In this document: in pieces, positions 1 through 64,000 of the stretch
How positions within the stretch are numbered: position 1 is the stretch's first letter
Layout of the letters: each line of letters starts with the position of its first letter
Source: Psammoneis japonica
Taxonomy: Eukaryota
Reading direction: 5' to 3'
Length of the DNA stretch: 64,000 nucleotides
Assembly: GCA_008632985.1 (NCBI GenBank)
Contig: QPGO01000005.1
Location: 434,001-498,000, forward strand
Program-made: the position numbers and the translations under genes
Notes under the pieces: generated by a model
The model's database searches: none
What the model was told of the DNA's origin: nothing
The model's input: only the letters and a program-made list of their open reading frames with translations

Positions 1-2460
1 GTAGCCGTCGTACTTGCTGCTGACGGAGACGGCGTTGGACCACCTGTTGGAGGAGAGGACGGAGATAGCGTTGGGTCTCCTGTTGGCACAAGTGTGTTCT
101 TTGCACTTGTAGGAGATGAGGTAGGTTGACTTGTGATTTGCAACGTGGGTTGCAACGTGTAGAGCGACGCCGACGGTGAGGGAGTAGTAAGCCGAACAGC
201 ACCCCAGAAAGGATCAAAACAATAGTCTTTCCCTTCCTTATCGCCAGGGCCACCGGATGTACATCCTGGAACGGACTCGGTGCCTTGACGTCTCAGACAT
301 TCCAAACCTGATGATACAAAGAATGAAATGTTCAGAAAGATTTGGGGAAGAAGAAAACGAAGAAGATGCGCAGTACAACCGCTGAAGCGATCCTACAACG
401 TACCCGGTTGACAATCCTTGTTTCTATCACAATCGCCCTTATATTTCAATGACGATAGAAAGGGGTTAGGTCGGTTACATACTACAACACCAAATGCAAG
501 TACAATACATTGAAGGAAGCAATAAACGTACTTGGCAATGTTGCAGCGGAAACTTGGACGGATTGTCTTCTTGATTCCCCCAGAATTCAAGGTTTGGTAG
601 AGCTGGACCTGGAGCTGGACTTACAACGGTTTGAGTCGTTGGCAAAGGCGTGATCAGCCTTTCAACAAATCTCGAGTCATGGCAATAGTCTTTTCCTTTG
701 AGGCCAATTCCAGAGCAGCCTGGAATGTCTTCGTACCCATCACGTTGAAAACAAGACAATCCCCTCCCACAATCTCTATTGCTGTCGCAGCTTTTTTCCA
801 GCAGGCACACGCAGACGAAGTTTAGTATGACAAAGTGAAAGCAGACAAGAAACGCTGCGGTTGAACAAACTCACTCTCCCTCGCCTAAACGAAGTTACAA
901 ACACCAGACGTGGCAAGCGTGAGTATTATCACCGCAGATAAAATGCAGTTCAATCGATATCTACTTACATTTCCCGAGAGGAAATCTGTCTGGCGCATCA
1001 TCTGAATCGCCATAATGAATCAGTGTCGTGACATTTGGATCGGACACGGGGGTAGACCAAGTGTGTTCCTCGATATATGGACATTCTCCAGCGTTTGACC
1101 TAGAGTATAGACCACCTCTGCGATCAATTTCAAATGTATAATCATCATTGCCAGGATCACGCACAACGGTAACGAGAATCGGTGGTGCATCACCACCTCT
1201 GTCAACCACTTTGACGAAAAGGAGAGAAAAGAATCAAGCAAAGCATGTGATGGAATGAGCAAAATAGTACAATATCAGAAAAAATAGAAAAACTGCAAAC
1301 ATAGATGACTCACTAACATCGATAAAATTCGAGTTTTGGGGATCAGGATAGCTCACGCAGTAGTTGTGCCCGTCGCCCCTAAGATACATGACCGGGAGAC
1401 TTTTATAGTCATCACGCAGCAACGCAAAGAAATCTTTTCCAAAGTAGGTTTCTCTTACGTCCTTCAAAGGAGCGTGTGCAAAGACGACAAGCGCCTTTAC
1501 TCCATACATTTTTGAATAGTACTCTAGTTTGCTCTTCGTCCAATTGAAATTCTGAAAATGGAAGACCAAAACTTTGATCAGAAGAAGCACAAGCAAACAC
1601 GTGTAAAAATCAATGCCTGCCAACGTACCTGTACTAGTCGAATTGGCTCGTCACCCCTAGTAGTGACAGGTTCACGCAGAGCCAGTAAGAACGTTTCATA
1701 ACCCCACAAAGCAATGCTTTAAACAACAAAACTTACAATGCATTGCCTCCAACCATGTTTAGTCCGACAAAAAGAGTCCGGTTGAGATAAAACGCAAAGT
1801 TCTCGCCTCGCTTTATTCCCGGCAATCTCTCCACATCAGTTTGCCGTTCAACTATCATGTTGGAAGAAGAAGTTCCAAAGCCATAAGAATTGTCGTGACC
1901 AAAATGTTCTTCCCAAAGCTGGTAGGCATAGTCTGGATCATCACAATCCGTCCACTCGTTGTCACCCACGACAAAAAATAGATCTCTTTGGTCGTAATTA
2001 ATTGCGTTGCTCTTGTTGGTGAAGATCTCGGCAATGTCATTGTAGGTTTCGGAAAAGCACGGGTCGTTTTTATCACCTTGTCTTATATCACCGACATGAA
2101 TAACGAAAGAAGGCGAATCTGGAGCAGATAAATCAAGATCTCGTAGCTGTCTATTCAAGCAGTATCTTTGAACAAAACATGCAAGGCGAAATGAGGGTGA
2201 CTGATTCTTTTCGCGCGATCTGGGCGAAGCACTTACCTCTCTTCCAACGAATATGGAATATCACCTAAAGCAATGAAACTTGCAACTTTTTCAGGTGTAA
2301 CACCCGGACGAAGTGTTGGGAGTTTACCTCTACATCTAAGCATTCTGTGATGCTGATCAACCAGCGGTGGACTGTCGTCAGTTCGGTCAACATCACCAAG
2401 GCGTCGGCCTACAGTAATCTTGAGGAAGACAATGTATAACATAATCCTTGAGTATCCCAT
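1..2460 (-). CDS. Secreted calcineurin-like metallophosphoesterase fused to frustulin repeats (copy A; 3' end runs off the window)
   Basis: ATG at 2460 (MGYSRIMLYIVFLKITVG). Hand-spliced GT-AG exons 2460-2237, 2165-1737, 1656-1629, 1551-1314, 1208-969, 884-875, 790-532, 437-404, 307-<1 give one open frame. It contains GDIPY, HVGD, VGDNEWTDC and RGDGH, then CEGDCDSNRDC...IPGC...DYC, CQGDCDRNKDC...VPGC...DYC and a Pro/Thr/Ser linker. Confidence 0.85.
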
Positions 2461-3063
2461 GCTTCGTTGTCGTTCACCTTTCGCGATGTCGCGAGACCGT
2501 GCTATTCCCAAATCGTATCACAATTCGACTACACCGCCATTGGCTTCCTCCTCTGCATCCAATTTTGTGGCTGCAGTACTTGCTACGGTATTTCTAACAT
2601 CCTATTATGAATATTATATATAAGAATTACATAAGCCCTACACTGTCAAGAGTCATTGCACTTTTCAATGGTCATTCTCACCCAAAGTGTCACTTAAGTA
2701 TTGAAATACAAAACATTAAAGCACGTAGTATATAATTACAGTCTGTCTCTAAATAATCTACCAAACTATTAAGCACGCATACCATTATTTAACGATAGAC
2801 AGTTTTATACAATTAGATAATTAATTATTTGAAATGTCTATTGATACATTCGTTACCGTACAGTTTGGTCCAAAGGAACCGAACGAACTCAGCAACACAC
2901 GCGGGAACGGATCGTATCCAACGCGTTACCAACTCACTTTTCGATCATGTACGACCATCTTGTACCTGCATTGCCAGATTGTCAATGCGACGTGTACATT
3001 CGCTGGGATCAATAGCAAGTACAAAATTGAATTGACGAGCTTACACACTGCTCCAGCACCAAT

Positions 3064-5675
3064 ATGAATTTCAGAATGGTCGGAAATGGCTTTTTGATTG
3101 CGTCCCTTGCTTTTGTACATCGTGCGGCCTGCCAAGTGATTAACAGCTCTTTACCTGTAGATAATGAGCCCTCGTCTCTTCAAAACGAGACAGCAGCTGA
3201 AATCCAAACTCCACGCTTACAAAAATGTATTTTGAAACTGATGCCGCAGTTTGATTCTGGAGTTGTTCCAGAAAATGTGATTAGCTTTATCGCTTTGGGG
3301 GACACTCCGTACAAACTCCATGACCGACACTGTTTGAACCATCAGATGAGAAACATCGATCTATCTACTCCAGACAAACCATCGAATGAGAAGCCTCAAT
3401 TTGCTATCCACTTGGGTGATATAAAAGACAGCGGACGAAAAATACCGTGTGACGAACGTCTGTACTCAGACGTCTCGGATATCTTCACACATCCAGATAA
3501 TGCTATCAACTATGATTCTCGCGATTTGTTCTTTGTTGTGGGTGATAACGAATGGGTGGACTGCTATAGGCCGGACGAAGCTTGGCCTCTGTGGATGAAA
3601 TATTTTGGTCCAAACAGGTACGTTGTGGACAATTGACAATATCGAGCGACACCGCAATTGATGTTGCCGAGATTTCACTGACAACGACTTGTTTTGCCCA
3701 ATCAAACAGCATCCGCGGCTTTGGGACGCTATCTAGAAGCAATACAAAGGTTCGCAGACAAACTAAGATTGACGGCATGGATAGGAGTGAAAACTTTGCT
3801 TTCTTTAGAGAATCTGTTTTGTTCATTGGCGTAAACATAGTTGGGGGTCGTGAAAGGTACGTTTTATCTTCTTAGTGCCCTTGCTCGTGCCTCGTTCCTC
3901 AGTCACGTCTCATCTGAGTGTCGCATGTTCATGTAATGTCTTCTGAAATCAGGGGTGACGAGTCAACTCGACTCGTTCAGAACTTCAAATGGGTAAGATT
4001 TCAGATGTCTAAGTTCTCTAGGAGGGGGATGAAGGCCGTCGTCATCATGGGCCACGGCGTCCTGAAAAGAGACTTCCACTACAAGTATTACGCTGATGAC
4101 CTCTTCGCTTTGCTGCGAAAAAACTATAAGGATCTTCCCGTCATGTACTTGCATGGCGACGGACATTCGTTCTGTGTACGGTATCCCGCTCCCGACCTGA
4201 ACTACGTGGACCTAAGTGAGTAGCTTCTGCTTGTAGGTTTTCATCGAAACGTCGTTGCATTACGTATTAAATTACTCACAAGCATTGAATGCTCTACTTG
4301 ACTCACTTTTTGCTCGTTTCTCTTCAAAGTGGTTGACGAAGGAGGATTCGCTAATCCCATCCTTGTCAGCGTTGTGAAGGATCCAAGCACGGACGAATAT
4401 GGGTTCTCGGTCGACAGACGCGGTGGGCTCTATTCTCCCGATGGTGATTCAGACGACGTACCTGACTGCCCATTCATTGTTGAAAAGACATGGAATGTGA
4501 CTCTTCAAACTGATTCTCCGACATTTTCCCAAACACTGTCGCCCACAGCTTCGACAACAACGAAGCAACCAAAGGATCTGGATATTACAGGGTATCCGCC
4601 ACATCTGCCAAACACACTCGGTGAATGCGAAGGTCACTGCAAGAAGAATGATGACTGTGAGGACACATTGAAGTGTTTTGTTCGTCGCGGCTTCACTCCA
4701 GTTCCAGGGTGTTCAGGAAAAGGAAAAGAAAACAGGAACTACTGCTACATGCCCCGTAGCAATCCAGTTGCTTCAACCGAGTCACCAGAAATGGCAACGA
4801 CCCCAGTTCCGACGCCAGCGCGCACAATGTCAGCGACTACAGTTCCAACCATGACATCGAATGAGACGACTCTTCCAACAGATGCTCCAACAACCCTTCC
4901 AACGCTGTCACCAAGCAAGTCGACAACAACTAAGCAATCAAAGGATCTGGATATTACAGCCTTTCCGCCACATCCCCCAAACACACTCGGAGAATGCGAA
5001 GGTCACTGTAAGAAAAATGATGACTGTGAGGACGGTTTGAAGTGTTTTGTTCGCCGCGGCTTTACTCCAGTGCCAGGATGTTCAGGAAAAGGCAGAAGAA
5101 ACAGGAACTACTGCTACATGCCCGGCAGCAATCGAGTTGGTTCAACCGCGTCGCCAACAATGGCAACGACTCCAGTTCCAACCGCACTGCCGACAATGTC
5201 ACCGCCTGCGAATCCTACCATCGCTCCTACGGTAGCTCCGACGACCCTAGTTCCACGTGCATCCCCGACAAAGTCACCAAGCTCAGCCCCTTTTCCATAT
5301 CCAACGTCCTCTCCGACTTCAGTCCCAAGTGTCTCTCCATTATCATCCCCAACACCCTCTCCAACCTCAGTCCCAAGTGTCTCTCCATTTTCATCCTCTA
5401 CTGAAGCCCCAACTGAATCTTTGACGTCACCACCGACTCAAACCCCAACTACTCGAAATATTGTCCAACAGAAGAATTTAAAGATTGTCGCTCTCCCACC
5501 GCACCCCCCAAACAGTCTAGGCCTCTGCGAAGGTCATTGTAAAGGAGATCAAGATTGTAATCAATACGAGGGTTTGTACTGTTTCAAACGCAAAAGGCTA
5601 CAAAAAGTGCCCGGTTGTGCGACATTGGGGAGAAGTGGTCGAAACTACTGCACGAACATCCGTCCGTACTCGTAG
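3064..5675 (+). CDS. Secreted metallophosphoesterase + 3 frustulin-type repeats with mucin-like PTS linkers (copy B)
   Basis: Signal-peptide-like N-terminus. Exons 3064-3617, 3710-3856, 3953-4215, 4330-5675 splice in frame. Motifs GDTPY, HLGD, VGDNEWVDC, HGDGH; three CEGHCK..DC...C..R....VPGC......NYC units. Confidence 0.9.
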
Positions 5676-6285
5676 GTCTCTAGAATTACGGCAGCAAGCT
5701 AGATGTTTGCCGTCATGCAACACATATCACTAATCAAACGCATTCTCTCTCCTTTATGTTGAAGCACTTTGTCTTTCACTTGTTATTCTCTACTAGATGT
5801 TGCCCCTTGACTGCGCACAAGAGGCGAACCCAGAACGAACGGCGAACGGCGATTTCAGCGCGATGCCGCCGTGCGCACGGGCCTTTTTTTGCTTCGAGCC
5901 GATCGAATGACTTCGAGCGTGACTCCAGTCTCAATGCCTTTCAATTCAAGGAAGCAGGGCATAAATGAATTCTGTCGCTTTTTGTTCAATACCGGCAGGC
6001 ACTTATTGATGCAATGCAATGACTTATTGTCATTTAAAAGACCTTGTCAACCATAATGTCTGTCTTTATATCAATCAAACATGCTAATATTTTCGAAAGA
6101 AATGTCATAGGCATTTTTATATATTAAAATTCCCAACGCCCTTCGGGATATCGAAAGCACTAAAGGACCGCACAAGCGAACTTGGGAATCGCAACATCCC
6201 CGCCAACCACCGCACACAACAAGTTGAACACAAATAATGAGATCGTAGAGTGAAAAGGATCAAGGATCACTACGGTAAAATCACA

Positions 6286-9200
6286 ATGAAACTACGGTTT
6301 CCCTGGCATTGCGTGACTTTTGTTGTAGCTCTGACACACAGAGTTGCAAGTAACGTTGACGACAATTTTGGCCTTCAGCGATTAAACGATGAAGAACAGT
6401 TCCATCGGCGTCTGGGCTGCAACTCACAACCCTTGCCGGAGCTCGATCCAGGCGTTGTCCCCGAAAAAGTTATAAGCTTTATAGCGATGGGTGACACTCC
6501 TTATAAGCTTCATGAAAGGTACTGTTTAAATTACCAGCTTCGAAACCTTGACATGTCCACCCCGGACGCTCCATCAAACGAGAAACCACAATTTGCGATT
6601 CACGTCGGTGACATTAAGGAGAGTTCCAGGAAATTCCCATGTGACGAACGATTGTACTCTGATATAACTGATATTTTCACGAACCCGGTCAATTCTCTCC
6701 ATTATGATCCACGAGACGTTTTCTTTGTGGTCGGCGACAATGAATCTGAAGATTGTCCGGACCCCGTTGAAGCCCATCGGCTCTGGATGAAGTACTTTGG
6801 TCCTAATGCGGGAAACTTCGGGACATTTTCTTCTGGTAGCATAGAAGTGCACAGGCAAACAAAAGTCGACAATATGGATAGGAGCGAAAACTTTGCTTTC
6901 TTTCGGGACGGTGTTTTGTTCCTCGGGCTGAACATCATCGGGGGGAGAGAACGAGGAAACGAAAACGTAAAACTCGTGCAAAACTTTCGTTTCTTAAGGA
7001 GATGGTTGAACTACTACTCAAGTAGAGGAATGAAAGCGGTTGTCATCATGGCCCATGCCGTACTAAAACCTGGGTTTCACTACGAATATTTTGCCGATGA
7101 CATGTTCGCCTTGCTTCGGAGTAAATACAAGGATCTCCCAGTCCTTTATTTGCATGGAGACGGGTATGTAAAAGACAAAGCCTTGGATTTCTTTTGTCAA
7201 CCTGAATGCGTAATGATTGCGCTCTTGCTTTATGCTCATCATTTCCTCTCCTTACTATGCTTAGGCATGAATACTGTGTCCGATATCCAGCTCCTGATCT
7301 CCCCTATGTGGACTTGAGTAAGTCTCCATGTTTTAAGTTTTTCATTGTTATGATATTGTATTGTTTACTAGTTCACTCACAAGCTCTACATGCTCAACTT
7401 GATGGTCTAACCCCTCATTTTCTTCAAAGTGGTCGATGAAGGAGGCTACGCTAACCCTATAATTGTCAGCGTCGTGAAGGATCCCAACACGGATCAGCAC
7501 ACGTTCTCTGTTGACAGACGCGGAGGCCTCTATTCTCCTGAGGCAGGGTCAGATGATGTTCCTGACTGCCCATTCATTGAAGAGAAGACATGGAATGCGA
7601 CTCGTGCAACTGACTCTCCGACATTTTCCCCAACGCTGTCGCCGACAGCAACAACGACACCATCGAAGGCGCTGGTCATTAAAGCATATCCGCCACATTT
7701 ACCAAACGCACTAGGAGAATGCCAAGGTCACTGTAAGAAGGACAGCGACTGTGATGTCGGATTGAAATGCAAGAAACGTCAGGGTTTCATAGAAGGTAAA
7801 ACAAATTCAAACAATGGTGTCTTCTCGTTTCTTTCCAGCTGCTCACTCTGTCTCTCTATCATTGCTTTTAGTCCCAGGATGTATGGGCATGGGAAAAGAA
7901 AACAGGAACTACTGTTACAAGCCCGACAATGAAATATCGAAGGCCCTAGTGATTACAGCATATCCGCCACATTTACCAAACTCACTAGGTGAATGTCAAG
8001 GTCACTGTAAGAAGGACGGTGACTGTGAGGTCGGATTGAAATGCAAGAAACGGCAAGGTTTCGAAGAAGGTAAACAAATTCGAACGATGGGGCATTCTCG
8101 TTTATGCCAGGCTGCTAACTTTGTCTCTCTATAATTGCTCTTAGTCCCAGGATGTATGGGCGTAGGAAAAGAAAACAGGAACTACTGCTACAAGCCCGAC
8201 ATTCTCATAAGCCCGACGGCGTCGCCATCAATGCCTCCAACGGAAACGCTCCCCGGTAAAAAGCTTGTATGGAAGGGATTGAATCCGTCAACTGAATTAA
8301 AAGCTTGTCAGGGAAACTGTATTGACGATAATAGCTGTACGGGCGCGCTCAAATGCATGGTTCGTCTGAAGTTCGAGCCCGTGCCCGGGTGTCGCGGACG
8401 TGGAAAGAGAGCCAGGAACTACTGCTATGGTGAGATTCGAAAGGCAGATACTATGAGTCCCACGCAGGCGCCAACTTTAAGAAATCTTACGATGGTGGGC
8501 CTTCCACTTCATCAACCGAACAGCCTTGGATTGTGCGAGGTAAGCATTTTGGTCAATGAACGCCACCACCAAGCTTCTTTTGGAGAACCACAGGAAGGAC
8601 TTTGGCTCACTCGCGAAATAATTGCGGTTCTATGCGCTGTATCTTCTTGTACAGGGTCACTGCAAGAGGACGAAGGACTGTCAAAGCCACCTTTACTGCT
8701 ATCGGCGTCGCGAATTCGATCCCATCCCGCAATGCAATGGGCGCGGCGAAAAGGGTAGAAACTATTGCGTGCCACGACCTCCCATGATATCGCCGCCAGA
8801 AGAAGACAACGAGAATGTACTGACTGACGTCGAAGATGACTTTGAGGGCCTGCTAGACCTCTGCAGTGGCGATTGTAATAGTCCTGCCGACTGCAAAGCC
8901 AATTATTTGTGCTTTCGGAGGCAAGACGTGGAGCCGGTTCCAGGATGTTCAGGGGAAGGCACACGGAAGAAGGATTACGTAAGTCACCACGCCGCTTCTA
9001 TTGGGACTGTCAGGGAAAACGTTCTAAGATTCCTGTGATTGGTTTGCTTGCTCAAAAGTGCTACTTGCCTGAAGTACCGGAGCTTTATCATTTTGAACGG
9101 TCAAAATACGGTATTCCGCTGGATCGTTGCCAGTAAGTTCCCTTCAACCAAGTTGTCTTTTTCTGTCGCGTGCTGCACTCCTGACCAAGATTGTTTTGCT

Positions 9201-9509
9201 TTGCAAATAGGGGAGATTGTGACAACGATTCAGAATGTAAAGAAGGTACGTGATGCATGGTTTTCAATTCGTTACACTCCTTGACTTGAGTTCCATCTAA
9301 ACCTTTTCTGCACGCCCGCAAATCAGGTCTGCTGTGCTTACGGAGACAGGAACATGAGAAGGTCCCAGGATGCGGATCCGGCGGCCCTGGTGATGTTTTT
9401 GATAAGGACTGTAAGTGGTCCCAATGTTTATTGTCTCGCACAGTGTCATGAGCATGTCTTACCTTGTTGATTCTTTTTCAAAACAGTCTGTTATAAACCG
9501 ACGATGTAA
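6286..9509 (+). CDS. Secreted metallophosphoesterase + 6 frustulin-type repeats (copy C)
   Basis: ATG 6286 (MKLRFPWHCVTFVVAL). Exons 6286-7163, 7265-7317, 7430-7795, 7872-8069, 8145-8539, 8655-8978, 9059-9132, 9211-9245, 9327-9410, 9487-9509 (TAA) splice in frame. Motifs GDTPY/HVGD/GDNESEDC/HGDGH; six CxGxC units. Confidence 0.88.
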
Positions 9510-9568
9510 TTCTCCCCTCCTGTAGAAGCAGTGACCACACGTCAAAATGATAAAAAAAAATATAGATC

Positions 9569-10860
9569 TGTACATAAGCAGCATGTCTCACGTGGATCCA
9601 ACAGCAACCTTTTCCACTTGCTGCCGTTCTCCCTGCAAATGAGATCATCGATTGGCACCATCCAAACAGGCCTGGCTGTTGCTTGTGCCATCTGCATTCC
9701 ATGGAAGACCGTGATCGCATTTTGAACTGTCCTCATCACAAGGAGTGGAGCCACAATTTCCTCCAGGACCCAAGGAAGAACTGCGATCATGACACAGATG
9801 CAATGCCCCCCCCCCCCCTCTGAACATGGTTCTGGGATGAATTCTGCATGCGGCGGTCATTTGCTGAAGTGATTCAGTTGTAGCTGATTGCCAGCAGGTG
9901 CCAGACAGTTTTTGATGGGTGGTGTTTGGTGCATTGGAGTCAGGCTCAAGCAAAAGCTGTGCATTCTGGGCAGTCTGGTTTGTGGCGCAAGCGTGGTGAC
10001 TTGGCTGGCCAGGAGCATCAGCAGGGGTTTGCACCCAAAATCCAGAAAAGCAGGTCATGAGCTTTTTGGCACAAACCCAAAGCCACCACAAGGGCCACAG
10101 GGGAGAGAGAGGCAGAGGGCTGAAGAAGAGGTGCCTGTTTGCAAACAAACAGATGGCTGCTTGAAGCGACATGGAGCACACCTCAGATTGTCCAAAGAGA
10201 AGGGCTGTGCAGCCACACTCTGCTTTTCTGAGCTGCAGAGGAGAGAGCTGGCATGGGGTGATGGCAAAAATCCAGCCACTCCCTTTCCAGCAGCACCTGG
10301 GGGAGGGGCAGTGTGGGCTGACCTCTTGCCGATGACAGTTTCGGTGCCAGCGCAGTGCCCCTCCAGAAGCGCCGGGCCTCAGAGCTCGGCACTGTGCTCT
10401 GGTCTTCATCAACCCAGCATCAAGGGTGTGGCCAGAGTGCAAAGCAACCACAGCAGGTGTTCTTTGGCTTGTTGCCAGGTTTCCTTGCAGCAGCAAAAAG
10501 ATCTTTGCTGGGTGCGCTCAGCAGCTGCTCGTGTCTGAGCCCTCCCTGCACTCTGCAAGATTCACAGCTGCACTGCTCTTGACCATAACTGCGTTCATGC
10601 CCCACTCATCAGGACCATCAGCACCTTGCACTGGTGCGACATCAGCACATGATCTGTGTGGCATGAACTCCAACACCATCACAGCCTCGCAGAGCAAGCT
10701 GAGCGGGAAGCGACGCAGCTGTGTGGTGGAAGAGATAGCCGGTCGGCCAGCAGCAATCGTGCATTGGTTGCGTCATGCCTGCGTCAGTCGCAGAAACCAA
10801 GAAATTTGAAAGGGTGTCGGGATATTTGTGTCCCTGCAGAATCCTAATGTCTTATGTACA
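9569..10860. mobile_element. Degenerate TpA-depleted insertion bounded by a 10-bp inverted repeat (possible non-autonomous element)
   Basis: TGTACATAAG at 9569-9578 and CTTATGTACA at 10851-10860 bracket the TpA-poor sequence lying between genes C and D. No recognisable protein and no clear TSD. Confidence 0.5.
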
Positions 10861-11234
10861 TATGATCAAGTATGACGTTTCTAAATAATATCTTAAAAAG
10901 AGCGATACATATTTAAAATTTGGGGACAAACTTACTTAATGGACTCCTTGAACGAGAATATCGGGAGAAGTGTGCGAAACATCATTATCACTTTTTTGAT
11001 TTCGACTTCACCGCACCTCCTTGTGCTGCATGATGTGTTAGTTCGGTTTGACGCCACCCTATTCAGTGTTTGTCGACAACGCATCGTGGAGTTCTCCTGG
11101 TTCTGACCTGACCATAGCAACTAACGCCGCTACCAAAAAGAGCATATTGCATATCACCCCTGTGCCTCTAGACAATGCATGACACTATCTTCCGAAATCA
11201 TCACGTCCGACATTGTTTTGCTGGTGCAATAGCC

Positions 11235-14200
11235 ATGACGAGAGAAATGTTGCTCAGAAATAGCCTGTTATTTCTAATTCTCATCCAAATTCAAACTTAT
11301 GGTGCAAGCAAGTCAGTGGAGAGCAATTTTGGGCGGCTCGGGTTTAGAGAAGAAGCGACGAATAATACACAACGGCAAATCCAACACAGACGAACCAAAC
11401 TGTTTTGTACTCCGAGACCTCTTCCTTCCTTGGGAGAAGATGTTGAACCTGAAACAGTAATGAAATTCTATGCCTTTGGCGATACGCCGTATACTTGGGA
11501 CGATCGCCTCTGTCTCAACCACCAGCTACGAAATTTAAACATGTCAACACCTGAGTCACCACGATTCAGTGTTCACGTTGGTGACCTAAGAGACACGCCA
11601 AGTAGGATTTTGCCCTGTCGCGGAAGGGAGCTACTTGACCTGGCAAATATGCTTACTCATCCGAGCAATGCAGTAAATTACGATCCGAGAGATATACTGT
11701 TTGTGGTGGGCGACAACGAGTGGGCAGGTGAGTTAGGATTTTTCCGTCGCGCCAGCTTCTCGAAGACCATCTCTTGACTAACACCGTACGTTCTCCTACG
11801 AATGAATTATATAGACTGTGAAGAGCCAGACGAAGCTTGGAAGACGTACATGAAGCTGTTTGGACCGCGGAACAAATTTGGTTTTGGAACACTATCGTCA
11901 CCTGACATAAAGGTCCATCGACAATTCAAGATGGAGAGGAAGCCAGGAGTCACACGCGAGGAGAATTTTGCTTTTTTCATGGATGGCATATTATTCATAG
12001 GTTTAAACATCGTTGGTGGCAAAGATATTGGAGACGAAAGTGTTAGGCTACATCAGAATTTCGAATTCACAAAGGCCAGGTTAAAGCAATATGGAAAACA
12101 AAACATGCAAGGATTGGTGGTGTTCGCGCATGCTTATCTGAGACCTGGGAGCCTACGCGAAAAGTTCTTTGGCCTCGAGTTTTATGAGCTGCTGAGAACA
12201 AAGTACAAGGATCTCCCCGTTCTCTATCTTCATGGCGACGGCCATGAATACTGCGTCCGCTATCCTGATAATGAGAATCCAAACGTAGTCAGCGTCAGTG
12301 AGTTATTAATGTTTGCAATTTTTCTTTGTATTTCGTATCATCGTTTTGCTCACAAGCATCACATGCTCCGCGTGATGTTCTGTTCTCTCTCTTGCTTTCA
12401 TCAGTGGTGGATCAGGGTGGCGCCGCTCCCCCTTTGACAGTCTCGGTTCTGAAGAACCCGGTTACCGGAAGGCATATATTTTCAATTGATCGAAATGGAG
12501 GTCGCTATTCGCCTGAGAACGAATGCCCTTTGATAAATGAACAAACGTGGAAGAAAAAAGATAAAACAAAGAATTCAAAAAAACCGAAACCGCCGCTCAC
12601 GTACGTGGGCAAAATACACAATTCTTCGCTCCAAGAATGCTTTGGCGGCTGTAAGAAAGAAACCGATTGTGATAGAGGATTGCTTTGTCTGAAGCGTAAA
12701 GCACAAGAGCCAGTGCCTGGTTGTATTGACACATCGCCAGCGAGCAATTCGAACAAGGACTTTTGCTACAAGCCTTTTCGAGACCATCTTCGAATCATGG
12801 CAATAAACAGAAAGACCAGGGATGCCTATCCATTGGGACGATGTCAAGGTCACTGTTTTGATGACACTGATTGTCTAAAGGGCCTGCAATGCCAACTTCG
12901 TAAATCTTACGAAGAAGGTAAGGAAGAATCGGTCTTTCGTTCATCGTCTTGTTGACATTGTCTGCTTACAGGGCTTTCTCTCCGTTTCTTCTCTGACTCC
13001 AGTGCCCGGTTGTGTCGGGCCTGGCATGTTCGCAAAAAACTGTACGTTTGCTACTCTTTGTCTCCTTTACTGTTGATGGATAGGATCTCATCTTTCCTTC
13101 ATTTTTCTGTTACAACAAGATTGCTTTAAGCCCGAGCACGAACTTGCGTTTGTCGGCGAGGAAAACGAGTCATTGCTTGGGAAGTGCCAAGGCAACTGCA
13201 AGTCTGAGAAAGATTGTGAGCGAGGATTGCTTTGTTACAAGCGACCAAGAGACTCGCGACGAGAGACTGTGCCAGGCTGCCTTGATAGATCCCCCAGAGT
13301 AAACTCCAAGCATGACTTTTGCTATGTGCCTCCTGAGGACCACATGCGTATTGTGGCGTTTACTCGAAAGTCCAATAGGGAAGCCTATCCATTGGCACGA
13401 TGTAGCGGTCACTGTTATTCTGACAGAGATTGTGAAGGTGAATTGCAGTGCTTCCTTCGCAAATCGTACGAAGAAGTTCCGGGATGCGTTGGGCCGGGAA
13501 TATTCGCAAAGAATTGTACGTGTTCCAGCATGCCTGCCGTGCGTTGTTCTCCTGGTCTCCTTTGTTCCTCAATGTTGGATTCTTTGTTTCCCCACTAGAT
13601 TGTTACCAGCCTGAAAACATTCTTGTATACAAGGGAAAAGAGTCGGCAGAATTGTTGGGACGGTGTGAAGGAGACTGTGACACAGAGGATGATTGCGAGA
13701 GGGGGTTGCTTTGCATGAAACGAAGGTAATTAGGGGGGCAAGGAAGCCCTTTTGCTGTCTCCCTCCTTTATTTGTCCTCTAATCCTTTCCTTTCTTTCTA
13801 TATACAGTTCCGCCGAACCTATTCCAGGATGCCTCGACCTTTCCCCAGATACCACTTCCAATGAGGACTTTTGCTACTTGCCGCCGCCAGATCATCTTCG
13901 AATGATGGGTAGTGACGGCGATCCGATAACAGCCTATCCTTTAGGAGAATGCCAAGGTGACTGCGACTCAGACAATGACTGCGACGACGGCTTAGAGTGT
14001 TACAAGCGTCTTCCTGCATTTCTGGGAATAGAAGACGACATCCCTGGCTGCGTTGGGCCCGGTCGTCCGACGAAGGACTGTAAGTCATTGGCGATGGTTC
14101 GTCTCTCTAGAGTAGAGATTGTCGTGACACGGTCTACAATCATGACTCTTTTTTCTAACCTTTCTCATTATTTTCACTCGCTTCAGATTGCTTCGACCCG

Positions 14201-14305
14201 AAGAAGGCGCAGGAGTTTATCTTGCAACAGCAAAGCCAATTCCGATTGAAGAAGAATAAATTGAAGAAGAAAAAGAAGAAGAAAAAGCGTGTCGCAAGAA
14301 CATGA
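11235..14305 (+). CDS. Secreted metallophosphoesterase + 6 frustulin-type repeats + poly-Lys C-terminal tail (copy D)
   Basis: Exons 11235-11727, 11815-12297, 12405-12917, 13003-13041, 13120-13515, 13599-13725, 13808-14079, 14187-14305 (TGA) splice in frame. Motifs GDTPY/HVGD/GDNEWADC/HGDGH; ends ...RLKKNKLKKKKKKKKRVART*. An upstream in-frame ATG at 11175 is an alternative start. Confidence 0.88.
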
Positions 14306-14552
14306 GAAATTGTGGTCAGTGAATGACAGTACCATTACCTTAAATGATAAAGGCACAGTTTGAAAGCAGCTCTTTAGGAGCAGAGACGCGAGCAACTAGT
14401 ACGGTAGAGAGTACCATACGGTAGAAGAGGACCAACCACAATAACGCACCTGGCTTCGCTTCTGTGAAAAAGCGATGGTCTGATCCTCTCCCGTCGAAGA
14501 TCTCGCGCCAATACGCAACGCGCAACCGGCAACCGGTTGTACGGTAGGCCCT

Positions 14553-15707
14553 ATGTTGCTGACTTTTTGTTGCAAGATGAGTAAGATGAGGCGGAAGCGG
14601 GACGATAGACGGCTGAGAGGAATCTTTTCTCCGATAAGATGCTACCATGAATCACAGGTTAAGCTTCTTTCCAGTTTTACAGTTCTATTAGTATTCGGTT
14701 TTTTCTTCTCAGAGGTGTCTGCCTTTCTCGTTCCAAGGTTCTCGATTGCTTCCAATTTCAAGAAGGCGCTTGGATCTTCTGCCGTGCGAAAGTTGCAGCA
14801 CTCGTTATTTCAGGAAAAAGCTTTTAATTTTGTGCTATGTTCTCATTTGTCTGTGAATGGTGAGGCTAGCGACGCTGGAGTTAACGAGGATATTATGAGC
14901 CGTAATCAGCTAATGCATGCCATGCTACGCGTCCCTGATGTAAACGCCACGGTTGAATATTGGACTTCACGTCGAGGTGCCAACTTGCACTCTTACGCTA
15001 GAACGCCAAAATCAGAAACTGCCTTTATTGGGTATGGTCCGGATGGCCCAGAAGGAGGTTACTTCTCGCTGGAAATTACAGCTCTTCCACGAAACGAGAC
15101 GTTGGTGATTGGGAATGCCGTGCGCTACTTTGGCCTTTCCATGCTACTAGACTTTGACATAAAATCAACTGTGCAGTCTGCGGCTGGGAATAGAAAGCCG
15201 GCACCACAAAATGATGTCGACCCAAACGGAATTACAATTCGATCCGTCGCGGCTGCCCCGGGAGATAGCTTTTCTCGGGTTTGCCTTGGAACCAGAGCCA
15301 GCAGCAACGGCGACGATATCTTGTCCGAAACGTCTGACTTTTATGTCAATCTATTAGGAATGAAGCAGGTGGCTGGAGATGACAGCTGTGTTTGCGTAAG
15401 ATACAGTGGAAAATCCGACAATGACGAATCCAGCAGCAACAAACGAGTTGGTGTTTCCACCACGCTAGTCTTTGAATTATCTCAAGACTTTGATCTCGAT
15501 TATGGGAATTGCTTTGATCACATTGCTGTTTCAACACCCAATGTATTGGCTGCAGAAAAGGCTATAAATACGGCACTCTATAATGACGAAGAAAAGGTAA
15601 ACAGCGTCATTTTTATGAAACCAAAGGCAATGTTTGGAACAACAATCATGGGCTTGCAGGATCCGAATGGCTACAAAGTTTACCTTGTAGAACGCCCCGA
15701 GAGCTAA
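14553..15707 (+). CDS. Glyoxalase I-like (VOC fold) protein, probably plastid-targeted
   Basis: Single ORF of 384 aa. LMHAMLRVPDV...YW, FDHIAVST and QDPNGYKVYLVE are VOC/lactoylglutathione-lyase-type motifs. A hydrophobic segment is followed by VSAF. Confidence 0.75.
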   Translation: MLLTFCCKMSKMRRKRDDRRLRGIFSPIRCYHESQVKLLSSFTVLLVFGFFFSEVSAFLVPRFSIASNFKKALGSSAVRKLQHSLFQEKAFNFVLCSHLSVNGEASDAGVNEDIMSRNQLMHAMLRVPDVNATVEYWTSRRGANLHSYARTPKSETAFIGYGPDGPEGGYFSLEITALPRNETLVIGNAVRYFGLSMLLDFDIKSTVQSAAGNRKPAPQNDVDPNGITIRSVAAAPGDSFSRVCLGTRASSNGDDILSETSDFYVNLLGMKQVAGDDSCVCVRYSGKSDNDESSSNKRVGVSTTLVFELSQDFDLDYGNCFDHIAVSTPNVLAAEKAINTALYNDEEKVNSVIFMKPKAMFGTTIMGLQDPNGYKVYLVERPES

Positions 15708-15952
15708 AAAGATATTAGAATGGTATAAAAAAAGCTGTTCCTCTGCTTTTTAGGCAAGATGGGTAGGGCTAGGGCCCTACCGGCAAGCCAACAAGCAACT
15801 CATCAGCTATGGGCATCGTTGTCAAGAAATTAGAAAGTCTGATAGATACTATTGCATCATATGTTTGGTTCTCGTCTTAGTAACAGCACGCGAAGTCTGT
15901 GTCTGCGCTCTGATCGAGATTCAAGATCTTGCATCCCATTATCCCATCGACA

Positions 15953-18106
15953 ATGGACGACTCCCATCCTGCACGCAGGCATCCTGCACAGCGACAAAAA
16001 GCGCAACCGCACTGCAGAGGCCTTAAAATGCAAGGACTAAAGAGAGAGGAACGATCGAGTAGCGGCATCGACGGCTACAATCACAAGGAGGGAACTACAA
16101 GCCATGTGGTGTCTCTCGCTGACCGAGCTCTGGATCTGTTGCTATCGAATCAGGTAGTCGAAACCATAGTGCTGGGTGGAAAGTACGAGAACTCATCAGC
16201 AAAGCTCAATGTGACTTATAAGTTTCCTCCTCCATGTGCTTACGCGAAAACGGTACAAGAATCTACGTCAACACTCTTTACCGCCCTTGCCTATTCCAAG
16301 GCTGGCCATTCTGATTTCGCTTGGGAGGCTTTGGATTCACTTTTTGCGGTTCAAGCTTCCAATGGTTTTCTGCCGAGATATCGATATAGTCCTTCTTCTG
16401 ACTCCTCTTCGAACGAGTATTATGTGAATGTTACAACGATTCCAAACTGGCTATTGTTCGGAAAGGATCCAAATGAAATATACAGTCCCTCGAACGAAAC
16501 CGTTGCACGCAGAGCTGGCCTACGCGGATCAGGACGTGTATCTGCGCCACCCTTTCATGCTACCGCTGTGTTAGACATCTTCTTTCAAAGTAAGCAAACA
16601 AAATCAGATCTGATAAAGTTGGAGCAAAACTTTGACCGCATTTATAGATACCATTGGTTTCTCCATGAGGTGGTTATGAGCGGTTGCGGCGGAGATACTC
16701 AACAGCAAAATGCGACGCCGTGCTACAACGTCGTACATCCGTGGGAAAGTTTGACAGAAAACGCGTCGCCGTTATGGGAAAGAGCATTGAAGTCTACTAT
16801 GAGTCAAATGAACAACCAGAGTTGGAGATTAGATTTCGATGTGCCGTCCCAAGTAAAGGATGCTTACGATTACCCAAAATCCCAGGGCGTTTACGAAGCA
16901 TCCATTTACTTACTAGAGTGCGCCAGGAATGCCACAGAGGCATGTACAATGAGCAAACAGGGTGCAAGCCGTCCAGATATGGACTGTGAAAAGCAAATTA
17001 CATTGTCATGTCCGTTTCTCATGTTGGATGTTGGCTACGCAGCTGCCCTCTCCAAAGCAGATTCAGACATGCTGCAGATTGCAGAGATTCTGAAAGGGTC
17101 CCACAGCAGAAAGAAACAAAGGGACATGGCTTCGAAAACGGCAAACTTGATAACCTGGGAACAGCAGTCTGCAAAAGTTCTAGCTTCATTGTGGAATGAC
17201 GTGCACGCGACGTTCCTGGCACGCTCGGGGTACGGTGAGAACAATACGCTCGCACCAAACACCACTGATCCTCTTGTATTTGCGGTGGCAAGTAACTTTG
17301 TTGGGAGTTGGGATACCATCGAGGATGCCTCCAAGTTGAATGAGATGGTCTTTCATATGCTACAGTGGGAGGGCCCCTTCTCTTTCAGTTGTGGCTCATT
17401 CCCAATCTGGTCGGTCGGCGGGTGCGGCAACGATACAGTTGATGACAGCAGAGCAACAATATACCCCCTGCTAAATTACATTGTCTCCAGGGGTATGGAC
17501 AGCAACAAGCACACAGGGATTGGGCATTTCCTGTCCACTTCAACGGTTAATTTAGTTTGTGGCCTGCCCAATACTGAGGACAGCCCGACAGACTTGGAGA
17601 CTTGCTCAACTCATGATCTTGCGTTTCATCGTGCCTACAACGGTGTCACAAACCGGCCTAAAAGCTATGATGCCTGTGAAATGACTTCGATGGAAACTGC
17701 TGCAGTCGTATTCAACCTGTTGGTACCAGACAAGCCAGGTCACGTTGTCCCCGCTCCACCGATACGCAGTGTCTGGGTCGTAGCTTTGGTGACAATTGAA
17801 CTTGCGGTAGCGTTTAGCATTGCTGTGAGCTGCCTTGTTTTAAGCATTTCTTTGCGTCGCCGCCTGAAGAAATCCGACAATGGTGGTGATGCATTTAGGG
17901 GAATACTTGATTACGAAAACACCGAGTCAAACTTCTTTGTAGGTGGGGAAGGGCCTTACTTTTCTGCTGTTGACAGCTTCGAATCGGATGAGAGAGGGCC
18001 GGTCGACAGCACCAGCATCCATAATAATGATGTGGACGACACAGTGGAACACGACCAAACTTGGTCGGGGCCTAGTCCGCTCAGGGCGTTCCAGCCCAAC
18101 CAATAG
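15953..18106 (+). CDS. Glycoside hydrolase family 63-like (mannosylglycerate hydrolase-like) protein with C-terminal transmembrane helix
   Basis: Motifs AWEALDSLFAVQASNGFLP, SAPPFHA, YRYHWFL and HPWES; TM segment VWVVALVTIELAVAFSIAVSCLVL; intronless ORF. Confidence 0.6.
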   Translation: MDDSHPARRHPAQRQKAQPHCRGLKMQGLKREERSSSGIDGYNHKEGTTSHVVSLADRALDLLLSNQVVETIVLGGKYENSSAKLNVTYKFPPPCAYAKTVQESTSTLFTALAYSKAGHSDFAWEALDSLFAVQASNGFLPRYRYSPSSDSSSNEYYVNVTTIPNWLLFGKDPNEIYSPSNETVARRAGLRGSGRVSAPPFHATAVLDIFFQSKQTKSDLIKLEQNFDRIYRYHWFLHEVVMSGCGGDTQQQNATPCYNVVHPWESLTENASPLWERALKSTMSQMNNQSWRLDFDVPSQVKDAYDYPKSQGVYEASIYLLECARNATEACTMSKQGASRPDMDCEKQITLSCPFLMLDVGYAAALSKADSDMLQIAEILKGSHSRKKQRDMASKTANLITWEQQSAKVLASLWNDVHATFLARSGYGENNTLAPNTTDPLVFAVASNFVGSWDTIEDASKLNEMVFHMLQWEGPFSFSCGSFPIWSVGGCGNDTVDDSRATIYPLLNYIVSRGMDSNKHTGIGHFLSTSTVNLVCGLPNTEDSPTDLETCSTHDLAFHRAYNGVTNRPKSYDACEMTSMETAAVVFNLLVPDKPGHVVPAPPIRSVWVVALVTIELAVAFSIAVSCLVLSISLRRRLKKSDNGGDAFRGILDYENTESNFFVGGEGPYFSAVDSFESDERGPVDSTSIHNNDVDDTVEHDQTWSGPSPLRAFQPNQ

Positions 18107-18291
18107 AGGTGTGGACGAGTCGGTTGTCTCAATAGAATCTATTTGACATGATTCTAGTTTTCATTGGTATCTCTAGCAAGGTTAGATACTGCAGTCTGCA
18201 TCATAATAAAATAGAGCTCCGCTGTATGTTGCGAACCTACTTTCAACTGCGTGTTCGAGTATTAATCTCTTCTTTCTTCAGAGACTAGAGT

Positions 18292-19332
18292 CTATTCGTC
18301 TTCCAGAGCTTCATTCGGAACAAGACCTTTCCCGCTAGCAATGCACGTCGCCCAGTGTAAGAGCAGCCCCGGGGGTCCTGATCATGTTAAACAATGAAAA
18401 GATGTCGGCAAATCAAGTCGAATTGTTACATGTCATATTACCCAGTCGCTCTCACCTATTAGATTGCACAACAACACCGAAGGTGCGGTGAAGATCCCGC
18501 GCTTCAGTCCATCAAGCCAAATCCTACGGACGATTCCATAGAAAAGTCAGTTAGACTGCTACAACGAGAAAAAGTGATTCGATAGGACGGGGGCTTCCGT
18601 ACATACCATCTTCCAACAAAGAGATCCCAGGTTAGAACATGCGACCATTCCTCGGACACAAAGTTGGGATACTAAGTTTGCAATGACACCAACAAGCAAG
18701 GAACCGTTCAGTAACGCATTGCTACTGCATCAGGTAATCTTTTACATGCAGTAAGCTTACCTTCATCATTCCCATGAAGGCTCCCTGTGGATCACCGGCG
18801 GGGTTAAACACATCATTGAACTCTGCAAGAGGAGCTGTTCCTCCAGGCTGAACAATCGACGAAGCCACAATGAAGAAATGAACAAGCGCAAACAACGTAA
18901 CCACCTCTGCGAGAATATACATTGTATCAAAAGAAACAAGGCATGAGAAAACACTTTTGTAGAGACATCATTTGCATGATGAAGGTGCTTACCCATGCCT
19001 CCCATCAATTGTTTCGTGATCTTTGCATTCGGAAGAAAGATGATGAACAGCCAAAAAGGTTGTGGCAAAAAAGTCGCCACACTGAAAGCAGTGTGGATCG
19101 AATCAGGTGAAAGTGAATCAGATGATAAAATAATCGAAGGGTCGAGAAGAGCTGCTACATGCTTGTTGGAATGATGTTTTCTGGCCGGTAGAGTGTTGCT
19201 TGACGGGCGCTTGTCTCCAACGCGAGAACCCCGGGAAGAGAGTCGAGAAATGCTCGTAGAAGTAAAGGCTCCCGAAGAAAGAGAGCTTTCGAGCATGACT
19301 GCCAAAAACAGTAAAAGCTTCGTGTAGTTCAT
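18292..19332 (-). CDS. ABA4-like (DUF4281) plastid membrane protein
   Basis: Exons 19332-18993, 18906-18761, 18671-18607, 18523-18456, 18377-18292 give PFWLFIIFLPNAKITKQLM...YPNFVSEEWSHVLTWDLFVGRWIWLDGLKRGIFTAPSVLLCNLIGPPGLLLH, typical of ABA4. Presequence with SGAF. Confidence 0.85.
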
Positions 19333-20419
19333 CGTGGGCTTTGTACTTCTTGGAAAACGCTTTTGCCCAGCAACTAATCCGCTACTAACCAGGTTTTTTG
19401 AGAAGAAGAAGTGAATGAGTTGGTCAAGTGTGCTCTCTCGATGTTGTTAGTTGGGGGGCGTCTTTGGAAGTGAGATCGACGAAGGCGGTCTGATCGCCAG
19501 TGCGTTTGGGGGTTTTCCCAGTACAATTTGTACGCACAAAAAAACACGTAGGATCTGTCCAGCGATCCCAAATACCCCAATCGCACTGATTGACAGACTG
19601 TTTTAGTACAAATTCTACGTAACTTTCTTCGACAGTCTCACTTCCGAAGACGTCCCCCATAGTGCGCCGATTGCAAAGATTTTTGTCATTTTGTCTGTGA
19701 ACACGCATGCGTTTCCCTCATCGACGATGCTCTCTATCTAGGGCCTTAGCAGCATCTGGCTGCCGCACACAGAATTGCCATGGTTCCTCCCAACGCCTCG
19801 AGGCACTCTAGCTAGAGTAGAGTGGGCCAAAAACAGGGAGTCCACCTCAACCGATCCAAGACTCACATGCTCACCTCCATCTCCGGCACTGGCCCATCCC
19901 CAAACCTCCTCCCCAGCGAGCGCCACTGCCCTTCACCAAGCCCTTGCTGCTTTCCTCAACCCCGCCAACAACCCCCAGCTCTCTGCCCCGAAATTGCCAC
20001 CGGCCTCCGTTTTCTTGGCCAAACCATCAGCAGCATCAACTTTGCCCACACCTGCTGCAACTAAAAAGCCTCACATTTGCACCAACCTCGCCGACTTTCC
20101 TCCCACCCTCGCGACTCTCAAACCAAGAGCTCCCTCCTGGTGTGCCGCACCTGCGCCACTTCCTCACTTCTGCACTTGCTGGTCTCAGACGTCTGCTTCA
20201 ATTTTGACCCAGACAACCCACCACCCCTTGACTCCTGGACTTCGCCCTTCCAACAACTCACCTGCTCCTTTTGCTGTGCCACACATGGACCTGCCACCAC
20301 CGCCAACGACTCCCTAAAACTCCCTCCTTTCTGTGCTCGCTCCCTCTGCACATTGTTGTGGGCCACCTCCCGCCGCCCTCTGCACCTCGTCACTGTCAAG
20401 TTTTTCAACACTGCGGCAC

Positions 20420-22662
20420 TGTTGCAACTGACAGAACACCAAAGGGCAACAAGGACAGTGGCATGACAGACTCCCTGAGCACCAGGATTGTGATGACATG
20501 AGTGGCAGTGGAAAGAAGTGAGAGGCAGATCTCAGAGAGAGCTGCTCGCCCATCTAAATGGTCTGGTCATCATCCATGTGCAGTCTGTCCATCATGGGAC
20601 AGACAGGCTGACACCCTCCCCTGATCTGCAATGTCCAAATGCAGATCAATTCAAAGAACAGGGATGGTGCATGAGAACAGACCGGATGTCAAAACAAAGT
20701 GTCCAGGCTCAACTCGCAATCGCAAAGGAACCACACAGCACAGGGCAACAACATCTTCAAAAAGTCTCCAATGGCAGCAGGGCACATGTGCTGGTCCATC
20801 TTCAACAAAAAAAAACCAAAGGTGGTTTCCCACAAATGTCGCACATCAATTGAGTCTTGAACCAAAGAAGAGTTCTGTCTCAATCAACAAATGATTGAAG
20901 GAAAAGGGACATTCTGGTGAGCCACGATGTCACTGAATCTCATCCATTGAAATGGGGCCGGATGGAAATTCACCATGGCAGATGATGCGGCAAAAACAAA
21001 GCAGAAGCAACCCACACTGGACAAAGCAGCACCTCTGTCACATTTCGTTTTGCCCTTGAAAACAACTCTGGACAAAGAGAGTGCATCGCAAAAGTCCTCA
21101 GCATTGGAAGAACATGGGTGCATCAAAGGTGAGCATCGCATGGCATTCAAATTGTGTTTGTCAAGTGAGGTGTCTTGGATGAAGGTTGAATTCTCAACAG
21201 CCTTGCATGCTTCCTCCATGCTGTGGGAATCCCTCCCCTGATCACAAAGTGGAGGGTCATCATTGGCGATGGTTGACAGGTCAGGAGCACCAGGAAAAAT
21301 GCCATTCAACACCACAATGGTCTTGTTGGCAAATGAAAGAGGTGTTGTGGCAGAAGGTGACAAGACTTGGTGGCCCTCTTGCAGGGTCATGCCACTTCCA
21401 TTGGACTTGCAGGCTTCCTCTTTGCCACAAAAGGATGCAACCTGGAGTGACTCAACATGGAAAGAAGGTGGATGTGGGGCAGGTGAGCAGCCATGGATGT
21501 GCAAATCTTGATCACCAAATGTGGCATCTTGGTCTAATCTTGAATGCTGAAAAGCCTTGTGTGCTTCCTCTGAGCTGCAGTGATCCCTCCCCTGATCTTG
21601 AAATGCAGGATCATTGTCAGCGATGGTGTGGACAGGTCAAGAGCACCATGAAAAATGCAACACGACAGGCCAACGTTCTTGATGGCAGAGGGAAGAGGTC
21701 ATGCAGCAGAAGGTGACAATGCTTGGTGGCTCAGTGGCCCTCTTTTTTTTGTTGCCCCACTTCCACTTGTCAGGTTTGGACAAGAGAAGGAATGGCAGCA
21801 TTGTGTGTCCAAAATTAATGATGGCCGAACCAAAGACCCAAGTGCAAAAAACTTGACAATCAACAGATTTCTTGCAGCATCCACAAGCACCACCCAACGG
21901 CATTGCACAGGCAGCAAGCAGCTCACATGCAACCTTGGCAATGGAGCATGTTCCATCCTTTGGAGGAGTGTGATCAGCATTGCATGCAACACCAGAATTG
22001 CCAGAACCAATGAACTGAGGGGTCTGAAGCAGAGGATCCACCACATGAGGTGGAATTGCTTGATTGATGAGAAACTCATGGAACAAGTCCACAAAGTTCT
22101 GTCTGGGCCAAGCATGATCTGGGTTTTCAAAGAACGGATCCAGATTGAATGTGGAATCCGCGTGCAGCACATTCAGGGATGCATGGATGTGTGGCAGAGT
22201 GCCATGTGCTTGGAATTCACAACAGATCTCTGCAATGGATGTGGGAGCAGCCTTTGCAGGGTCGGGAGATGCCGTGGTTGTAACTGGTGAAAAAAGTTTT
22301 GGTCATGCACATGCAGAAATCTGGCATGTTTCTACAAGCATGAAAAATGCCGGGAAAGCGAGAAAAAAACACTTTCGGGAACAAGAGATGAGGCTTGCTC
22401 AATTGGCTCACACAATGCAAATGAACAAAACAGAAAGCATGGTGCAGAGTTCAGCGGCACAGCACAAGGCCACAACCTGACAGAACACCAAAGGGCAATG
22501 AGGACAGTGGCACGATGGACTCCCTGAGCACCAGGAATGTGACGACACGAGTGCCAGCAGAAAGAAGCAAGAGGCAGTTCTCAGAGAGATCTGCTCATCT
22601 GTCTGAATGGTCTGGTCATCATCCATGCACAGTGTGTCCATTGTGGGATGGACAGGCTGACA
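20420..22662 (-). mobile_element. Non-autonomous LTR retroelement (~2.2 kb)
   Basis: Direct repeats of ~195 bp at 20420-20613 (TG...CA) and ~22468-22662. Polypurine tract GATCAGGGGAGGG on the minus strand abuts the left LTR (20614-20626). No RT or integrase recognisable inside. Confidence 0.7.
21190..21745. repeat. Diverged ~190-bp internal direct repeat (21190-21380 vs 21545-21745)
   Basis: Shared blocks AGCCTTG..TGCTTCCTC, ATCCCTCCCCTGATC, GACAGGTCA.GAGCACCA.GAAAAATGC and GCAGAAGGTGACAA..CTTGGTGGC. Confidence 0.75.
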
Positions 22663-23869
22663 GCAACACCAATGCTCAATCCCGCTCCATCCTCTCTTGC
22701 CACCCTCATTAAAACACACCCACTCCGCAACCTCTCCCACACCCTGTGCCATGCCCACTTTCAATGCCAACCACAAGAGCCACAACAAAAAGGCCCTCCA
22801 CACATCACCCATGCACTCCTGTCTCTCCTCTCTCCACTTGTGAGCTGCCCTCTCCACTCCCTTGCTCGCTCCCTCCCCCAACAACACCTGCCTTTGGCAC
22901 AGTTCCACCTCATGCTGCAATGCAAGCTGTGACTCCCCATCTCTCCAGAACACCTTGAACCCATCTCTTGCCCTTCTTGCAATGGCACCGCTGATCCCTG
23001 CGGAGACCATGCCTTCTGCTGCAGATCCCTCAGACACAAGACCACCATGTCCAACACCATCCAAGATGCTCTCTTTGCCACATTCCAGACTCCAGCTCCC
23101 CTGTCCGGCATCTGCACTGACTCCTCTGCCGTTCACCATGAACCCACCAACCTTGCACCCCACTCACCCCTCAAGTGCCCAGCCGACATTGGCACCCAAC
23201 TCAGCCCAGCTGCCTGCCTCTGCTGCTTCCCCCCTCAACCACCACTGCCCTGCAATCAATGTTGCTGTCCCCAAACTTCTTCCATTGCCTGCCCCCACCC
23301 TCAACCCTTGTGCCAAGGCACACCACATGAGCACCAAACAGAAGTTCAACAGAACACATGAAACCCAACATGACACAACCCTTTCATCTGCCCTCAACAA
23401 CGCCAGCATTTGCATCATCCCTTTCACCATCGACCACTTTGGAGCCCCCGGATGCTTTGCACACCACCTCCTCTTTGGCGCCGATCAACAACATCCCATT
23501 CCCACCACAACAGCACCTCCTTGGAACACCAAATCCTCCTTCCAACATCCGGCCGCCCATGCAACACACCTGTGCACAACAGTCCCCATCAGCCATCCTC
23601 CTCACCACCACTGCCAATTGGAAAACACATCCACTGCCTGCTTCAGCTCAACCCACCACACCTCAACTCCAACACAATGGGGCCCACAAAGCCTCAGCTT
23701 TGTGACAACCAAATGGCTCACAGACCAACTCACCTGTCACTCCACCAAACTGTGGTTCCAGCTTGCTGACCCCAACCCCAATCCCATCCCTTGCCCCCTG
23801 CATGACTCAGAGTTCCACCCCTGCTCTGCATCTGTCCCTCCTCCCCATGCCACTGGGTGACATCACAAG

Positions 23870-26650
23870 TGAACTCCTCATGCACGCACACCAGGCAGTT
23901 TCCCTGACCAACAAAAAAGTCACAAAAGAAGATTTGCATTGGTTTCATTTGGTGGGTCTGCTTTGACCTGCCTCAACGACGCAATGCTTGCATGACAAAC
24001 TTGCTCTCTCTCTGGAGAGAGAATGCAGCATCAGCACTGATGTTTCCATTGTGGGCTCTTTGCACCCAAGCTTTGATCGATGGAGATGTCATGCCTCCAG
24101 CATGCGTTCCCTTTGAGCATCAGTTTCAGCTTGGATCCAATTCGGAGGAGGGCACCTCTGAGCCATGATGACTGTTTGTGGTGGTCTTTCTTTGACCATG
24201 ACCGGTCAAACTTTGGCTCTTCATTCTCTCACTTTTCCAGCTTTGTTGGAACAGGAACACTGATCACTGTGACTGGATCACACTGCAGCTTGGAAAAAAG
24301 TGTGCCCTTTTTCCTTTTTGCTCTCCTCTCCCCCATCATGTTGGATCTCTTTGCCTCCGGTGTTGATGATGATGCATTCATCAACTTGGCCCATTGGCTG
24401 GAATCTGATGTGGTTTCATTGCTGCTCTCATCCAGTTCTCCTTTGTCATCCTCTTGCCAGGCTTGCCCTCCATGGGCAGAGCTTGAGGGGGGTCAGGAGG
24501 GGTTAAATCTGAGTGCGTGTCTGGCTCAAATGTTGGATCGGGTCTCAGCGGTCATGGTCATTGCATCAGGGGCCCAAATCCATGAATCCTCCCACCGTCA
24601 AATGACCAGACCCCAGTCTGCCCCAACATGTTTGAGCACAAACACACGAGCCCATTTGTGATGCAATCAGTCAGATTCATCATGAGTGCACCCATTTGCG
24701 GTGAATGGATGTGATTGGAAAATAAACAAATGTCCGTGTTTGTCAACAAATGCCTGAGTTTGTAAATCAAGATCTTGTCAACCCAATCAGAATGGCAAAA
24801 TTCAACAAGTTTGCACCCACACAAAATGTTCAATTTGACAGCAGTCTAAAGTGCAGCTTCTGCAATGGAGTGCTGCCATGGAATCCTCAAGTTGAACAAC
24901 AACAAAAATTCTGCTGATGGGTTTTTATGTGCCAAACCACCTTTGTCAACTCCAGTTTGCAGATCTTGGACCAGCTCACCATGTGGTCTTTGTTGCCCAA
25001 ATCATCAAGTCCTTCCCTTGCTTGCTTTCCATGGCTGGCTGAAATTGTTCTGCACAAATCTTCCCATCAACCAAGTCATTCACTCGTGATGTTGCATTTG
25101 AAGTCCATGACCAGCTCCTCAAAGAACTTGTTGGCTCTTGGCAACCATCCTTTTGCTCTTCCTTGGCACCCTGCATCATCTCTGCCAGGCTCAAGTTGCT
25201 TGGAACAAAGCATTTGAGTTGTCTTGCTCATTTTCTCTTCTTTGTGATGGCCTCCTTTTCCATGAGCACCTTGTCAACAATGCTCTCAAGCTCATTTGTA
25301 ACACATCTGTCCAAGCTGAGTCATCAGAAATGGCAACGCTGCTGGCATCAGCTTTGCATCTTGCTCAACATCAATTCCCCAACAAAACTTACAGTGAAGC
25401 TTGTCTTTGTGCAGCATGTCTGTTTTGTGCAATTGTTTTGTGCCTGGCATGAGTGCGGCACTCAGAAAAACCTCTTCTTTGACACGATCTCTCACCTCAA
25501 TGATGTCTCTGCCAGCCTTTTGATCATTGGCCATCTGCTCACTCAGACTGGTCTGTCTCTGAGGCACAGTTGCAATGTTTTGCTCATTGCTTGTTGTGTT
25601 GTGTGTTTGCACTTGCTGTGGCCGTGCTGCTTTGCATGTGGTTGCAAGCTAGCCCACCCTTCTTCCTTGTGTTTGCTCTTGACACGAAAAAAGAAGCACA
25701 GATTCAAAATTGCACCCCCAAGTTTCAAAAATGTTTCAATTGTTTGTGACCAATGTGTGAATGATCACACAAACAGAAGTGCAGGTGGCCTCTTTCTGTG
25801 CATGGTCCACAAAGAGAGTTGCTGCCAGAGGCCAGAGGCAACTCTGAGTTCCCTGCACGGCACTGTGGTTGGTCAGAAAAAGCGGCCACTTCTGTGTCAC
25901 CAGCAGAGTTTTCAGAATCACTGAAAGAGGGGCCTGGTGCTTGTTCCTCTGCACTGCCATTCTTGAACTGAGCCAAAAGGGAGCTGTTGTGGCACTCCGG
26001 AGATTTCTCCTGCTTCCGGTGCGCGCAAATCCCCATGCAAATCTCACCCTGTTGACGATTTTCAAAAAAAACGAAGAAGTCAAAAGTTGACAGGGGACAT
26101 GCACTCGACTCAAATCATTGCAACCTGGGGAGTCAATGATTCAAGGTCAAGGCAGGAGATGCAACGATTTTCCTTTGAGGACCCTGGCTGCTGCACGGGG
26201 AAGCAGGGTCTGGTGTTTTCTTGTGGTTTGTTGGAGGTTGTCATTGTCCTTTGGGTTGTGACCAATGCAGCAAAATGTGCGGGAGGTCACAATCTAAGAG
26301 GTTGCTCCTCGAAATTGAAAATGTGCCTGAGGCAGTCTTGCATTCTTCTTTCATTGATGAGCACCTGTGCTGCACACAGGACCCTGCGGAGGGCAGGTTT
26401 GGGATCACCCAGCCCCCCCTTGTGCGGAAGAGAGCTTGCGCTGAAAGCTCTTCTCTTGTTTTCTGTGAGACTCCCAAGGAGTGCTTCGGTGTTGAGTTGC
26501 TTCTTGGTGGTTCTTGGACAGGCTCCCTGGAATCGGACTCAACAGTGGCGACGTCTGGAGTGCACTCCCGAATCAAGGACACATTGCATGGAGTGAGCTC
26601 GAATGGACGGTCGGCTTCCCGAGTCCGTGCTCAGTCAGTTTGGTGGAATT
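23870..26650. repeat. Degenerate TpA-depleted repeat of unassigned class
   Basis: Near absence of TpA, dense spurious Cys/His-rich ORFs in all frames, and an abrupt return to normal composition at ~26650. Confidence 0.55.
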
Positions 26651-26796
26651 CACAACTAAAATGACGAAATTTTAAAAATCGACAAAAAAATACGAAAAGC
26701 TCAGAGGAGGCGGACAGCGCAATGGCGCTGTGGCGTGTGGCGCTTCCAGCTTTGTTCTCGGCTCGCGTCTTCATTGTCTAAAACTGCGGCGCAACA

Positions 26797-27792
26797 ATGG
26801 CATCTTCCTACTCGTGTGACGTTGCGCAGGCAATTCAAAGCTGTCGGAAACAGCTCGGATTGCAGGTAGGTGGTATCGTTCATTTTGAACACATTAATCT
26901 GGTTGTTGGAAACAAGGAGATAGCAGAAACGTTCTACTTTGATGGCTTGGGTTTGACCCTCGATCCGAGCAAGGCTCACAGTACAACAACCTGGGCCAAT
27001 GCATCGAGAAGACAGCAGTTCCATCTCGTGCTGGCATCAAAAGAAGAACACTGCCAGATTATCAACGGGAGTATTGGTCTTGTTGTACCCAGCCTGGACG
27101 TTGTCAGACAACGCCTCGATTCAATCTCTGAAAAGATGAAGGGGACAGCTTTTCGAGTAAAGGAGATTTCAGGTCCCGTTGGCATGCTGGAGGTCGTTTG
27201 TCCTTGGGGAAACATATTTCAGGTCTTTGATGAGAAACATCCGACCTTCGAACAACCCAAGCAGCCAGCACCTGATCTATCAAAGTTCGAGAAGGCCCAT
27301 CTCAACGCGTTTAACACTCTTGGTCCTCCGGGAATTCGTTACGTCAATTTCAACGTGAATGAGGGTCAGTCTACGAGAATTGCGAACTTTTACGAGAAAT
27401 CGTTTGGCTGCCCGACAGTGTCAACTAATGTAGGAGAAGCTGCTGCAGCTGCTGTCGCCGTGGGTGCTGATGGTGCCATTTTCCTTTTTACAGAGCTTGG
27501 CAACGACCGGGATCAGATTGCAGCTCAAGATGGGGTCCATGTTTGTGTGCATGTCACCGCTTTTGAGCAATTCTTTCAAGCTGTTCCCACGGTGTTCACA
27601 AACCCAAGATTCCGGTATCTCGATAGATGTGATACGCTTGAACAGGCAATAGGCTCTCGTCAGTTCAGGTTCAAAGATATTGTTGACGAAGAATCTGGGG
27701 AGATGCTGTATACTCTAGAGCACGAGACACGCAGTATACAACATTGCAGCTTCATGTCTCCACTTGTGTACAATACGCCAAATGACGAATGA
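26797..27792 (+). CDS. VOC/glyoxalase-bleomycin-resistance fold protein
   Basis: Single ORF of 331 aa with HFEHINLVV...ETFYFDGLGL.LDP, W.N...QQFHL, VVCPWGNIF and HVCVHV; normal dinucleotide content. Confidence 0.7.
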   Translation: MASSYSCDVAQAIQSCRKQLGLQVGGIVHFEHINLVVGNKEIAETFYFDGLGLTLDPSKAHSTTTWANASRRQQFHLVLASKEEHCQIINGSIGLVVPSLDVVRQRLDSISEKMKGTAFRVKEISGPVGMLEVVCPWGNIFQVFDEKHPTFEQPKQPAPDLSKFEKAHLNAFNTLGPPGIRYVNFNVNEGQSTRIANFYEKSFGCPTVSTNVGEAAAAAVAVGADGAIFLFTELGNDRDQIAAQDGVHVCVHVTAFEQFFQAVPTVFTNPRFRYLDRCDTLEQAIGSRQFRFKDIVDEESGEMLYTLEHETRSIQHCSFMSPLVYNTPNDE

Positions 27793-27830
27793 AGCAATCG
27801 AGTAGAACATCATACTGGCTTTTAGTAACC

Positions 27831-29615
27831 TCAAATTTCACCCAGGTCATTGGTGCTAGGCGCATCCTCCGGAAACAGCTCATCCTTTTCAAACCATAAA
27901 TCACCGATTCCCGGCGTTCGAACAAGAACTTCATTAAAATTGCCATTCTCCTGTACAGGCTCAAAATCAACTTCGCCGCCCACATGCGGGTGGTTCACGA
28001 GCAACCACTTGATCTGCAACAAATGACTCGCCGTACTGCTTCGTCGAATCTGGTATAGGCCTCTGAAAGGATCGTTTAAATCCTTGGCAAAGTAATAAAA
28101 TAGAATATATATTCCACAAAGGAATCCAAACAGCAAACTGCTCTCATTCGATGGTACTTTCGTTGCAGCGTCAACAGTTGGGAGCACAGTGATGCAATAT
28201 CCAAACAGAATCAGAACCGTGAGAACTGTCAAGATGGAAAAGTGTGTAGGCGGAAGAGCCAACGCTTCATCACTCTGTACGACAAGTTCGCAAAAACATG
28301 AGCAAGTGCATGAGCTGGCAAGCTGCAACGACAGAAACTTAGACATGAGAAAAACGATACACGAACTCACAAGGCGACTTGCCCGGATTTTGGACAGATC
28401 CTTGAGGACGTCTCGACAACTGTTTATCGCCGCCTAAGACCAAGAAGAGACGAGTCAGTTGAAATGTACATATACTTCAGAGTGACTACATCCGGAGCAC
28501 GAAGAAGAATTCACACTCACCCCATGGATGCCTAAATCACCTTCGTTTTCCAAAAGCTCTTCTTCTCTATTTTCCACCAGTTCCATCATGCGTCCATACG
28601 GATCGGAATACATTAAAAGCATTAGCTCTTGTCCACGGCTTCCACGCACCAAGGTTCGGATTTGATCCGCCACACATTGACCAGCTTCGATAGCTGTCGC
28701 TTGATCCTTTCGAAACAAGTGGAGCAAATTCCGGGTCATAAAGCCCAAGAGGGAGCATTCAATAGCCACATTATCTTGAATGTTTTGCTGGCGGTTATAC
28801 AAGATCGATAAGGTGAGTGAAACAAAGGTACCGTACAAAATGGAAACTCCCGGACCAAACTTGCTTGTAATCTCGTCCAGTTGATCAGGCGCCATGGTGA
28901 CGTAGCTATCCAAGAAAGAAATCAAATAGGGAAAGAACAAGTAGGGGATAACAAAGGAACAAACCCTAGCGGGCGTTGATATCCAAATGGTATCATCGAC
29001 ATTGGGAAGAGGTGGACTCAGGTCTTGTAGGCCGGGAGGTTCATACAATTGACCAGCTTCGAACAGTTCCTTCTTGGCGTACGTGCGATCCATCAAAAGT
29101 CTTGTCTTACGAGCTGATTTCTCAATCTTGAGAACGTCAGATTCAAAGGGCGATGGAAATGGCGATGTAAACCCGTCCGAAAAGAAACTAAAGGGCGATG
29201 CAGTCTTTCTGGAATCAGGTGCGGAAGAGTCTATCGGGGACTCTTCTTGGCGGTTCCTATCTAATGTGTCATCGGGTTTTGATTTCTTGACTTTGAAAGT
29301 CTTCTTCATACGTTTCCGCTTGTTAAACGGCTTCACTTTGAAAGATTCTTTTACCGAAAAAGCAAAAGATGGGTAATCCACACACCTTTCCTTTCTACGT
29401 CTCCTCCTCTCTGACACTGAAAGCTCATCTTTCTCATTTTCTCCCTCCTTTCTCGTTTCACCGTTGGTGTTAGGTGTATGAGAAAAGAACAATGGACGCA
29501 CCGGATTCGAGCTACTATGTCTTGAAATAAAAGTCGTACAAGTCGAATGAAAGCCATCCGCACTCTGTATCGACAAAGAAAAGACCGCAGTGAGAATTGA
29601 TATTTTGTGCTCCAT
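27831..29615 (-). CDS. DUF4239 / bestrophin-like membrane protein, probably plastid-targeted
   Basis: ATG 29615 (MEHKISILTAVFSLSIQSADGF). Exons 29615-28521, 28433-28371, 28274-27831. TM segments GVSILYGTFVSLTLSILYNRQ..I...V..E...L, LPPTHFSILTVL and DLNDPFRGLYQI. Confidence 0.65.
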
Positions 29616-29987
29616 CCTAAATCGGCTTGTTCTGTGAGGTCTTTTGCTCTCACTGACGAATGACGGTTGACTCGATTCTGACTGATACATATTTTTTAGC
29701 AAGTTTTTCAACAACAGCAGCATTTGACTCCATTAAAATACTGTACAGTGACGAAAACGGAAGCATCTAGAGAAGTACCCTATCGCTTTCGCCATGGTGC
29801 GATCCTTCCAGCAGACTGCCAGAACGAAGATTTATTTACAGTATTTCTGTCGTGAATGAACACGTCACACTCGCGCGCGCATAAATCAGATCGCGACAGA
29901 AAACTAATATCCGGGTTACATCTTCGACTCTGCGGCAGGCGACGCACACGCACTTTTTTGACTTAAAACTTCAAACAGAAAGGCAGA

Positions 29988-32900
29988 ATGACGATGTCGT
30001 CAGCTCCTTCCGGCGGCGCAGAAGCTGCCGAAAGTAGTGCATCTGAAGATATAATAGCGGTATGCAACAAAACTCTAACTGAGTCATCTTTGTACCCGTC
30101 TGTTTATGACTTTGTATGCGGGAAGACCTGTGAGAACAAAAATGACGTCCAAGAACAATCGGGCATAAGCGAATCGTCATTGCTGCATAAGGAGGCAGAT
30201 TCTGCCAGTTCAGATTCGTACGGTGATGGTGTGGGCGAAGAGGAAGAAGATGATAAATCGAAGAAGAAGCATGATTCTCTCATGGGAGTTGTTTCACCGC
30301 TGGATTTCGCTATGCAGCAGAGTGCTCTTGAGAAAGAACGAAGACTCCAGGAACGACAAGCGAAGCAAGCCCTTGGCACACCACGGAGAGAGTCAAGCTA
30401 TGTGCGAACTGATTCTTCAGACTCGAATGAAAATATTAGTGGAATCGTGTCACCCATGGACTTTGCGATGCAACAACGAGCGAAAGAAAAGGAACGACGA
30501 GAACATGAACGCCAAACCAAAGCGGCTCTGGGAACGCCTCTCAAGCCTAAACAGTATGGCGCAGCGCTTATATCAAAAAGTAGTAGCGAGGAGAATCTGA
30601 GTGGGATCATTTCTCCAATGGATTTCGCAATGCAGCAACGTGCTAAAGAAAAAGAGCGAAGAGAACATGAACGGCAAACTAGAGAAGCACTGGGAAAACC
30701 ACAACGATCGCCTACAAACTACTCACAGAAGACGTTAGACGACGAGAATGCCAGTGGTATTATATCGCCCATGGACTTTGCTATGCAGCAACGTGCTAAG
30801 GAAAAAGAGCGAAGAGAGCATGAACGGCAAACAAAAGAAGCCCTGGGAAAGCCGCAACGATCGCCTACAAACTACTCACAGAAGACGATAGACGACGAGA
30901 ATGCTAGTGGAATTGTATCACCAATGGACTTTGCTATGCAACAACGTGTACTTGATAATGAACGTAAAGCAAAAGAGCGTCAAACGCGAGAAGCACTGTC
31001 CACTCCTCACCAGAATAAGGAATTTGTCTTCGAGGCGAGCGATCAAAAGGCTTTGGAACTGAAAAGACAAAAAGACGAAGAACTAAGAAAGAAACAAGAA
31101 GCGCAAAATCTCGTCCGCAATTACAAGAACACCTCTCCCGAGAATGCCCAAGTCCGTATGGCTGCAGAATTAAAACGACAGAAAGAAGAGGAATTGAAGA
31201 AGAAACAAGAAGCTCAAGACCTGGTCCGGAATCATAAAAATACAGTGCCGGAGAATGCCCAGGCACGCATGGCTGCAGAGTTAAAGCGGCAAAAGGATGA
31301 AGAATTGAGAAAGAAACGAGAGGCACAAGACTTGGTCCGGAATCATAAGAACACAGTTCCCGAAAATGCCCAGGCACGCTTAGCCGCCGAGCTTAAGCGG
31401 CAAAAAGATGACGAAAAAAGAAAGAAAGCAGAAGCGCAAGATCTTGTCCGCAGCCATAAGAACGCAGTCCCGGAGAATGCCCAAGCACGCATGGCTGCAG
31501 AGCTCAAGCGACAAAAGGATGACGAAAAGAGAAAGAAACAAGAAGCGCAAGATCTTGTCCGCAGCCATAAGAACACCGTTCCAGAGAATGCTCAAGCCCG
31601 CATGGCAGCAGAGCTCAAGCGACAAAAGGACAACGAAATACAAAAGAAAAGAGAAGCTGAAGAAATGGCAAGGAGCTATAAGCACGCCGATACCGATTCT
31701 GCTGAGTCGAGAACAGCTGCGGAACTACAGCTCTTGAAAGATGAACAACTGAAAAAGAAAAGAGAGGCTGAAAACTTGGCATCGAGCTATCGTGTTGCGG
31801 TGGACGCAAGCGCGGGAGATGCGCAGTCTCGAATGGCAGCGGAGCTCAAGTCGTTGGAAGAGGAACAGAAAAAGAAGAAACGAGAAGCAGAAGAGAGCAT
31901 GCACAGTTTCTCAAACGACAAGCTGGATGATATTCAGTCCCGTACGGCGGCGGAGCTGAAAGCGTTAGAGGATGAACGGAAGAGAAAGAAAGAGGAAGCC
32001 GAAACTGTGGATCAGAGTCAGGCAAGCAATGATCTCGAAAGTATTCAATCGCGTACAGCTGCGGAGCTCTTAGCGTTGGAAGAAGAACGAAAGCGCAAGA
32101 AAAAGGCTGACGAGACGATTCCCGAAGACAGAAGGAGCTCATTGGAAAGCATAAAGTCTCGTACATCGGCCGAGCTTGAAGCGTTGAAGGCGACAAAGCG
32201 AGATACAAGGAAAGAATCAGAAGCATTGTTTGCCGAGACGCCTAACACGTCTTTGCGGAACATTCAGTCCAGGACGTCTGCTGAGCTTGAGTCGCTAAAA
32301 GGAAAGAGGCAACAGGCAAAGGAAATGTTCTCAGGCCAACAGAGTAGCTCGTTGCGCGACATTCAATCTCGCACGGCTGCAGAACTGGAGTCTCTACAGG
32401 GAAAAAAGAAAGAGGCTGAAGCTCTGTTTTCGGGCAATACCAACAGCTCCTTGCGTAACCTACAGTCTCGCACTGCTAGCGAGCTCGCCGCAGTTCAAGA
32501 AGAGCAACGGCGAAGAAAGCTCGAGGCCAGTGACGAGGGCAAAAACGCATCGACTAAGCTCGCATCGATCCAATCAAAGACGGCGTCCGAGCTTCAAGCT
32601 TTGTCAAACAAAGGCAAGAACATGGAAACGCTCACCAAAGAGTTTGACAGTGGTTTCAAGAGTGCCGGCCTTGAGAGCATTCAATCTCGCACAAATGCCG
32701 AACTTCAGGCGTTGGATGCCGAGCAGAAGAAGAAAAAGGCAGAAGGAGGAGATGTGAGTTTCAATGATAAGAGGACCGAGCTAGAAAATATCCAGGATCG
32801 AACAGCCGCTGAATTGAAGCTCCTACAGGAATCGCAGAAAAGAAAGAAGAAGGAAGTCGAGGAATTCAACAGAAGTTATACCAATAATCTTGACGACATT

Positions 32901-33290
32901 CAGTCACGCACAGCAGCAGAGTTAAAAGCGCTGGAAACTGAACAGAAGAGGAAAAAGAAGGAAGCGGAGGAAATAGCGACATACTACGGCGATTCTAGCG
33001 AGTCTCCTGGAGACATTCAGTCCGTCCTGGCAGCGGAACTCAAGGAGTTGGAAGATGCTCAGAAGCAAAAGAAAAAGGAAGCTGAGGCGTTCAACCACAG
33101 CTTTGTATCAAGTGACGTAGACGATCCGTTCAACAAGACAAGAGAATTAAAAAAGCTAGATCAAGAACAGAAACAGAAGAACGAGGACTTCAAGAAAATA
33201 GCGCAAGGAATACCAGGGTACTCAACGCCGGACAGCCAACGTTACAAATGGGCACGCAAGAAAAAGAAGGAACAGACGACTGAAGAATGA
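29988..33290 (+). CDS. 1100-aa charged, repeat-built helical/coiled-coil protein of unknown function
   Basis: Intronless ORF with 5x G.xSP(M/L)DFAMQQ, 6x 37-aa ELKRQK.. units (111-nt period) and ~13x IQSRTAAEL-type units. Confidence 0.85.
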   Translation: MTMSSAPSGGAEAAESSASEDIIAVCNKTLTESSLYPSVYDFVCGKTCENKNDVQEQSGISESSLLHKEADSASSDSYGDGVGEEEEDDKSKKKHDSLMGVVSPLDFAMQQSALEKERRLQERQAKQALGTPRRESSYVRTDSSDSNENISGIVSPMDFAMQQRAKEKERREHERQTKAALGTPLKPKQYGAALISKSSSEENLSGIISPMDFAMQQRAKEKERREHERQTREALGKPQRSPTNYSQKTLDDENASGIISPMDFAMQQRAKEKERREHERQTKEALGKPQRSPTNYSQKTIDDENASGIVSPMDFAMQQRVLDNERKAKERQTREALSTPHQNKEFVFEASDQKALELKRQKDEELRKKQEAQNLVRNYKNTSPENAQVRMAAELKRQKEEELKKKQEAQDLVRNHKNTVPENAQARMAAELKRQKDEELRKKREAQDLVRNHKNTVPENAQARLAAELKRQKDDEKRKKAEAQDLVRSHKNAVPENAQARMAAELKRQKDDEKRKKQEAQDLVRSHKNTVPENAQARMAAELKRQKDNEIQKKREAEEMARSYKHADTDSAESRTAAELQLLKDEQLKKKREAENLASSYRVAVDASAGDAQSRMAAELKSLEEEQKKKKREAEESMHSFSNDKLDDIQSRTAAELKALEDERKRKKEEAETVDQSQASNDLESIQSRTAAELLALEEERKRKKKADETIPEDRRSSLESIKSRTSAELEALKATKRDTRKESEALFAETPNTSLRNIQSRTSAELESLKGKRQQAKEMFSGQQSSSLRDIQSRTAAELESLQGKKKEAEALFSGNTNSSLRNLQSRTASELAAVQEEQRRRKLEASDEGKNASTKLASIQSKTASELQALSNKGKNMETLTKEFDSGFKSAGLESIQSRTNAELQALDAEQKKKKAEGGDVSFNDKRTELENIQDRTAAELKLLQESQKRKKKEVEEFNRSYTNNLDDIQSRTAAELKALETEQKRKKKEAEEIATYYGDSSESPGDIQSVLAAELKELEDAQKQKKKEAEAFNHSFVSSDVDDPFNKTRELKKLDQEQKQKNEDFKKIAQGIPGYSTPDSQRYKWARKKKKEQTTEE

Positions 33291-33402
33291 ACAACTCTTG
33301 AGAGTACTGCTGCTGATTTGAGGCATTCGGAACCGCTGGGAGTTGTGCACTGAACCCACCTTGTATAAAGTTTATCTATCGAGATTTATAGCTACTTCTA
33401 GT

Positions 33403-34587
33403 TTACAGAACTATTATTGTTTGTCCCAATTTGAAAGCCGCCTCCTTTCCGCCAGATTTCAGGCATTCCTTTGCCTTTTGTTCGCTTTCAGAAGGCGTCG
33501 TGAAGACTATTTGCTTGAGATCTTCATCTGTTCCTCCTGGCTTGACCATTTCCGTAATAACCGAGAAGAGTTCCGATACCAGCACTTCGGGCTCCGGATC
33601 TTTTGGATGAAGCTTCTTCCAGCTTTCAATTAATTCCGATTTCCTGAAATACAGCGGACTTTCCTTTTGACCGTTCGACTCTCTTTCAAAATCTTCAAAA
33701 TAAAACAAGGGAACCTTCCCCTCTGCAAGCTCCTTCTTTCCACTTTTGTCGAGTGCTAGAGCGTCTTCGATATCCGTCTGCAACCCATTGCGAACTCACG
33801 ATTAGAAAACAAACAACAGCAAAAAGATCCAAGTAATATTTCCTTCAACACATACCTCAGCCGGGGCAACTTGAAAGTAAGTTCGTCCTCGCGAAGATCC
33901 GGGTGTTTGCGACTTGATTGCCAGACTAACTGCAAAATCAAGCGGAACTGTAGAAATTCGTGCACCAACCCAAGGATTCGGTCCGACCTCTTCAAGCTCC
34001 TCTTTTGTGGACAAGGGTGGCTGTTTGGACTGGCGTCGTCGTAGGCGTAAATATTCCAAAGCTTCTCTTCGTCCCTTCTCCGCGCTCTCCAAGGCAACCT
34101 TCAAGATCCGACTTGCTTCTCCATATGTCGTAAAGAAGTATCCCGTTACTTTTGCATCTTCTCCCACGACAGCATATGGCACTCCAGCTTTATCCACGAT
34201 AACAAAGGTCGGAATTGAATGGAGACGATTTGCTACTGTTGCGGCGTCAACCATTCCTACCTCCTGTACTTCCTCAGCTGCCGAAGCCACTTCAACTTCA
34301 GTACGTCCAATCACGCCTCCAGTTCCCATTGATGCAAATAAAAAACCACTGCTGAGTCCCAATATATTTCTTCTTGATATTGATTTCGAGTCTTGGCTAT
34401 CAACCCCCTCGCAAACATTGCTCTTATTGCTCAGTTTCGACAGTCCGACACGGTGTCTGCCATTTCTACCTGAAGATCCCGAGAGACGTGTGAATCCTGA
34501 CTTCTGCTGAGGAGCCAGCAAAAACGACAAACCAGAAATTGATTCAGACAAGAATACGTAGATCCATAAACCTATGCAGAGCTTCAT
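33403..34587 (-). CDS. Tic22-like plastid import protein
   Basis: ATG 34587; exons 34587-33856 and 33777-33403. Motifs RLHSIPTFVIVDKAGVP, ISTVPLD, KVPLFY and PLYFRKSELIESW match the Tic22 family pattern; signal plus transit-like N-terminus. Confidence 0.75.
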
Positions 34588-34989
34588 TGCTTTGCTACTG
34601 ATGTTGCAGTCGCAACAACTGCACCCCCGGTGGACTGTTGCCTTTTTTAGCACGCGTTTTTGTTTTTGTCGGCGGCGGTCGGCGGTCGGCATCGGCAGTC
34701 GCGCAGTCGCGTGAGGGACTATAAAATATGGGCGATGGTGCTTCAAAGTCGAATTCGTATCGCGCACGCGCGATAATGAAGCAATCTGATTGGTCAATCA
34801 AGCGATTTGAGGCGTCGCTGTGGACCGCCGTACAAAATCTACGCGGTTCCTGGAAATTCTGAAGTGGGCGTGAGCGTGAGCGCTGGGTCTCAAGGTCGCT
34901 GTCACAATGGCGAAGAAGAAAGGTTGCTCTACAATCGTCAGAATCGCTCATTGTCTCTCCTCTTTGAAACCCAACCTGTGTATGGAACC

Positions 34990-35516
34990 ATGAAGGATCC
35001 TATCATGACATTGTTGAAGCTCTTTGGTTCCCGGGGAGTCCTTACGGTAAGTCGCTATGAACTCAAGAGGAAGTGATATGCGTGTTCGTTCTGACAACTG
35101 CCGAAAGTGGCGGTATGTTGCAATTTCTCACTCACAATGTTACTCCATTCGCACATCCTGTATTATAGACCACCACGAAGCCCAATTCCTGGGCTATCGT
35201 GGCGCTATGGAGGCGCGCCATGCAACTCAAGGAGGAGGAACAGGAGGAGCAAATCGAGTCGTTTGCGGAGCTGTTGGAGAATTTGTTTGATGCCAAGTCC
35301 ATCCGCCCTGTGGCCGACCCAGAACACGTTCGTTTGCGCATGGACATGGTGCAGGAGTATTATCGAAGCCAAAAGATGGAAAAGATGGAGCAAGTACGTC
35401 GTGAAGAAGCCCATCGTCAGCGTCTAGCATTCCTTGAGCAACGCACACAACAAGTTCTGAATCAACCCAACCTGAATATTCCTGTGGGTGAAGATTATGT
35501 AACCTTGGCTCAGTAG
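34990..35516 (+). CDS. Small hypothetical helical protein
   Basis: Exon 34990-35046 (GTAAGT donor) splices in frame to 35169-35516; divergently transcribed from the Tic22-like gene. Confidence 0.55.
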
Positions 35517-35784
35517 TGTGGTGGCCTTGACCAACGCTTTTCTTCTCTTATACCATTGGAGAACTCCTTGATATGCATTTAAAATTAGGACGAACTTGTT
35601 GAATCTGTACTTGTCTAACCTGTGCTTTATGTCTTTGGTATCTTTGGTCTCTTGCGGTTCGTACTTTAACATGAGTTGCTCTACCAGATCGTCTCATTGT
35701 CGCTCACATAGGTTTGTTCTAATTGCTCGTGTCTTCTTACATGCCATCAAACAACTTTTGCAGATAGAAGCACAAGCTTCCTCT

Positions 35785-36519
35785 TTACCAGAATCCCTTT
35801 ATGCGGGGCTTTGAACCCTGTCGATAGTACATTCCCGAGTCTTTGTCCATGTAAAAGATTTCTCCGTTTTCATAAATGCGATCTCCGTACTTTTTGTCGG
35901 TACGAAACTTGAGATCGGCTGGCAATTCCTCCTCTGTGTACGGATCGTCATAGTATGGATCATAATCTACTCCATACTCTCGTTCAAACTGAGCAATTTC
36001 TTCATCTGACATTGCAAATTCCGTAGGCGCACGACGAGAAGAATAACCCTCTTCTTCTTCGTCTTCTTCTTCTCGCTCGCCAATGGCAACTTTTTTTCGC
36101 TGTCGTCGTTCCTCCATGGCTTCGGGTCCATAGGCAGACCATTCGTTTTCGGCTTCTTGTTTTAGGAGATCCAATTCCATCAGGGTCGGATCGGCCGCTA
36201 GCTTGCGTTCCCGTGATTCCGTCAAGCGCTGTTCCCATGCCAGCTCTTCCATACGAGACCGATGAACGTTGCGCATGACGGAAAGCATAAAACCGGTAAC
36301 TCCAAACGAGACCGCAAAGAAATTATCGGGAACATCCAGCAGAGCCATTTGAAGAGACGATTTAGATTTATGATTTGAGTTGGAAATTGGCGGCTTTGTT
36401 GTAAAGGGTGTCGGATTCAGAAACGACGATTTCGTGGTGCCACGTTGAGGCAGAAAAGCATCAGACGTTTCCATAGACATGAGTAGGGCCAAGCCCACAA
36501 ACATGCCGGAAAAATTCAT
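35785..36519 (-). CDS. Plastid-targeted protein of unknown function (one TM, acidic/Tyr-rich C-terminus)
   Basis: 244-aa ORF with signal peptide + SDAF motif, one TM segment and a YDPYYDDPY motif. Confidence 0.7.
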   Translation of the reverse strand: MNFSGMFVGLALLMSMETSDAFLPQRGTTKSSFLNPTPFTTKPPISNSNHKSKSSLQMALLDVPDNFFAVSFGVTGFMLSVMRNVHRSRMEELAWEQRLTESRERKLAADPTLMELDLLKQEAENEWSAYGPEAMEERRQRKKVAIGEREEEDEEEEGYSSRRAPTEFAMSDEEIAQFEREYGVDYDPYYDDPYTEEELPADLKFRTDKKYGDRIYENGEIFYMDKDSGMYYRQGSKPRIKGFW

Positions 36520-37031
36520 AGTTTGAATTTCTCAACTGAATCAGATATTACGAATTTGTGCTTTTATCACCCTCTCCTAGAGAGAGCTTGTGGTAACGTT
36601 AGCAGCAGCAGCAAACAGCTGTTTGCTTGGTGGGCTCACTTCACATCACACAACATCTTGATCTTTCTCGATCTTTGATCTTTGGTTGGCGCGCTTTTGT
36701 TGAGCTCAAAACCTGATGTTTCTTGTGGCGGATGGTCGTGGCGGCTCAGGACCCGATCACCACACTTCAAGTTGATGCGTCACGGCCTACGTGATTATTA
36801 GTACAATTTCTACGCGAAAAATGGCGCGCTCATGGCCTCATTCATTCATCGCGCATTATCTTTTTTCTGATTTCGCGAACAACGAACAACATCAACATAC
36901 CAATCTGCTTCTTGGTTGCTCGTCTATTTCAGACGCGAGGTTTATTTCGAGACAGGCACAACCGTCAGTGCTTACTCCACTTATTCAGTACACAACAAAA
37001 GTGACAACCGAAATTTGTACTACTTGGAAAA

Positions 37032-39102
37032 ATGAGAATTGTGTGGACCGCCTCCGTGGCGGCAGCTCTCCTTTCGGCAAGCACATCGTCCGCGTTTGTA
37101 GTGCCTGCTTCCAGTGGCATTCAGAGAGTATCATCGACTACTCCTACAATCTGGGGAGGATTGTCAAAGCACTCGTCTTCTCTTCAATCCTCTTCCTCCA
37201 GCGGTGACGATGCGATTGCAGCGTTGTACCAACGCAAGTCCCGTCCCGAGTATATTCCGGGCAAAATTTCGGATCCCGATTACGTTCGCATCTTTGACAC
37301 GACCCTTCGCGACGGAGAACAGTCTCCCGGAGCGACCCTCACGTCGTCAGAAAAGCTGGAGATTGCCCGTATGCTGGCCAAGCTCGGTGTGGATATTATC
37401 GAGGCGGGCTTTCCGATTGCCTCGCCAGACGACTTTAATGCTGTCAAGCAGATTGCAGACGTGGTAGGCAACGAAGTGTTTGACGATGGATATGTTCCAG
37501 TTATTTGTGGCTTGAGTCGGGCCAATCCAAAGGATATTGAGCGGGCGTGGGATGCTGTCAAGGGTGCAAAGCTACCACGAGTTCATACCTTTATCGCAAC
37601 GTCCAAAATCCACATGGAAACGAAATTGCACAAGACTCCAGATGAGGTTGTAGAGATTGCCGTCAATGCCGTTTCGTTTGCCAAATCCTTGGGATGCAGC
37701 GATATTGAGTTCTCGCCCGAGGATGCCGGACGGTCTGATCCAGAGTTCTTGTACAGAATCTTGTCGGAGGTAATCAAAGCTGGAGCCACAACTCTCAACA
37801 TTCCTGATACGACTGGCTGGAACATGCCTTGGGAGTTTGGTCAACTCATAAGAAGCTTCGAGAAAATGTCGAGGGAGCCGAAAATGTGGTGTTTTCCACT
37901 CATTGTCAAAACGATTTGGGATTGGCTACGGCGAATTCTCTTGCGGGTGCCCTCAATGGAGCGAGGCAGTTGGAATGTACCATTAACGGTATTGGTGAGC
38001 GTGCCGGTAACGCATCGTTGGAGGAAGTTGTCATGAGTTTAGCTCTCAAGGGAGAGACGCATTTTGAGGGTGGACCCGGCACGGGCAAGCTTTATACGGC
38101 TATCAATCCGGTTCACATTTCACCGACTTCCAAGATGGTTTCCGAGTACACGGGTATGCAGTGCCAACCTCACAAGGCCATTGTCGGTGCCAATGCCTTC
38201 AAGCACGAATCTGGTATTCATCAGGACGGAATGATCAAAAACAAGAATACGTACGAAATCATGACACCGGAATCGATTGGTTTGATGCGTGGTGACAAGG
38301 AGAGTGGAGCAGGCATTGTCTTGGGCAAGCACTCGGGACGCAATGCGGTTGGAACACGTCTTCGTGAATTGGGTTACGAGTTGGAACCCGACGCGTTGAA
38401 TGCGGTCTTTGCGCGATTCAAACAAGTGGCAGAACGAAAAAAGGGTGGACTGGAGGATGAAGATTTGGAAGCCCTGGTCAGTGACGAGGCTGGACGGGCC
38501 AACAATTTATGGGAACTTACAGGACTCCAGTGCTCTACGGGCATGTCTGGAATCCCCACGGCGACTGTCAAGATGCGAGGGCCCGATGGACTCGAGCGTT
38601 ATGTTGCCGCCACGGGCACCGGACCGGTTGATGCTGTTTACAAGGCCATTGACCAAATAATGGGAGTGAGTGTTGAACTTGAAACCTACAAGCTCGAGTC
38701 AGTCACGGAGGGTATTGAGGTGAGTTGATAATCAAGAGGACGAATCGTGCAGCTCAAATCAGCTCGACAGCTATCTTATTTCTCCTATCTGTGTCGTCGC
38801 TTTGACAGGCCTTGGCAACCACCCGGGTAGGCATCAAGGCAAAGACAGGTGGTCCGAATGATTCTCAGTCGCTTCATGCACAGTTGGGAGTTGTTCGTGA
38901 CCGCATGTTCTCCGGTGTGGGGTCTGATACTGACATTGTCACATCCTCGGGGCGTGCGTACACTGCTGCCATTAACAAGCTCTTGTTATGGAATTTGAGA
39001 CGAAGTGAACAAGGAAACGATGGCGAAAAGAACGCGAATGGTACAGTTGGGGATGCAACCCCAGTAGTGAATGACGAAGTTACCACAGTAGCAGCCGCGT
39101 AG
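37032..39102 (+). CDS. leuA: 2-isopropylmalate synthase, plastid-targeted (apparent 1-nt frameshift at ~37850)
   Basis: Motifs [60 protein letters not shown] and GKHSGR, plus the C-terminal regulatory domain. Intron 38720-38808; SSAF presequence. Confidence 0.93.
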
Positions 39103-42100
39103 ACTATTGCGCATGTCATGGACCGAGAAGGAATGGCAAGTAATAGAGAAATGGCATTGGAATTCAGAATTATTTACTCTTTCTCACATGGTAGCTAGAC
39201 GTAGTAACGCGGTCCTTTTCACAGTGCTGCCTCTTAGCTGCTGCTCCTCTTATTCATCCCATTTAAAACGACATAAAGTCTAATAATTACTTTGTTTCAG
39301 ACGAACTGGTGATGGGAGCAAACAGCATCAGCACAAAAAAGGATCAAAAATCACGTTGCACTCTACTGTGAATGTAAGCAGATTTATCTTCTCTCACACA
39401 TCTTCGTCCATTGATTTACAAATCTGCGTAATTGGCAGCTTGGCAAATTCTGAGTTTCCACCAAAAATCCACAGCAGCCATCAACAACAGCAACCATGAG
39501 CTTCTGGCTCTGTCCCAGTGGCTGCATGCCCTTGTCCCCAAGTGCCTCCCTGATCCACAACCAGGACTGGTGTTTTACGACAGAGAGGTTGACAGCTGTC
39601 CAGCAGTGTGTTGTCTGGCAGTGCAGTGTGCATGACAGATGACAGACCAGGATGGAAAGGCACATCAGATGGGCAGCAGGACACAGCTGGAGTTGTTGCA
39701 ATGGCACAGCAAGCAAACTGTTGAGTTTTTTTTTCAGTGGCAAAAAAGCTGGTCAGCCAGGGATCTGGTGACCAAGAGGAGGGAGAGGCTTGGAAAGCCT
39801 GCTCTGGGAGGGGGGGCAGACACATGGCATGTCACACCAAATTGGTTGGATGATGAGGTTTTGGTCCATGCCACAGTGGCTGCTGGGAAGACATCACATG
39901 GAGGGCACTTTGCACTGGAAAAGGTGGCATGCAGCACAGCATGGGAATGCTGGGAACAAGTCCAGCAATCCCAAGGTAGCATGGGCACCAGGTGCCATTG
40001 GTTGCTGAAAAGGAGTCAGTGCACAAAATGTCCAGGAGACAAACTTCATTTCAAAATCTGTCTCCTCTTCATTGTTGCCGCACTCACACACAAAAACAAA
40101 TGACATGTGTTGTTCAGGCTTGTGGGCTGCATTTTGATCCATGCAGTCACATCGTCCCTTTCTCATTTTCTTGAAGCCAGCTGCTAAAAGATGCCATCAA
40201 CATCAACAGCAATGTCAATGAACCCTTTCAACTGCCTGTTAATTGCCTGCAGAGCTTGACTGGAAGTGTCATTGTGACACACAAAGAAAGGTCCAGAGGG
40301 AGTGCATGTCCTGGCATCTCATGAGAAACTCACCCCAGTGCACAGGTTGCAATCAACATGGCATCTCACATGACTCACCGTGAAATGAGACATGCCATGT
40401 GCAGCAAAGCAAGCACAGTGCTGTGCAGCAATGACCAAACTTGGTGAAAGGCAGCCCAGTTTTAGCATCTGCAGTTTCTCTTCCAGGGTGGCATTGGCAG
40501 TTAGATTGGTGCCAAGGCTCAAAATTGCAGCACTCAATGAACAAGAAAACAAAGTGCCGAGCATTTGCTGGGAAGGCCTCAAGGGGACCCCCACAAGTCT
40601 GTGCTTCCATTCAATGGAGCAACTTTTTTGAGTTGCAGAAAGTGTTTTTCAACAAAACCCTGACCCTGAACAACAGCAACAACAGTGACAACAGTGAAAA
40701 GAAGAAAGGAAAAATGGCTGAGAGACGAGAGATGAAAAATTGCACATGCCAATGCGCCAATCAAAATCCAAACAAACAGGAAGTCAGTTCGAAGACACCT
40801 GCGTTCCAAATGTCTTTGGTGGGCAGGGCCTGGAGAGATCGAGGCCTGGAGTGTTCTTCCGCAAACCGCAACCAACAGTGTGCCAAAAGTTGGCCATTCT
40901 CCAGGGCAACGAGACTGTCAACATGTGCGTGAACAAACCAGTGAGCACTTGAACAGAGCAATTGCACCAAAAATTTCGAGGTTCACAATCCGTACGATGC
41001 TCACACATTGCCACCCTGCAAGCCAAAATAAAAAGCATGCGCCATCGGCAATCACCAGAAAAAGCGCAACTCGAAAGAAGCATTCATCGATCCATCGGAG
41101 AATGTGGTCCTGTCCAATTTCTCTGTGCATTTGCGGTGGATCCATGGCTCGAATGCAAGCCGATCGCGATTGCGTCAGCTCCGGATCCTCTGATGACGGC
41201 GACTCGACAAATGCATCTGCTTCACTCTGCATTCTTCTCAGTTGACTCTCACTCCAGAGAGTCTCGATTTCTTCTTCTCTTCAGATAAATGTTCCGTTTT
41301 TCTATCTTCAATCTGTGTTCACTTGGACCTTCATCATCATCTGATTCTGTGCTCTTCAACATCAAATTTGCTGTGGGGGACGATGGCGATTTTCAAATTT
41401 GGATTTCCAGCTGGATTTGGAAATTTGAAGATTTTTCCGTCAGTCAGTCGCTCGGCAAGTCTTTTGCATTTTCGACGGTCACCGTAAAGTGCACGCAGGA
41501 ATCAGCAGTGTTTTTGAAAGTGCCGAGTTCCCACGAATCTTCTACATACGAAACCACTGTAATGACTCTACGAGGATACACAAAAATGACAGTGATTGAG
41601 AAATTTAGCAACGGTCATGAGACAAACAAAAGCCTCTTTCTTTCGCGCTCGTTTTCGATCACAACTCGTCATTTGCGGCACGATGTGTTTGTTGTTCGCC
41701 AAGCCGGAATGCAGCGACACCCAAGGATGGCTCGCCCTTCCTCTGGTTCTAATTGCTTTCTCTTGTTTGGTGTTCCACAGCATGTTTTGCTTGCGCGAAG
41801 TGTTGTCTCTCTTTTCAACTCGTCGTCTCGCACGATGTGTTGTTGTTTGCCAAGCCTGAATGCCGTTGTCGCCAAGGATGGCTCGCCCTTCCTCTGGATT
41901 GAGACCTTGCATTTGTTTGGCATTCCACAACTCATTTTGCTTGATGGCGTGTTGTCTCAAATGGCAGCGCAGGTGTTGCCAGTTAAGTCCGGAGGTCGGG
42001 GCAAATTGAGTGCGTGTCTCCGGCCTGGAGTCCATGTTACTCTCGTGTCTTTGACCGCAGGAAGTTGCCTGTTCGCTTGACCCGTCAGGTCACGGCTGTT

Positions 42101-43429
42101 GAAACAGACAGCAGCGTTCGTCTGTAAAGCAGCAAGAGCTCGCCGTGCAGATCATGCCGTTGACGGAACGCAGGGTTTGGGGTTCCGTCGCACCAGTGAC
42201 GTGGTGCGGTAAGTCTTCACTCGCAGGGAGTGTTGATTTAGCACGCGGTTGATTCGCAAGTTCTCTTGTTGTCTCCGCAGTGCGTCCCCCCTTTTTCTTT
42301 TTTTTGGGATGGTTTTCCACCCCGAAAATAGGAAAAAGCTTGAGCTCCATCTTTTGATGGAGCTCTTGAGGCAATGTTATCCCACGCGACCGATTTCTGT
42401 CAACTTTTGACATTGGCGTGTCTCAATTTTATTGAAACACTCTTTGAACCTTTACAACAGAAGCAGAAAAACTAAAAGCACCAGACAGTGTTCCCTCATT
42501 TGCGTGTGAGTCATTCCGCATGCATGTCAATGGACTGCGATGACGGTCGCAGCGCTTGCGATGTCGTTGCACATTGTGTTGTCGTTGTTTCTGCTCCAGC
42601 ACTACACCGCTCTCTCCTCTTTCTTTCAGATGGGGTGCACGCTGGGGTGTTCGTTATGGCATGCCCCAAGGCTTGTCATCGACATGTGCTGGATTATTGC
42701 GACGCTGATCGCCCGCTTGTCTGGGGGCCATTCGAGCCATCTCCATTACAAAGTGGCTCGCTACGACACTCTCTACCAGACAAAAACAAAATGTTCGAAA
42801 TTCGCGAGCGTTTTGGGTTATGCTCGAGAATGACGGCATTAGAGAAAACAAATCTAGACACAGCGTTATGTGATGCACCAAACTGAAAACAGTCTAATGG
42901 AGTTACGCAAACGTCGTGTACACGCCGATTTCTAGTTCCAATGGATGTCGCTGTTGCTCAACGCCAACCAGAGCCATTTCCGATGCCGGCACCACAACTG
43001 AGTTCTTGTCGAATGGCACGCCAACCCGCTTTCGGAAGAGATGGTGGGCGATTCACAGATTCAGCTCGTTGGGGTGATCCATCAAAGAAAGAAGGATGGA
43101 ACTCTTTCAATTCACCAAAATAGAAACGAGTTGACAGCTCTTCTGAACCACTCTTTTGGCTGCTCATAGAGATGCTACGAGAGCGACGGCCGGTGCTGCT
43201 CATGTCCAGGTGCCTTGAACACCGGTGCCGCCCATTCCAGTCCAATGCGACAACATTCTGACTACATCTGTAAAGAGGTGGCTAGCCGCATGTCCAACGA
43301 AGAGTGGCCACCAAAAAGGCCCTCCAACCATGCCAGTGTCCAAGCTAAGGCCGGCAACGATGATTTTTGCAAAGTTGTGTAAGCCGCACAGCCAACCCTG
43401 AACCGTGCTTCAATCGCAGCCGCATCTCA

Positions 43430-44950
43430 AACAATGGCCAAAGGCAATGAGATCAGCGGTTGGCTCCCTTCTTCTCCAAGCACAGGAAGCGGTGTTCTGC
43501 CCTTGTCGATGAGGGTCTGAAATTGGGCTTCTCCCAAAAAGAGTGCATGCGGGACAAACATGCTCGTAACGTCCGTGAAGAAACAGGCCAGTGTCCCAGC
43601 TACGGCAGCTCGAGCTGGTTCATGCCGAATGCCACACATTCGCAACAGTCTGCTGGATGTTTTCCGCATCATTTCCGAGAGACTCAAGCTCTCGTTTCCC
43701 ACCCTTTGAGTGAGAAGTGAGCTAGAACGCATCAAGGGTTGGTCTTGCGAAAGGAGTCGTCTTCGAGCCCGGCGTTTCCATTCTCAACGTCTCCGACAAT
43801 GTCTGTCTTTTTGTTCTCCTCCTCGTCCTCCTCCTGCTCGATCTCGTCCGCGTGTGTGACATGAAGCCAACCATTCACAGACTTTGACTTTCTTGATGGC
43901 ATCGCAGCAAATCACACCAAGAACAGCACCGACGAGGCCGCAAACAATGGCAATGTAAAAGATGGGGCTGGGCATCGCCGTGGCAAGAAATTCGTAGTTG
44001 CAGCAAGCCTGTAACACCATTCCTCAGAATCACGCGGTTTACCAAAACGGGGACAATGGACGCAATGCTTTCGAATGAAGGTGCTTTAGAGAGCTGCAAG
44101 CCCATTCGATGGGGTGCTTCTAGCACAAAAAGTGCCTCCGCAATGGGAAGTCCGAAGAAGCCAGCTGCTGCCGCCAACGCAGACGTCAAGTTCATGGCTC
44201 TTGCAGACAAGACTGAATGTTGGGTCACGACACCCAAGCAGGAGCCAATCATGCCACCAGTCAGAATTAGGGGAAGCTCGGGTCCCAAGGATAGACCAGG
44301 CGCCAGTCCGACAGTCAACAAAACAAGAGATTGACAAAGGCATCAGAGCCCTGAACCCCCTGGAATTCAGCGACTTGACACATTCAATTTGCCCCGGAAT
44401 GGCTTTCGGACCGGCAAAACGACAAGATTTAAGACAGAATCTGCAACATGATGCGAGCAAGAGGCAGACGGTTAGATGGACCAAACAGAACAAACAAAAT
44501 TGCAACCCACTGATGTGAAGCAAGACTTGCCCCGCCAGAAATGGATGGGCAAAGCCAAATGTAGTGAGAAGAGGGAATGCCCATCCAAGTCGGTAAAGAC
44601 TCCCATCATGTGCAGCAGCTCAGAAACAGTCTTTCACATGAACTTCACACGAAATTTAATGACATTCTTCCACAAGGCAGTGCAGACTCCAAAAGCGATT
44701 CCTAAATTCAATGCCCACACCAATTGCTGCAGCGAGGTGACCCCGGGGTCTTCGGGGGTTAAAGAGGAAGTATCTCGCCATACGACACGCAAGGCTGGGT
44801 GGATCGACGCAACACATGGACCCGTCCTCGTTTGTCACAAGAACTGTTTCTACCCACGGAAGCAGGGTAAGAACAAATTTGATGCGATTCCAACAAATCA
44901 GGGAACACAAATTGCCGTCATCACTTGTCTTCCGATTGCTGCAGTCATGC
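43430..44950 (-). pseudogene. CLC voltage-gated chloride channel/antiporter pseudogene
   Basis: GLSLGPELPLILTGGMIGS, AAAAGFFGLPIAEALFVLEAPHRMGLQ, AAVAGTLACF and upstream GIAFGVCTALW...GVFTDLDG lie in different frames, with stops and frameshifts. Confidence 0.75.
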
Positions 44951-45726
44951 GTCCTCATTGGCAGATGAATCACATGACAATTCCTCAATCAGTGGCATGA
45001 TTGAGCCACCAATGTTGTGAATCGATGGTGGCGTGGGTGGGGTCACAGCTGGTGGTGCAGGGTTGGCGAGGGCATTGGTTGATTCTTGAAGGGCAATGGA
45101 GGAGAAGCGTGCAACGTCAGCTTGTTGCGGTTTTGCTTTTGGTCAACAGGGAAGTTTGAAGAACCAAGTGGTGGAGCAGTCAGGACAGCACCGTAGTCAC
45201 CTTGGGCAACTCCAAATCCTCCAGAATTTGGTTTCAAACAGAGAGACTTCCCGACTCATGTGAGCATTAGGCAGCGCTCCTATCCTGGCAGCAGAGGCAT
45301 CCCGGCACTCTGAATTGTCCGTCACGACGACAGATCTGAATCCATGTCGTCATCCGAGCACTGAAGAGAGTCTTCTTGCAAGACTTTCCCAGTGCCTTTT
45401 GTTGCATGAAGGTCATGGGCGACACAGCAGATGGCAATCCACCACGGATCCAAGTCATGGACGTGCTTGTCGCCTTCGCTGAGCAACCCACTTGACTGAC
45501 GTTCAGCCAATTTTGTCAGAGGCGGTGCCTGTGGTGGATGCGCATTGGTTGGGCTGGATGGTGAGCGGATTGACACGCATGTCAACCATCGGGGATGACA
45601 ATTTATGGTTGGCTCCAAACACATCCTTTTCCAACATCATGTCATCCTGATGCACAGACAACAGCCAGAGAATCCATGTCGCCTGAGTCCATTCCAACAA
45701 GCTTTTATGGAAAGGGGACACATCCA

Positions 45727-46304
45727 ACTCAGAACACTGCACACTGCCTGGCGAGTGCGGGAGGTTCTCAACAACCCAAGAGGCAAAGAAATCACCACTC
45801 GGCTAATTGTTGAGTCCCTTCTCCGCACACACATTTGGGCATGTGTTGTGCACAGCATCATCACACAGCATTTGTCCAACTCTCCCTCTCGTCGCAGGAT
45901 GGGTTGTCGCCATGTGGCGCATCCGCACGGCGGACTTACGAAATTTTGACCATGCACTCCCCTCTGTTGGGCAGGCGGATGGGTCAGCGCCATGTGGCGC
46001 ATCCGGCCAACACCAAGGGAGGAGTGGGTTCGAAGCCCAACCGCCCACCCCGGATGGGGCAGAAAAGGGGCAGGCCGAGAAAGAAAAGGAGGCTTGGATT
46101 TGAGGCCGACTCGAACCAGCGACCTCAGGAAGCGTAAAGACTCATAACCACTCAGAATGCTGTACACTGCCTGACGAGTGCGGGAGGTTCTCAACAACCC
46201 AAGAGGCAAAGAAATTGCCACTCGGCCAATTGTTGAGTCCCCTTCTCCGCACACACATTTAGGCATGTGTTGTGCACAGCATCATCACACAGCATTTGTC
46301 CAAC
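45727..46304 (-). mobile_element. TRIM-like miniature LTR retroelement (578 bp)
   Basis: Direct repeats 45727-45880 and 46150-46304, with CATCCA on both flanks (45721-45726 and 46305-46310). Polypurine tract GAGAGGGAGA (minus) abuts the left LTR; GGTTATGAG (minus) abuts the right LTR. Confidence 0.85.
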
Positions 46305-49300
46305 CATCCACAAACTTTTTGAGGGGGCTTGATGTCTTCTTTCTGCGTGTCGTTGATGAAGCTGGGATGGTTTCAGGAGAAACGAGCTTCTTGCTCTGGG
46401 TGTTTTTCGTGGGAGAAATGCTCGTAATGTTCTTAGAAGGAGCCAGCAATGCCTGCGTTTTCAACGTGCAGGTACTCGAGAGACTTGATTTTGCCAATCT
46501 CCATCGGAATGGACCGTTGACGTAGTTCCCGCCGATTCTCAGGTCTCATGTGTGCACAGAGCACGCAATCCTTGAAACACCTTTCCTCTTAACCGTCCAC
46601 GAGTGGCCCAAGTTCGAAATGTCCTGGACAGAATGAGCAAATGCATTAGCTTGCCAAACTGGAGCGGGATGCCTTCGTAGATGAAGTCGTTCGAGCCAGC
46701 ATTCAAGCGACACCGGTTCGTCAACTGGTGGAGGAAACAATGCCCGTCGCCTCCGCTGTTTGTGCAAAGTCATTGTGCAGATGCACCTCACCAGTGGAGA
46801 GGACGCATGCGAGACGATTGTTTGGGAGCTCGAATGCAACGACAGACCTGCCGATCCGATCGCCGATCGCGCGCAGACAACGTGCTGCATGCACCGGTGC
46901 ATTGTTCTTCCGCGTCCGACAGCCACTTGTCCGCTGAAATCCAGGTGCGGTTCTGCACTGGACTTTCTTTGCTTCAGAGTAGCGAGTTAGATTCGCACTG
47001 TCTTGAAGCCATGCCAGAGCTTGCTCCACCTCGGAGGGCAACCTTGGACAACGTTTCTGACTGAGAAAGCTTGCCAGTTGAGCAACTCTTGTTGCTCGAG
47101 TCGTCCTGCAGGGAAGATGTGATCAGCAAGAAGCCCATCACAAACACAACATCAGTCAGAGCCAAGACAAAGCTGCTGATGTTGAAAATCACCAATTTGA
47201 AGGATCGCACATTTTGTTGCCTCTCTGTCAAGAGGAAGCAGCTCGCCAGGAGAAGGTCTGTTGACAAAGAACTCTTCATGAACGAGATTCCCATCAACTT
47301 CTTCGTTTCCAATGCAGCAGGTGCCAACTTTTCAAAGGTGAAAGCATTGATGACTTGATGCACAATGGGAGTGGTGAGTGTGGCCCACCAACCACCGCCG
47401 CCACAGAGAAGGTGCTGGCATCCCGGCACTTCCCCAAGCACAGCAGATCAAGCATGTCCAGCAGTGTGGCAGCAACGGATGATGCCTCAAAATGAAGCAA
47501 AGAACTTGGGTGTCTCAGTCTCAATGGTGAGTGCACCATTTCCACAAAACATTCTGATGAAGGTGACATGGAGGAACAGGCCAGCTGTGTTGCACTTCTC
47601 ATTGAGCATGACATCAGTGAATTTTGGTGCCAGCAACTCCCTGCATTGAGGTGGAAAGCATGACTGCCGATCTGCTTCCCAGAAAACAATGCGATCATGA
47701 TGCACACTTGCTTGGAGGTGCAAAGCTCCTCCTTGGACAAGACATTTTGTGGATCCAAAGCATGCCACAAAGACTGCCTTGCACAAGGGTTGCCACTGGC
47801 CATGCTGTCTTTGGGCTTTGCATTCACAAACGCTTTCGTCTTCTTCCATCAGTGGGTGAGTGACTGTTGTTGGGAGTGAAAAGGAGATGAAAGCGCTGCA
47901 GCACGCAACAAGAATCAATGTTGGATTTTGCTTGAGTGGCAGCAAGGGTTTCTGGTTGGAAGTGACACACTGTCATGTGTGTGTCGTCAAATTTTTGGAC
48001 GATGCACACACATGTTGTGCAATGAAGTGCGTGGGCAGCACTGTGAGGAGGTCTGCTTGCGGCTGACAAATGTCATTTGTCCTGCAGCCACAAGCCATTC
48101 ACCCTTGTCATTTCACATTTCATCTGTTCCAGTGCTTCCATTTTTAAGTGGTCAGCAGGTGGTGGGGAGAGCTGCCTCTCTAAATCCTCACAAAGTCTTT
48201 GTGATTTTGTGACACAGCTTCTGCACATTCACACAATCATCAGTGCACCTGAATTTGAGCAGGCCTTTGAAGAAAGCACCTGGATTGGAGGGCAGACACA
48301 CTTTCTTTGCTGAGTCACTTTGACAACAACAAGGTTTCTCACACTTCTTTTCCAATTCAGCATCGCATGATTGGTCCAGCACTTGTCACGATTGGTGCCC
48401 AACCTTTCCAACCCAACAAAACAGAGGGATGCTGCTAGAAACAATGCTGCAGACAAGAGGATTGGCTGAAGCTCTTCCATCATTTGCACCAGGCTCAGAT
48501 CATGACCACATGTGTGCTCCAGTCTGTGCTGCAATGCAAAGAAACTGATGGGGGACCCTGACCCCAACAACAACAACAACAACAACCCGGAAAGCTGCCA
48601 TTGACAACTCCCAATGTTGCTGCCAAAATCTGCCCAATCTTTTGAGCATCAGACTGACATGCTCTCAGCCAGAGGCACCAGAAACTGCAAATGAGCACTG
48701 AACTGTTTCCTGTGGAGATTTGCAACACCTGCCCATCAGGGAATGACAAGTGCAAGGGTTGCAAAGATGCGTGCAAAACTGGTGCAATGGCAACTCTTGT
48801 TTCCAGGTTTAGACTCTCATGAGAGCTCTTGACTCCAGCTTGACTCTTGGCAGAAGTGCTTCACACCAGTGTCTTGAAATCATGCACAGGTGGTTGCCAC
48901 TGCTTGAGCAGCATCTCCTGCTCACAGAGAGCTCCAAGAACATGCCATGGAAATGCTGTGCACAGCTTGCACAAAGTGTTGCACATCAGCATCTTAGAAT
49001 CATTGTCATGTGGCTGCAAATGGTGGCCACTGCCAGAGCAACTCCTGCATGCAGAGCAACCCATCATGCTCACAAAAATGCCACACAGCCCACAAAGTGC
49101 TGCTTCAGCATCTTGGAATCATGTGCAAATGACAACTGCTGCTTGAGCAACTCCCACATGCATGCACACAGAGCAACCTCCAATGCACCAGCTGTCGTTG
49201 CCAAGTGGGAAAATGCTCTCTGCAAATTGCTGCACTTGTGTGTTCCTGTCACATCTTGACAGCACAGTTGCCACTCAAGCAACTCCTGCACAGAGAAACC

Positions 49301-49899
49301 TGACATGACAGTTGTGTTGTTGTGGCTGCATTTTTGCAGATTGCCTGTTTGCAGCCATTGCTGCATTTTGAAGTCTGGTTGTGCACAAGTGTTTTTGATG
49401 TGGCGGCCTGTTCTTTTGCCACACCGGCAACAAACCACCTTCTTCCATTTCTTTTGCACTTGGCAGCAGCAACACTGTTGATTTCCTCAGCGCTGCTTCT
49501 CTGCGCAGCCCCATCCACAGCAACATGCTCAGATTTTAAGCATTGTTGGATGCAGGCATGCAAACAGGCATGCTGCTGAAGCTTGTTTGCAGGTCAGTCA
49601 ACAAGACAACATTGACAAACTTCTCTCACCTGGTGCTGTGGACCTGCTGTCATTGACAGCCTCAGATTCTGAGTCATTTTGATGTGCTTCCAATCCACCA
49701 GAGACACTGGGAGCAGTCCTGCCATTGTTCTCCTTGTGTGAGTGGACAGCTTCTGAAACAATGTCTGAATGGCCTCACACCACTGACACCTCAGAGAGGA
49801 AATGTTTGTCCCCAACACTTTGAGGAAGACACCCTGCATGCTCCTCCTGTGCTTCACACCAATTGCACTGGAGCTCTTCACCCCACCAGAGTGACAGTG

Positions 49900-50900
49900 C
49901 AGCAGCAGCACTTCCCACTGTGGTTGTCCAAGTGAAGAGCAGGGCAGCCCCAACAAGATGTTGTGCTGCTTGCAGTCCTGGAAAGCCACCATGTTGCAGT
50001 GTGTCTTTAGCACAAGGTCACTGTCCATCCATGCTCCTTGCAACACAGCTGGAAAGGTGGCAACAGGAAGCCTTGCAGCCTCGGTGATCATCATGGTTGG
50101 TTTGCTGTTTTTGTGGATGGAAAAAACATCATGCACCTGCCGTTGAGTGGAAGCACCAAAGCAGCAACAGAGACAAGTTTCTTTGGGAAAGTGCATCTGC
50201 AGGCTGCCAATCCACAATGTCTGTCAATGGAATTCGGGCAAGTGCTCCACTCTAGAATCCTTGGAGTTTCAGTTTTTGTTGTTGTGAGCTCTTTGTGCAA
50301 TCACACATTTGTTTGCTTCTTTGATGAACAGACAGCCAAGAAAGGATCTGATGAAGTCATTGGCATGATGGCTTTGCACATTGAAAATGGTTGCATCAAC
50401 AATGACATCCTTCAGCTGGACCTGCACTGTGATGGATGTGCTGGGCAGAGTTGGAACAATCAGCTTGCCCTTTTCTGTGAAGAGGTGGCAGATCCTTTGT
50501 CAAGCAAGGCATTGTTTGCTTTGGTTTTTGAGCACCACTGTTGTTGGTTGCTGCGGTCACATTCAAAATGTCTGGCTCAGCTGCGCTGTCATTTGCAAGG
50601 TGTTCCACGCTCAACACCCTGGGAATGACTGACCCCCGATCATCAAATGGGTTGAATTGACTTGTTGCATCTGTGAAATCCAATGTCAACATCCACAAAA
50701 GATGACTCAGCTGATTGGTGCACATTGGATTGAATTTTGTGGGGTGATGGGGCTGAAAGCAGAGGTGACACTCTTGACAAACACAAGCTGGGATGGAGCA
50801 CAGGACTGTTGCAATGGAACAATGGTGGTCACCCATGCAAACACCATCCTCTGCAACAAGTCTGGCAGCTTTGCTGTGCTGGAGAAAAGAGCAGTCAGGT
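49900..50900 (+). mobile_element. Degenerate DDD transposase remnant, Sola-like
   Basis: SMEFGQVLHSRILGVSVF...CFFDEQTAKKGSDEV...LDLHCDGCAGQSWN resembles the D.qq.l..YsRkL / DE..akKGsnEv / DgC.GQNkN motif series. Confidence 0.6.
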
Positions 50901-52399
50901 TGACCTCCTGAAGGGCAACCAAGCACTTCTTTTGTGATGCAGCAAAAACCACACAATGCCATGTGGGCAAAAGGGGTTTGAGAAACATGACCATTTGAGT
51001 CAGTGCACCTGTCTGTGAAAAAAAAAACAGAAAACTGTGGGATGCTTGTGGCAGTGATGCCCACAAGTCCACTCAAGAAGAGTGCGCACACCTGATGCCA
51101 ATCATCCACAGAGCAAGGTGAGACAACACATCAGCAACACTTGCTGGAAGAAGCAGATCTAAAGTGCTGAGAAACAAAACAAAAAACAACAAAACTCAAA
51201 ACCAACTTCTGCTTTCCTCTGACACACCCACGCCATTGCCAACAGAGCTCTTGATGAAGAGCAGGGAAGATTGGATGAATCAGATCATCACTCCCAAGGT
51301 TGTTGAGGAACTCCAAACACAGAACAGACAAACAGAAAGGGAAAAATGCAGAGTCTGTTGCACTTGAAAATGTGACCTTGCACTGGGCTGATTTTTACAC
51401 ATTGAAGTGCAGCAAAAGCAAGACAAGTGCTGTTTCACGTTCTCCACAACCAGAGTGTCAGCTGACATGGCAAATGCATGGCAAGAAATGTGGCAGCTTG
51501 AGCTTTTGATGCAGGCTGCTGTTGGCATCATAAAAGCCAAAACAACAATCCAAAACTGCAAACAAGCCATCGTGCAAAAAAATGGAAAAAAATTGAGTCA
51601 TGATTGCACGGTGAAGCACAGCAAAATGGTGGCCACTTCATTGCTCTCAATCTTGACAGATGCAAGGCCAATGAAAAGTTGCGCCCCATTCCAAGCACCT
51701 GCCTCTCCTGGACACCACCTGCCATTGAGTCAGGTGACTCTCTTTTGACAGAAGAAAACTCATTTCTTCTTTGATTTTTGCAGCATCCCTGCCCACAGCA
51801 GTGGAGCGGTTTGCAGCTGGCTTGGCGACAGATTGGAGGCAAAAGCTGGTGGAGCAGAGCCAGATGACAGCAGACTTGTGGCAACATTGATTGTCATGCT
51901 CATTCTTTTTCTGCTGAATCACAATTTTTTTGTTGCCGGCCCCACTGCTGAGAATGGTGGGCACATTGTGTGCAAAGTGACAGCCACACCAACTTGACAT
52001 GCACAGCTCAGTTTCAGTGCAGATTTCTCACACCAACACATGCTGGGGGCACAATGGCCACTCAGTTTTTGTGTCACTTGAGGGACAGCTCTTGAGGGGG
52101 GGCAAGTTCCTCAGCGACAAAGACCTGGAGAGTTGCAAAGAAGCTCAGCTTGGGTTTGAAATTCAAGCAGTGTCCAGATCTCCAGCATTCAAAACAAGTA
52201 GACTGCAGATTGTCAACTCCTTGGTTCATGGACATGCACTAGCCATCAACAAAAGACAGTGACCATGCTGCATGTGGCATCATCTGATGTTGACTGGAGG
52301 TGTTGTTCAGCATGAAAAACAATGAGACATCATTTGAAAGCAAACAAACAAGCCGACGACATTGGCAGAGGATGCAGAGGCTTTGAAAGCATGTTTCCA

Positions 52400-54900
52400 G
52401 CAATGGAGTGAGTGCTGTGTGATGTTGGGCTTGTGGCCAGCAAAGACACAGCAAAGCAGTTTTGTGGAAACAAGAGTGGTTGCTTGAGGGGTTGCAACGC
52501 AACAGCGGTGTTGATGTTTTTGTGTTCTCTGTGGAAAAATTGTGGCGCCAAACTCAATGGTCAACTTTGTGAGAAGGAATGCACAGATTTGAATCTAGGT
52601 GGTGCAAGCAAGGCACAGAAAGTGCCCAAATGACTTTGACAAATGACTCACAAAGCAACAGTTCCTGGGACATGATCTCGAGAGCATGGCATGCTGCACA
52701 TCATGCATTGCTGCAGCCAGTGCATCATCTGCCAGCCAGTTGACTTGCTTGTCCAATGCTCTGTGGAGGGCAGATGTGAGACAAAGTGTGCAAGACATTG
52801 CTGGCAGTCTGATGATGTGTGCACTTGCATGCTGCACTGGCTCACAGGCTCTGTGAGGCAGTTGGCACATCATCAATGCCTGCTCTCTGCAAAAACATCT
52901 GAAAGTCCTCACCAATGAACTCTCCACCATGTTATCACAGACACAAGAATTTGGATGAGGGCAACACAATTTTGAAGCCACTGAGCAACATGATGCAAAT
53001 TTTTGTTCTCAAACCAAGCAAGAAGATCAATGACACATTTGAAACAACACCAACACATGCCAAAGCACATCAAATGTGATTTCTTAGCCTCAGATCTCAG
53101 TCTTCCAAGGGCATGTCAAATTGCTCCATGTGTTGCTTGAGAGTGATCTCTGGATGGCCAGGAACCAAAGTTTTCAAATGACAAAAATGTGTGCCACATC
53201 CAGCACAATGTGATGACAGCATTGTGCCAGATCAGGAGGCAGCAACAGTGCAGCAAGAATGTGGAAAAATGTGGCCAGCAGCAGATCAATTGCTTGGTTC
53301 AGAGCAAATCAACTCCTGTTTGATTTTTTAATTTTTGCATTCAAACAGTCTGTTGTCAACACCATGCAACAATGGTTTCTCCGATTGTGCAAGAAACAGC
53401 CAGCCAACATGCTGTCCTTGCTGCCCACAGCATGTTCAACAGTGGGAGCAAAATTTTCAGGAACAGGTGCTGCCTGAGCACACACTGCAAGCCAGCACAT
53501 GAAAGGTGAGATTTTTTTGATCAGCAAAAACAAAAAAGTTGCTGCCAAGCAGCCCTTCTCATCAATGACAGCAGAGCTGTTTTGCTGTGCAGTGCTGAGC
53601 TTGTGCAAAAGACTTGAACATGCAATGGGCTTGCCCCTTGCCCTCCTGCACACAATTGCCATGCCTGTGCCCATCTGACAGCCAGAGGAGTTGGCACAGA
53701 TGTGGAGGGGTTTGTTGTGATCACAGCAGACCCAAAGAGTGTCATCTGACACAAAATTTTTCATGTCTTCAATCAAAAGCCTTTGGACACTCTGGCATCT
53801 GCCTCCAGCTTGCTCTCACCAGCCAACTTTGTAACAGAAGCAAGCACCACACGCAAATGACACAGCCACATGTTGTGGCTGCTGCGCCAACAAATGAGCA
53901 CAGCCTCCGTGTGACATTTTGTGGTGGTTGCATTTGCAGCACTGCCTCACCCTTTTTCTTCCACAGCTGGGCTCTTGGTGCTTGCATTGACCACCAATGG
54001 TGGGGCCCAGGCCAGAAATTCTGTCTCTTGGAGACACACCACACTTGCACTTGAGTGGTCTCACCCTGAGTTTGTTCTCTTCCAGCCTTGATGACAACTC
54101 ATCAAGATGATCCATGTGAGTGTCAAAGTGTTCATCAAATTGAGCAATGTCATCAACACAATTCTCAACATTTGGGCCATTTGCCATTTTCTTGACAGTT
54201 GACTGAGTGACATCAGGTGCCATTTCCAAACCCTGCCATGAGACAGCAGCACAATCAAAACTTGCCATGTGGTGTGATGACAGGGCACAGGTCCTTGGAC
54301 TTCTTGTTGAGCTTGGCATGGCATTGGAGGACAGTTGGGTTGACTTTTGTCAAATGCTTGCAACCTGAGTGATGGCAAACAACATCTTGATCAACAAGCA
54401 GGAGAGGTCGCACACCTTGTGCTTGAGGACCTTCTCTTGTTGAGCTCTAAAATCAAATGCCCAGTGTGCTTGACTGCATGCCTTGGGAATGATGAAGGTT
54501 CCAGCTGCCTGCTCCACCAGATTGACTGGCTCCAACACAACAATGCCTCACAAGATGCTGCAGCCCATTCTTGAGTGTCTCGCATCTTGGCAGCCCGCAA
54601 CTCTCAGGTGTGCCGCAGGCTCTGGAATGGAAAGGAACATGTGGGCAGCAGCATCATGCAGCTGAGTCATTTTCATGCTCTCAAGATCAGAGTGCTCAAA
54701 CTTTGCCTCACAGTTGACACAGGGTTCTTTCTGTGAATCGCTCACTGCCAAAAATTGAGCGCTTTGCAGCGGTCCTTTCCAAGGACTTTTTGCCTTGTTC
54801 TCCAGCTGTTGCACCCAGCAGATTGCCAAATCTTGCTCTTGATGACAATGTTGGCTCACTTTTTTGAAACTGCAGCTCTTGCTTGCAGATCTCTTTTCTC
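52400..54900 (-). mobile_element. Degenerate Ty3/Gypsy pol (RT-RNaseH-integrase order)
   Basis: AAGTFIIPK...W..DFRA..KVLK.KVC; RT core NCVDDIA...H..HL..L..RLEE..L.V.PLKC; RNaseH DHNKPLHICANSSGCQMG..GKPIAC..KLSTAQQN; integrase HPNSCVCDN and DDALAAAMH. Confidence 0.85.
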
Positions 54901-57249
54901 TCGTTCAGCCAGTCTGGTGGAGTTGGCTCTCTGGCATTGTTCTTCATCCTCCACCAGCCAGCTGCTCTTCATCAGAGTGCACGACATCGCAATGTCTGCA
55001 TGCATGACAAAATTACATTGCCACATTATAAAATTTGCTTGTCTGCACACAACGGTTTTTGTCATTTAGTTGGTTTTTATCTCCTGCTGTTCTTCATGTT
55101 TGAGCACAGATGCTTTTTAATTTTTGTGCTCTGCCTTTTTCACAACAACCAACGATCTTTAACGACAAGCCAAACATTGCAACCTCATGCAATGAAATTT
55201 TCATCATGCAAAGTGTGCACCAATTGTTCAATCAAAAACTGTGCTCCAATTGGCCCATTCGTCCGCATCGTCCTCTTCATTCCACATGTCTTGTCCGCTC
55301 TCTTGCAAGAATTTCAAATGTGCCGCTGCCACATTGGATGTTTCCTCGTCACCGTTCCAAAAAAGCCACACTGCATTTCTTGCATTTGGGTGAACATCAT
55401 CGAGAGGAAGAGGTCCCTCGAAACACAGAATCGCATTGATGCTCCCCTCTTGACGTCGTGTTGTCTGCTTCTTTTTCTCTTTCTTCATTTTGCCCGTCCC
55501 ATTTTTCTCTTCCTTCTTCGTCTTGGTGCCGCCTGTTTTCACTGTCTCTGGCGTCTTTCCATCCGAATCCTTCTTTTTCATTGATCCCGTCACCGTCGCC
55601 TTCATCGTGTGTCACTTTGTTTTGGATCCATGTTTCTGACTTCTCTCTGTGCTGTCTCCATTTCCGAATGTTTCTTTGTGATTGTTCGCATGCGTCACTT
55701 GAAGGCACCCACGTGTTCTTCACGCACCTCAATGCGCATGCAGAAATCCATGTTGTTTTCCAGCACATGCACCCTTTCTCCTGATGCATGTTTGCACAAT
55801 GTTTTCTTCCATCAATTCTACACTCCGTGTTGCCCTTTGCCGGTGTGATCTCACGCAGGATTTCCCTGGGAGAAGTCACACATGCGTCTGGCAGGTTTTT
55901 GTGTTTAAAACTCCAAATCCCACCAGGCGCGCATGTGACTTCTCCCATGCACCACTCTGGCACATTTCTGTAGAAACCAGAATTTTGTGACTGATGCACG
56001 ACCAATCTGGTGAATGCAATGGCGGACCCCCTTCATCAATCCCGGAGGATCATGTGATGGAGACAGTTGATGGTTTTGTTCACGCTGATGCTGCTTGTTG
56101 TTCAGAGGAACAGAGAGCAAAGGATGCAAAGGCTGCTGTGTCAAGATTGGCAGAAGCAATGGCAGAAGCCCGTCGTGCCGGTGTGGCTGCAACGACCGCA
56201 CTTGAGAGTGCTTTGTTAAATCAAGCAACGACCACTCGTGAATTTAAGCACATCTGTGTGCAGTGCATCGAGTCATCGATCGAGACACACTGTTCAGACA
56301 ACGACTGATTGTTGCAGTGGAAAACCACAGCGAAGCGGAAATGAGTTTCCAGTGCTTTCTTCACGGCAACGCATTTGATGCAAAAGAACTGGGGCTCCCA
56401 ATCTCCATTGCGGGACATCAAAAATCAGAATGTGGGCCGCACATGCTGCACAGCTGTGACTTGACGTTGCTTCTGAGATGCCTCAGGGCAAATTCTGACA
56501 CAGACGCCACAAGAGTGGCAGAGAGGGAGCAATCTGTGATTGACAGCATTGACAAATCCATCCACCACCGTGCCGTGCCACTCCTTCGAAGGCGACACCC
56601 AACACAGCCGCAGCACGTCCTGAAGGATGCAATCACGTTGCTCCACGAGGCCCTCAATGATTTGATGAGGAAAGACGTTGCCTTGCAGTGACAGTGGCAA
56701 GCTTTGTGTGATCTGAGGCCAGGCACAGATCAAATGCGGGGAGGGACATGGACCGTGATCCGGGCTGTGGACGAAGAAGCCATGGCAAGAGAAAGGGTCC
56801 TGCAGTTGGCATTGCAAATCGAGGCACAATTGGTGGCTGTCAACCAGCCTGACCACAGCGCCGACTTTCAGCATGCAATTGTGGCTGCCAGGGAACATTT
56901 CATGGCGCAGGATGACCAGATGGACCGTGCAATTGGACACTGCATAGAATCTGTGAGGAAGCAATTGCTCTAAAACTGAACACATCTGATGCATTGAGAG
57001 TTTCCTGTCATGTCGGTGGTTGGGAAAGCCTTCCAATCAGGAAGAAGCTTGTCTTGGAGTTTCAGAAGAAGACATCAGAACGAAAGCAATGGAAGGTGCT
57101 TGCACCGCACTGCTTCACGTGTGCCACAATGACTTTGCCAATTCTGAAAGGATCAAACTCATCATGTTTGCAAGAAAGAGTTGGGAAATCACTGTGAGTG
57201 AATGACAGATTGATGTGCGCATCCTGTTTTGGAAACAAATCTGACCAAC

Positions 57250-60200
57250 ACTTCCTTCTGTCCTGTGTGGCCCAAACAAACAGGGCCTTTTCTTGCACTT
57301 CTGCTGCTCCTGGACATTCTTCATAAACCAAAACATTGTCCCCAATTGCTTTGACAGGGACAACACGTAACTCAGGTGAGCACTGAGTCTTCTCAGACGT
57401 TGAAAGCCAGTTGTTTCATTTGTGATCAAGCTGCCAGCAACTGACCAAGTGTCGTGCTGATGCTGTTGCCTCACAGTTCTCTGGTCAGCTTGACAAGCAG
57501 TTGGATGGACCACTGCAAAAATCGATCCTGTGTCTTCCTGTTTGAAGAAACATGGCAAACGGGAGGGAAACTGTTGATCGCCCTTTCGTGCGCCAAAGGT
57601 CACATGGGCAAAGTCTCACCATGGTCCTTCGCTTTTGCAACTGGGGTGCGCACTGCACGCATCCCTCCTGTTTGCATTGTAAAACTCTGTCTTGCAAGTC
57701 AGGTGTGTGTTTTCACTGTCTTCACCAACACAATCCTCCCACTTTTCCGACATGAAGTTTGGCAACACAGGATGAACTTGGCAACGAGCATGCAAGCTGT
57801 TCCACTCAAACGTCACAGCGCCGATCCCTCGGTTGTAGAGGTGAGAGTGAGTGCACTTTCTCCCAGCGTGTGATTGTCCATCCTGACTCTTGATGATTCC
57901 TTTTTCCCAGTTGGCAAAATCCAACCATTGGCTGAAATTGTGGCGTTGAGCCTCATTTGGTCCTCCATGCGCGACACGACCTGCTTCAGAAAACTGTGAG
58001 GTTGCGTTGTTGTGTGGTGGATGATGGCAGCTTGAAAAAGTCTTTCAAGAGACATTTCCTCAAGCCTGCATCAAAGTTCATCGCGTGTCGGCAACGACAA
58101 AGAAACACTGGGAGATGGAGTGTTTCATGAAGCTTTTGAAGCTTCCATCCGCACCCTTCTGTTCGCGGGACAAATTGCACTGTCCGGTCAATGAGGAGAC
58201 GGATTTTCTTGTTTATTTTCTGAATGGATGAACTGGGAGTCACGCTTGTGATGGGTGAACTGCCTGGCCTGTGCCATGCGTGGAAGACAAGAAGGTCCTC
58301 GAGCAATTGAATGAATTGCCGGACGCTGCAGTTGAGTCTTTTTCCCTTGTGTTTTTTCTTTTTTTGGTTGTCGTCACCATCCTCAGCCTCACTCTCCTCT
58401 TTCTCATCCTCATTTTCGTCCCAGTCACCCGACTCCTCCGACCTTTCATCGTCAGAGTCCAAGTGCTCACTAGGTTGGCAGCAGCTCTCAAAGTTTGCTT
58501 TGGGCATCTTGCGATTCTCTGGAACAATGGGTTCGTCTGTGTCCTCGTCAAGGAAGCATGACTCACATGCGTTTTGTCCCTCGCCAGTTGACAGGAGAAG
58601 GTAGAAAACAAAAGCCATTCCAGCCCAGTGGTGAGAGTTGAGGAAGGCAAGTGACGTTGCTCCTCCTTTGAAGTTTGTTCACAAAAAGGATGCTTTGCAA
58701 GTTGACCGGTGATTGCTGAAAATCCTTTCCACCATGCTGTCCACCTCACTTGCGACCACAGGTGTCATGCTGTCCACAAATGAATTGATCACCCTTTTCA
58801 AGGTGCCGTTTTCAAAGAGATGCATCATGTCGCTTGCTGTCGCAAGGGCAACGCCGCATGGTTGTGCGCCAAAGTCTGCCTCAAAAAGACAGTTGGCAGG
58901 TGCGTTGTGTTGCTTGAGGCAACGCAAGATGCCCAACCAGTGCTTCCTTTCTTGGTCTGATCTGTTGTTGTCGTTGGCCTTAGTTTGCACTTGGTGGAAA
59001 TCCAGTCCTCGGATGAACTCACATTCAATCCATGGGTCGTCCAGTTTGTTGAAGCCAGTGAGGCAAAAACGACAGCAACATTGACGACAGTTGTGACCTC
59101 CGCATCGTCCGACGAGACAGTCGCCGCTTTTTGCATCTCCTGTGATCAGAGCAATCAGTGGGATTGCGTGGAGGTGTCGCATCTCATCCCCTCGTCGCAC
59201 GTGTGTTTTCATGCCTCCTTTTCTCATGACTTCCAAAAGTGGCTCCAAAACAACATGCAAGCAAGTGTGGTGGTCTCTTGACGAGCGTCCCTTCTCCGCC
59301 TTGCGATTGTTTGAGAGATTCTTTGCCGCAGATGATGACATCTTTTCCAAATCCGGGAGATGACCAATTGGTTTCCAGACACTCTTGTCGACCATTTGTT
59401 GAAGGCAACATGCGCAGAGGTCATGATCACTGGTTCTCTGCAATGTGATCCCATCCCTTGTGTCCTGCCAGTCTTGTCAAGGTAAATGACATTGCACTCG
59501 AGAAATTGTTTCTCCGGGTCAGTTGTCCGTTCTTCGTAACTGTGCCTGCACCACTCACCCGCCAAAAGGCACTTGTCATCCGGTCCCTTTGCTTTGCACT
59601 TCCCAAAAGGATTGTCTGGATCGGCCATGTTCTCTCTGCTGCACCACAGGTGAGGATCGAGCAAAAACTGTTCCCAAACCTTTGTGAAATCCCATCTTGG
59701 CACTGACACTCGTTTTGGCAAACCGGTTTTGAAATTTTTGGTTTCTAGAGTGACAGGAACAGACTCGCTGGGTGGAAGAGGGAAATGCTTGGTTAAGGCA
59801 CGCATCAACTCTTTTCTCCTTGGCAGAACTGTGCCAAGCTTGATGTTGCTGTTGCCAATGTGCCTCTCAATGAAATCAACAATGCATTCGCACAACTCCA
59901 GGGGAGCACCACGTGTGTCCATGAGCTTCTTGCACAACTCTGCGCAAGCTCCGTCAAGATTTGTCAAAGAGGGAGCAGAAGCCAAGGCCTCTTCTGCAGG
60001 AGCATCATGCCCAATCCCCAAACATTGATCATCATCGTGAATGTCCTCTTCCTCCTCCATTGTCACGTCCAACACTGCAGCAAAGGATTGACCACCGCCA
60101 ACATCCAAATCGTTCATTGCCAAAAGTTCAACTCCATGCATGCTGTGGTTTGATGAAATGGAGGACATGTCGTCCATTCCGTGCGGTGCGTCATCCGGGG

Positions 60201-60492
60201 AGGGGAACAAGGGGCTGCTGCTCGGATCACTCGTTGAAGATCTTGGGAATCTGCTGTGAGTAGATCGCCTTGGACAGGATTCGTCATCATCAGAGGACAA
60301 AGAGGAAGAACTGCCGCTTTCTTTGGGTGGCCCCTCTGTTGTGGCAGGAATGTCGCTTTGATCTGGGATTGGATCTTGGGTTTGCAACTCTTGGGCAACT
60401 GAGTGACACATCGGTGAGTCTCTGCAACCGGGACAGAGAAGAGGGTTTCCATCCATTGTCAAATCAGACAATGTTGACAGGGCCTTCATCAA
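57250..60492 (-). mobile_element. Degenerate Plavaka-like (CMC-related) transposase
   Basis: Motifs PDNPFGK, GEW.R.SY, IYLDKTG, EPVIMT, WKPIGHLPDLE, ITGDAKSGD.LVGR.GGH..C.C, DMMHLFENG and GWKLQKLHE..H...NFDAG...KDFFKLPS.TTQQR, across frameshifts. Confidence 0.75.
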
Positions 60493-60907
60493 GACTCATG
60501 CTCGTCGTCCTTGTCTTGTGGATGAGAAGGGAAAAGAAAAACAACACGCAAAAAATGGCGGGAAATTGGCAAACATTGCATCATCTTCCAGATTTGGATG
60601 ATTCTTGCAGGTGTGACGTGTCTGCATTTTGATTTTTTATCTGGCATTCACAACGAATGTTGTGCTTTTTATTTGCCATCAAAATGCAGAATGTTGTCTC
60701 CGTTGAAACGCAATGACAGCCATCAAAAAGCAAGTTGGACTGTTCGTTGTCATGTGCAAATGTGTTTTCAAATTTCAATGTTGCTGACAACAATTTGTGC
60801 AATGTCACAGAGAAAAACAGAGTGCCTGGCTGTCTCAACACGACCCAAATGATGGTTGCACTGTCGAACAGCAACACTCCTCTCATTGTTGCTGTGAAAA
60901 GATCAAG

Positions 60908-62179
60908 ATGTCGTCTCCAGCACCACCGGCAAAGAAGAGAAAGAAAAATGAGACTGTTGAGCCAATGAGCCCGAAGTCAGCGCATGGTGCATTGAAATCA
61001 GAAGCAGAGAAGGTGGCTAGAAATGATCTGTTTCCACAGGTGAAGTTTCTCAGTCCGTCCGAATTGGCAAGCAATGGGAGCGTCTCAATGTTTGTCAAGA
61101 AACAGATTGCTGGTGGCAACATGGACACTTCAAATTGGTCAGGAACTTGGGAGGAATGGGCAAAAAAGGCGGTAAAAAGGCAAATTGACAATTGCAGAAA
61201 CACGGTGTGTTTGGCTGTTGGGGCGGAGGCAATGGCCCATGAGCCAAGTGACCAATGTGTGTGATTTCGAGAGTTGCGTGTGTCTCACAAGAAGATGACG
61301 GCGATGCTTTGTCCATGTGGGCGTTGTCACTGAGGAAGAGGGAAAGGAAAAAGAAAAGAAACTCAAGGCGGCAGTCAGGAGGAAAAAGCAAGGCAGGAAA
61401 AAGTCAAGCCATGACAAGAATGAAGAGAATGACACCCCATTTGTGCCGACATGGGATCCGTTTAGCCTGGACACTGTCACCGGCAGTAAACGAAGGAACA
61501 AGCAGGCACACAAGTGGTTCTGTGATCACATGCTGCCTCAAACCAAGCAAAAGCAGGCATGGAGCAGCACCGTCAAAACTGGGAACGCACAGGTCTCACA
61601 GTTGTTTACAGTTGGTGATGAAGCTTTGGCGCTGTTGGCCATGGAGAATTGTTGGCAGGTGTGGGCATGCAGGAACAAGGAGGAGGCGGTGGAAGAATTG
61701 GGTGAGGAAATGGAGCCCGAAGAAACAAGGCCTGCCCCTCGGTGCACAAAGCCAAAGAAACAACGAGTGTCTTGGGGAGACGATGGAATCAATTGGTTCA
61801 ACGATTCACACAAAGAGGTGATGAAAGACAGAGACTCCAAGGAGGGCAAGGAGTTTGAAAAGTGGCATGCGGAGATCAAGAAAAGTGAGTGCGAGAAGTC
61901 CGGAGAAGCAAAAAGAAGAAGAAGAAAGCGCCGACCGGTGACACGGAGAAGGTGAAGGCAATGAACAGCCCAATGGTGGAGAGCAGCAGGGATGATGACA
62001 GCAACAACGATGAGCAGGAGGAAGGCGCAAAAGGCAAAACGGACGAGGGAGGAGACGAGTCCGATGGAGACGAGTCCGACAATGATCGTCAGCTTAGTTC
62101 AAGAGAGTTGCAGCAAGAAAATGTGCGCACAGTTGGCATGGCACTCAGTCATTGCACTGCAGATGTAACAAGGGATTGA
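60908..62179 (+). pseudogene. Degenerate transposon accessory ORF divergent from the Plavaka-like transposase
   Basis: LFPQVKF, W....KKAVK..I...R and TVGDEALALLAMENCW..W...RCT...SWGDDGINWFN....V..DR form a motif set I associate with CMC/Plavaka-type accessory proteins. The region is frameshifted and Tyr-free. Confidence 0.55.
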
Positions 62180-62949
62180 CTTAACCGATGAAATGCTTTT
62201 CTTGTTTAAAATGATGTTTGCGAAAATTGACAAACCAAGGATTGTGTGGCAATGCAATTGCGCACTGGCATGTGGCAACAAGGTGGAGGCAGAAACAGTG
62301 ATGTGGGTGTGCAGTGAAAAATGGCACACACAATTCTCAATGAGTCATTGCAACATTGGCACACCAAACTTGTAANTTCATTGCACAACAATTTTTTTGC
62401 AACATTTTGACAAATTGTCATCATGCAAATCTGCACATTTTTAACATTTCGTGCACTCTGATGTTCTGTTGACTGCAATTGCGGTGCAAGGTCAAACGAG
62501 ACAAAGACTTCAACGAGGTCACAAACAGCGAAGCCCGTTGCATGCAACGGCTCTCCAACAACTGATTCATTCATCAGAGACAGACAGCACAGCCCGCCAT
62601 CCAGGCCCGCCAGACCAACAGGAGAGTGGTCTGTGCCCCCCCCTTGCTCACACACTCGAGGGTTTTCCACAGGCTCTGAGCCTGTGGGTTTTCACCACCC
62701 GTTTCACCATTCCCCAGCAGGCCAGAACCGAGCCGCGGCAACCTCACTCTTTCTTTCCAGATGAACAGAGAGCGGATGTGCTTCTGAATTCGAGATTCGA
62801 GAAGCCTATTTTGACCATTGGTGAACCCTGTGTGTGACGAGGCTGGCAACCGTATTTTTCTTTTGCACGGCGAACAAGAAAAAAAAAAATCTCGGTGACA
62901 CCACCCTCGACACTTTAATACAGTACAGTATCGTACACGAAATTTCACC

Positions 62950-64000
62950 ATGTCGGAACGCGGTGCCAACCAAAACAGCTTGGCAACCGAGCTCCAGGTC
63001 TTGTTGAGGCCTCTCGCGAACAACAAAGCTCCGGAGCTTTCGATTCTCGCCGCGGCATCGATGCCCGCTGATGCGAAACGTAGAAGCAATAGTGATTCCG
63101 AAGGCAACGGACTCATTTTCAAGCACATCGAATCCGATCAGCTGAGACTCTTTGAACGGCACGTTGGGCCGTATCAGGAAGTGCTGGGCAATGCTCTTAT
63201 GCACACTCGAAATCTTCGCAGCGATGAAATCTTTGAGTTCGAGTCAGATGTCGACGAACCTGTCAGTGGGGAACGATTTGAGCATCCAATCAATCGTTTA
63301 ATCCAAGGACCTCGGCCAGATCTATGTGTCTGGGTGGGGTTATTTCTGGGGAGAGACGCGGAACAGCGAGCTCGTGCTCAGTTTGAAGAAAACAGAGAGG
63401 AAGGAGAGCCATGTTATGGAAATGTACTCACTGACATCGAGCAGGCAGCATCGGGATTGTCCATATTGCAGTTGCTCCGAAATATCCTAAAGTATCTCTC
63501 GGAAGAAGCTCGTCGACTGGGTGATGCAGCCAAAATGCTACGCTTCTGTGCGCTTTATGGCTTGAGTGGTGCCATGTCGGATGTCTTGGATGGAAAATAT
63601 GGTGCAGTTGGCCAACAAGGTACCGTTCTTACGATTGACACGGCACTGCCCGCAAAGTCGGATGACGACTATACGGATGATGATGATGATGATTATGATG
63701 ATGATTATGATTTTTTATATGGAAGCCTTTTAAGCATGCCAGCATATTCGTTCGGAGTCACTCTGGGGTATTGTAACGTCGTGCGCCAGGCGATCACGTG
63801 CTGTGGTGCCAACATCGATGCGAAGTTCTATTTGAAGGACGGCCCGTTTGAACCACGCGAGTTCGACGGCTTGCCAGCGCAGATGTTGCTATGGGCGATC
63901 AAGAGAAATCAACTAGAAATGGTCAAATGCTTGGTGAGGGACTTTGGGTTTCAGTTTCGGTGGTTGGCGACTAGTACCTTCGAGGAGCTATACGACCTAC
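62950..64000 (+). CDS. Hypothetical protein with ankyrin-like repeats (3' partial)
   Basis: I translated an open frame from ATG 62950 to the window end; it is absent from the ORF track, presumably because it has no stop. It has normal TpA content, an Asp/Tyr tract, GANIDAK and LLWAIKRNQLEMVKCLV. Confidence 0.65.
   Translation, partial: MSERGANQNSLATELQVLLRPLANNKAPELSILAAASMPADAKRRSNSDSEGNGLIFKHIESDQLRLFERHVGPYQEVLGNALMHTRNLRSDEIFEFESDVDEPVSGERFEHPINRLIQGPRPDLCVWVGLFLGRDAEQRARAQFEENREEGEPCYGNVLTDIEQAASGLSILQLLRNILKYLSEEARRLGDAAKMLRFCALYGLSGAMSDVLDGKYGAVGQQGTVLTIDTALPAKSDDDYTDDDDDDYDDDYDFLYGSLLSMPAYSFGVTLGYCNVVRQAITCCGANIDAKFYLKDGPFEPREFDGLPAQMLLWAIKRNQLEMVKCLVRDFGFQFRWLATSTFEELYDL

What the first reader, a model, noticed from the sequence alone, without database searches (positions are those of the whole stretch)
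39300..62850. Repeat-targeted TpA->TpG/CpA hypermutation: an apparent 'reverse-RIP' genome-defence process in a diatom
Seen: transposon blocks have almost no TpA. Hand counts give 1 TpA in 58801-59400 and 1 in 49141-49740, against ~12 in only 300 nt of gene B (3181-3480). Conserved Tyr codons (TAY) of recognisable TE proteins appear as Cys (TGY) or His (CAY): CVDD, LHICAN, SGCQMG, GHLPDLE, RDHHTCL, GRCGGH, GEWCR, ENCW. That is the same A->G change acting on either strand of TpA. The signature recurs at 9.6-10.85 kb and 19.85-26.65 kb. Known: fungal RIP goes the other way (CpA->TpA), and 5mC decay affects CpG. Inference: a dedicated or collateral mutator acts on silenced repeats. Candidates are DNA adenine deamination, a 6mA-linked process, or error-prone Pol-eta-type (WA-motif A->G) repair in methylated chromatin. 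I do not know of a description of this in diatoms.
Basis: partly seen in the sequence, partly recalled or inferred. Interest (0 to 1): 0.92.

Follow-up and report, generated by a model that had tools for sequence, protein, structure and literature searches.

The report
TpA-erasing hypermutation of diatom mobile DNA
In this diatom genome, transposons and a dead gene copy have had nearly every TA step rewritten to TG or CA, the footprint of a targeted mutator so far reported only in a distantly related alga.

Summary
Five blocks (9576-10822, 19819-26656, 39430-41285, 46989-54969 with 62464-62806, and 54970-62463) have TpA observed/expected of 0.04-0.08, against 0.58 in the host genes. A sixth block, 41286-46988, is intermediate at 0.24. 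The block edges are sharp. Only TA and CG are depleted, and only TG and CA are raised.

The cause is mutation inside the genome, not native composition:
- Conserved tyrosines of a Plavaka-like transposase, a Ty3-like reverse transcriptase and a chloride-channel pseudogene now read Cys or His.
- All 30 related transposase loci from metagenomes have ordinary TpA.
- Same-genome paralogues keep TA where the window has TG or CA.
- Duplicated segments inside the blocks differ by CA<->TG doublets, 21 in 740 bp against 5 in 2028 bp of host duplicates.

Named homologues show the organism is a diatom. The same TpA-only hypermutation was measured directly in Bigelowiella natans (bioRxiv 10.64898/2026.01.13.699255). 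The kind is therefore known; I found no report of it in diatoms.

"Repeat-targeted" is not shown. The enzyme is unknown.

The parts
9576..10822 (.). Block A: a 1.25-kb TpA-depleted insert of unknown identity.
   Evidence: It holds 3 TA against 51 expected, with TA o/e 0.05 and CG o/e 0.34. None of its 9 frames of 75 aa or more has a Pfam hit. The flanks hold 13 and 17 TA per 200 bp.
19819..26656 (.). Block B: a 6.8-kb TpA- and CpG-depleted insert of unknown identity, with strong C over G skew.
   Evidence: It holds 17 TA against 280 expected, with TA o/e 0.04, CG 0.27, TG 1.85 and CA 1.57. No Pfam hits were found.
20428..22662 (+). Internal direct repeats of block B (20428-20613 / 22477-22662 and 21127-21374 / 21481-21730), which diverged mainly by CA<->TG doublets.
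   Evidence: The first pair has 8 doublets among 27 differing positions in 186 bp. The second pair has 9 doublets in 251 bp.
39430..41285 (.). Block C: a 1.9-kb TpA-depleted block holding a DUF2985-domain frame at 40787-41083(-).
   Evidence: TA o/e is 0.07 and CG o/e is 0.30. The DUF2985 hit has E 6.4e-08 and 33 bits against a cut-off of 22.
41286..46988 (.). Block D: partly depleted, low- to mid-copy sequence, i.e. hypermutation in progress.
   Evidence: TA o/e is 0.24 and CG o/e is 0.81. Depth is 160-690 against about 60 for single copy, and 11812 at 45668-46334. The surviving TA sites show the same context bias as the fully depleted blocks.
43224..44804 (-). Chloride-channel (CLC) pseudogene inside D, split over at least three reading frames.
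   Evidence: Pfam Voltage_CLC matches at E 3.2e-10. The named homologues are diatom CLCs at 60-68% identity, and tblastn pieces cover 44804-43224. Of 8 Tyr-consensus columns, 5 are now Cys or His. Paralogues in the run keep TA at 9 places where the window has TG or CA.
46989..54969 (-). Block E, main part: remnant of a Ty3/gypsy-like retroelement, low copy and the most decayed block.
   Evidence: TA o/e is 0.04 and CG o/e is 0.15. RVT_1 matches weakly at 53819-54349(-), E 0.0019. CVDD aligns to YLDD of Ty3 RT 4ol8, E 0.079. Contig depth is 55-67.
62464..62806 (-). Block E, continuation beyond the F insertion.
   Evidence: No TA occurs between 62442 and 62807. F therefore lies nested inside E.
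54970..62463 (-). Block F: a 7.5-kb Plavaka-like (CACTA/KDZ-type) DNA transposon, high copy.
   Evidence: It has 15-nt inverted ends at 54970-54984 and 62449-62463. Ten loose ends sit at 62463, and depth is 4757-25029 against about 60 for single copy. TA o/e is 0.08 and CG o/e is 0.59.
57227..60495 (-). Broken transposase reading frames of F (59224-60495, 58679-59476, 57986-58678, continuing to 57227).
   Evidence: 478 homologues have E <= 1e-3. Relatives P0002, P0006 and P0008 pass Pfam's Plavaka cut-off. The window keeps 34 of 35 conserved non-Tyr columns and none of the Tyr columns. Of 16 Tyr in the closest relative P0013, 7 are Cys and 3 are His in the window.
26657..39429 (.). Host gene stretch used as the internal control: bestrophin-like gene, repeat-rich 1100-aa ORF and 2-isopropylmalate synthase.
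   Evidence: TA o/e is 0.43-0.68 and CG o/e is 0.87-1.18 per kb. The named homologues of LeuA are all diatoms.

Best explanation
SHOWN. In this diatom, inserted or mobile DNA and one pseudogenised gene copy have undergone a mutational process inside the genome. That process converts TpA to TpG or CpA, which is an A->G transition on either strand, at almost every site. Other A and T contexts are untouched. Ordinary CpG->TpG/CpA decay runs alongside it. The process stops sharply at the edges of the inserts. It acts on a retroelement, a DNA transposon and host-derived sequence alike. It hits duplicated copies independently. It removes R-TA-Y sites first and Y-TA-R sites last. By the genetic code it can never make a stop codon, so it kills proteins by missense changes, above all Tyr->Cys/His.

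INFERRED. This is the same kind of process as the TpA-only hypermutation measured in mutation-accumulation lines of Bigelowiella natans. It acts on chromosomal double-stranded DNA of silenced, probably 5mC-marked chromatin. The most likely chemistry is enzymatic deamination of adenine to hypoxanthine at TpA steps. Its effect is to disable mobile elements for good. The enzyme, the targeting signal and the timing (constitutive or episodic, mitotic or sexual) are unknown.
For: 1. Specificity. Only TA and CG are depleted and only TG and CA are raised in all six blocks. The F deficit equals the F excess, about 418 each.
2. Polarity, transposase. Of 16 Tyr in the closest intact relative P0013, 7 are TGY Cys and 3 are CAY His in the window, 1 is CGT and 2 are kept. 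At the 5 Tyr-rich family columns the window has H, H, C, H, R, with 6.7 Tyr expected and 0 seen, while 34 of 35 other conserved columns are kept.
3. Polarity, other genes. Five of 8 Tyr-consensus columns of the CLC pseudogene are Cys or His. The RT motif YxDD reads CVDD.
4. Not intrinsic. All 30 related transposase loci from metagenomes have TA o/e 0.42-0.78, with 13-42 TA in the matched part. The window has 1 TA in its 795 bp.
5. Same-genome paralogues. In 43212-45058, 9 of 13 window-private AT->GC transitions lie at TpA, where 15.5% is expected (binomial P 2e-5). One change runs the other way.
6. Independent hits after duplication. There are 21 CA<->TG doublets in 740 aligned bp of four in-block repeat pairs, against 5 in 2028 bp of seven host pairs (Fisher P 4e-21 by positions).
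7. Context. R-TA-Y sites make up 1 of 87 survivors against 385 of 1344 in the host. Y-TA-R sites make up 45 of 87 against 230 of 1344 (chi-square P 6e-17). Block D is intermediate at 7 and 26 of 82. Re-creation of TA from CA/TG does not explain this (P 9e-10).
8. Both strands. Across 20 former Tyr codons there are 12 Cys and 8 His. TG and CA are equally raised in E and F.
9. Precedent. In B. natans, 230 of 231 de novo mutations in two integrated viral regions were A->G or T->C, and all fell on TpA. That genome also has 124 TpA-poor, CpA+TpG-rich clusters enriched in RT and DDE domains.
Against: - For the high-copy element F, none of the 11 best-supported difference rows shows TA in the other copies. 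Five rows show CG, and two are TG/CA swaps. This copy may have inherited its TpA-free state from an already mutated ancestor. In-place mutation is shown for D and B, not for F.
- Only 40 of 1110 difference rows were visible.
- The run that confirms the sequence may be the assembly's own sample.
- CA<->TG doublets can come from ancestral CG as well as TA. In block B the two cannot be told apart.
- No deaminase or other candidate enzyme could be looked for, since no genome is held. Adenine deamination is therefore inference only.
- A simple rule of 'pyrimidine 3' of the target A' is not borne out. His outcomes are as common after a 5' pyrimidine (6 of 15) as after a 5' purine (2 of 5).
- Blocks A and B have no recognisable mobile-element gene.
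- No methylation, chromatin or expression data were available. No RNA run was listed.
Confidence: 0.75

Rival explanations
1. Inherited or adaptive composition. The element lineages, or a once-mutated master copy, were already TpA-free when they spread. The pattern is carried by descent, or selected to evade a TpA-reading host factor, rather than made in place.
For: F is present at roughly 80-400 times single-copy depth. In the 11 visible rows the other copies never show TA where the window has TG or CA. A 1200-aa relative with a single Tyr (P0052) exists as 8 near-identical cluster members in other assemblies. Block edges are razor sharp.
Against: All 30 related loci have normal TpA. Tyr is lost at positions conserved in up to 89% of 141 homologues, while 34 of 35 other conserved columns survive, which looks like damage rather than design. 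A host-type CLC pseudogene shows the same loss while its paralogues keep TA. In-block duplicates were hit independently. TA->TG/CA cannot create stop codons, so long Tyr-free frames do not show function (genetic code).
Confidence: 0.1
2. A DNA route without adenine deamination. One version is oxidation of thymine at TpA by a TET/JBP-type dioxygenase, giving 5-hydroxymethyluracil that mispairs with G and so causes T->C. The other is error-prone repair focused on TpA in methylated chromatin. The footprint would be the same but the enzyme different.
For: T->C at TpA is the mirror image of A->G at TpA, so the footprint cannot tell them apart. TpA loss always comes with CpG loss, and 5-methylcytosine and thymine are both 5-methylpyrimidines. 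The flank preference is symmetric, R-TA-Y over Y-TA-R, with no strand rule, which suits an enzyme reading the duplex step. From recall only: dinoflagellate 5hmU favours TpA, and fungal KDZ/Plavaka transposons travel with TET/JBP genes.
Against: No enzyme evidence of any kind was obtained here. The Pol-eta version (WA motif) fails because AA is not depleted and AG is not raised. The TpA-to-CpG loss ratio varies from 1.4 to 4.9 between blocks, so the two losses are not rigidly coupled.
Confidence: 0.15
3. RNA-level editing. An ADAR- or ADAT-like enzyme edits UpA in double-stranded element transcripts, and the edits are fixed by reverse transcription.
For: ADAR and fungal ADAT-type editing prefer U before the edited A (as stated in the preprint's Discussion, and in the abstract of PMC11156358 listed). 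Block E is a retroelement.
Against: F is a DNA transposon with inverted ends, and D holds a gene fragment. Both strands are hit about equally, 12 Cys to 8 His. Non-coding ends and internal repeats are hit independently after duplication within one insert. In B. natans the mutations arose in a transcriptionally silent, single-copy chromosomal region during clonal growth.
Confidence: 0.04
4. Sequencing, base-calling or assembly artefact in methylated DNA.
For: CpG miscalls in methylated DNA are known for some long-read base-callers (recalled, not checked). The confirming run may be the assembly's own sample.
Against: Five contigs of a public run match 48594-54999 with 31 differing letters in about 6 kb. 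The changes make coherent codon replacements at conserved Tyr sites. Block edges coincide with insert ends.
Confidence: 0.02

Closest known systems
TpA-targeted hypermutation of integrated viral DNA in Bigelowiella natans (Mettrop et al., bioRxiv 10.64898/2026.01.13.699255). I read the abstract, Results, Discussion and term searches; the supplements are closed.
   Same: The change is the same, TpA->TpG/CpA on either strand and nothing else. The long-term footprint is the same: clusters poor in TpA and rich in CpA+TpG, and CDS with a TpA frequency of 0.0018. Reverse-transcriptase and DDE-transposase sequences are enriched among the targets. The rest of the genome is normal.
   Different: The host is a diatom (Stramenopila), not a chlorarachniophyte (Rhizaria). 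Here there is only a footprint, with no measured rate. The targets seen are transposons and a pseudogene, not giant-virus or virophage inserts. Depletion is near complete (o/e 0.04-0.08), against 0.45 in the B. natans NCLDV region. CpG is co-depleted, and the preprint's text never mentions CpG. The R-TA-Y over Y-TA-R flank bias has no counterpart in the preprint's text, where the words 'context', 'flanking' and 'trinucleotide' do not occur.
Repeat-induced point mutation (RIP) of Neurospora and other fungi
   Same: It is a heritable, dinucleotide-specific transition mutagenesis confined to particular DNA segments. It ruins mobile elements and leaves a dinucleotide footprint with fairly sharp edges.
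   Different: The direction is opposite: RIP makes TpA from CpA, whereas here TpA is destroyed. RIP makes stop codons, and this process cannot (genetic code). A repeat trigger is not shown here, since E is low copy and host tandem duplicates are spared. No dependence on RID or on meiosis is known. Diatom DNMT4 is RID-like but of unknown function (PMC9998398, passages read).
5-methylcytosine deamination (CpG decay) in methylated transposons
   Same: It explains the CpG->TpG/CpA half of the footprint. Diatom transposons are known to be cytosine-methylated through DNMT5a (PMC9998398 abstract).
   Different: It cannot remove TpA. TpA is lost 1.4-4.9 times faster (log scale) than CpG in these blocks.
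APOBEC3 and ADAR hypermutation of retroelements and viruses in animals
   Same: Deaminase-driven, context-specific hypermutation serves as a defence. ADAR prefers U before the edited A (preprint Discussion).
   Different: Those systems act on single-stranded cDNA or double-stranded RNA and leave a strand-biased G->A or A->G pattern in retro-copies. Here both strands are hit, as are a DNA transposon and a pseudogene.

Membership tests
B. natans-type TpA hypermutation of foreign DNA | Changes are almost only A->G / T->C and fall on TpA. | tested here: met
   Only TA falls and only TG and CA rise among A/T-containing dinucleotides. Nine of 13 private AT->GC transitions lie at TpA. Tyr becomes Cys or His in 10 of 16, 4 of 5 and 5 of 8 sites. 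This is a footprint, not de novo events.
B. natans-type TpA hypermutation of foreign DNA | Clusters of TpA-poor, CpA+TpG-rich sequence sit in an otherwise normal genome. | tested here: met
   Six blocks lie between host stretches of normal composition. All five fully depleted blocks pass the preprint's cut-offs (rho TpA <= 0.43, rho CpA+TpG >= 1.52).
B. natans-type TpA hypermutation of foreign DNA | The targets are foreign or mobile sequences. | tested here: inconclusive
   E carries an RT and F a Plavaka-like transposase, so these are mobile. D holds a host-type CLC pseudogene and C a DUF2985 frame. A and B are unidentified.
B. natans-type TpA hypermutation of foreign DNA | A de novo rate about 1000 times background, switched on in only some lines. 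| not testable with these tools
   This needs mutation-accumulation or pedigree sequencing of this diatom.
B. natans-type TpA hypermutation of foreign DNA | The same enzyme (the proposed ADAT2-like deaminase) is present. | not testable with these tools
   No genome is held for this window. The enzyme is not established in B. natans either.
Fungal RIP | C->T at CpA, so TpA rises and CpA/TpG fall. | tested here: not met
   The opposite is seen: TA o/e is 0.04-0.08 and CA and TG are 1.55-1.92.
Fungal RIP | The trigger is sequence duplication. | tested here: inconclusive
   F is high copy and D is 3-10x, but E is at about 1-4x the single-copy depth. Seven host duplicate pairs of 68-88% identity are spared.
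Pol-eta type WA-motif mutagenesis | A->G at both TA and AA. | tested here: not met
   AA o/e is 1.07-1.31 against 1.16 in the host, and AG is 0.96-1.29 against 0.99.
ADAR-like RNA editing fixed by retrotransposition | Restricted to retro-copies, with a sense-strand bias. | tested here: not met
   A DNA transposon and a pseudogene are affected. Outcomes are 12 Cys to 8 His.
Plavaka / KDZ-CACTA-type DNA transposon (element F) | A transposase with the Pfam Plavaka domain (PF18759) and conserved acidic residues. | tested here: inconclusive
   The window frame scores 16.3 bits against a cut-off of 26.3. Three of 7 relatives tested pass the cut-off. D114, D216, H219 and D246, invariant or near-invariant in homologues, are kept in the window.
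Plavaka / KDZ-CACTA-type DNA transposon (element F) | Terminal inverted repeats and a target-site duplication. | tested here: inconclusive
   There is a 15-nt perfect inverted match at 54970-54984 / 62449-62463, and the right end coincides with 10 loose ends. No clear target duplication was seen.
Ty3/gypsy LTR retroelement (element E) | An RT with YxDD followed by RNase H and integrase, flanked by LTRs. | tested here: inconclusive
   RVT_1 matches at E 0.0019, below the cut-off. CVDD aligns to YLDD of Ty3 RT at E 0.079. No integrase domain was found and no LTR pair.

The most novel reading that the evidence does not exclude
Diatoms and chlorarachniophytes share an old, dedicated genome-defence enzyme. 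It reads the duplex R-TA-Y step in silenced chromatin and deaminates adenine in chromosomal DNA. It would be a natural double-stranded-DNA adenine editor that disables transposons and integrated viruses by missense-only mutation (Tyr->Cys/His) and works side by side with cytosine methylation. This would be a 'reverse RIP' spread across the SAR supergroup.
Probability: 0.3. Interest if true: 0.9.

Novelty: new member of a known kind. Interest (0 to 1): 0.72.

Why it matters
A TpA-specific, region-targeted mutator has so far been reported once, in an unreviewed 2026 preprint on a chlorarachniophyte. Finding its saturated footprint in a diatom puts the process in a second SAR lineage, one that is ecologically dominant. 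This has four consequences.
- The responsible gene becomes findable by comparing genomes that do and do not carry the footprint.
- Much 'unannotatable' diatom repeat DNA may be hypermutated elements whose proteins have lost all Tyr. Homology searches and gene callers will then be misled, because these regions have few stop codons and long false ORFs.
- A natural enzyme that makes A->G changes in chromosomal DNA at a defined step would interest base-editing research.
- This window adds details the preprint's text does not give: the co-occurrence with CpG decay, the symmetric R-TA-Y preference, action on a host-derived pseudogene, and the point that the process can never create stop codons.

Tried and rejected
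- No whole genome is held for this window, so no genome-wide profile or enzyme search was possible.
- The search for homologous proteins on the F frame at near lengths found nothing. The full HMMER scan then found 478 relatives.
- Exact look-up of 8 host ORFs found none in the collection. P0013 and P0001 carry no names, and neither do P0052 and 8 of the 9 other proteins; P0046 is labelled only 'hypothetical protein'.
- The ESM Atlas look-up of LeuA gave only generic HMGL clusters.
- The first metagenome scan with the single protein found no relative. The alignment-based scan found 30.
- No RNA holder was listed among the sequencing runs. Run X3 laid nothing.
- Only 40 of 1110 difference rows and 16 of 6265 contig pieces were visible from read laying.
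- Earlier scan notes hold nothing on this genome or on any eukaryotic case. The phage notes listed do not bear on this finding.
- The idea that the target A needs a 3' pyrimidine on its own strand was tested on 20 former Tyr codons and not supported.
- The idea that surviving TA sites are simply new TAs made from CA/TG was tested and rejected.
- Three overlapping host repeat pairs (30429, 31056, 31068) were dropped from the doublet control because blast returned their self-identity.
- Literature searches for a diatom report found none. The library lacks most subscription journals.
- The bioRxiv supplements are closed. These include Table S2 with the mutated sites, which could show flank context in B. 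natans.

Full report
**1.

Per-kilobase statistics show TpA observed/expected (o/e) of 0.00-0.07 over 20-26 kb, 40-41 kb and 47-62 kb. Gene-bearing stretches read 0.4-0.85.

From the position of every TA I delimited the blocks. F's limits were later refined using its inverted ends and read loose ends.
- A: 9576-10822
- B: 19819-26656
- C: 39430-41285
- D: 41286-46988
- E: 46989-54969, continuing at 62464-62806
- F: 54970-62463

TA counts are 3, 17, 8, 83, 19 and 40. At host density 51, 280, 76, 234, 322 and 312 would be expected, giving log10 P between -18 and -109 (there the E/F border was set at 54841/54842).

The edges are abrupt. There are 13 TA in 9400-9599 and none in 9600-9799. There is 1 TA in 10600-10799 and 17 in 10800-10999.

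Of the sixteen dinucleotides, only TA and CG are low and only TG and CA are high. AA, AG, AT and the others sit at host values. In F the TA plus CG deficit and the TG plus CA excess are both about 418 (my arithmetic). Frames in the blocks hold 0-0.6% Tyr, with Cys at 4-8.6% and His at 3-8%.

**2. It is not an assembly artefact**

Contigs of a public run cover 48594-54999 in five pieces with 31 differing letters in about 6 kb. The run may be the assembly's own sample, so this excludes an assembly or polishing error rather than giving independent biology.

**3. Organism and anatomy**

The window's 2-isopropylmalate synthase has 70-91% identity to proteins that their sources name as diatom: Ditylum, Fragilaria, Thalassiosira, Trieres, Seminavis and others. 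The chloride-channel fragment likewise matches named diatom proteins. The host is therefore a diatom, not Bigelowiella.

*Element F.*
- It has 15-nt perfect inverted ends.
- Ten read loose ends pile up at its right end.
- Word depth is 4757-25029, against about 60 for single-copy contigs.
- Its broken frames have 478 homologues. Three of seven relatives tested pass Pfam's Plavaka cut-off, while the window frame itself scores below it.

*Element E.*
- It has a weak RVT_1 match.
- Its CVDD aligns to YLDD of the Ty3 reverse transcriptase, at E 0.079, which is weak.
- It is at about 1-4x the single-copy depth.
- F lies nested in E, because the TpA-free sequence continues for 340 bp beyond F.

*Blocks D, C, A and B.*
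- D holds a chloride-channel pseudogene at 43224-44804(-), spread over at least three frames. It is present at about 3-10x depth.
- C holds a DUF2985 frame.
- A and B have no recognisable gene.

**4. The TpA loss is mutational, and at least partly made in place**

(a) *Polarity from relatives.* The closest intact relative of the F protein is P0013, with 65.6% identity over 314 aa and 3.2% Tyr. It has 16 Tyr aligned to the window. In the window 7 are TGY Cys, 3 are CAY His, 1 is CGT, 1 is TGA, 2 are kept and 2 are other residues. Tyr->Cys is tied with Glu->Asp as the commonest replacement class.

Across 204 aligned domains, the five Tyr-rich columns read H, H, C, H and R in the window. Tyr is expected 6.7 times and seen 0 times. 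Meanwhile 34 of 35 other columns with at least 75% consensus are unchanged, including the invariant D114, D216 and H219 and the near-invariant D246. This is a nearly intact gene with selective damage, not slow random decay.

In the chloride-channel pseudogene, 5 of 8 Tyr-consensus columns are Cys or His and 1 is kept. Two lie in doubtful alignment.

(b) *Composition of relatives.* All 30 loci of the same transposase family fetched from metagenomes have TA o/e of 0.42-0.78. Each has 13-42 TA in the matched part. The window has one TA in its 795 bp.

(c) *Paralogues in the same genome.* Twenty-two of the visible difference rows lie in 43212-45058. In 13 of them the window has G or C where the other copies have A or T. 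Nine of those 13 are TA in the other copies and TG or CA in the window. The expected share is 15.5%, giving P = 2e-5. One row goes the other way and three are CpG decay. At 43436 the window's His codon CAT is TAT in the paralogues, and Tyr in 52% of homologues.

(d) *Independent hits after duplication.* Four repeat pairs inside B and D differ by 21 CA<->TG doublets in 740 aligned bp. These doublets account for 42 of 138 differing positions. Seven duplicate pairs in host sequence show 5 doublets in 2028 bp, or 10 of 482 positions (Fisher P 4e-21). Three overlapping host pairs were dropped. Such doublets arise when one ancestral TA (or CG) becomes TG in one copy and CA in the other. In the D pair, where TA partly survives, three further differences are TA against TG or CA and none is CG against TG or CA.

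**5. Properties of the process**

*Specificity.* It is specific to TpA. AA->AG is absent, which rules out a WA-motif polymerase signature.

*Strand symmetry.* Both strands are hit. Twenty former Tyr codons gave 12 Cys and 8 His, and TG and CA are equally raised in E and F.

*Range of targets.* It acts on a retroelement, a DNA transposon and a gene fragment, so an RNA intermediate is unlikely.

*Flank preference.* It prefers certain flanks.
- R-TA-Y sites are 28.6% of host TA sites (385 of 1344), 1 of 87 survivors in the depleted blocks and 7 of 82 in D.
- Y-TA-R sites rise from 17.1% (230 of 1344) to 45 of 87 in the depleted blocks and 26 of 82 in D.
- The chi-square P values are 6e-17 for the depleted blocks and 3e-5 for D.
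- Re-creation of TA from the abundant CA and TG does not give this pattern (P 9e-10).
- The preference is a property of the duplex step, not of one strand. The outcome (Cys or His) does not depend on the base before the codon.

*Relation to CpG loss.* TpA is lost faster than CpG. The ratio of log losses is 4.0-4.9 in the less saturated blocks F and D, and 1.4-2.3 in A, B, C and E.

*Stop codons.* By the genetic code, TA->TG/CA cannot turn any sense codon into a stop, and it erodes TAA and TAG. This explains the 125 frames of 90 aa or more in 24 kb. It also means long Tyr-free ORFs are no evidence of function. The break at 58679 lies where P0013 has Arg and the window has TGA. That is what CpG decay of a CGA codon would give, which is inference.

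**6. What is not shown**

For F, the 11 visible rows never show TA in other copies. Five show CG where the window has TG or CA, two are TG/CA swaps and two are other changes. F may have multiplied after it was mutated, or every copy may be saturated independently. The 1070 hidden rows would decide between these.

'Repeat-targeted' is unproven. E is low copy, host tandem duplicates of 68-88% identity are untouched, and the B. natans target is single-copy.

The coupling with CpG loss suggests that silenced, methylated chromatin is the target. Diatom transposons are methylated through DNMT5a (PMC9998398, abstract and passages). No methylation data were available here. No enzyme could be sought.

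**7. Comparison with what is known**

I read the abstract, Results, Discussion and term searches of the preprint by Mettrop et al. (bioRxiv 10.64898/2026.01.13.699255). Its supplements are closed. It reports the following.
- In mutation-accumulation lines of Bigelowiella natans, 231 of 302 new mutations fell in two integrated viral regions.
- Of those 231, 230 were A->G or T->C, and all of them fell on TpA. The rate was about 6e-7 per site per generation.
- The process was active in only some lines.
- Genome-wide there are 124 TpA-poor, CpA+TpG-rich clusters and 324 CDS with TpA frequency 0.0018, enriched in RT and DDE domains.
- The authors propose an ADAT2-like adenine deaminase.

The preprint's text mentions neither diatoms nor CpG, and it does not discuss flank context.

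The diatom window shows the same footprint at saturation. Fungal RIP runs the opposite way. CpG decay explains only half of the pattern. ADAR and APOBEC models do not fit the substrates or the strand symmetry.

Nine literature searches found no report in diatoms. The library lacks most subscription journals.

**8. Verdict**

The repeat trigger and the candidate chemistries remain open, and the Pol-eta candidate is rejected.

The kind of process is already described in another alga, so this is a new member of a known kind. It adds a new host lineage and several new properties.

Noticed in passing
protein P0052 and its cluster; not in the window: A 1200-aa relative of the F transposase has one Tyr in 1200 residues. 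It reads H, C, H at three of the Tyr-rich columns. It occurs as 8 cluster members (five of them full length) in ENA/NCBI assemblies of unnamed origin. The same hypermutation therefore probably exists in at least one other genome.
   Followed up: partly
window 3031-8201: Tandemly duplicated host genes (3242-3553 / 6434-6745, 4172-4675 / 7274-7769, 7662-7928 / 7936-8201; one carries a weak PAN_4 hit) are 70-88% identical yet have normal TpA. Duplication alone does not trigger the process.
   Followed up: partly
window 19819-20400 and 26000-26656: In block B the TpA-free domain extends about 600 bp further on each side than the CpG-poor domain. CpG counts are already at flank level where TA is still absent.
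   Followed up: no
window 55014-55160 and 62095-62442: The two ends of element F keep more TA than its interior: 7 in 150 bp and 6 in 350 bp, against about 1 per 250 bp inside. The ends also have higher read depth than the middle. Hypermutation seems weaker near element ends, or the ends are younger.
   Followed up: no
window 45668-46334: A short, very high-copy repeat (word depth 11812) has an internal 155-bp duplication at 94% identity. Reads at 45842 are preceded by the F terminal sequence, so in other copies this repeat abuts an F end.
   Followed up: no
window 29988-33290 (+): A 1100-aa open frame has 111-bp tandem repeats (self-matches offset by 111 bp) and very strong A over T skew (0.39). 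It has no Pfam hit and may be a repetitive secreted or wall protein.
   Followed up: no
window 39000-63000: Because TAA and TAG are almost absent, all six frames of the depleted blocks carry long open frames: 125 of 90 aa or more in 24 kb. Gene callers would over-predict genes here.
   Followed up: partly
window 40787-41083 (-): A DUF2985-domain frame (E 6.4e-08) lies inside TpA-depleted block C. It is a second, possibly host-derived sequence caught in a depleted block.
   Followed up: no
window 62376: The window's single N lies inside the right end of element F.
   Followed up: no

Follow-up and report, generated by a model that had tools for sequence, protein, structure and literature searches.

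Under-representation of TpA is, to our knowledge, nearly universal and is usually ascribed to selection. In our literature search, hypermutation targeted to TpA was found described only for the chlorarachniophyte alga Bigelowiella natans, in a preprint of 2026 in which Mettrop et al. (bioRxiv 10.64898/2026.01.13.699255) showed experimentally that TpA is hypermutated to TpG or CpA. According to the text of that preprint, 230 of the 231 mutations seen in two integrated viral hypermutable regions of mutation-accumulation lines were A>G or T>C, all of them on TpA, at a rate of ~6e-7 per site per generation; de novo mutations at ~1e-7 to 1e-6 per site per generation occurred in some lines only (10.64898/2026.01.13.699255). 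The same text describes 124 clusters that are depleted of TpA and enriched in CpA+TpG, in which reverse-transcriptase (RT) and DDE domains are enriched, and proposes an ADAT2-like deaminase as the enzyme (10.64898/2026.01.13.699255). The words "CpG", "LTR", "flanking", and "trinucleotide" do not appear in the preprint text, whose supplementary tables may hold context or CpG data (10.64898/2026.01.13.699255).

Active removal of TpA from mobile or foreign DNA is, in its chemistry, a new type of genome defence: it turns A:T into G:C and so mirrors RIP. Such a TpA-removing defence has so far rested on one preprint, and the window analyzed here, a stretch of 64 kb, adds an independent, comparative line of evidence in the form of a very deep purge. 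We read a 578-bp element in this window as a TRIM element that lies in TpA-hypermutated DNA, and most of the differences between its two LTRs as post-insertion footprints of TpA loss; we give this reading a probability of roughly 60%.

TA loss across the window

Almost TA-free DNA makes up ~28 kb of the window (TA obs/exp 0.03-0.1, CA/TG 1.6-1.9), partly with CpG retained, and the purge takes up about 40% of the 64 kb. The purged 4-kb bins have TA obs/exp values of 0.03-0.06 and CA/TG values of 1.56-1.90. The gene-bearing bins at 1-20 and 28-39 kb, which contain Pfam matches, show obs/exp values of 0.47-0.67 for TA, 0.72-1.04 for CpG, and 1.03-1.29 for CA/TG. While TA is retained in these Pfam-gene bins, the purged blocks carry LTR elements, an RT remnant, and a weak match to a Plavaka transposase. 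At 20-26 kb and at 47-58 kb, TpA is depleted and CpA+TpG enriched in three or more consecutive 1-kb windows. On a single strand, CA and TG occur in about equal numbers, and therefore both strands were hit.

The bins at 20-26, 40-41, and 47-55 kb contain 0-5 TA per kb versus 50-70 expected, and their CpG is reduced to 4-25 per kb versus ~58 expected, at CA/TG values of 1.7-2.1. CpG obs/exp in the most decayed blocks is 0.12-0.26, with an excess of TG/CA. One of these domains is the largest:

47001-55000, no strand: largest domain stripped of TA and CpG, with 19 TA, 68 CpG, and 1882 CA+TG in 8 kb

The bins at 55-62 kb are at a TA obs/exp of ~0.06 and yet keep CpG at ~0.6 (27-40 CpG per kb), and the flanks of the 578-bp element have TA obs/exp of 14/73.6 and 9/69.6 at CpG obs/exp of 46/78.6 and 60/79.1. 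Because these bins and flanks are TA-poor but CpG-keeping, TA loss is separable from CpG decay and partly independent of it. An earlier note on this DNA had claimed such a separation from the LTR pair of the 578-bp element, and the composition of the window bears it out.

The direction of the change can be read from a gene remnant within the largest domain:

53819-54349, minus strand: dead reverse-transcriptase remnant in TA-free DNA (RVT_1 at E 0.0019, below the family cut-off)

This remnant has 38 homologues in the library at E <= 1e-3 (best 2.5e-7), and the four that were tested carry RVT_1 at 1e-20 to 1e-54. Tyrosine is encoded by TAY, which a single transition turns into a Cys or a His codon. 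At the five columns with Tyr in at least half of 16 aligned RT homologues, the remnant reads F, C, C, H, and H, i.e., Cys or His in four of five; its YxDD motif has become CVDD (codon TGT) and its YY pair HH. Because conserved Tyr columns now hold Cys or His, TA was lost and not gained in the window. This establishes the direction A:T to G:C at TpA for the window; for the LTR sites themselves we infer it.

The TA steps that are left in the purged DNA differ in their sequence context. Survival per bp in purged versus normal DNA is 0.244 for YTAR (36 vs 204 sites), 0.057 for sites with TAY on one strand (27 vs 653 sites), and 0.004 for RTAY (1 vs 337 sites), and this difference among contexts is significant (chi-square 66.7, p = 3e-15). 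The survival of the class with TAY on both strands is approximately the square of that of the one-strand class, which fits a strand-wise reader of 5'-TAY-3', i.e., a single-strand reader of T-A-pyrimidine. The 5'-TAY-3' preference and the CpG-independent tier of TA loss are new here, and such a flanking-base preference constrains the enzyme.

The 578-bp element and an older LTR element

The 578-bp element has an LTR-core-LTR organization, with terminal repeats of 154/155 nt around a core of 269 nt, and its TA obs/exp is 0.21. Its features are:

45721-45726, no strand: target-site duplication, left copy, CATCCA, same letters as 46305-46310
45727-45880, minus strand: LTR copy 1, 154 nt, the 3' LTR on minus-strand reading, 94% identity to 46150-46304
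45881-45892, minus strand: polypurine-tract-like run, ACGAGAGGGAGA on the minus strand, directly upstream of the 3' LTR
45881-46149, minus strand: non-coding internal region of 269 nt, containing 20 CpG and 3 TA
46141-46149, minus strand: PBS-like motif, GGTTATGAG on the minus strand, directly after the 5' LTR
46150-46304, minus strand: LTR copy 2, 155 nt, the 5' LTR on minus-strand reading
46305-46310, no strand: target-site duplication, right copy, CATCCA, same as the left copy

On the minus strand, the polypurine run GAGAGGGAGA adjoins the repeat at 45880, and the internal region contains two 29-nt hairpin-like direct repeats (45897-45925 and 45977-46005). The PBS-like GGTTATGAG complements CTCATAACC, which we take to be the anticodon loop of the initiator tRNA-Met plus two stem bases. 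Priming from within the anticodon loop of a tRNA is documented for copia and Ty5 (PMC5371799). ARAGORN detected no tRNA gene in the 64-kb window. A 214-aa ORF that runs across the element on the minus strand matches no Pfam family at E <= 0.1, and a search of 5.8 billion proteins yielded no relatives of near or shorter length.

For the insertion and its family, we aligned contigs of three sequencing runs (X1, X2, and X3), among them a public run that contains this locus, to the element and its flanks. The empty site is represented by an X1 contig of depth 58, in which 45721 is joined to 46306, 584 nt are skipped, and one copy of the duplication is present; it shows nine differences in 144 nt of flank, and five letters at the junction fit either side. 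The filled-site contig has a depth of 29 and no differences. Word depth, which is a sum over contigs and not a copy number, is 81-88 in the flanks versus 616-38971 inside the element, and because the depth inside far exceeds that of the flanks, the element belongs to a many-copy family. The stretch 45727-46304 is a genuine insertion of this high-copy family. Its two LTRs are the sole copies of the repeat in the window, the rest of which contains no other family copies, and scans for exact patterns from two LTR stretches gave no match in metagenome contigs, viral contigs, or prokaryote genome contigs.

The element shares with TRIMs its short terminal repeats, a total length below ~1 kb, a target-site duplication together with an empty site, the lack of coding sequence, and a polypurine tract; its termini are not TG..CA, the LTR reading GTTGG...CTGAGT on the minus strand. 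We interpret it as a TRIM-like non-autonomous LTR retrotransposon in minus-strand orientation, derived from a copia-type family. Target-site duplication, empty site, and polypurine tract thus uphold the earlier description of the repeats as LTRs of a miniature element, whose differences arose after insertion.

The window carries one further element of this kind:

20429-22662, minus strand: second, older non-coding LTR element, with LTRs at 20429-20613 and 22478-22662 and TG..CA ends

It is flanked by a 5-bp duplication (GCAAC at 20424-8 and 22663-7), has a polypurine tract, and carries the PBS-like GGTTGTGG at the same place as GGTTATGAG in the 578-bp element; the 3' end of the LTR together with the PBS-like motif is alike in both elements. 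No Pfam family was found in its frames. Its obs/exp values are 0.03 for TA and 0.22 for CpG. Its LTRs differ at 27 positions, 22 by transition and 5 by transversion, including eight CA/TG doublets, three CG/TG singles, one TA/TG single, and one CG/CA inside a compound change; none of its four CpGs is common to both copies. Seven paralogous pairs in gene-bearing DNA (the tandem-repeat pair at 31167-32106 was left out of this comparison) contain no CA/TG doublet in 401 differences. Because gene-DNA pairs show none, doublets mark repeats that are run down in both TA and CG.

Differences between the two LTRs

The two LTRs of the 578-bp element differ by eight substitutions, all of which are transitions, and by one 1-nt indel. 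Alignment and script reproduced exactly the list given earlier, with five TA/CA/TG sites, one other substitution, and one indel:

45735-45736, site s1: doublet, CA versus TG at 46158-9
45740, site s2: C versus T at 46163 (gCAc/gTAc; TA context GTAC)
45751: sole other substitution, G versus A at 46174
45793-45794, site s4: doublet, CA versus TG at 46216-7 (context TTAC if TA)
45804, site s5: T versus C at 46227 (gcTAa/gcCAa; TA context CTAA)
46239: indel, extra C in copy 2
45837, site s6: G versus A at 46261 (tTGg/tTAg; TA context TTAG)

TA occurs once in copy 1 and twice in copy 2; none is common to both copies and all lie at difference sites. The CpGs of copy 1 at 45752, 45758, 45800, and 45824 match those of copy 2 at 46175, 46181, 46223, and 46248. 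Hence none of the eight CpG copies has changed and no CG/TG or CG/CA single difference is seen. The earlier statement that CpGs are untouched is accurate for these four common CpGs; it does not extend to the rest of the family, where CpG decays, nor to s1, which probably is a decayed CpG itself. Pyrimidine-purine steps cover 82 of the 154 LTR positions and seven of the eight substituted ones.

When eight random transitions were placed on copy 1, at least two CA/TG doublets arose with P = 0.002 and at least three TA-type single differences with P = 0.26. Counted by events, three of the four single events fall on positions whose change makes or removes a TA, of which there are 38 among 154 (P ~0.05, arithmetic from counts). 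The CA/TG doublets are clearly non-random, and the TA singles alone are not beyond chance. A CA/TG doublet is a classical sign that both copies have lost a CpG. Because a TA/CA difference is symmetric and a CA/TG doublet fits an ancestral CG as well as an ancestral TA, the direction is not decidable from the pair, which alone is too small and too symmetric to polarise any site or to prove direction. The claim that TpA loss is caught in this LTR pair therefore stands in so far as the loss is directional in the window, as seen from the Tyr columns of the RT, while the pair itself polarises no site.

The states of these sites in other family copies were taken from the contigs of the three runs, 12 of 215 pieces being listed, with variants given only at a share of at least 5% and away from piece ends. 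At s1, the loose-end consensus of two X1 contigs reads CG before 45747 (...AACGCTGCAC...). At s2, three contigs have CA, all as loose ends, two from X1 and one from X2. Site s4 reads TG in X1 (the full depth of 1850 at the copy-1 place, no variant in a depth of 10320 at the copy-2 place) and in the X2 contig, TA in the X3 contig, and CG in none of the listed copies. At s5, X3 and a depth-1850 contig of X1 carry T; X2 carries C, as does a depth-2938 contig of X1 at the copy-2 place. At s6, A accounts for 1827 of 5632 depth at the copy-1 place and is also the letter of X2; the listing shows no variant at 46261. Over 46184-46290, a depth-947 contig of X1 agrees with the element without substitution, apart from one gap.

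Run X3 comprises 30 Mb of contigs, of a kind we could only guess, without this locus. Its contig is a solo LTR in different flanks. Compared with copy 2, it has G>A listed at two positions, 46180 and 46217, C>T at 46227, and nothing at 46163 or 46261; therefore, with the reservation that an unlisted position is not proven identical, X3 has TA at s2, s4, s5, and s6. It has an additional TA (46180 G>A) where both LTR copies here read TG. TA at all five sites in the ancestor, as proposed in the earlier note, thus agrees with X3 at four of them and conflicts with CG at 45735-6, and the other contigs are mixed. Few contigs bear on the polarity of single sites, and the ancestral states at the LTR sites are inferred. 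The three states of s4 (TG, CA, and TA) would most simply derive from an ancestral TA, and the s1 doublet more likely from a CpG in the ancestor, decayed on opposite strands. When a process is directional and saturating, the commonest state is not the ancestral one, a familiar case being CG in the building of Alu consensus sequences.

Neutral transitions combined with CpG decay would make the TA alleles new and derive both doublets from ancestral CpGs decayed on opposite strands. The listed copies with CG at s1, CA at s2, and TG at s4 speak for this, and CpGs are decaying in other family copies (46224 G>A, 1174 of a depth of 2938; 45893 C>T). The older LTR pair, with eight doublets and not one of its four CpGs shared, points the same way, and in a CA/TG-rich repeat three or more TA singles by random transitions are no surprise (P 0.26). 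We nevertheless consider this explanation unlikely, as old elements are TA-free (0.03), which leaves no appreciable process of TA gain on repeats. At equal rates, simple arithmetic makes the combination of four CpGs kept, none lost singly, and two lost doubly very unlikely; among the listed copies s4 shows TG, CA, and TA but never CG, and the internal region keeps 20 CpG in 269 nt. Reading both doublets as CpG decay was accordingly rejected for s4 and kept for s1 only. Methyl-CpG decay is not the sole cause of the LTR differences, as the pair has no CG/TG or CG/CA single difference, all four CpGs present are common to both LTRs, and among the listed family copies only s1 shows CG. The TA-free state of old elements at obs/exp 0.03 also contradicts a RIP-like gain of TA, the rival that the earlier note had itself named as refuting its claim.

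Gene conversion, in which members of another subfamily would have overwritten part of one LTR after insertion, could draw on many donors, since by depth the family has many copies and both alleles of s5 and of s6 occur in it at high depth. The copy-2 combination (TG, C, A) equals the depth-947 contig over 46184-46290, and T and G of copy 1 match the depth-1850 contig. However, the observed differences spread over 103 of the 154 nt and are, all but one, pyrimidine-purine transitions, a pattern not predicted by a conversion tract; moreover, CA of copy 1 at s4 occurs in no listed contig at the 5% threshold, and the intact target duplication shows that no inter-element crossover took place. We regard conversion as improbable. 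It is very improbable that the element is no LTR retroelement and instead a SINE-like or tRNA-derived sequence of 424 nt, duplicated in part to one and a third copies and mobilized in some other way: termini other than TG..CA and, on the minus strand near 46100-46150, the B-box-like GGTTCGAGTC and the motif AGTGGTTA are set against a polypurine tract and a PBS-like motif exactly at the repeat borders, the resemblance of LTR 3' end and PBS to the canonical element at 20429-22662, the absence of the whole unit from the empty site with one duplication copy left, and searches that found no tRNA with ARAGORN and, with E allowed up to 10, no tRNA, SINE, or hammerhead in Rfam. Reading the core as tRNA-derived or as a SINE was rejected for want of ARAGORN or Rfam support, and a hammerhead "retrozyme" reading for want of an Rfam match. 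A dinoflagellate origin with hydroxymethyluracil was likewise dropped, as a spliced-leader motif gave no match with up to 3 mismatches allowed and the literature search brought up nothing relevant to it.

Proposed process and comparison with known systems

In the reading that we prefer, TpA loss in a TRIM-like insertion, a TpA-directed transition process (TpA to TpG or CpA) has stripped nearly all TA from old mobile DNA of the window, with a preference for 5'-TAY-3' and partly independently of CpG decay. Probable TA losses in the LTRs would be those at 45740 (copy 1), 46227 (copy 2), and 45837 (copy 1), together with losses in opposite directions in both copies at 45793-4/46216-7, where TTAC is predicted to give mainly TTGC. 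The doublet at 45735-6/46158-9 would be left to an ancestral CpG decayed on opposite strands. Counted in this way, up to seven of ten TA copies would have been lost versus none of eight CpG copies, in agreement with the TA-only tier of the surrounding DNA. An argument from equilibrium, by which gains equal losses and each TA/CA site would be 50:50, was dropped, as the repeats are far from the fully purged TA level and the flux is one-way. The mechanism put forward in the earlier note is partly supported, being right in kind and unproven site by site.

By analogy with the proposal for B. natans in the preprint, the enzyme could be an adenine deaminase. Editing of the B. natans type may also act in this DNA, perhaps that of another lineage, as the closest Atlas clusters are rich in diatoms, a weak hint with the phylum known for 5 of 55 members. 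It would work on very small non-coding retroelements and the DNA around them, with a three-base 5'-TAY-3' target, ahead of and independently from CpG decay. Together with a TAY target that would be hit per strand about three times faster than TAR, we propose this tentatively, at slightly less than even odds. If it is true, LTR pairs are built-in clocks and could give the relative rates of TA and CpG loss genome-wide.

Methyl-CpG deamination in silenced transposons has in common with this locus low CpG, an excess of TG/CA, and the CG/TG differences of the older LTR pair; such deamination is unable to remove TA, however, and TA loss occurs where CpG is largely kept. With fungal RIP the locus shares directional transitions that are confined to repeats or foreign DNA and that destroy coding capacity. 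RIP, however, converts CpA to TpA and enriches TA, and here TA is removed, i.e., the direction is opposite (TA obs/exp 0.03 in the old element and 0.21 in the 578-bp element). The element itself resembles TRIMs and small Ty1/copia derivatives in its ~150-nt terminal repeats, short non-coding core, target-site duplication, polypurine tract, motif at the PBS position, and many copies. It departs from TRIMs in ends that are not TG..CA, in a duplication of 6 bp versus the usual 5, and in a PBS-like motif that presumably matches the anticodon loop of the initiator tRNA-Met (half-tRNA type) and not the 3' end of a tRNA.

The closest likeness is to B. natans, with which the window shares TpA loss to TpG/CpA, CpA+TpG enrichment, kb-scale blocks, and RT or transposase sequences among the DNA hit; by our arithmetic, ~24 of its 64 1-kb bins pass the cut-offs given for B. 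natans (Rho TpA <= 0.43, Rho CpA+TpG >= 1.52). This is a likeness of signature only. The evidence here is compositional and comparative, unlike the de novo mutations recorded there. In contrast to B. natans as described in the preprint text, we find a preference for TAY over TAR and a second tier with CpG loss, and the purge here is far deeper, with TA at an obs/exp of 0.03-0.06 versus 0.45 in the NCLDV region.

TA-purged blocks and the context of surviving TAs

Three blocks of the window are purged of TA, with 0–5 TA per kb against 50–70 expected:
20001–26000, TA-purged block
40001–41000, TA-purged block
47001–62000, TA-purged block

CpG is also depleted in the nearly TA-free DNA at 20–26 kb and 47–55 kb, and is mostly retained at 55–62 kb. 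Long spurious open frames abound in these blocks because TAA and TAG cannot occur there, and just a few of the 150 frames of at least 90 aa that were scanned gave Pfam matches, all of them weak.

Comparison of TA contexts in the purged blocks with those in normal, gene-bearing DNA (1–9000, 11001–20000 and 28001–39000) showed that YTAR (CTAA, CTAG, TTAA and TTAG) makes up the majority of the TAs left in the former, and that RTAY is nearly extinct there, with a single site left against 337 in the normal DNA. Survival of YTAR together with loss of RTAY is consistent with a strand-wise target 5′-TAY-3′. The main text of the sole paper found on the TpA process, by Mettrop et al. on Bigelowiella natans (bioRxiv 10.64898/2026.01.13.699255), makes no mention of a TAY context.

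CA/TG doublets in repeated sequences

Positions with CA in one repeat copy and TG in the other, as can be left by an ancestral TA or CG, were compared among the following repeats:
45897–45925 and 45977–46005, two 29-nt units in the core of the TRIM-like element, each with a GCGCCA..TGGCGC palindrome
20429–22662, minus strand, older non-coding LTR element of 2.2 kb with TG..CA LTRs, a 5-bp duplication, a polypurine tract and a PBS-like motif
3242–5221 and 6434–8201, tandem gene duplicates with weak PAN-domain matches, 70–82% identical, in TA-normal DNA

The two core units are distinguished by one more TG/CA doublet. In the older element, whose 185-nt LTRs are 85.5% identical, the internal tandem repeats 21127–21374 and 21481–21730 display four further doublets, and TG now stands where TA was in the PBS-like motif. 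The gene duplicates differ by numerous CG/TG and CA/CG singles, and no CA/TG doublet was found among their differences.

Core hairpin and empty site of the TRIM-like element

A long hairpin in the core (45955–46063) reached only a chance-level Rfam score (mir-326, E 1.3). With a depth of 58, the public-run contig lacking the element is covered twice as deeply as the filled-site contig (29), and it departs from the window at 9 of 144 flank positions (45650–45721 and 46306–46380); the only difference listed, at 45685, is TG in the window and TA in the empty-site contig. This contig is a second haplotype that has diverged, or else the segment has been duplicated.

Protein-family matches in TA-poor DNA

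Three matches lie in TA-poor DNA:
58682–59476, minus strand, weak Plavaka-transposase match (E 0.006, under the cut-off) in the CpG-retaining block
43878–44342, minus strand, Voltage_CLC (chloride-channel) fragment, 13–17 TA per kb
53819–54349, minus strand, dead reverse transcriptase with CVDD for YxDD and HH for the conserved YY

The Voltage_CLC fragment, without a single Tyr in 155 residues, may be a gene or pseudogene hit by the same TA-loss process. Cys accounts for 14 and His for 11 of the 177 residues of the reverse transcriptase, which has a single Tyr. Two homologues from a public protein library, P0018 and P0022, likewise carry His or Phe at Tyr columns (e.g., HIDD, and HH for YY), and may derive from similarly edited copies in the same or another organism.
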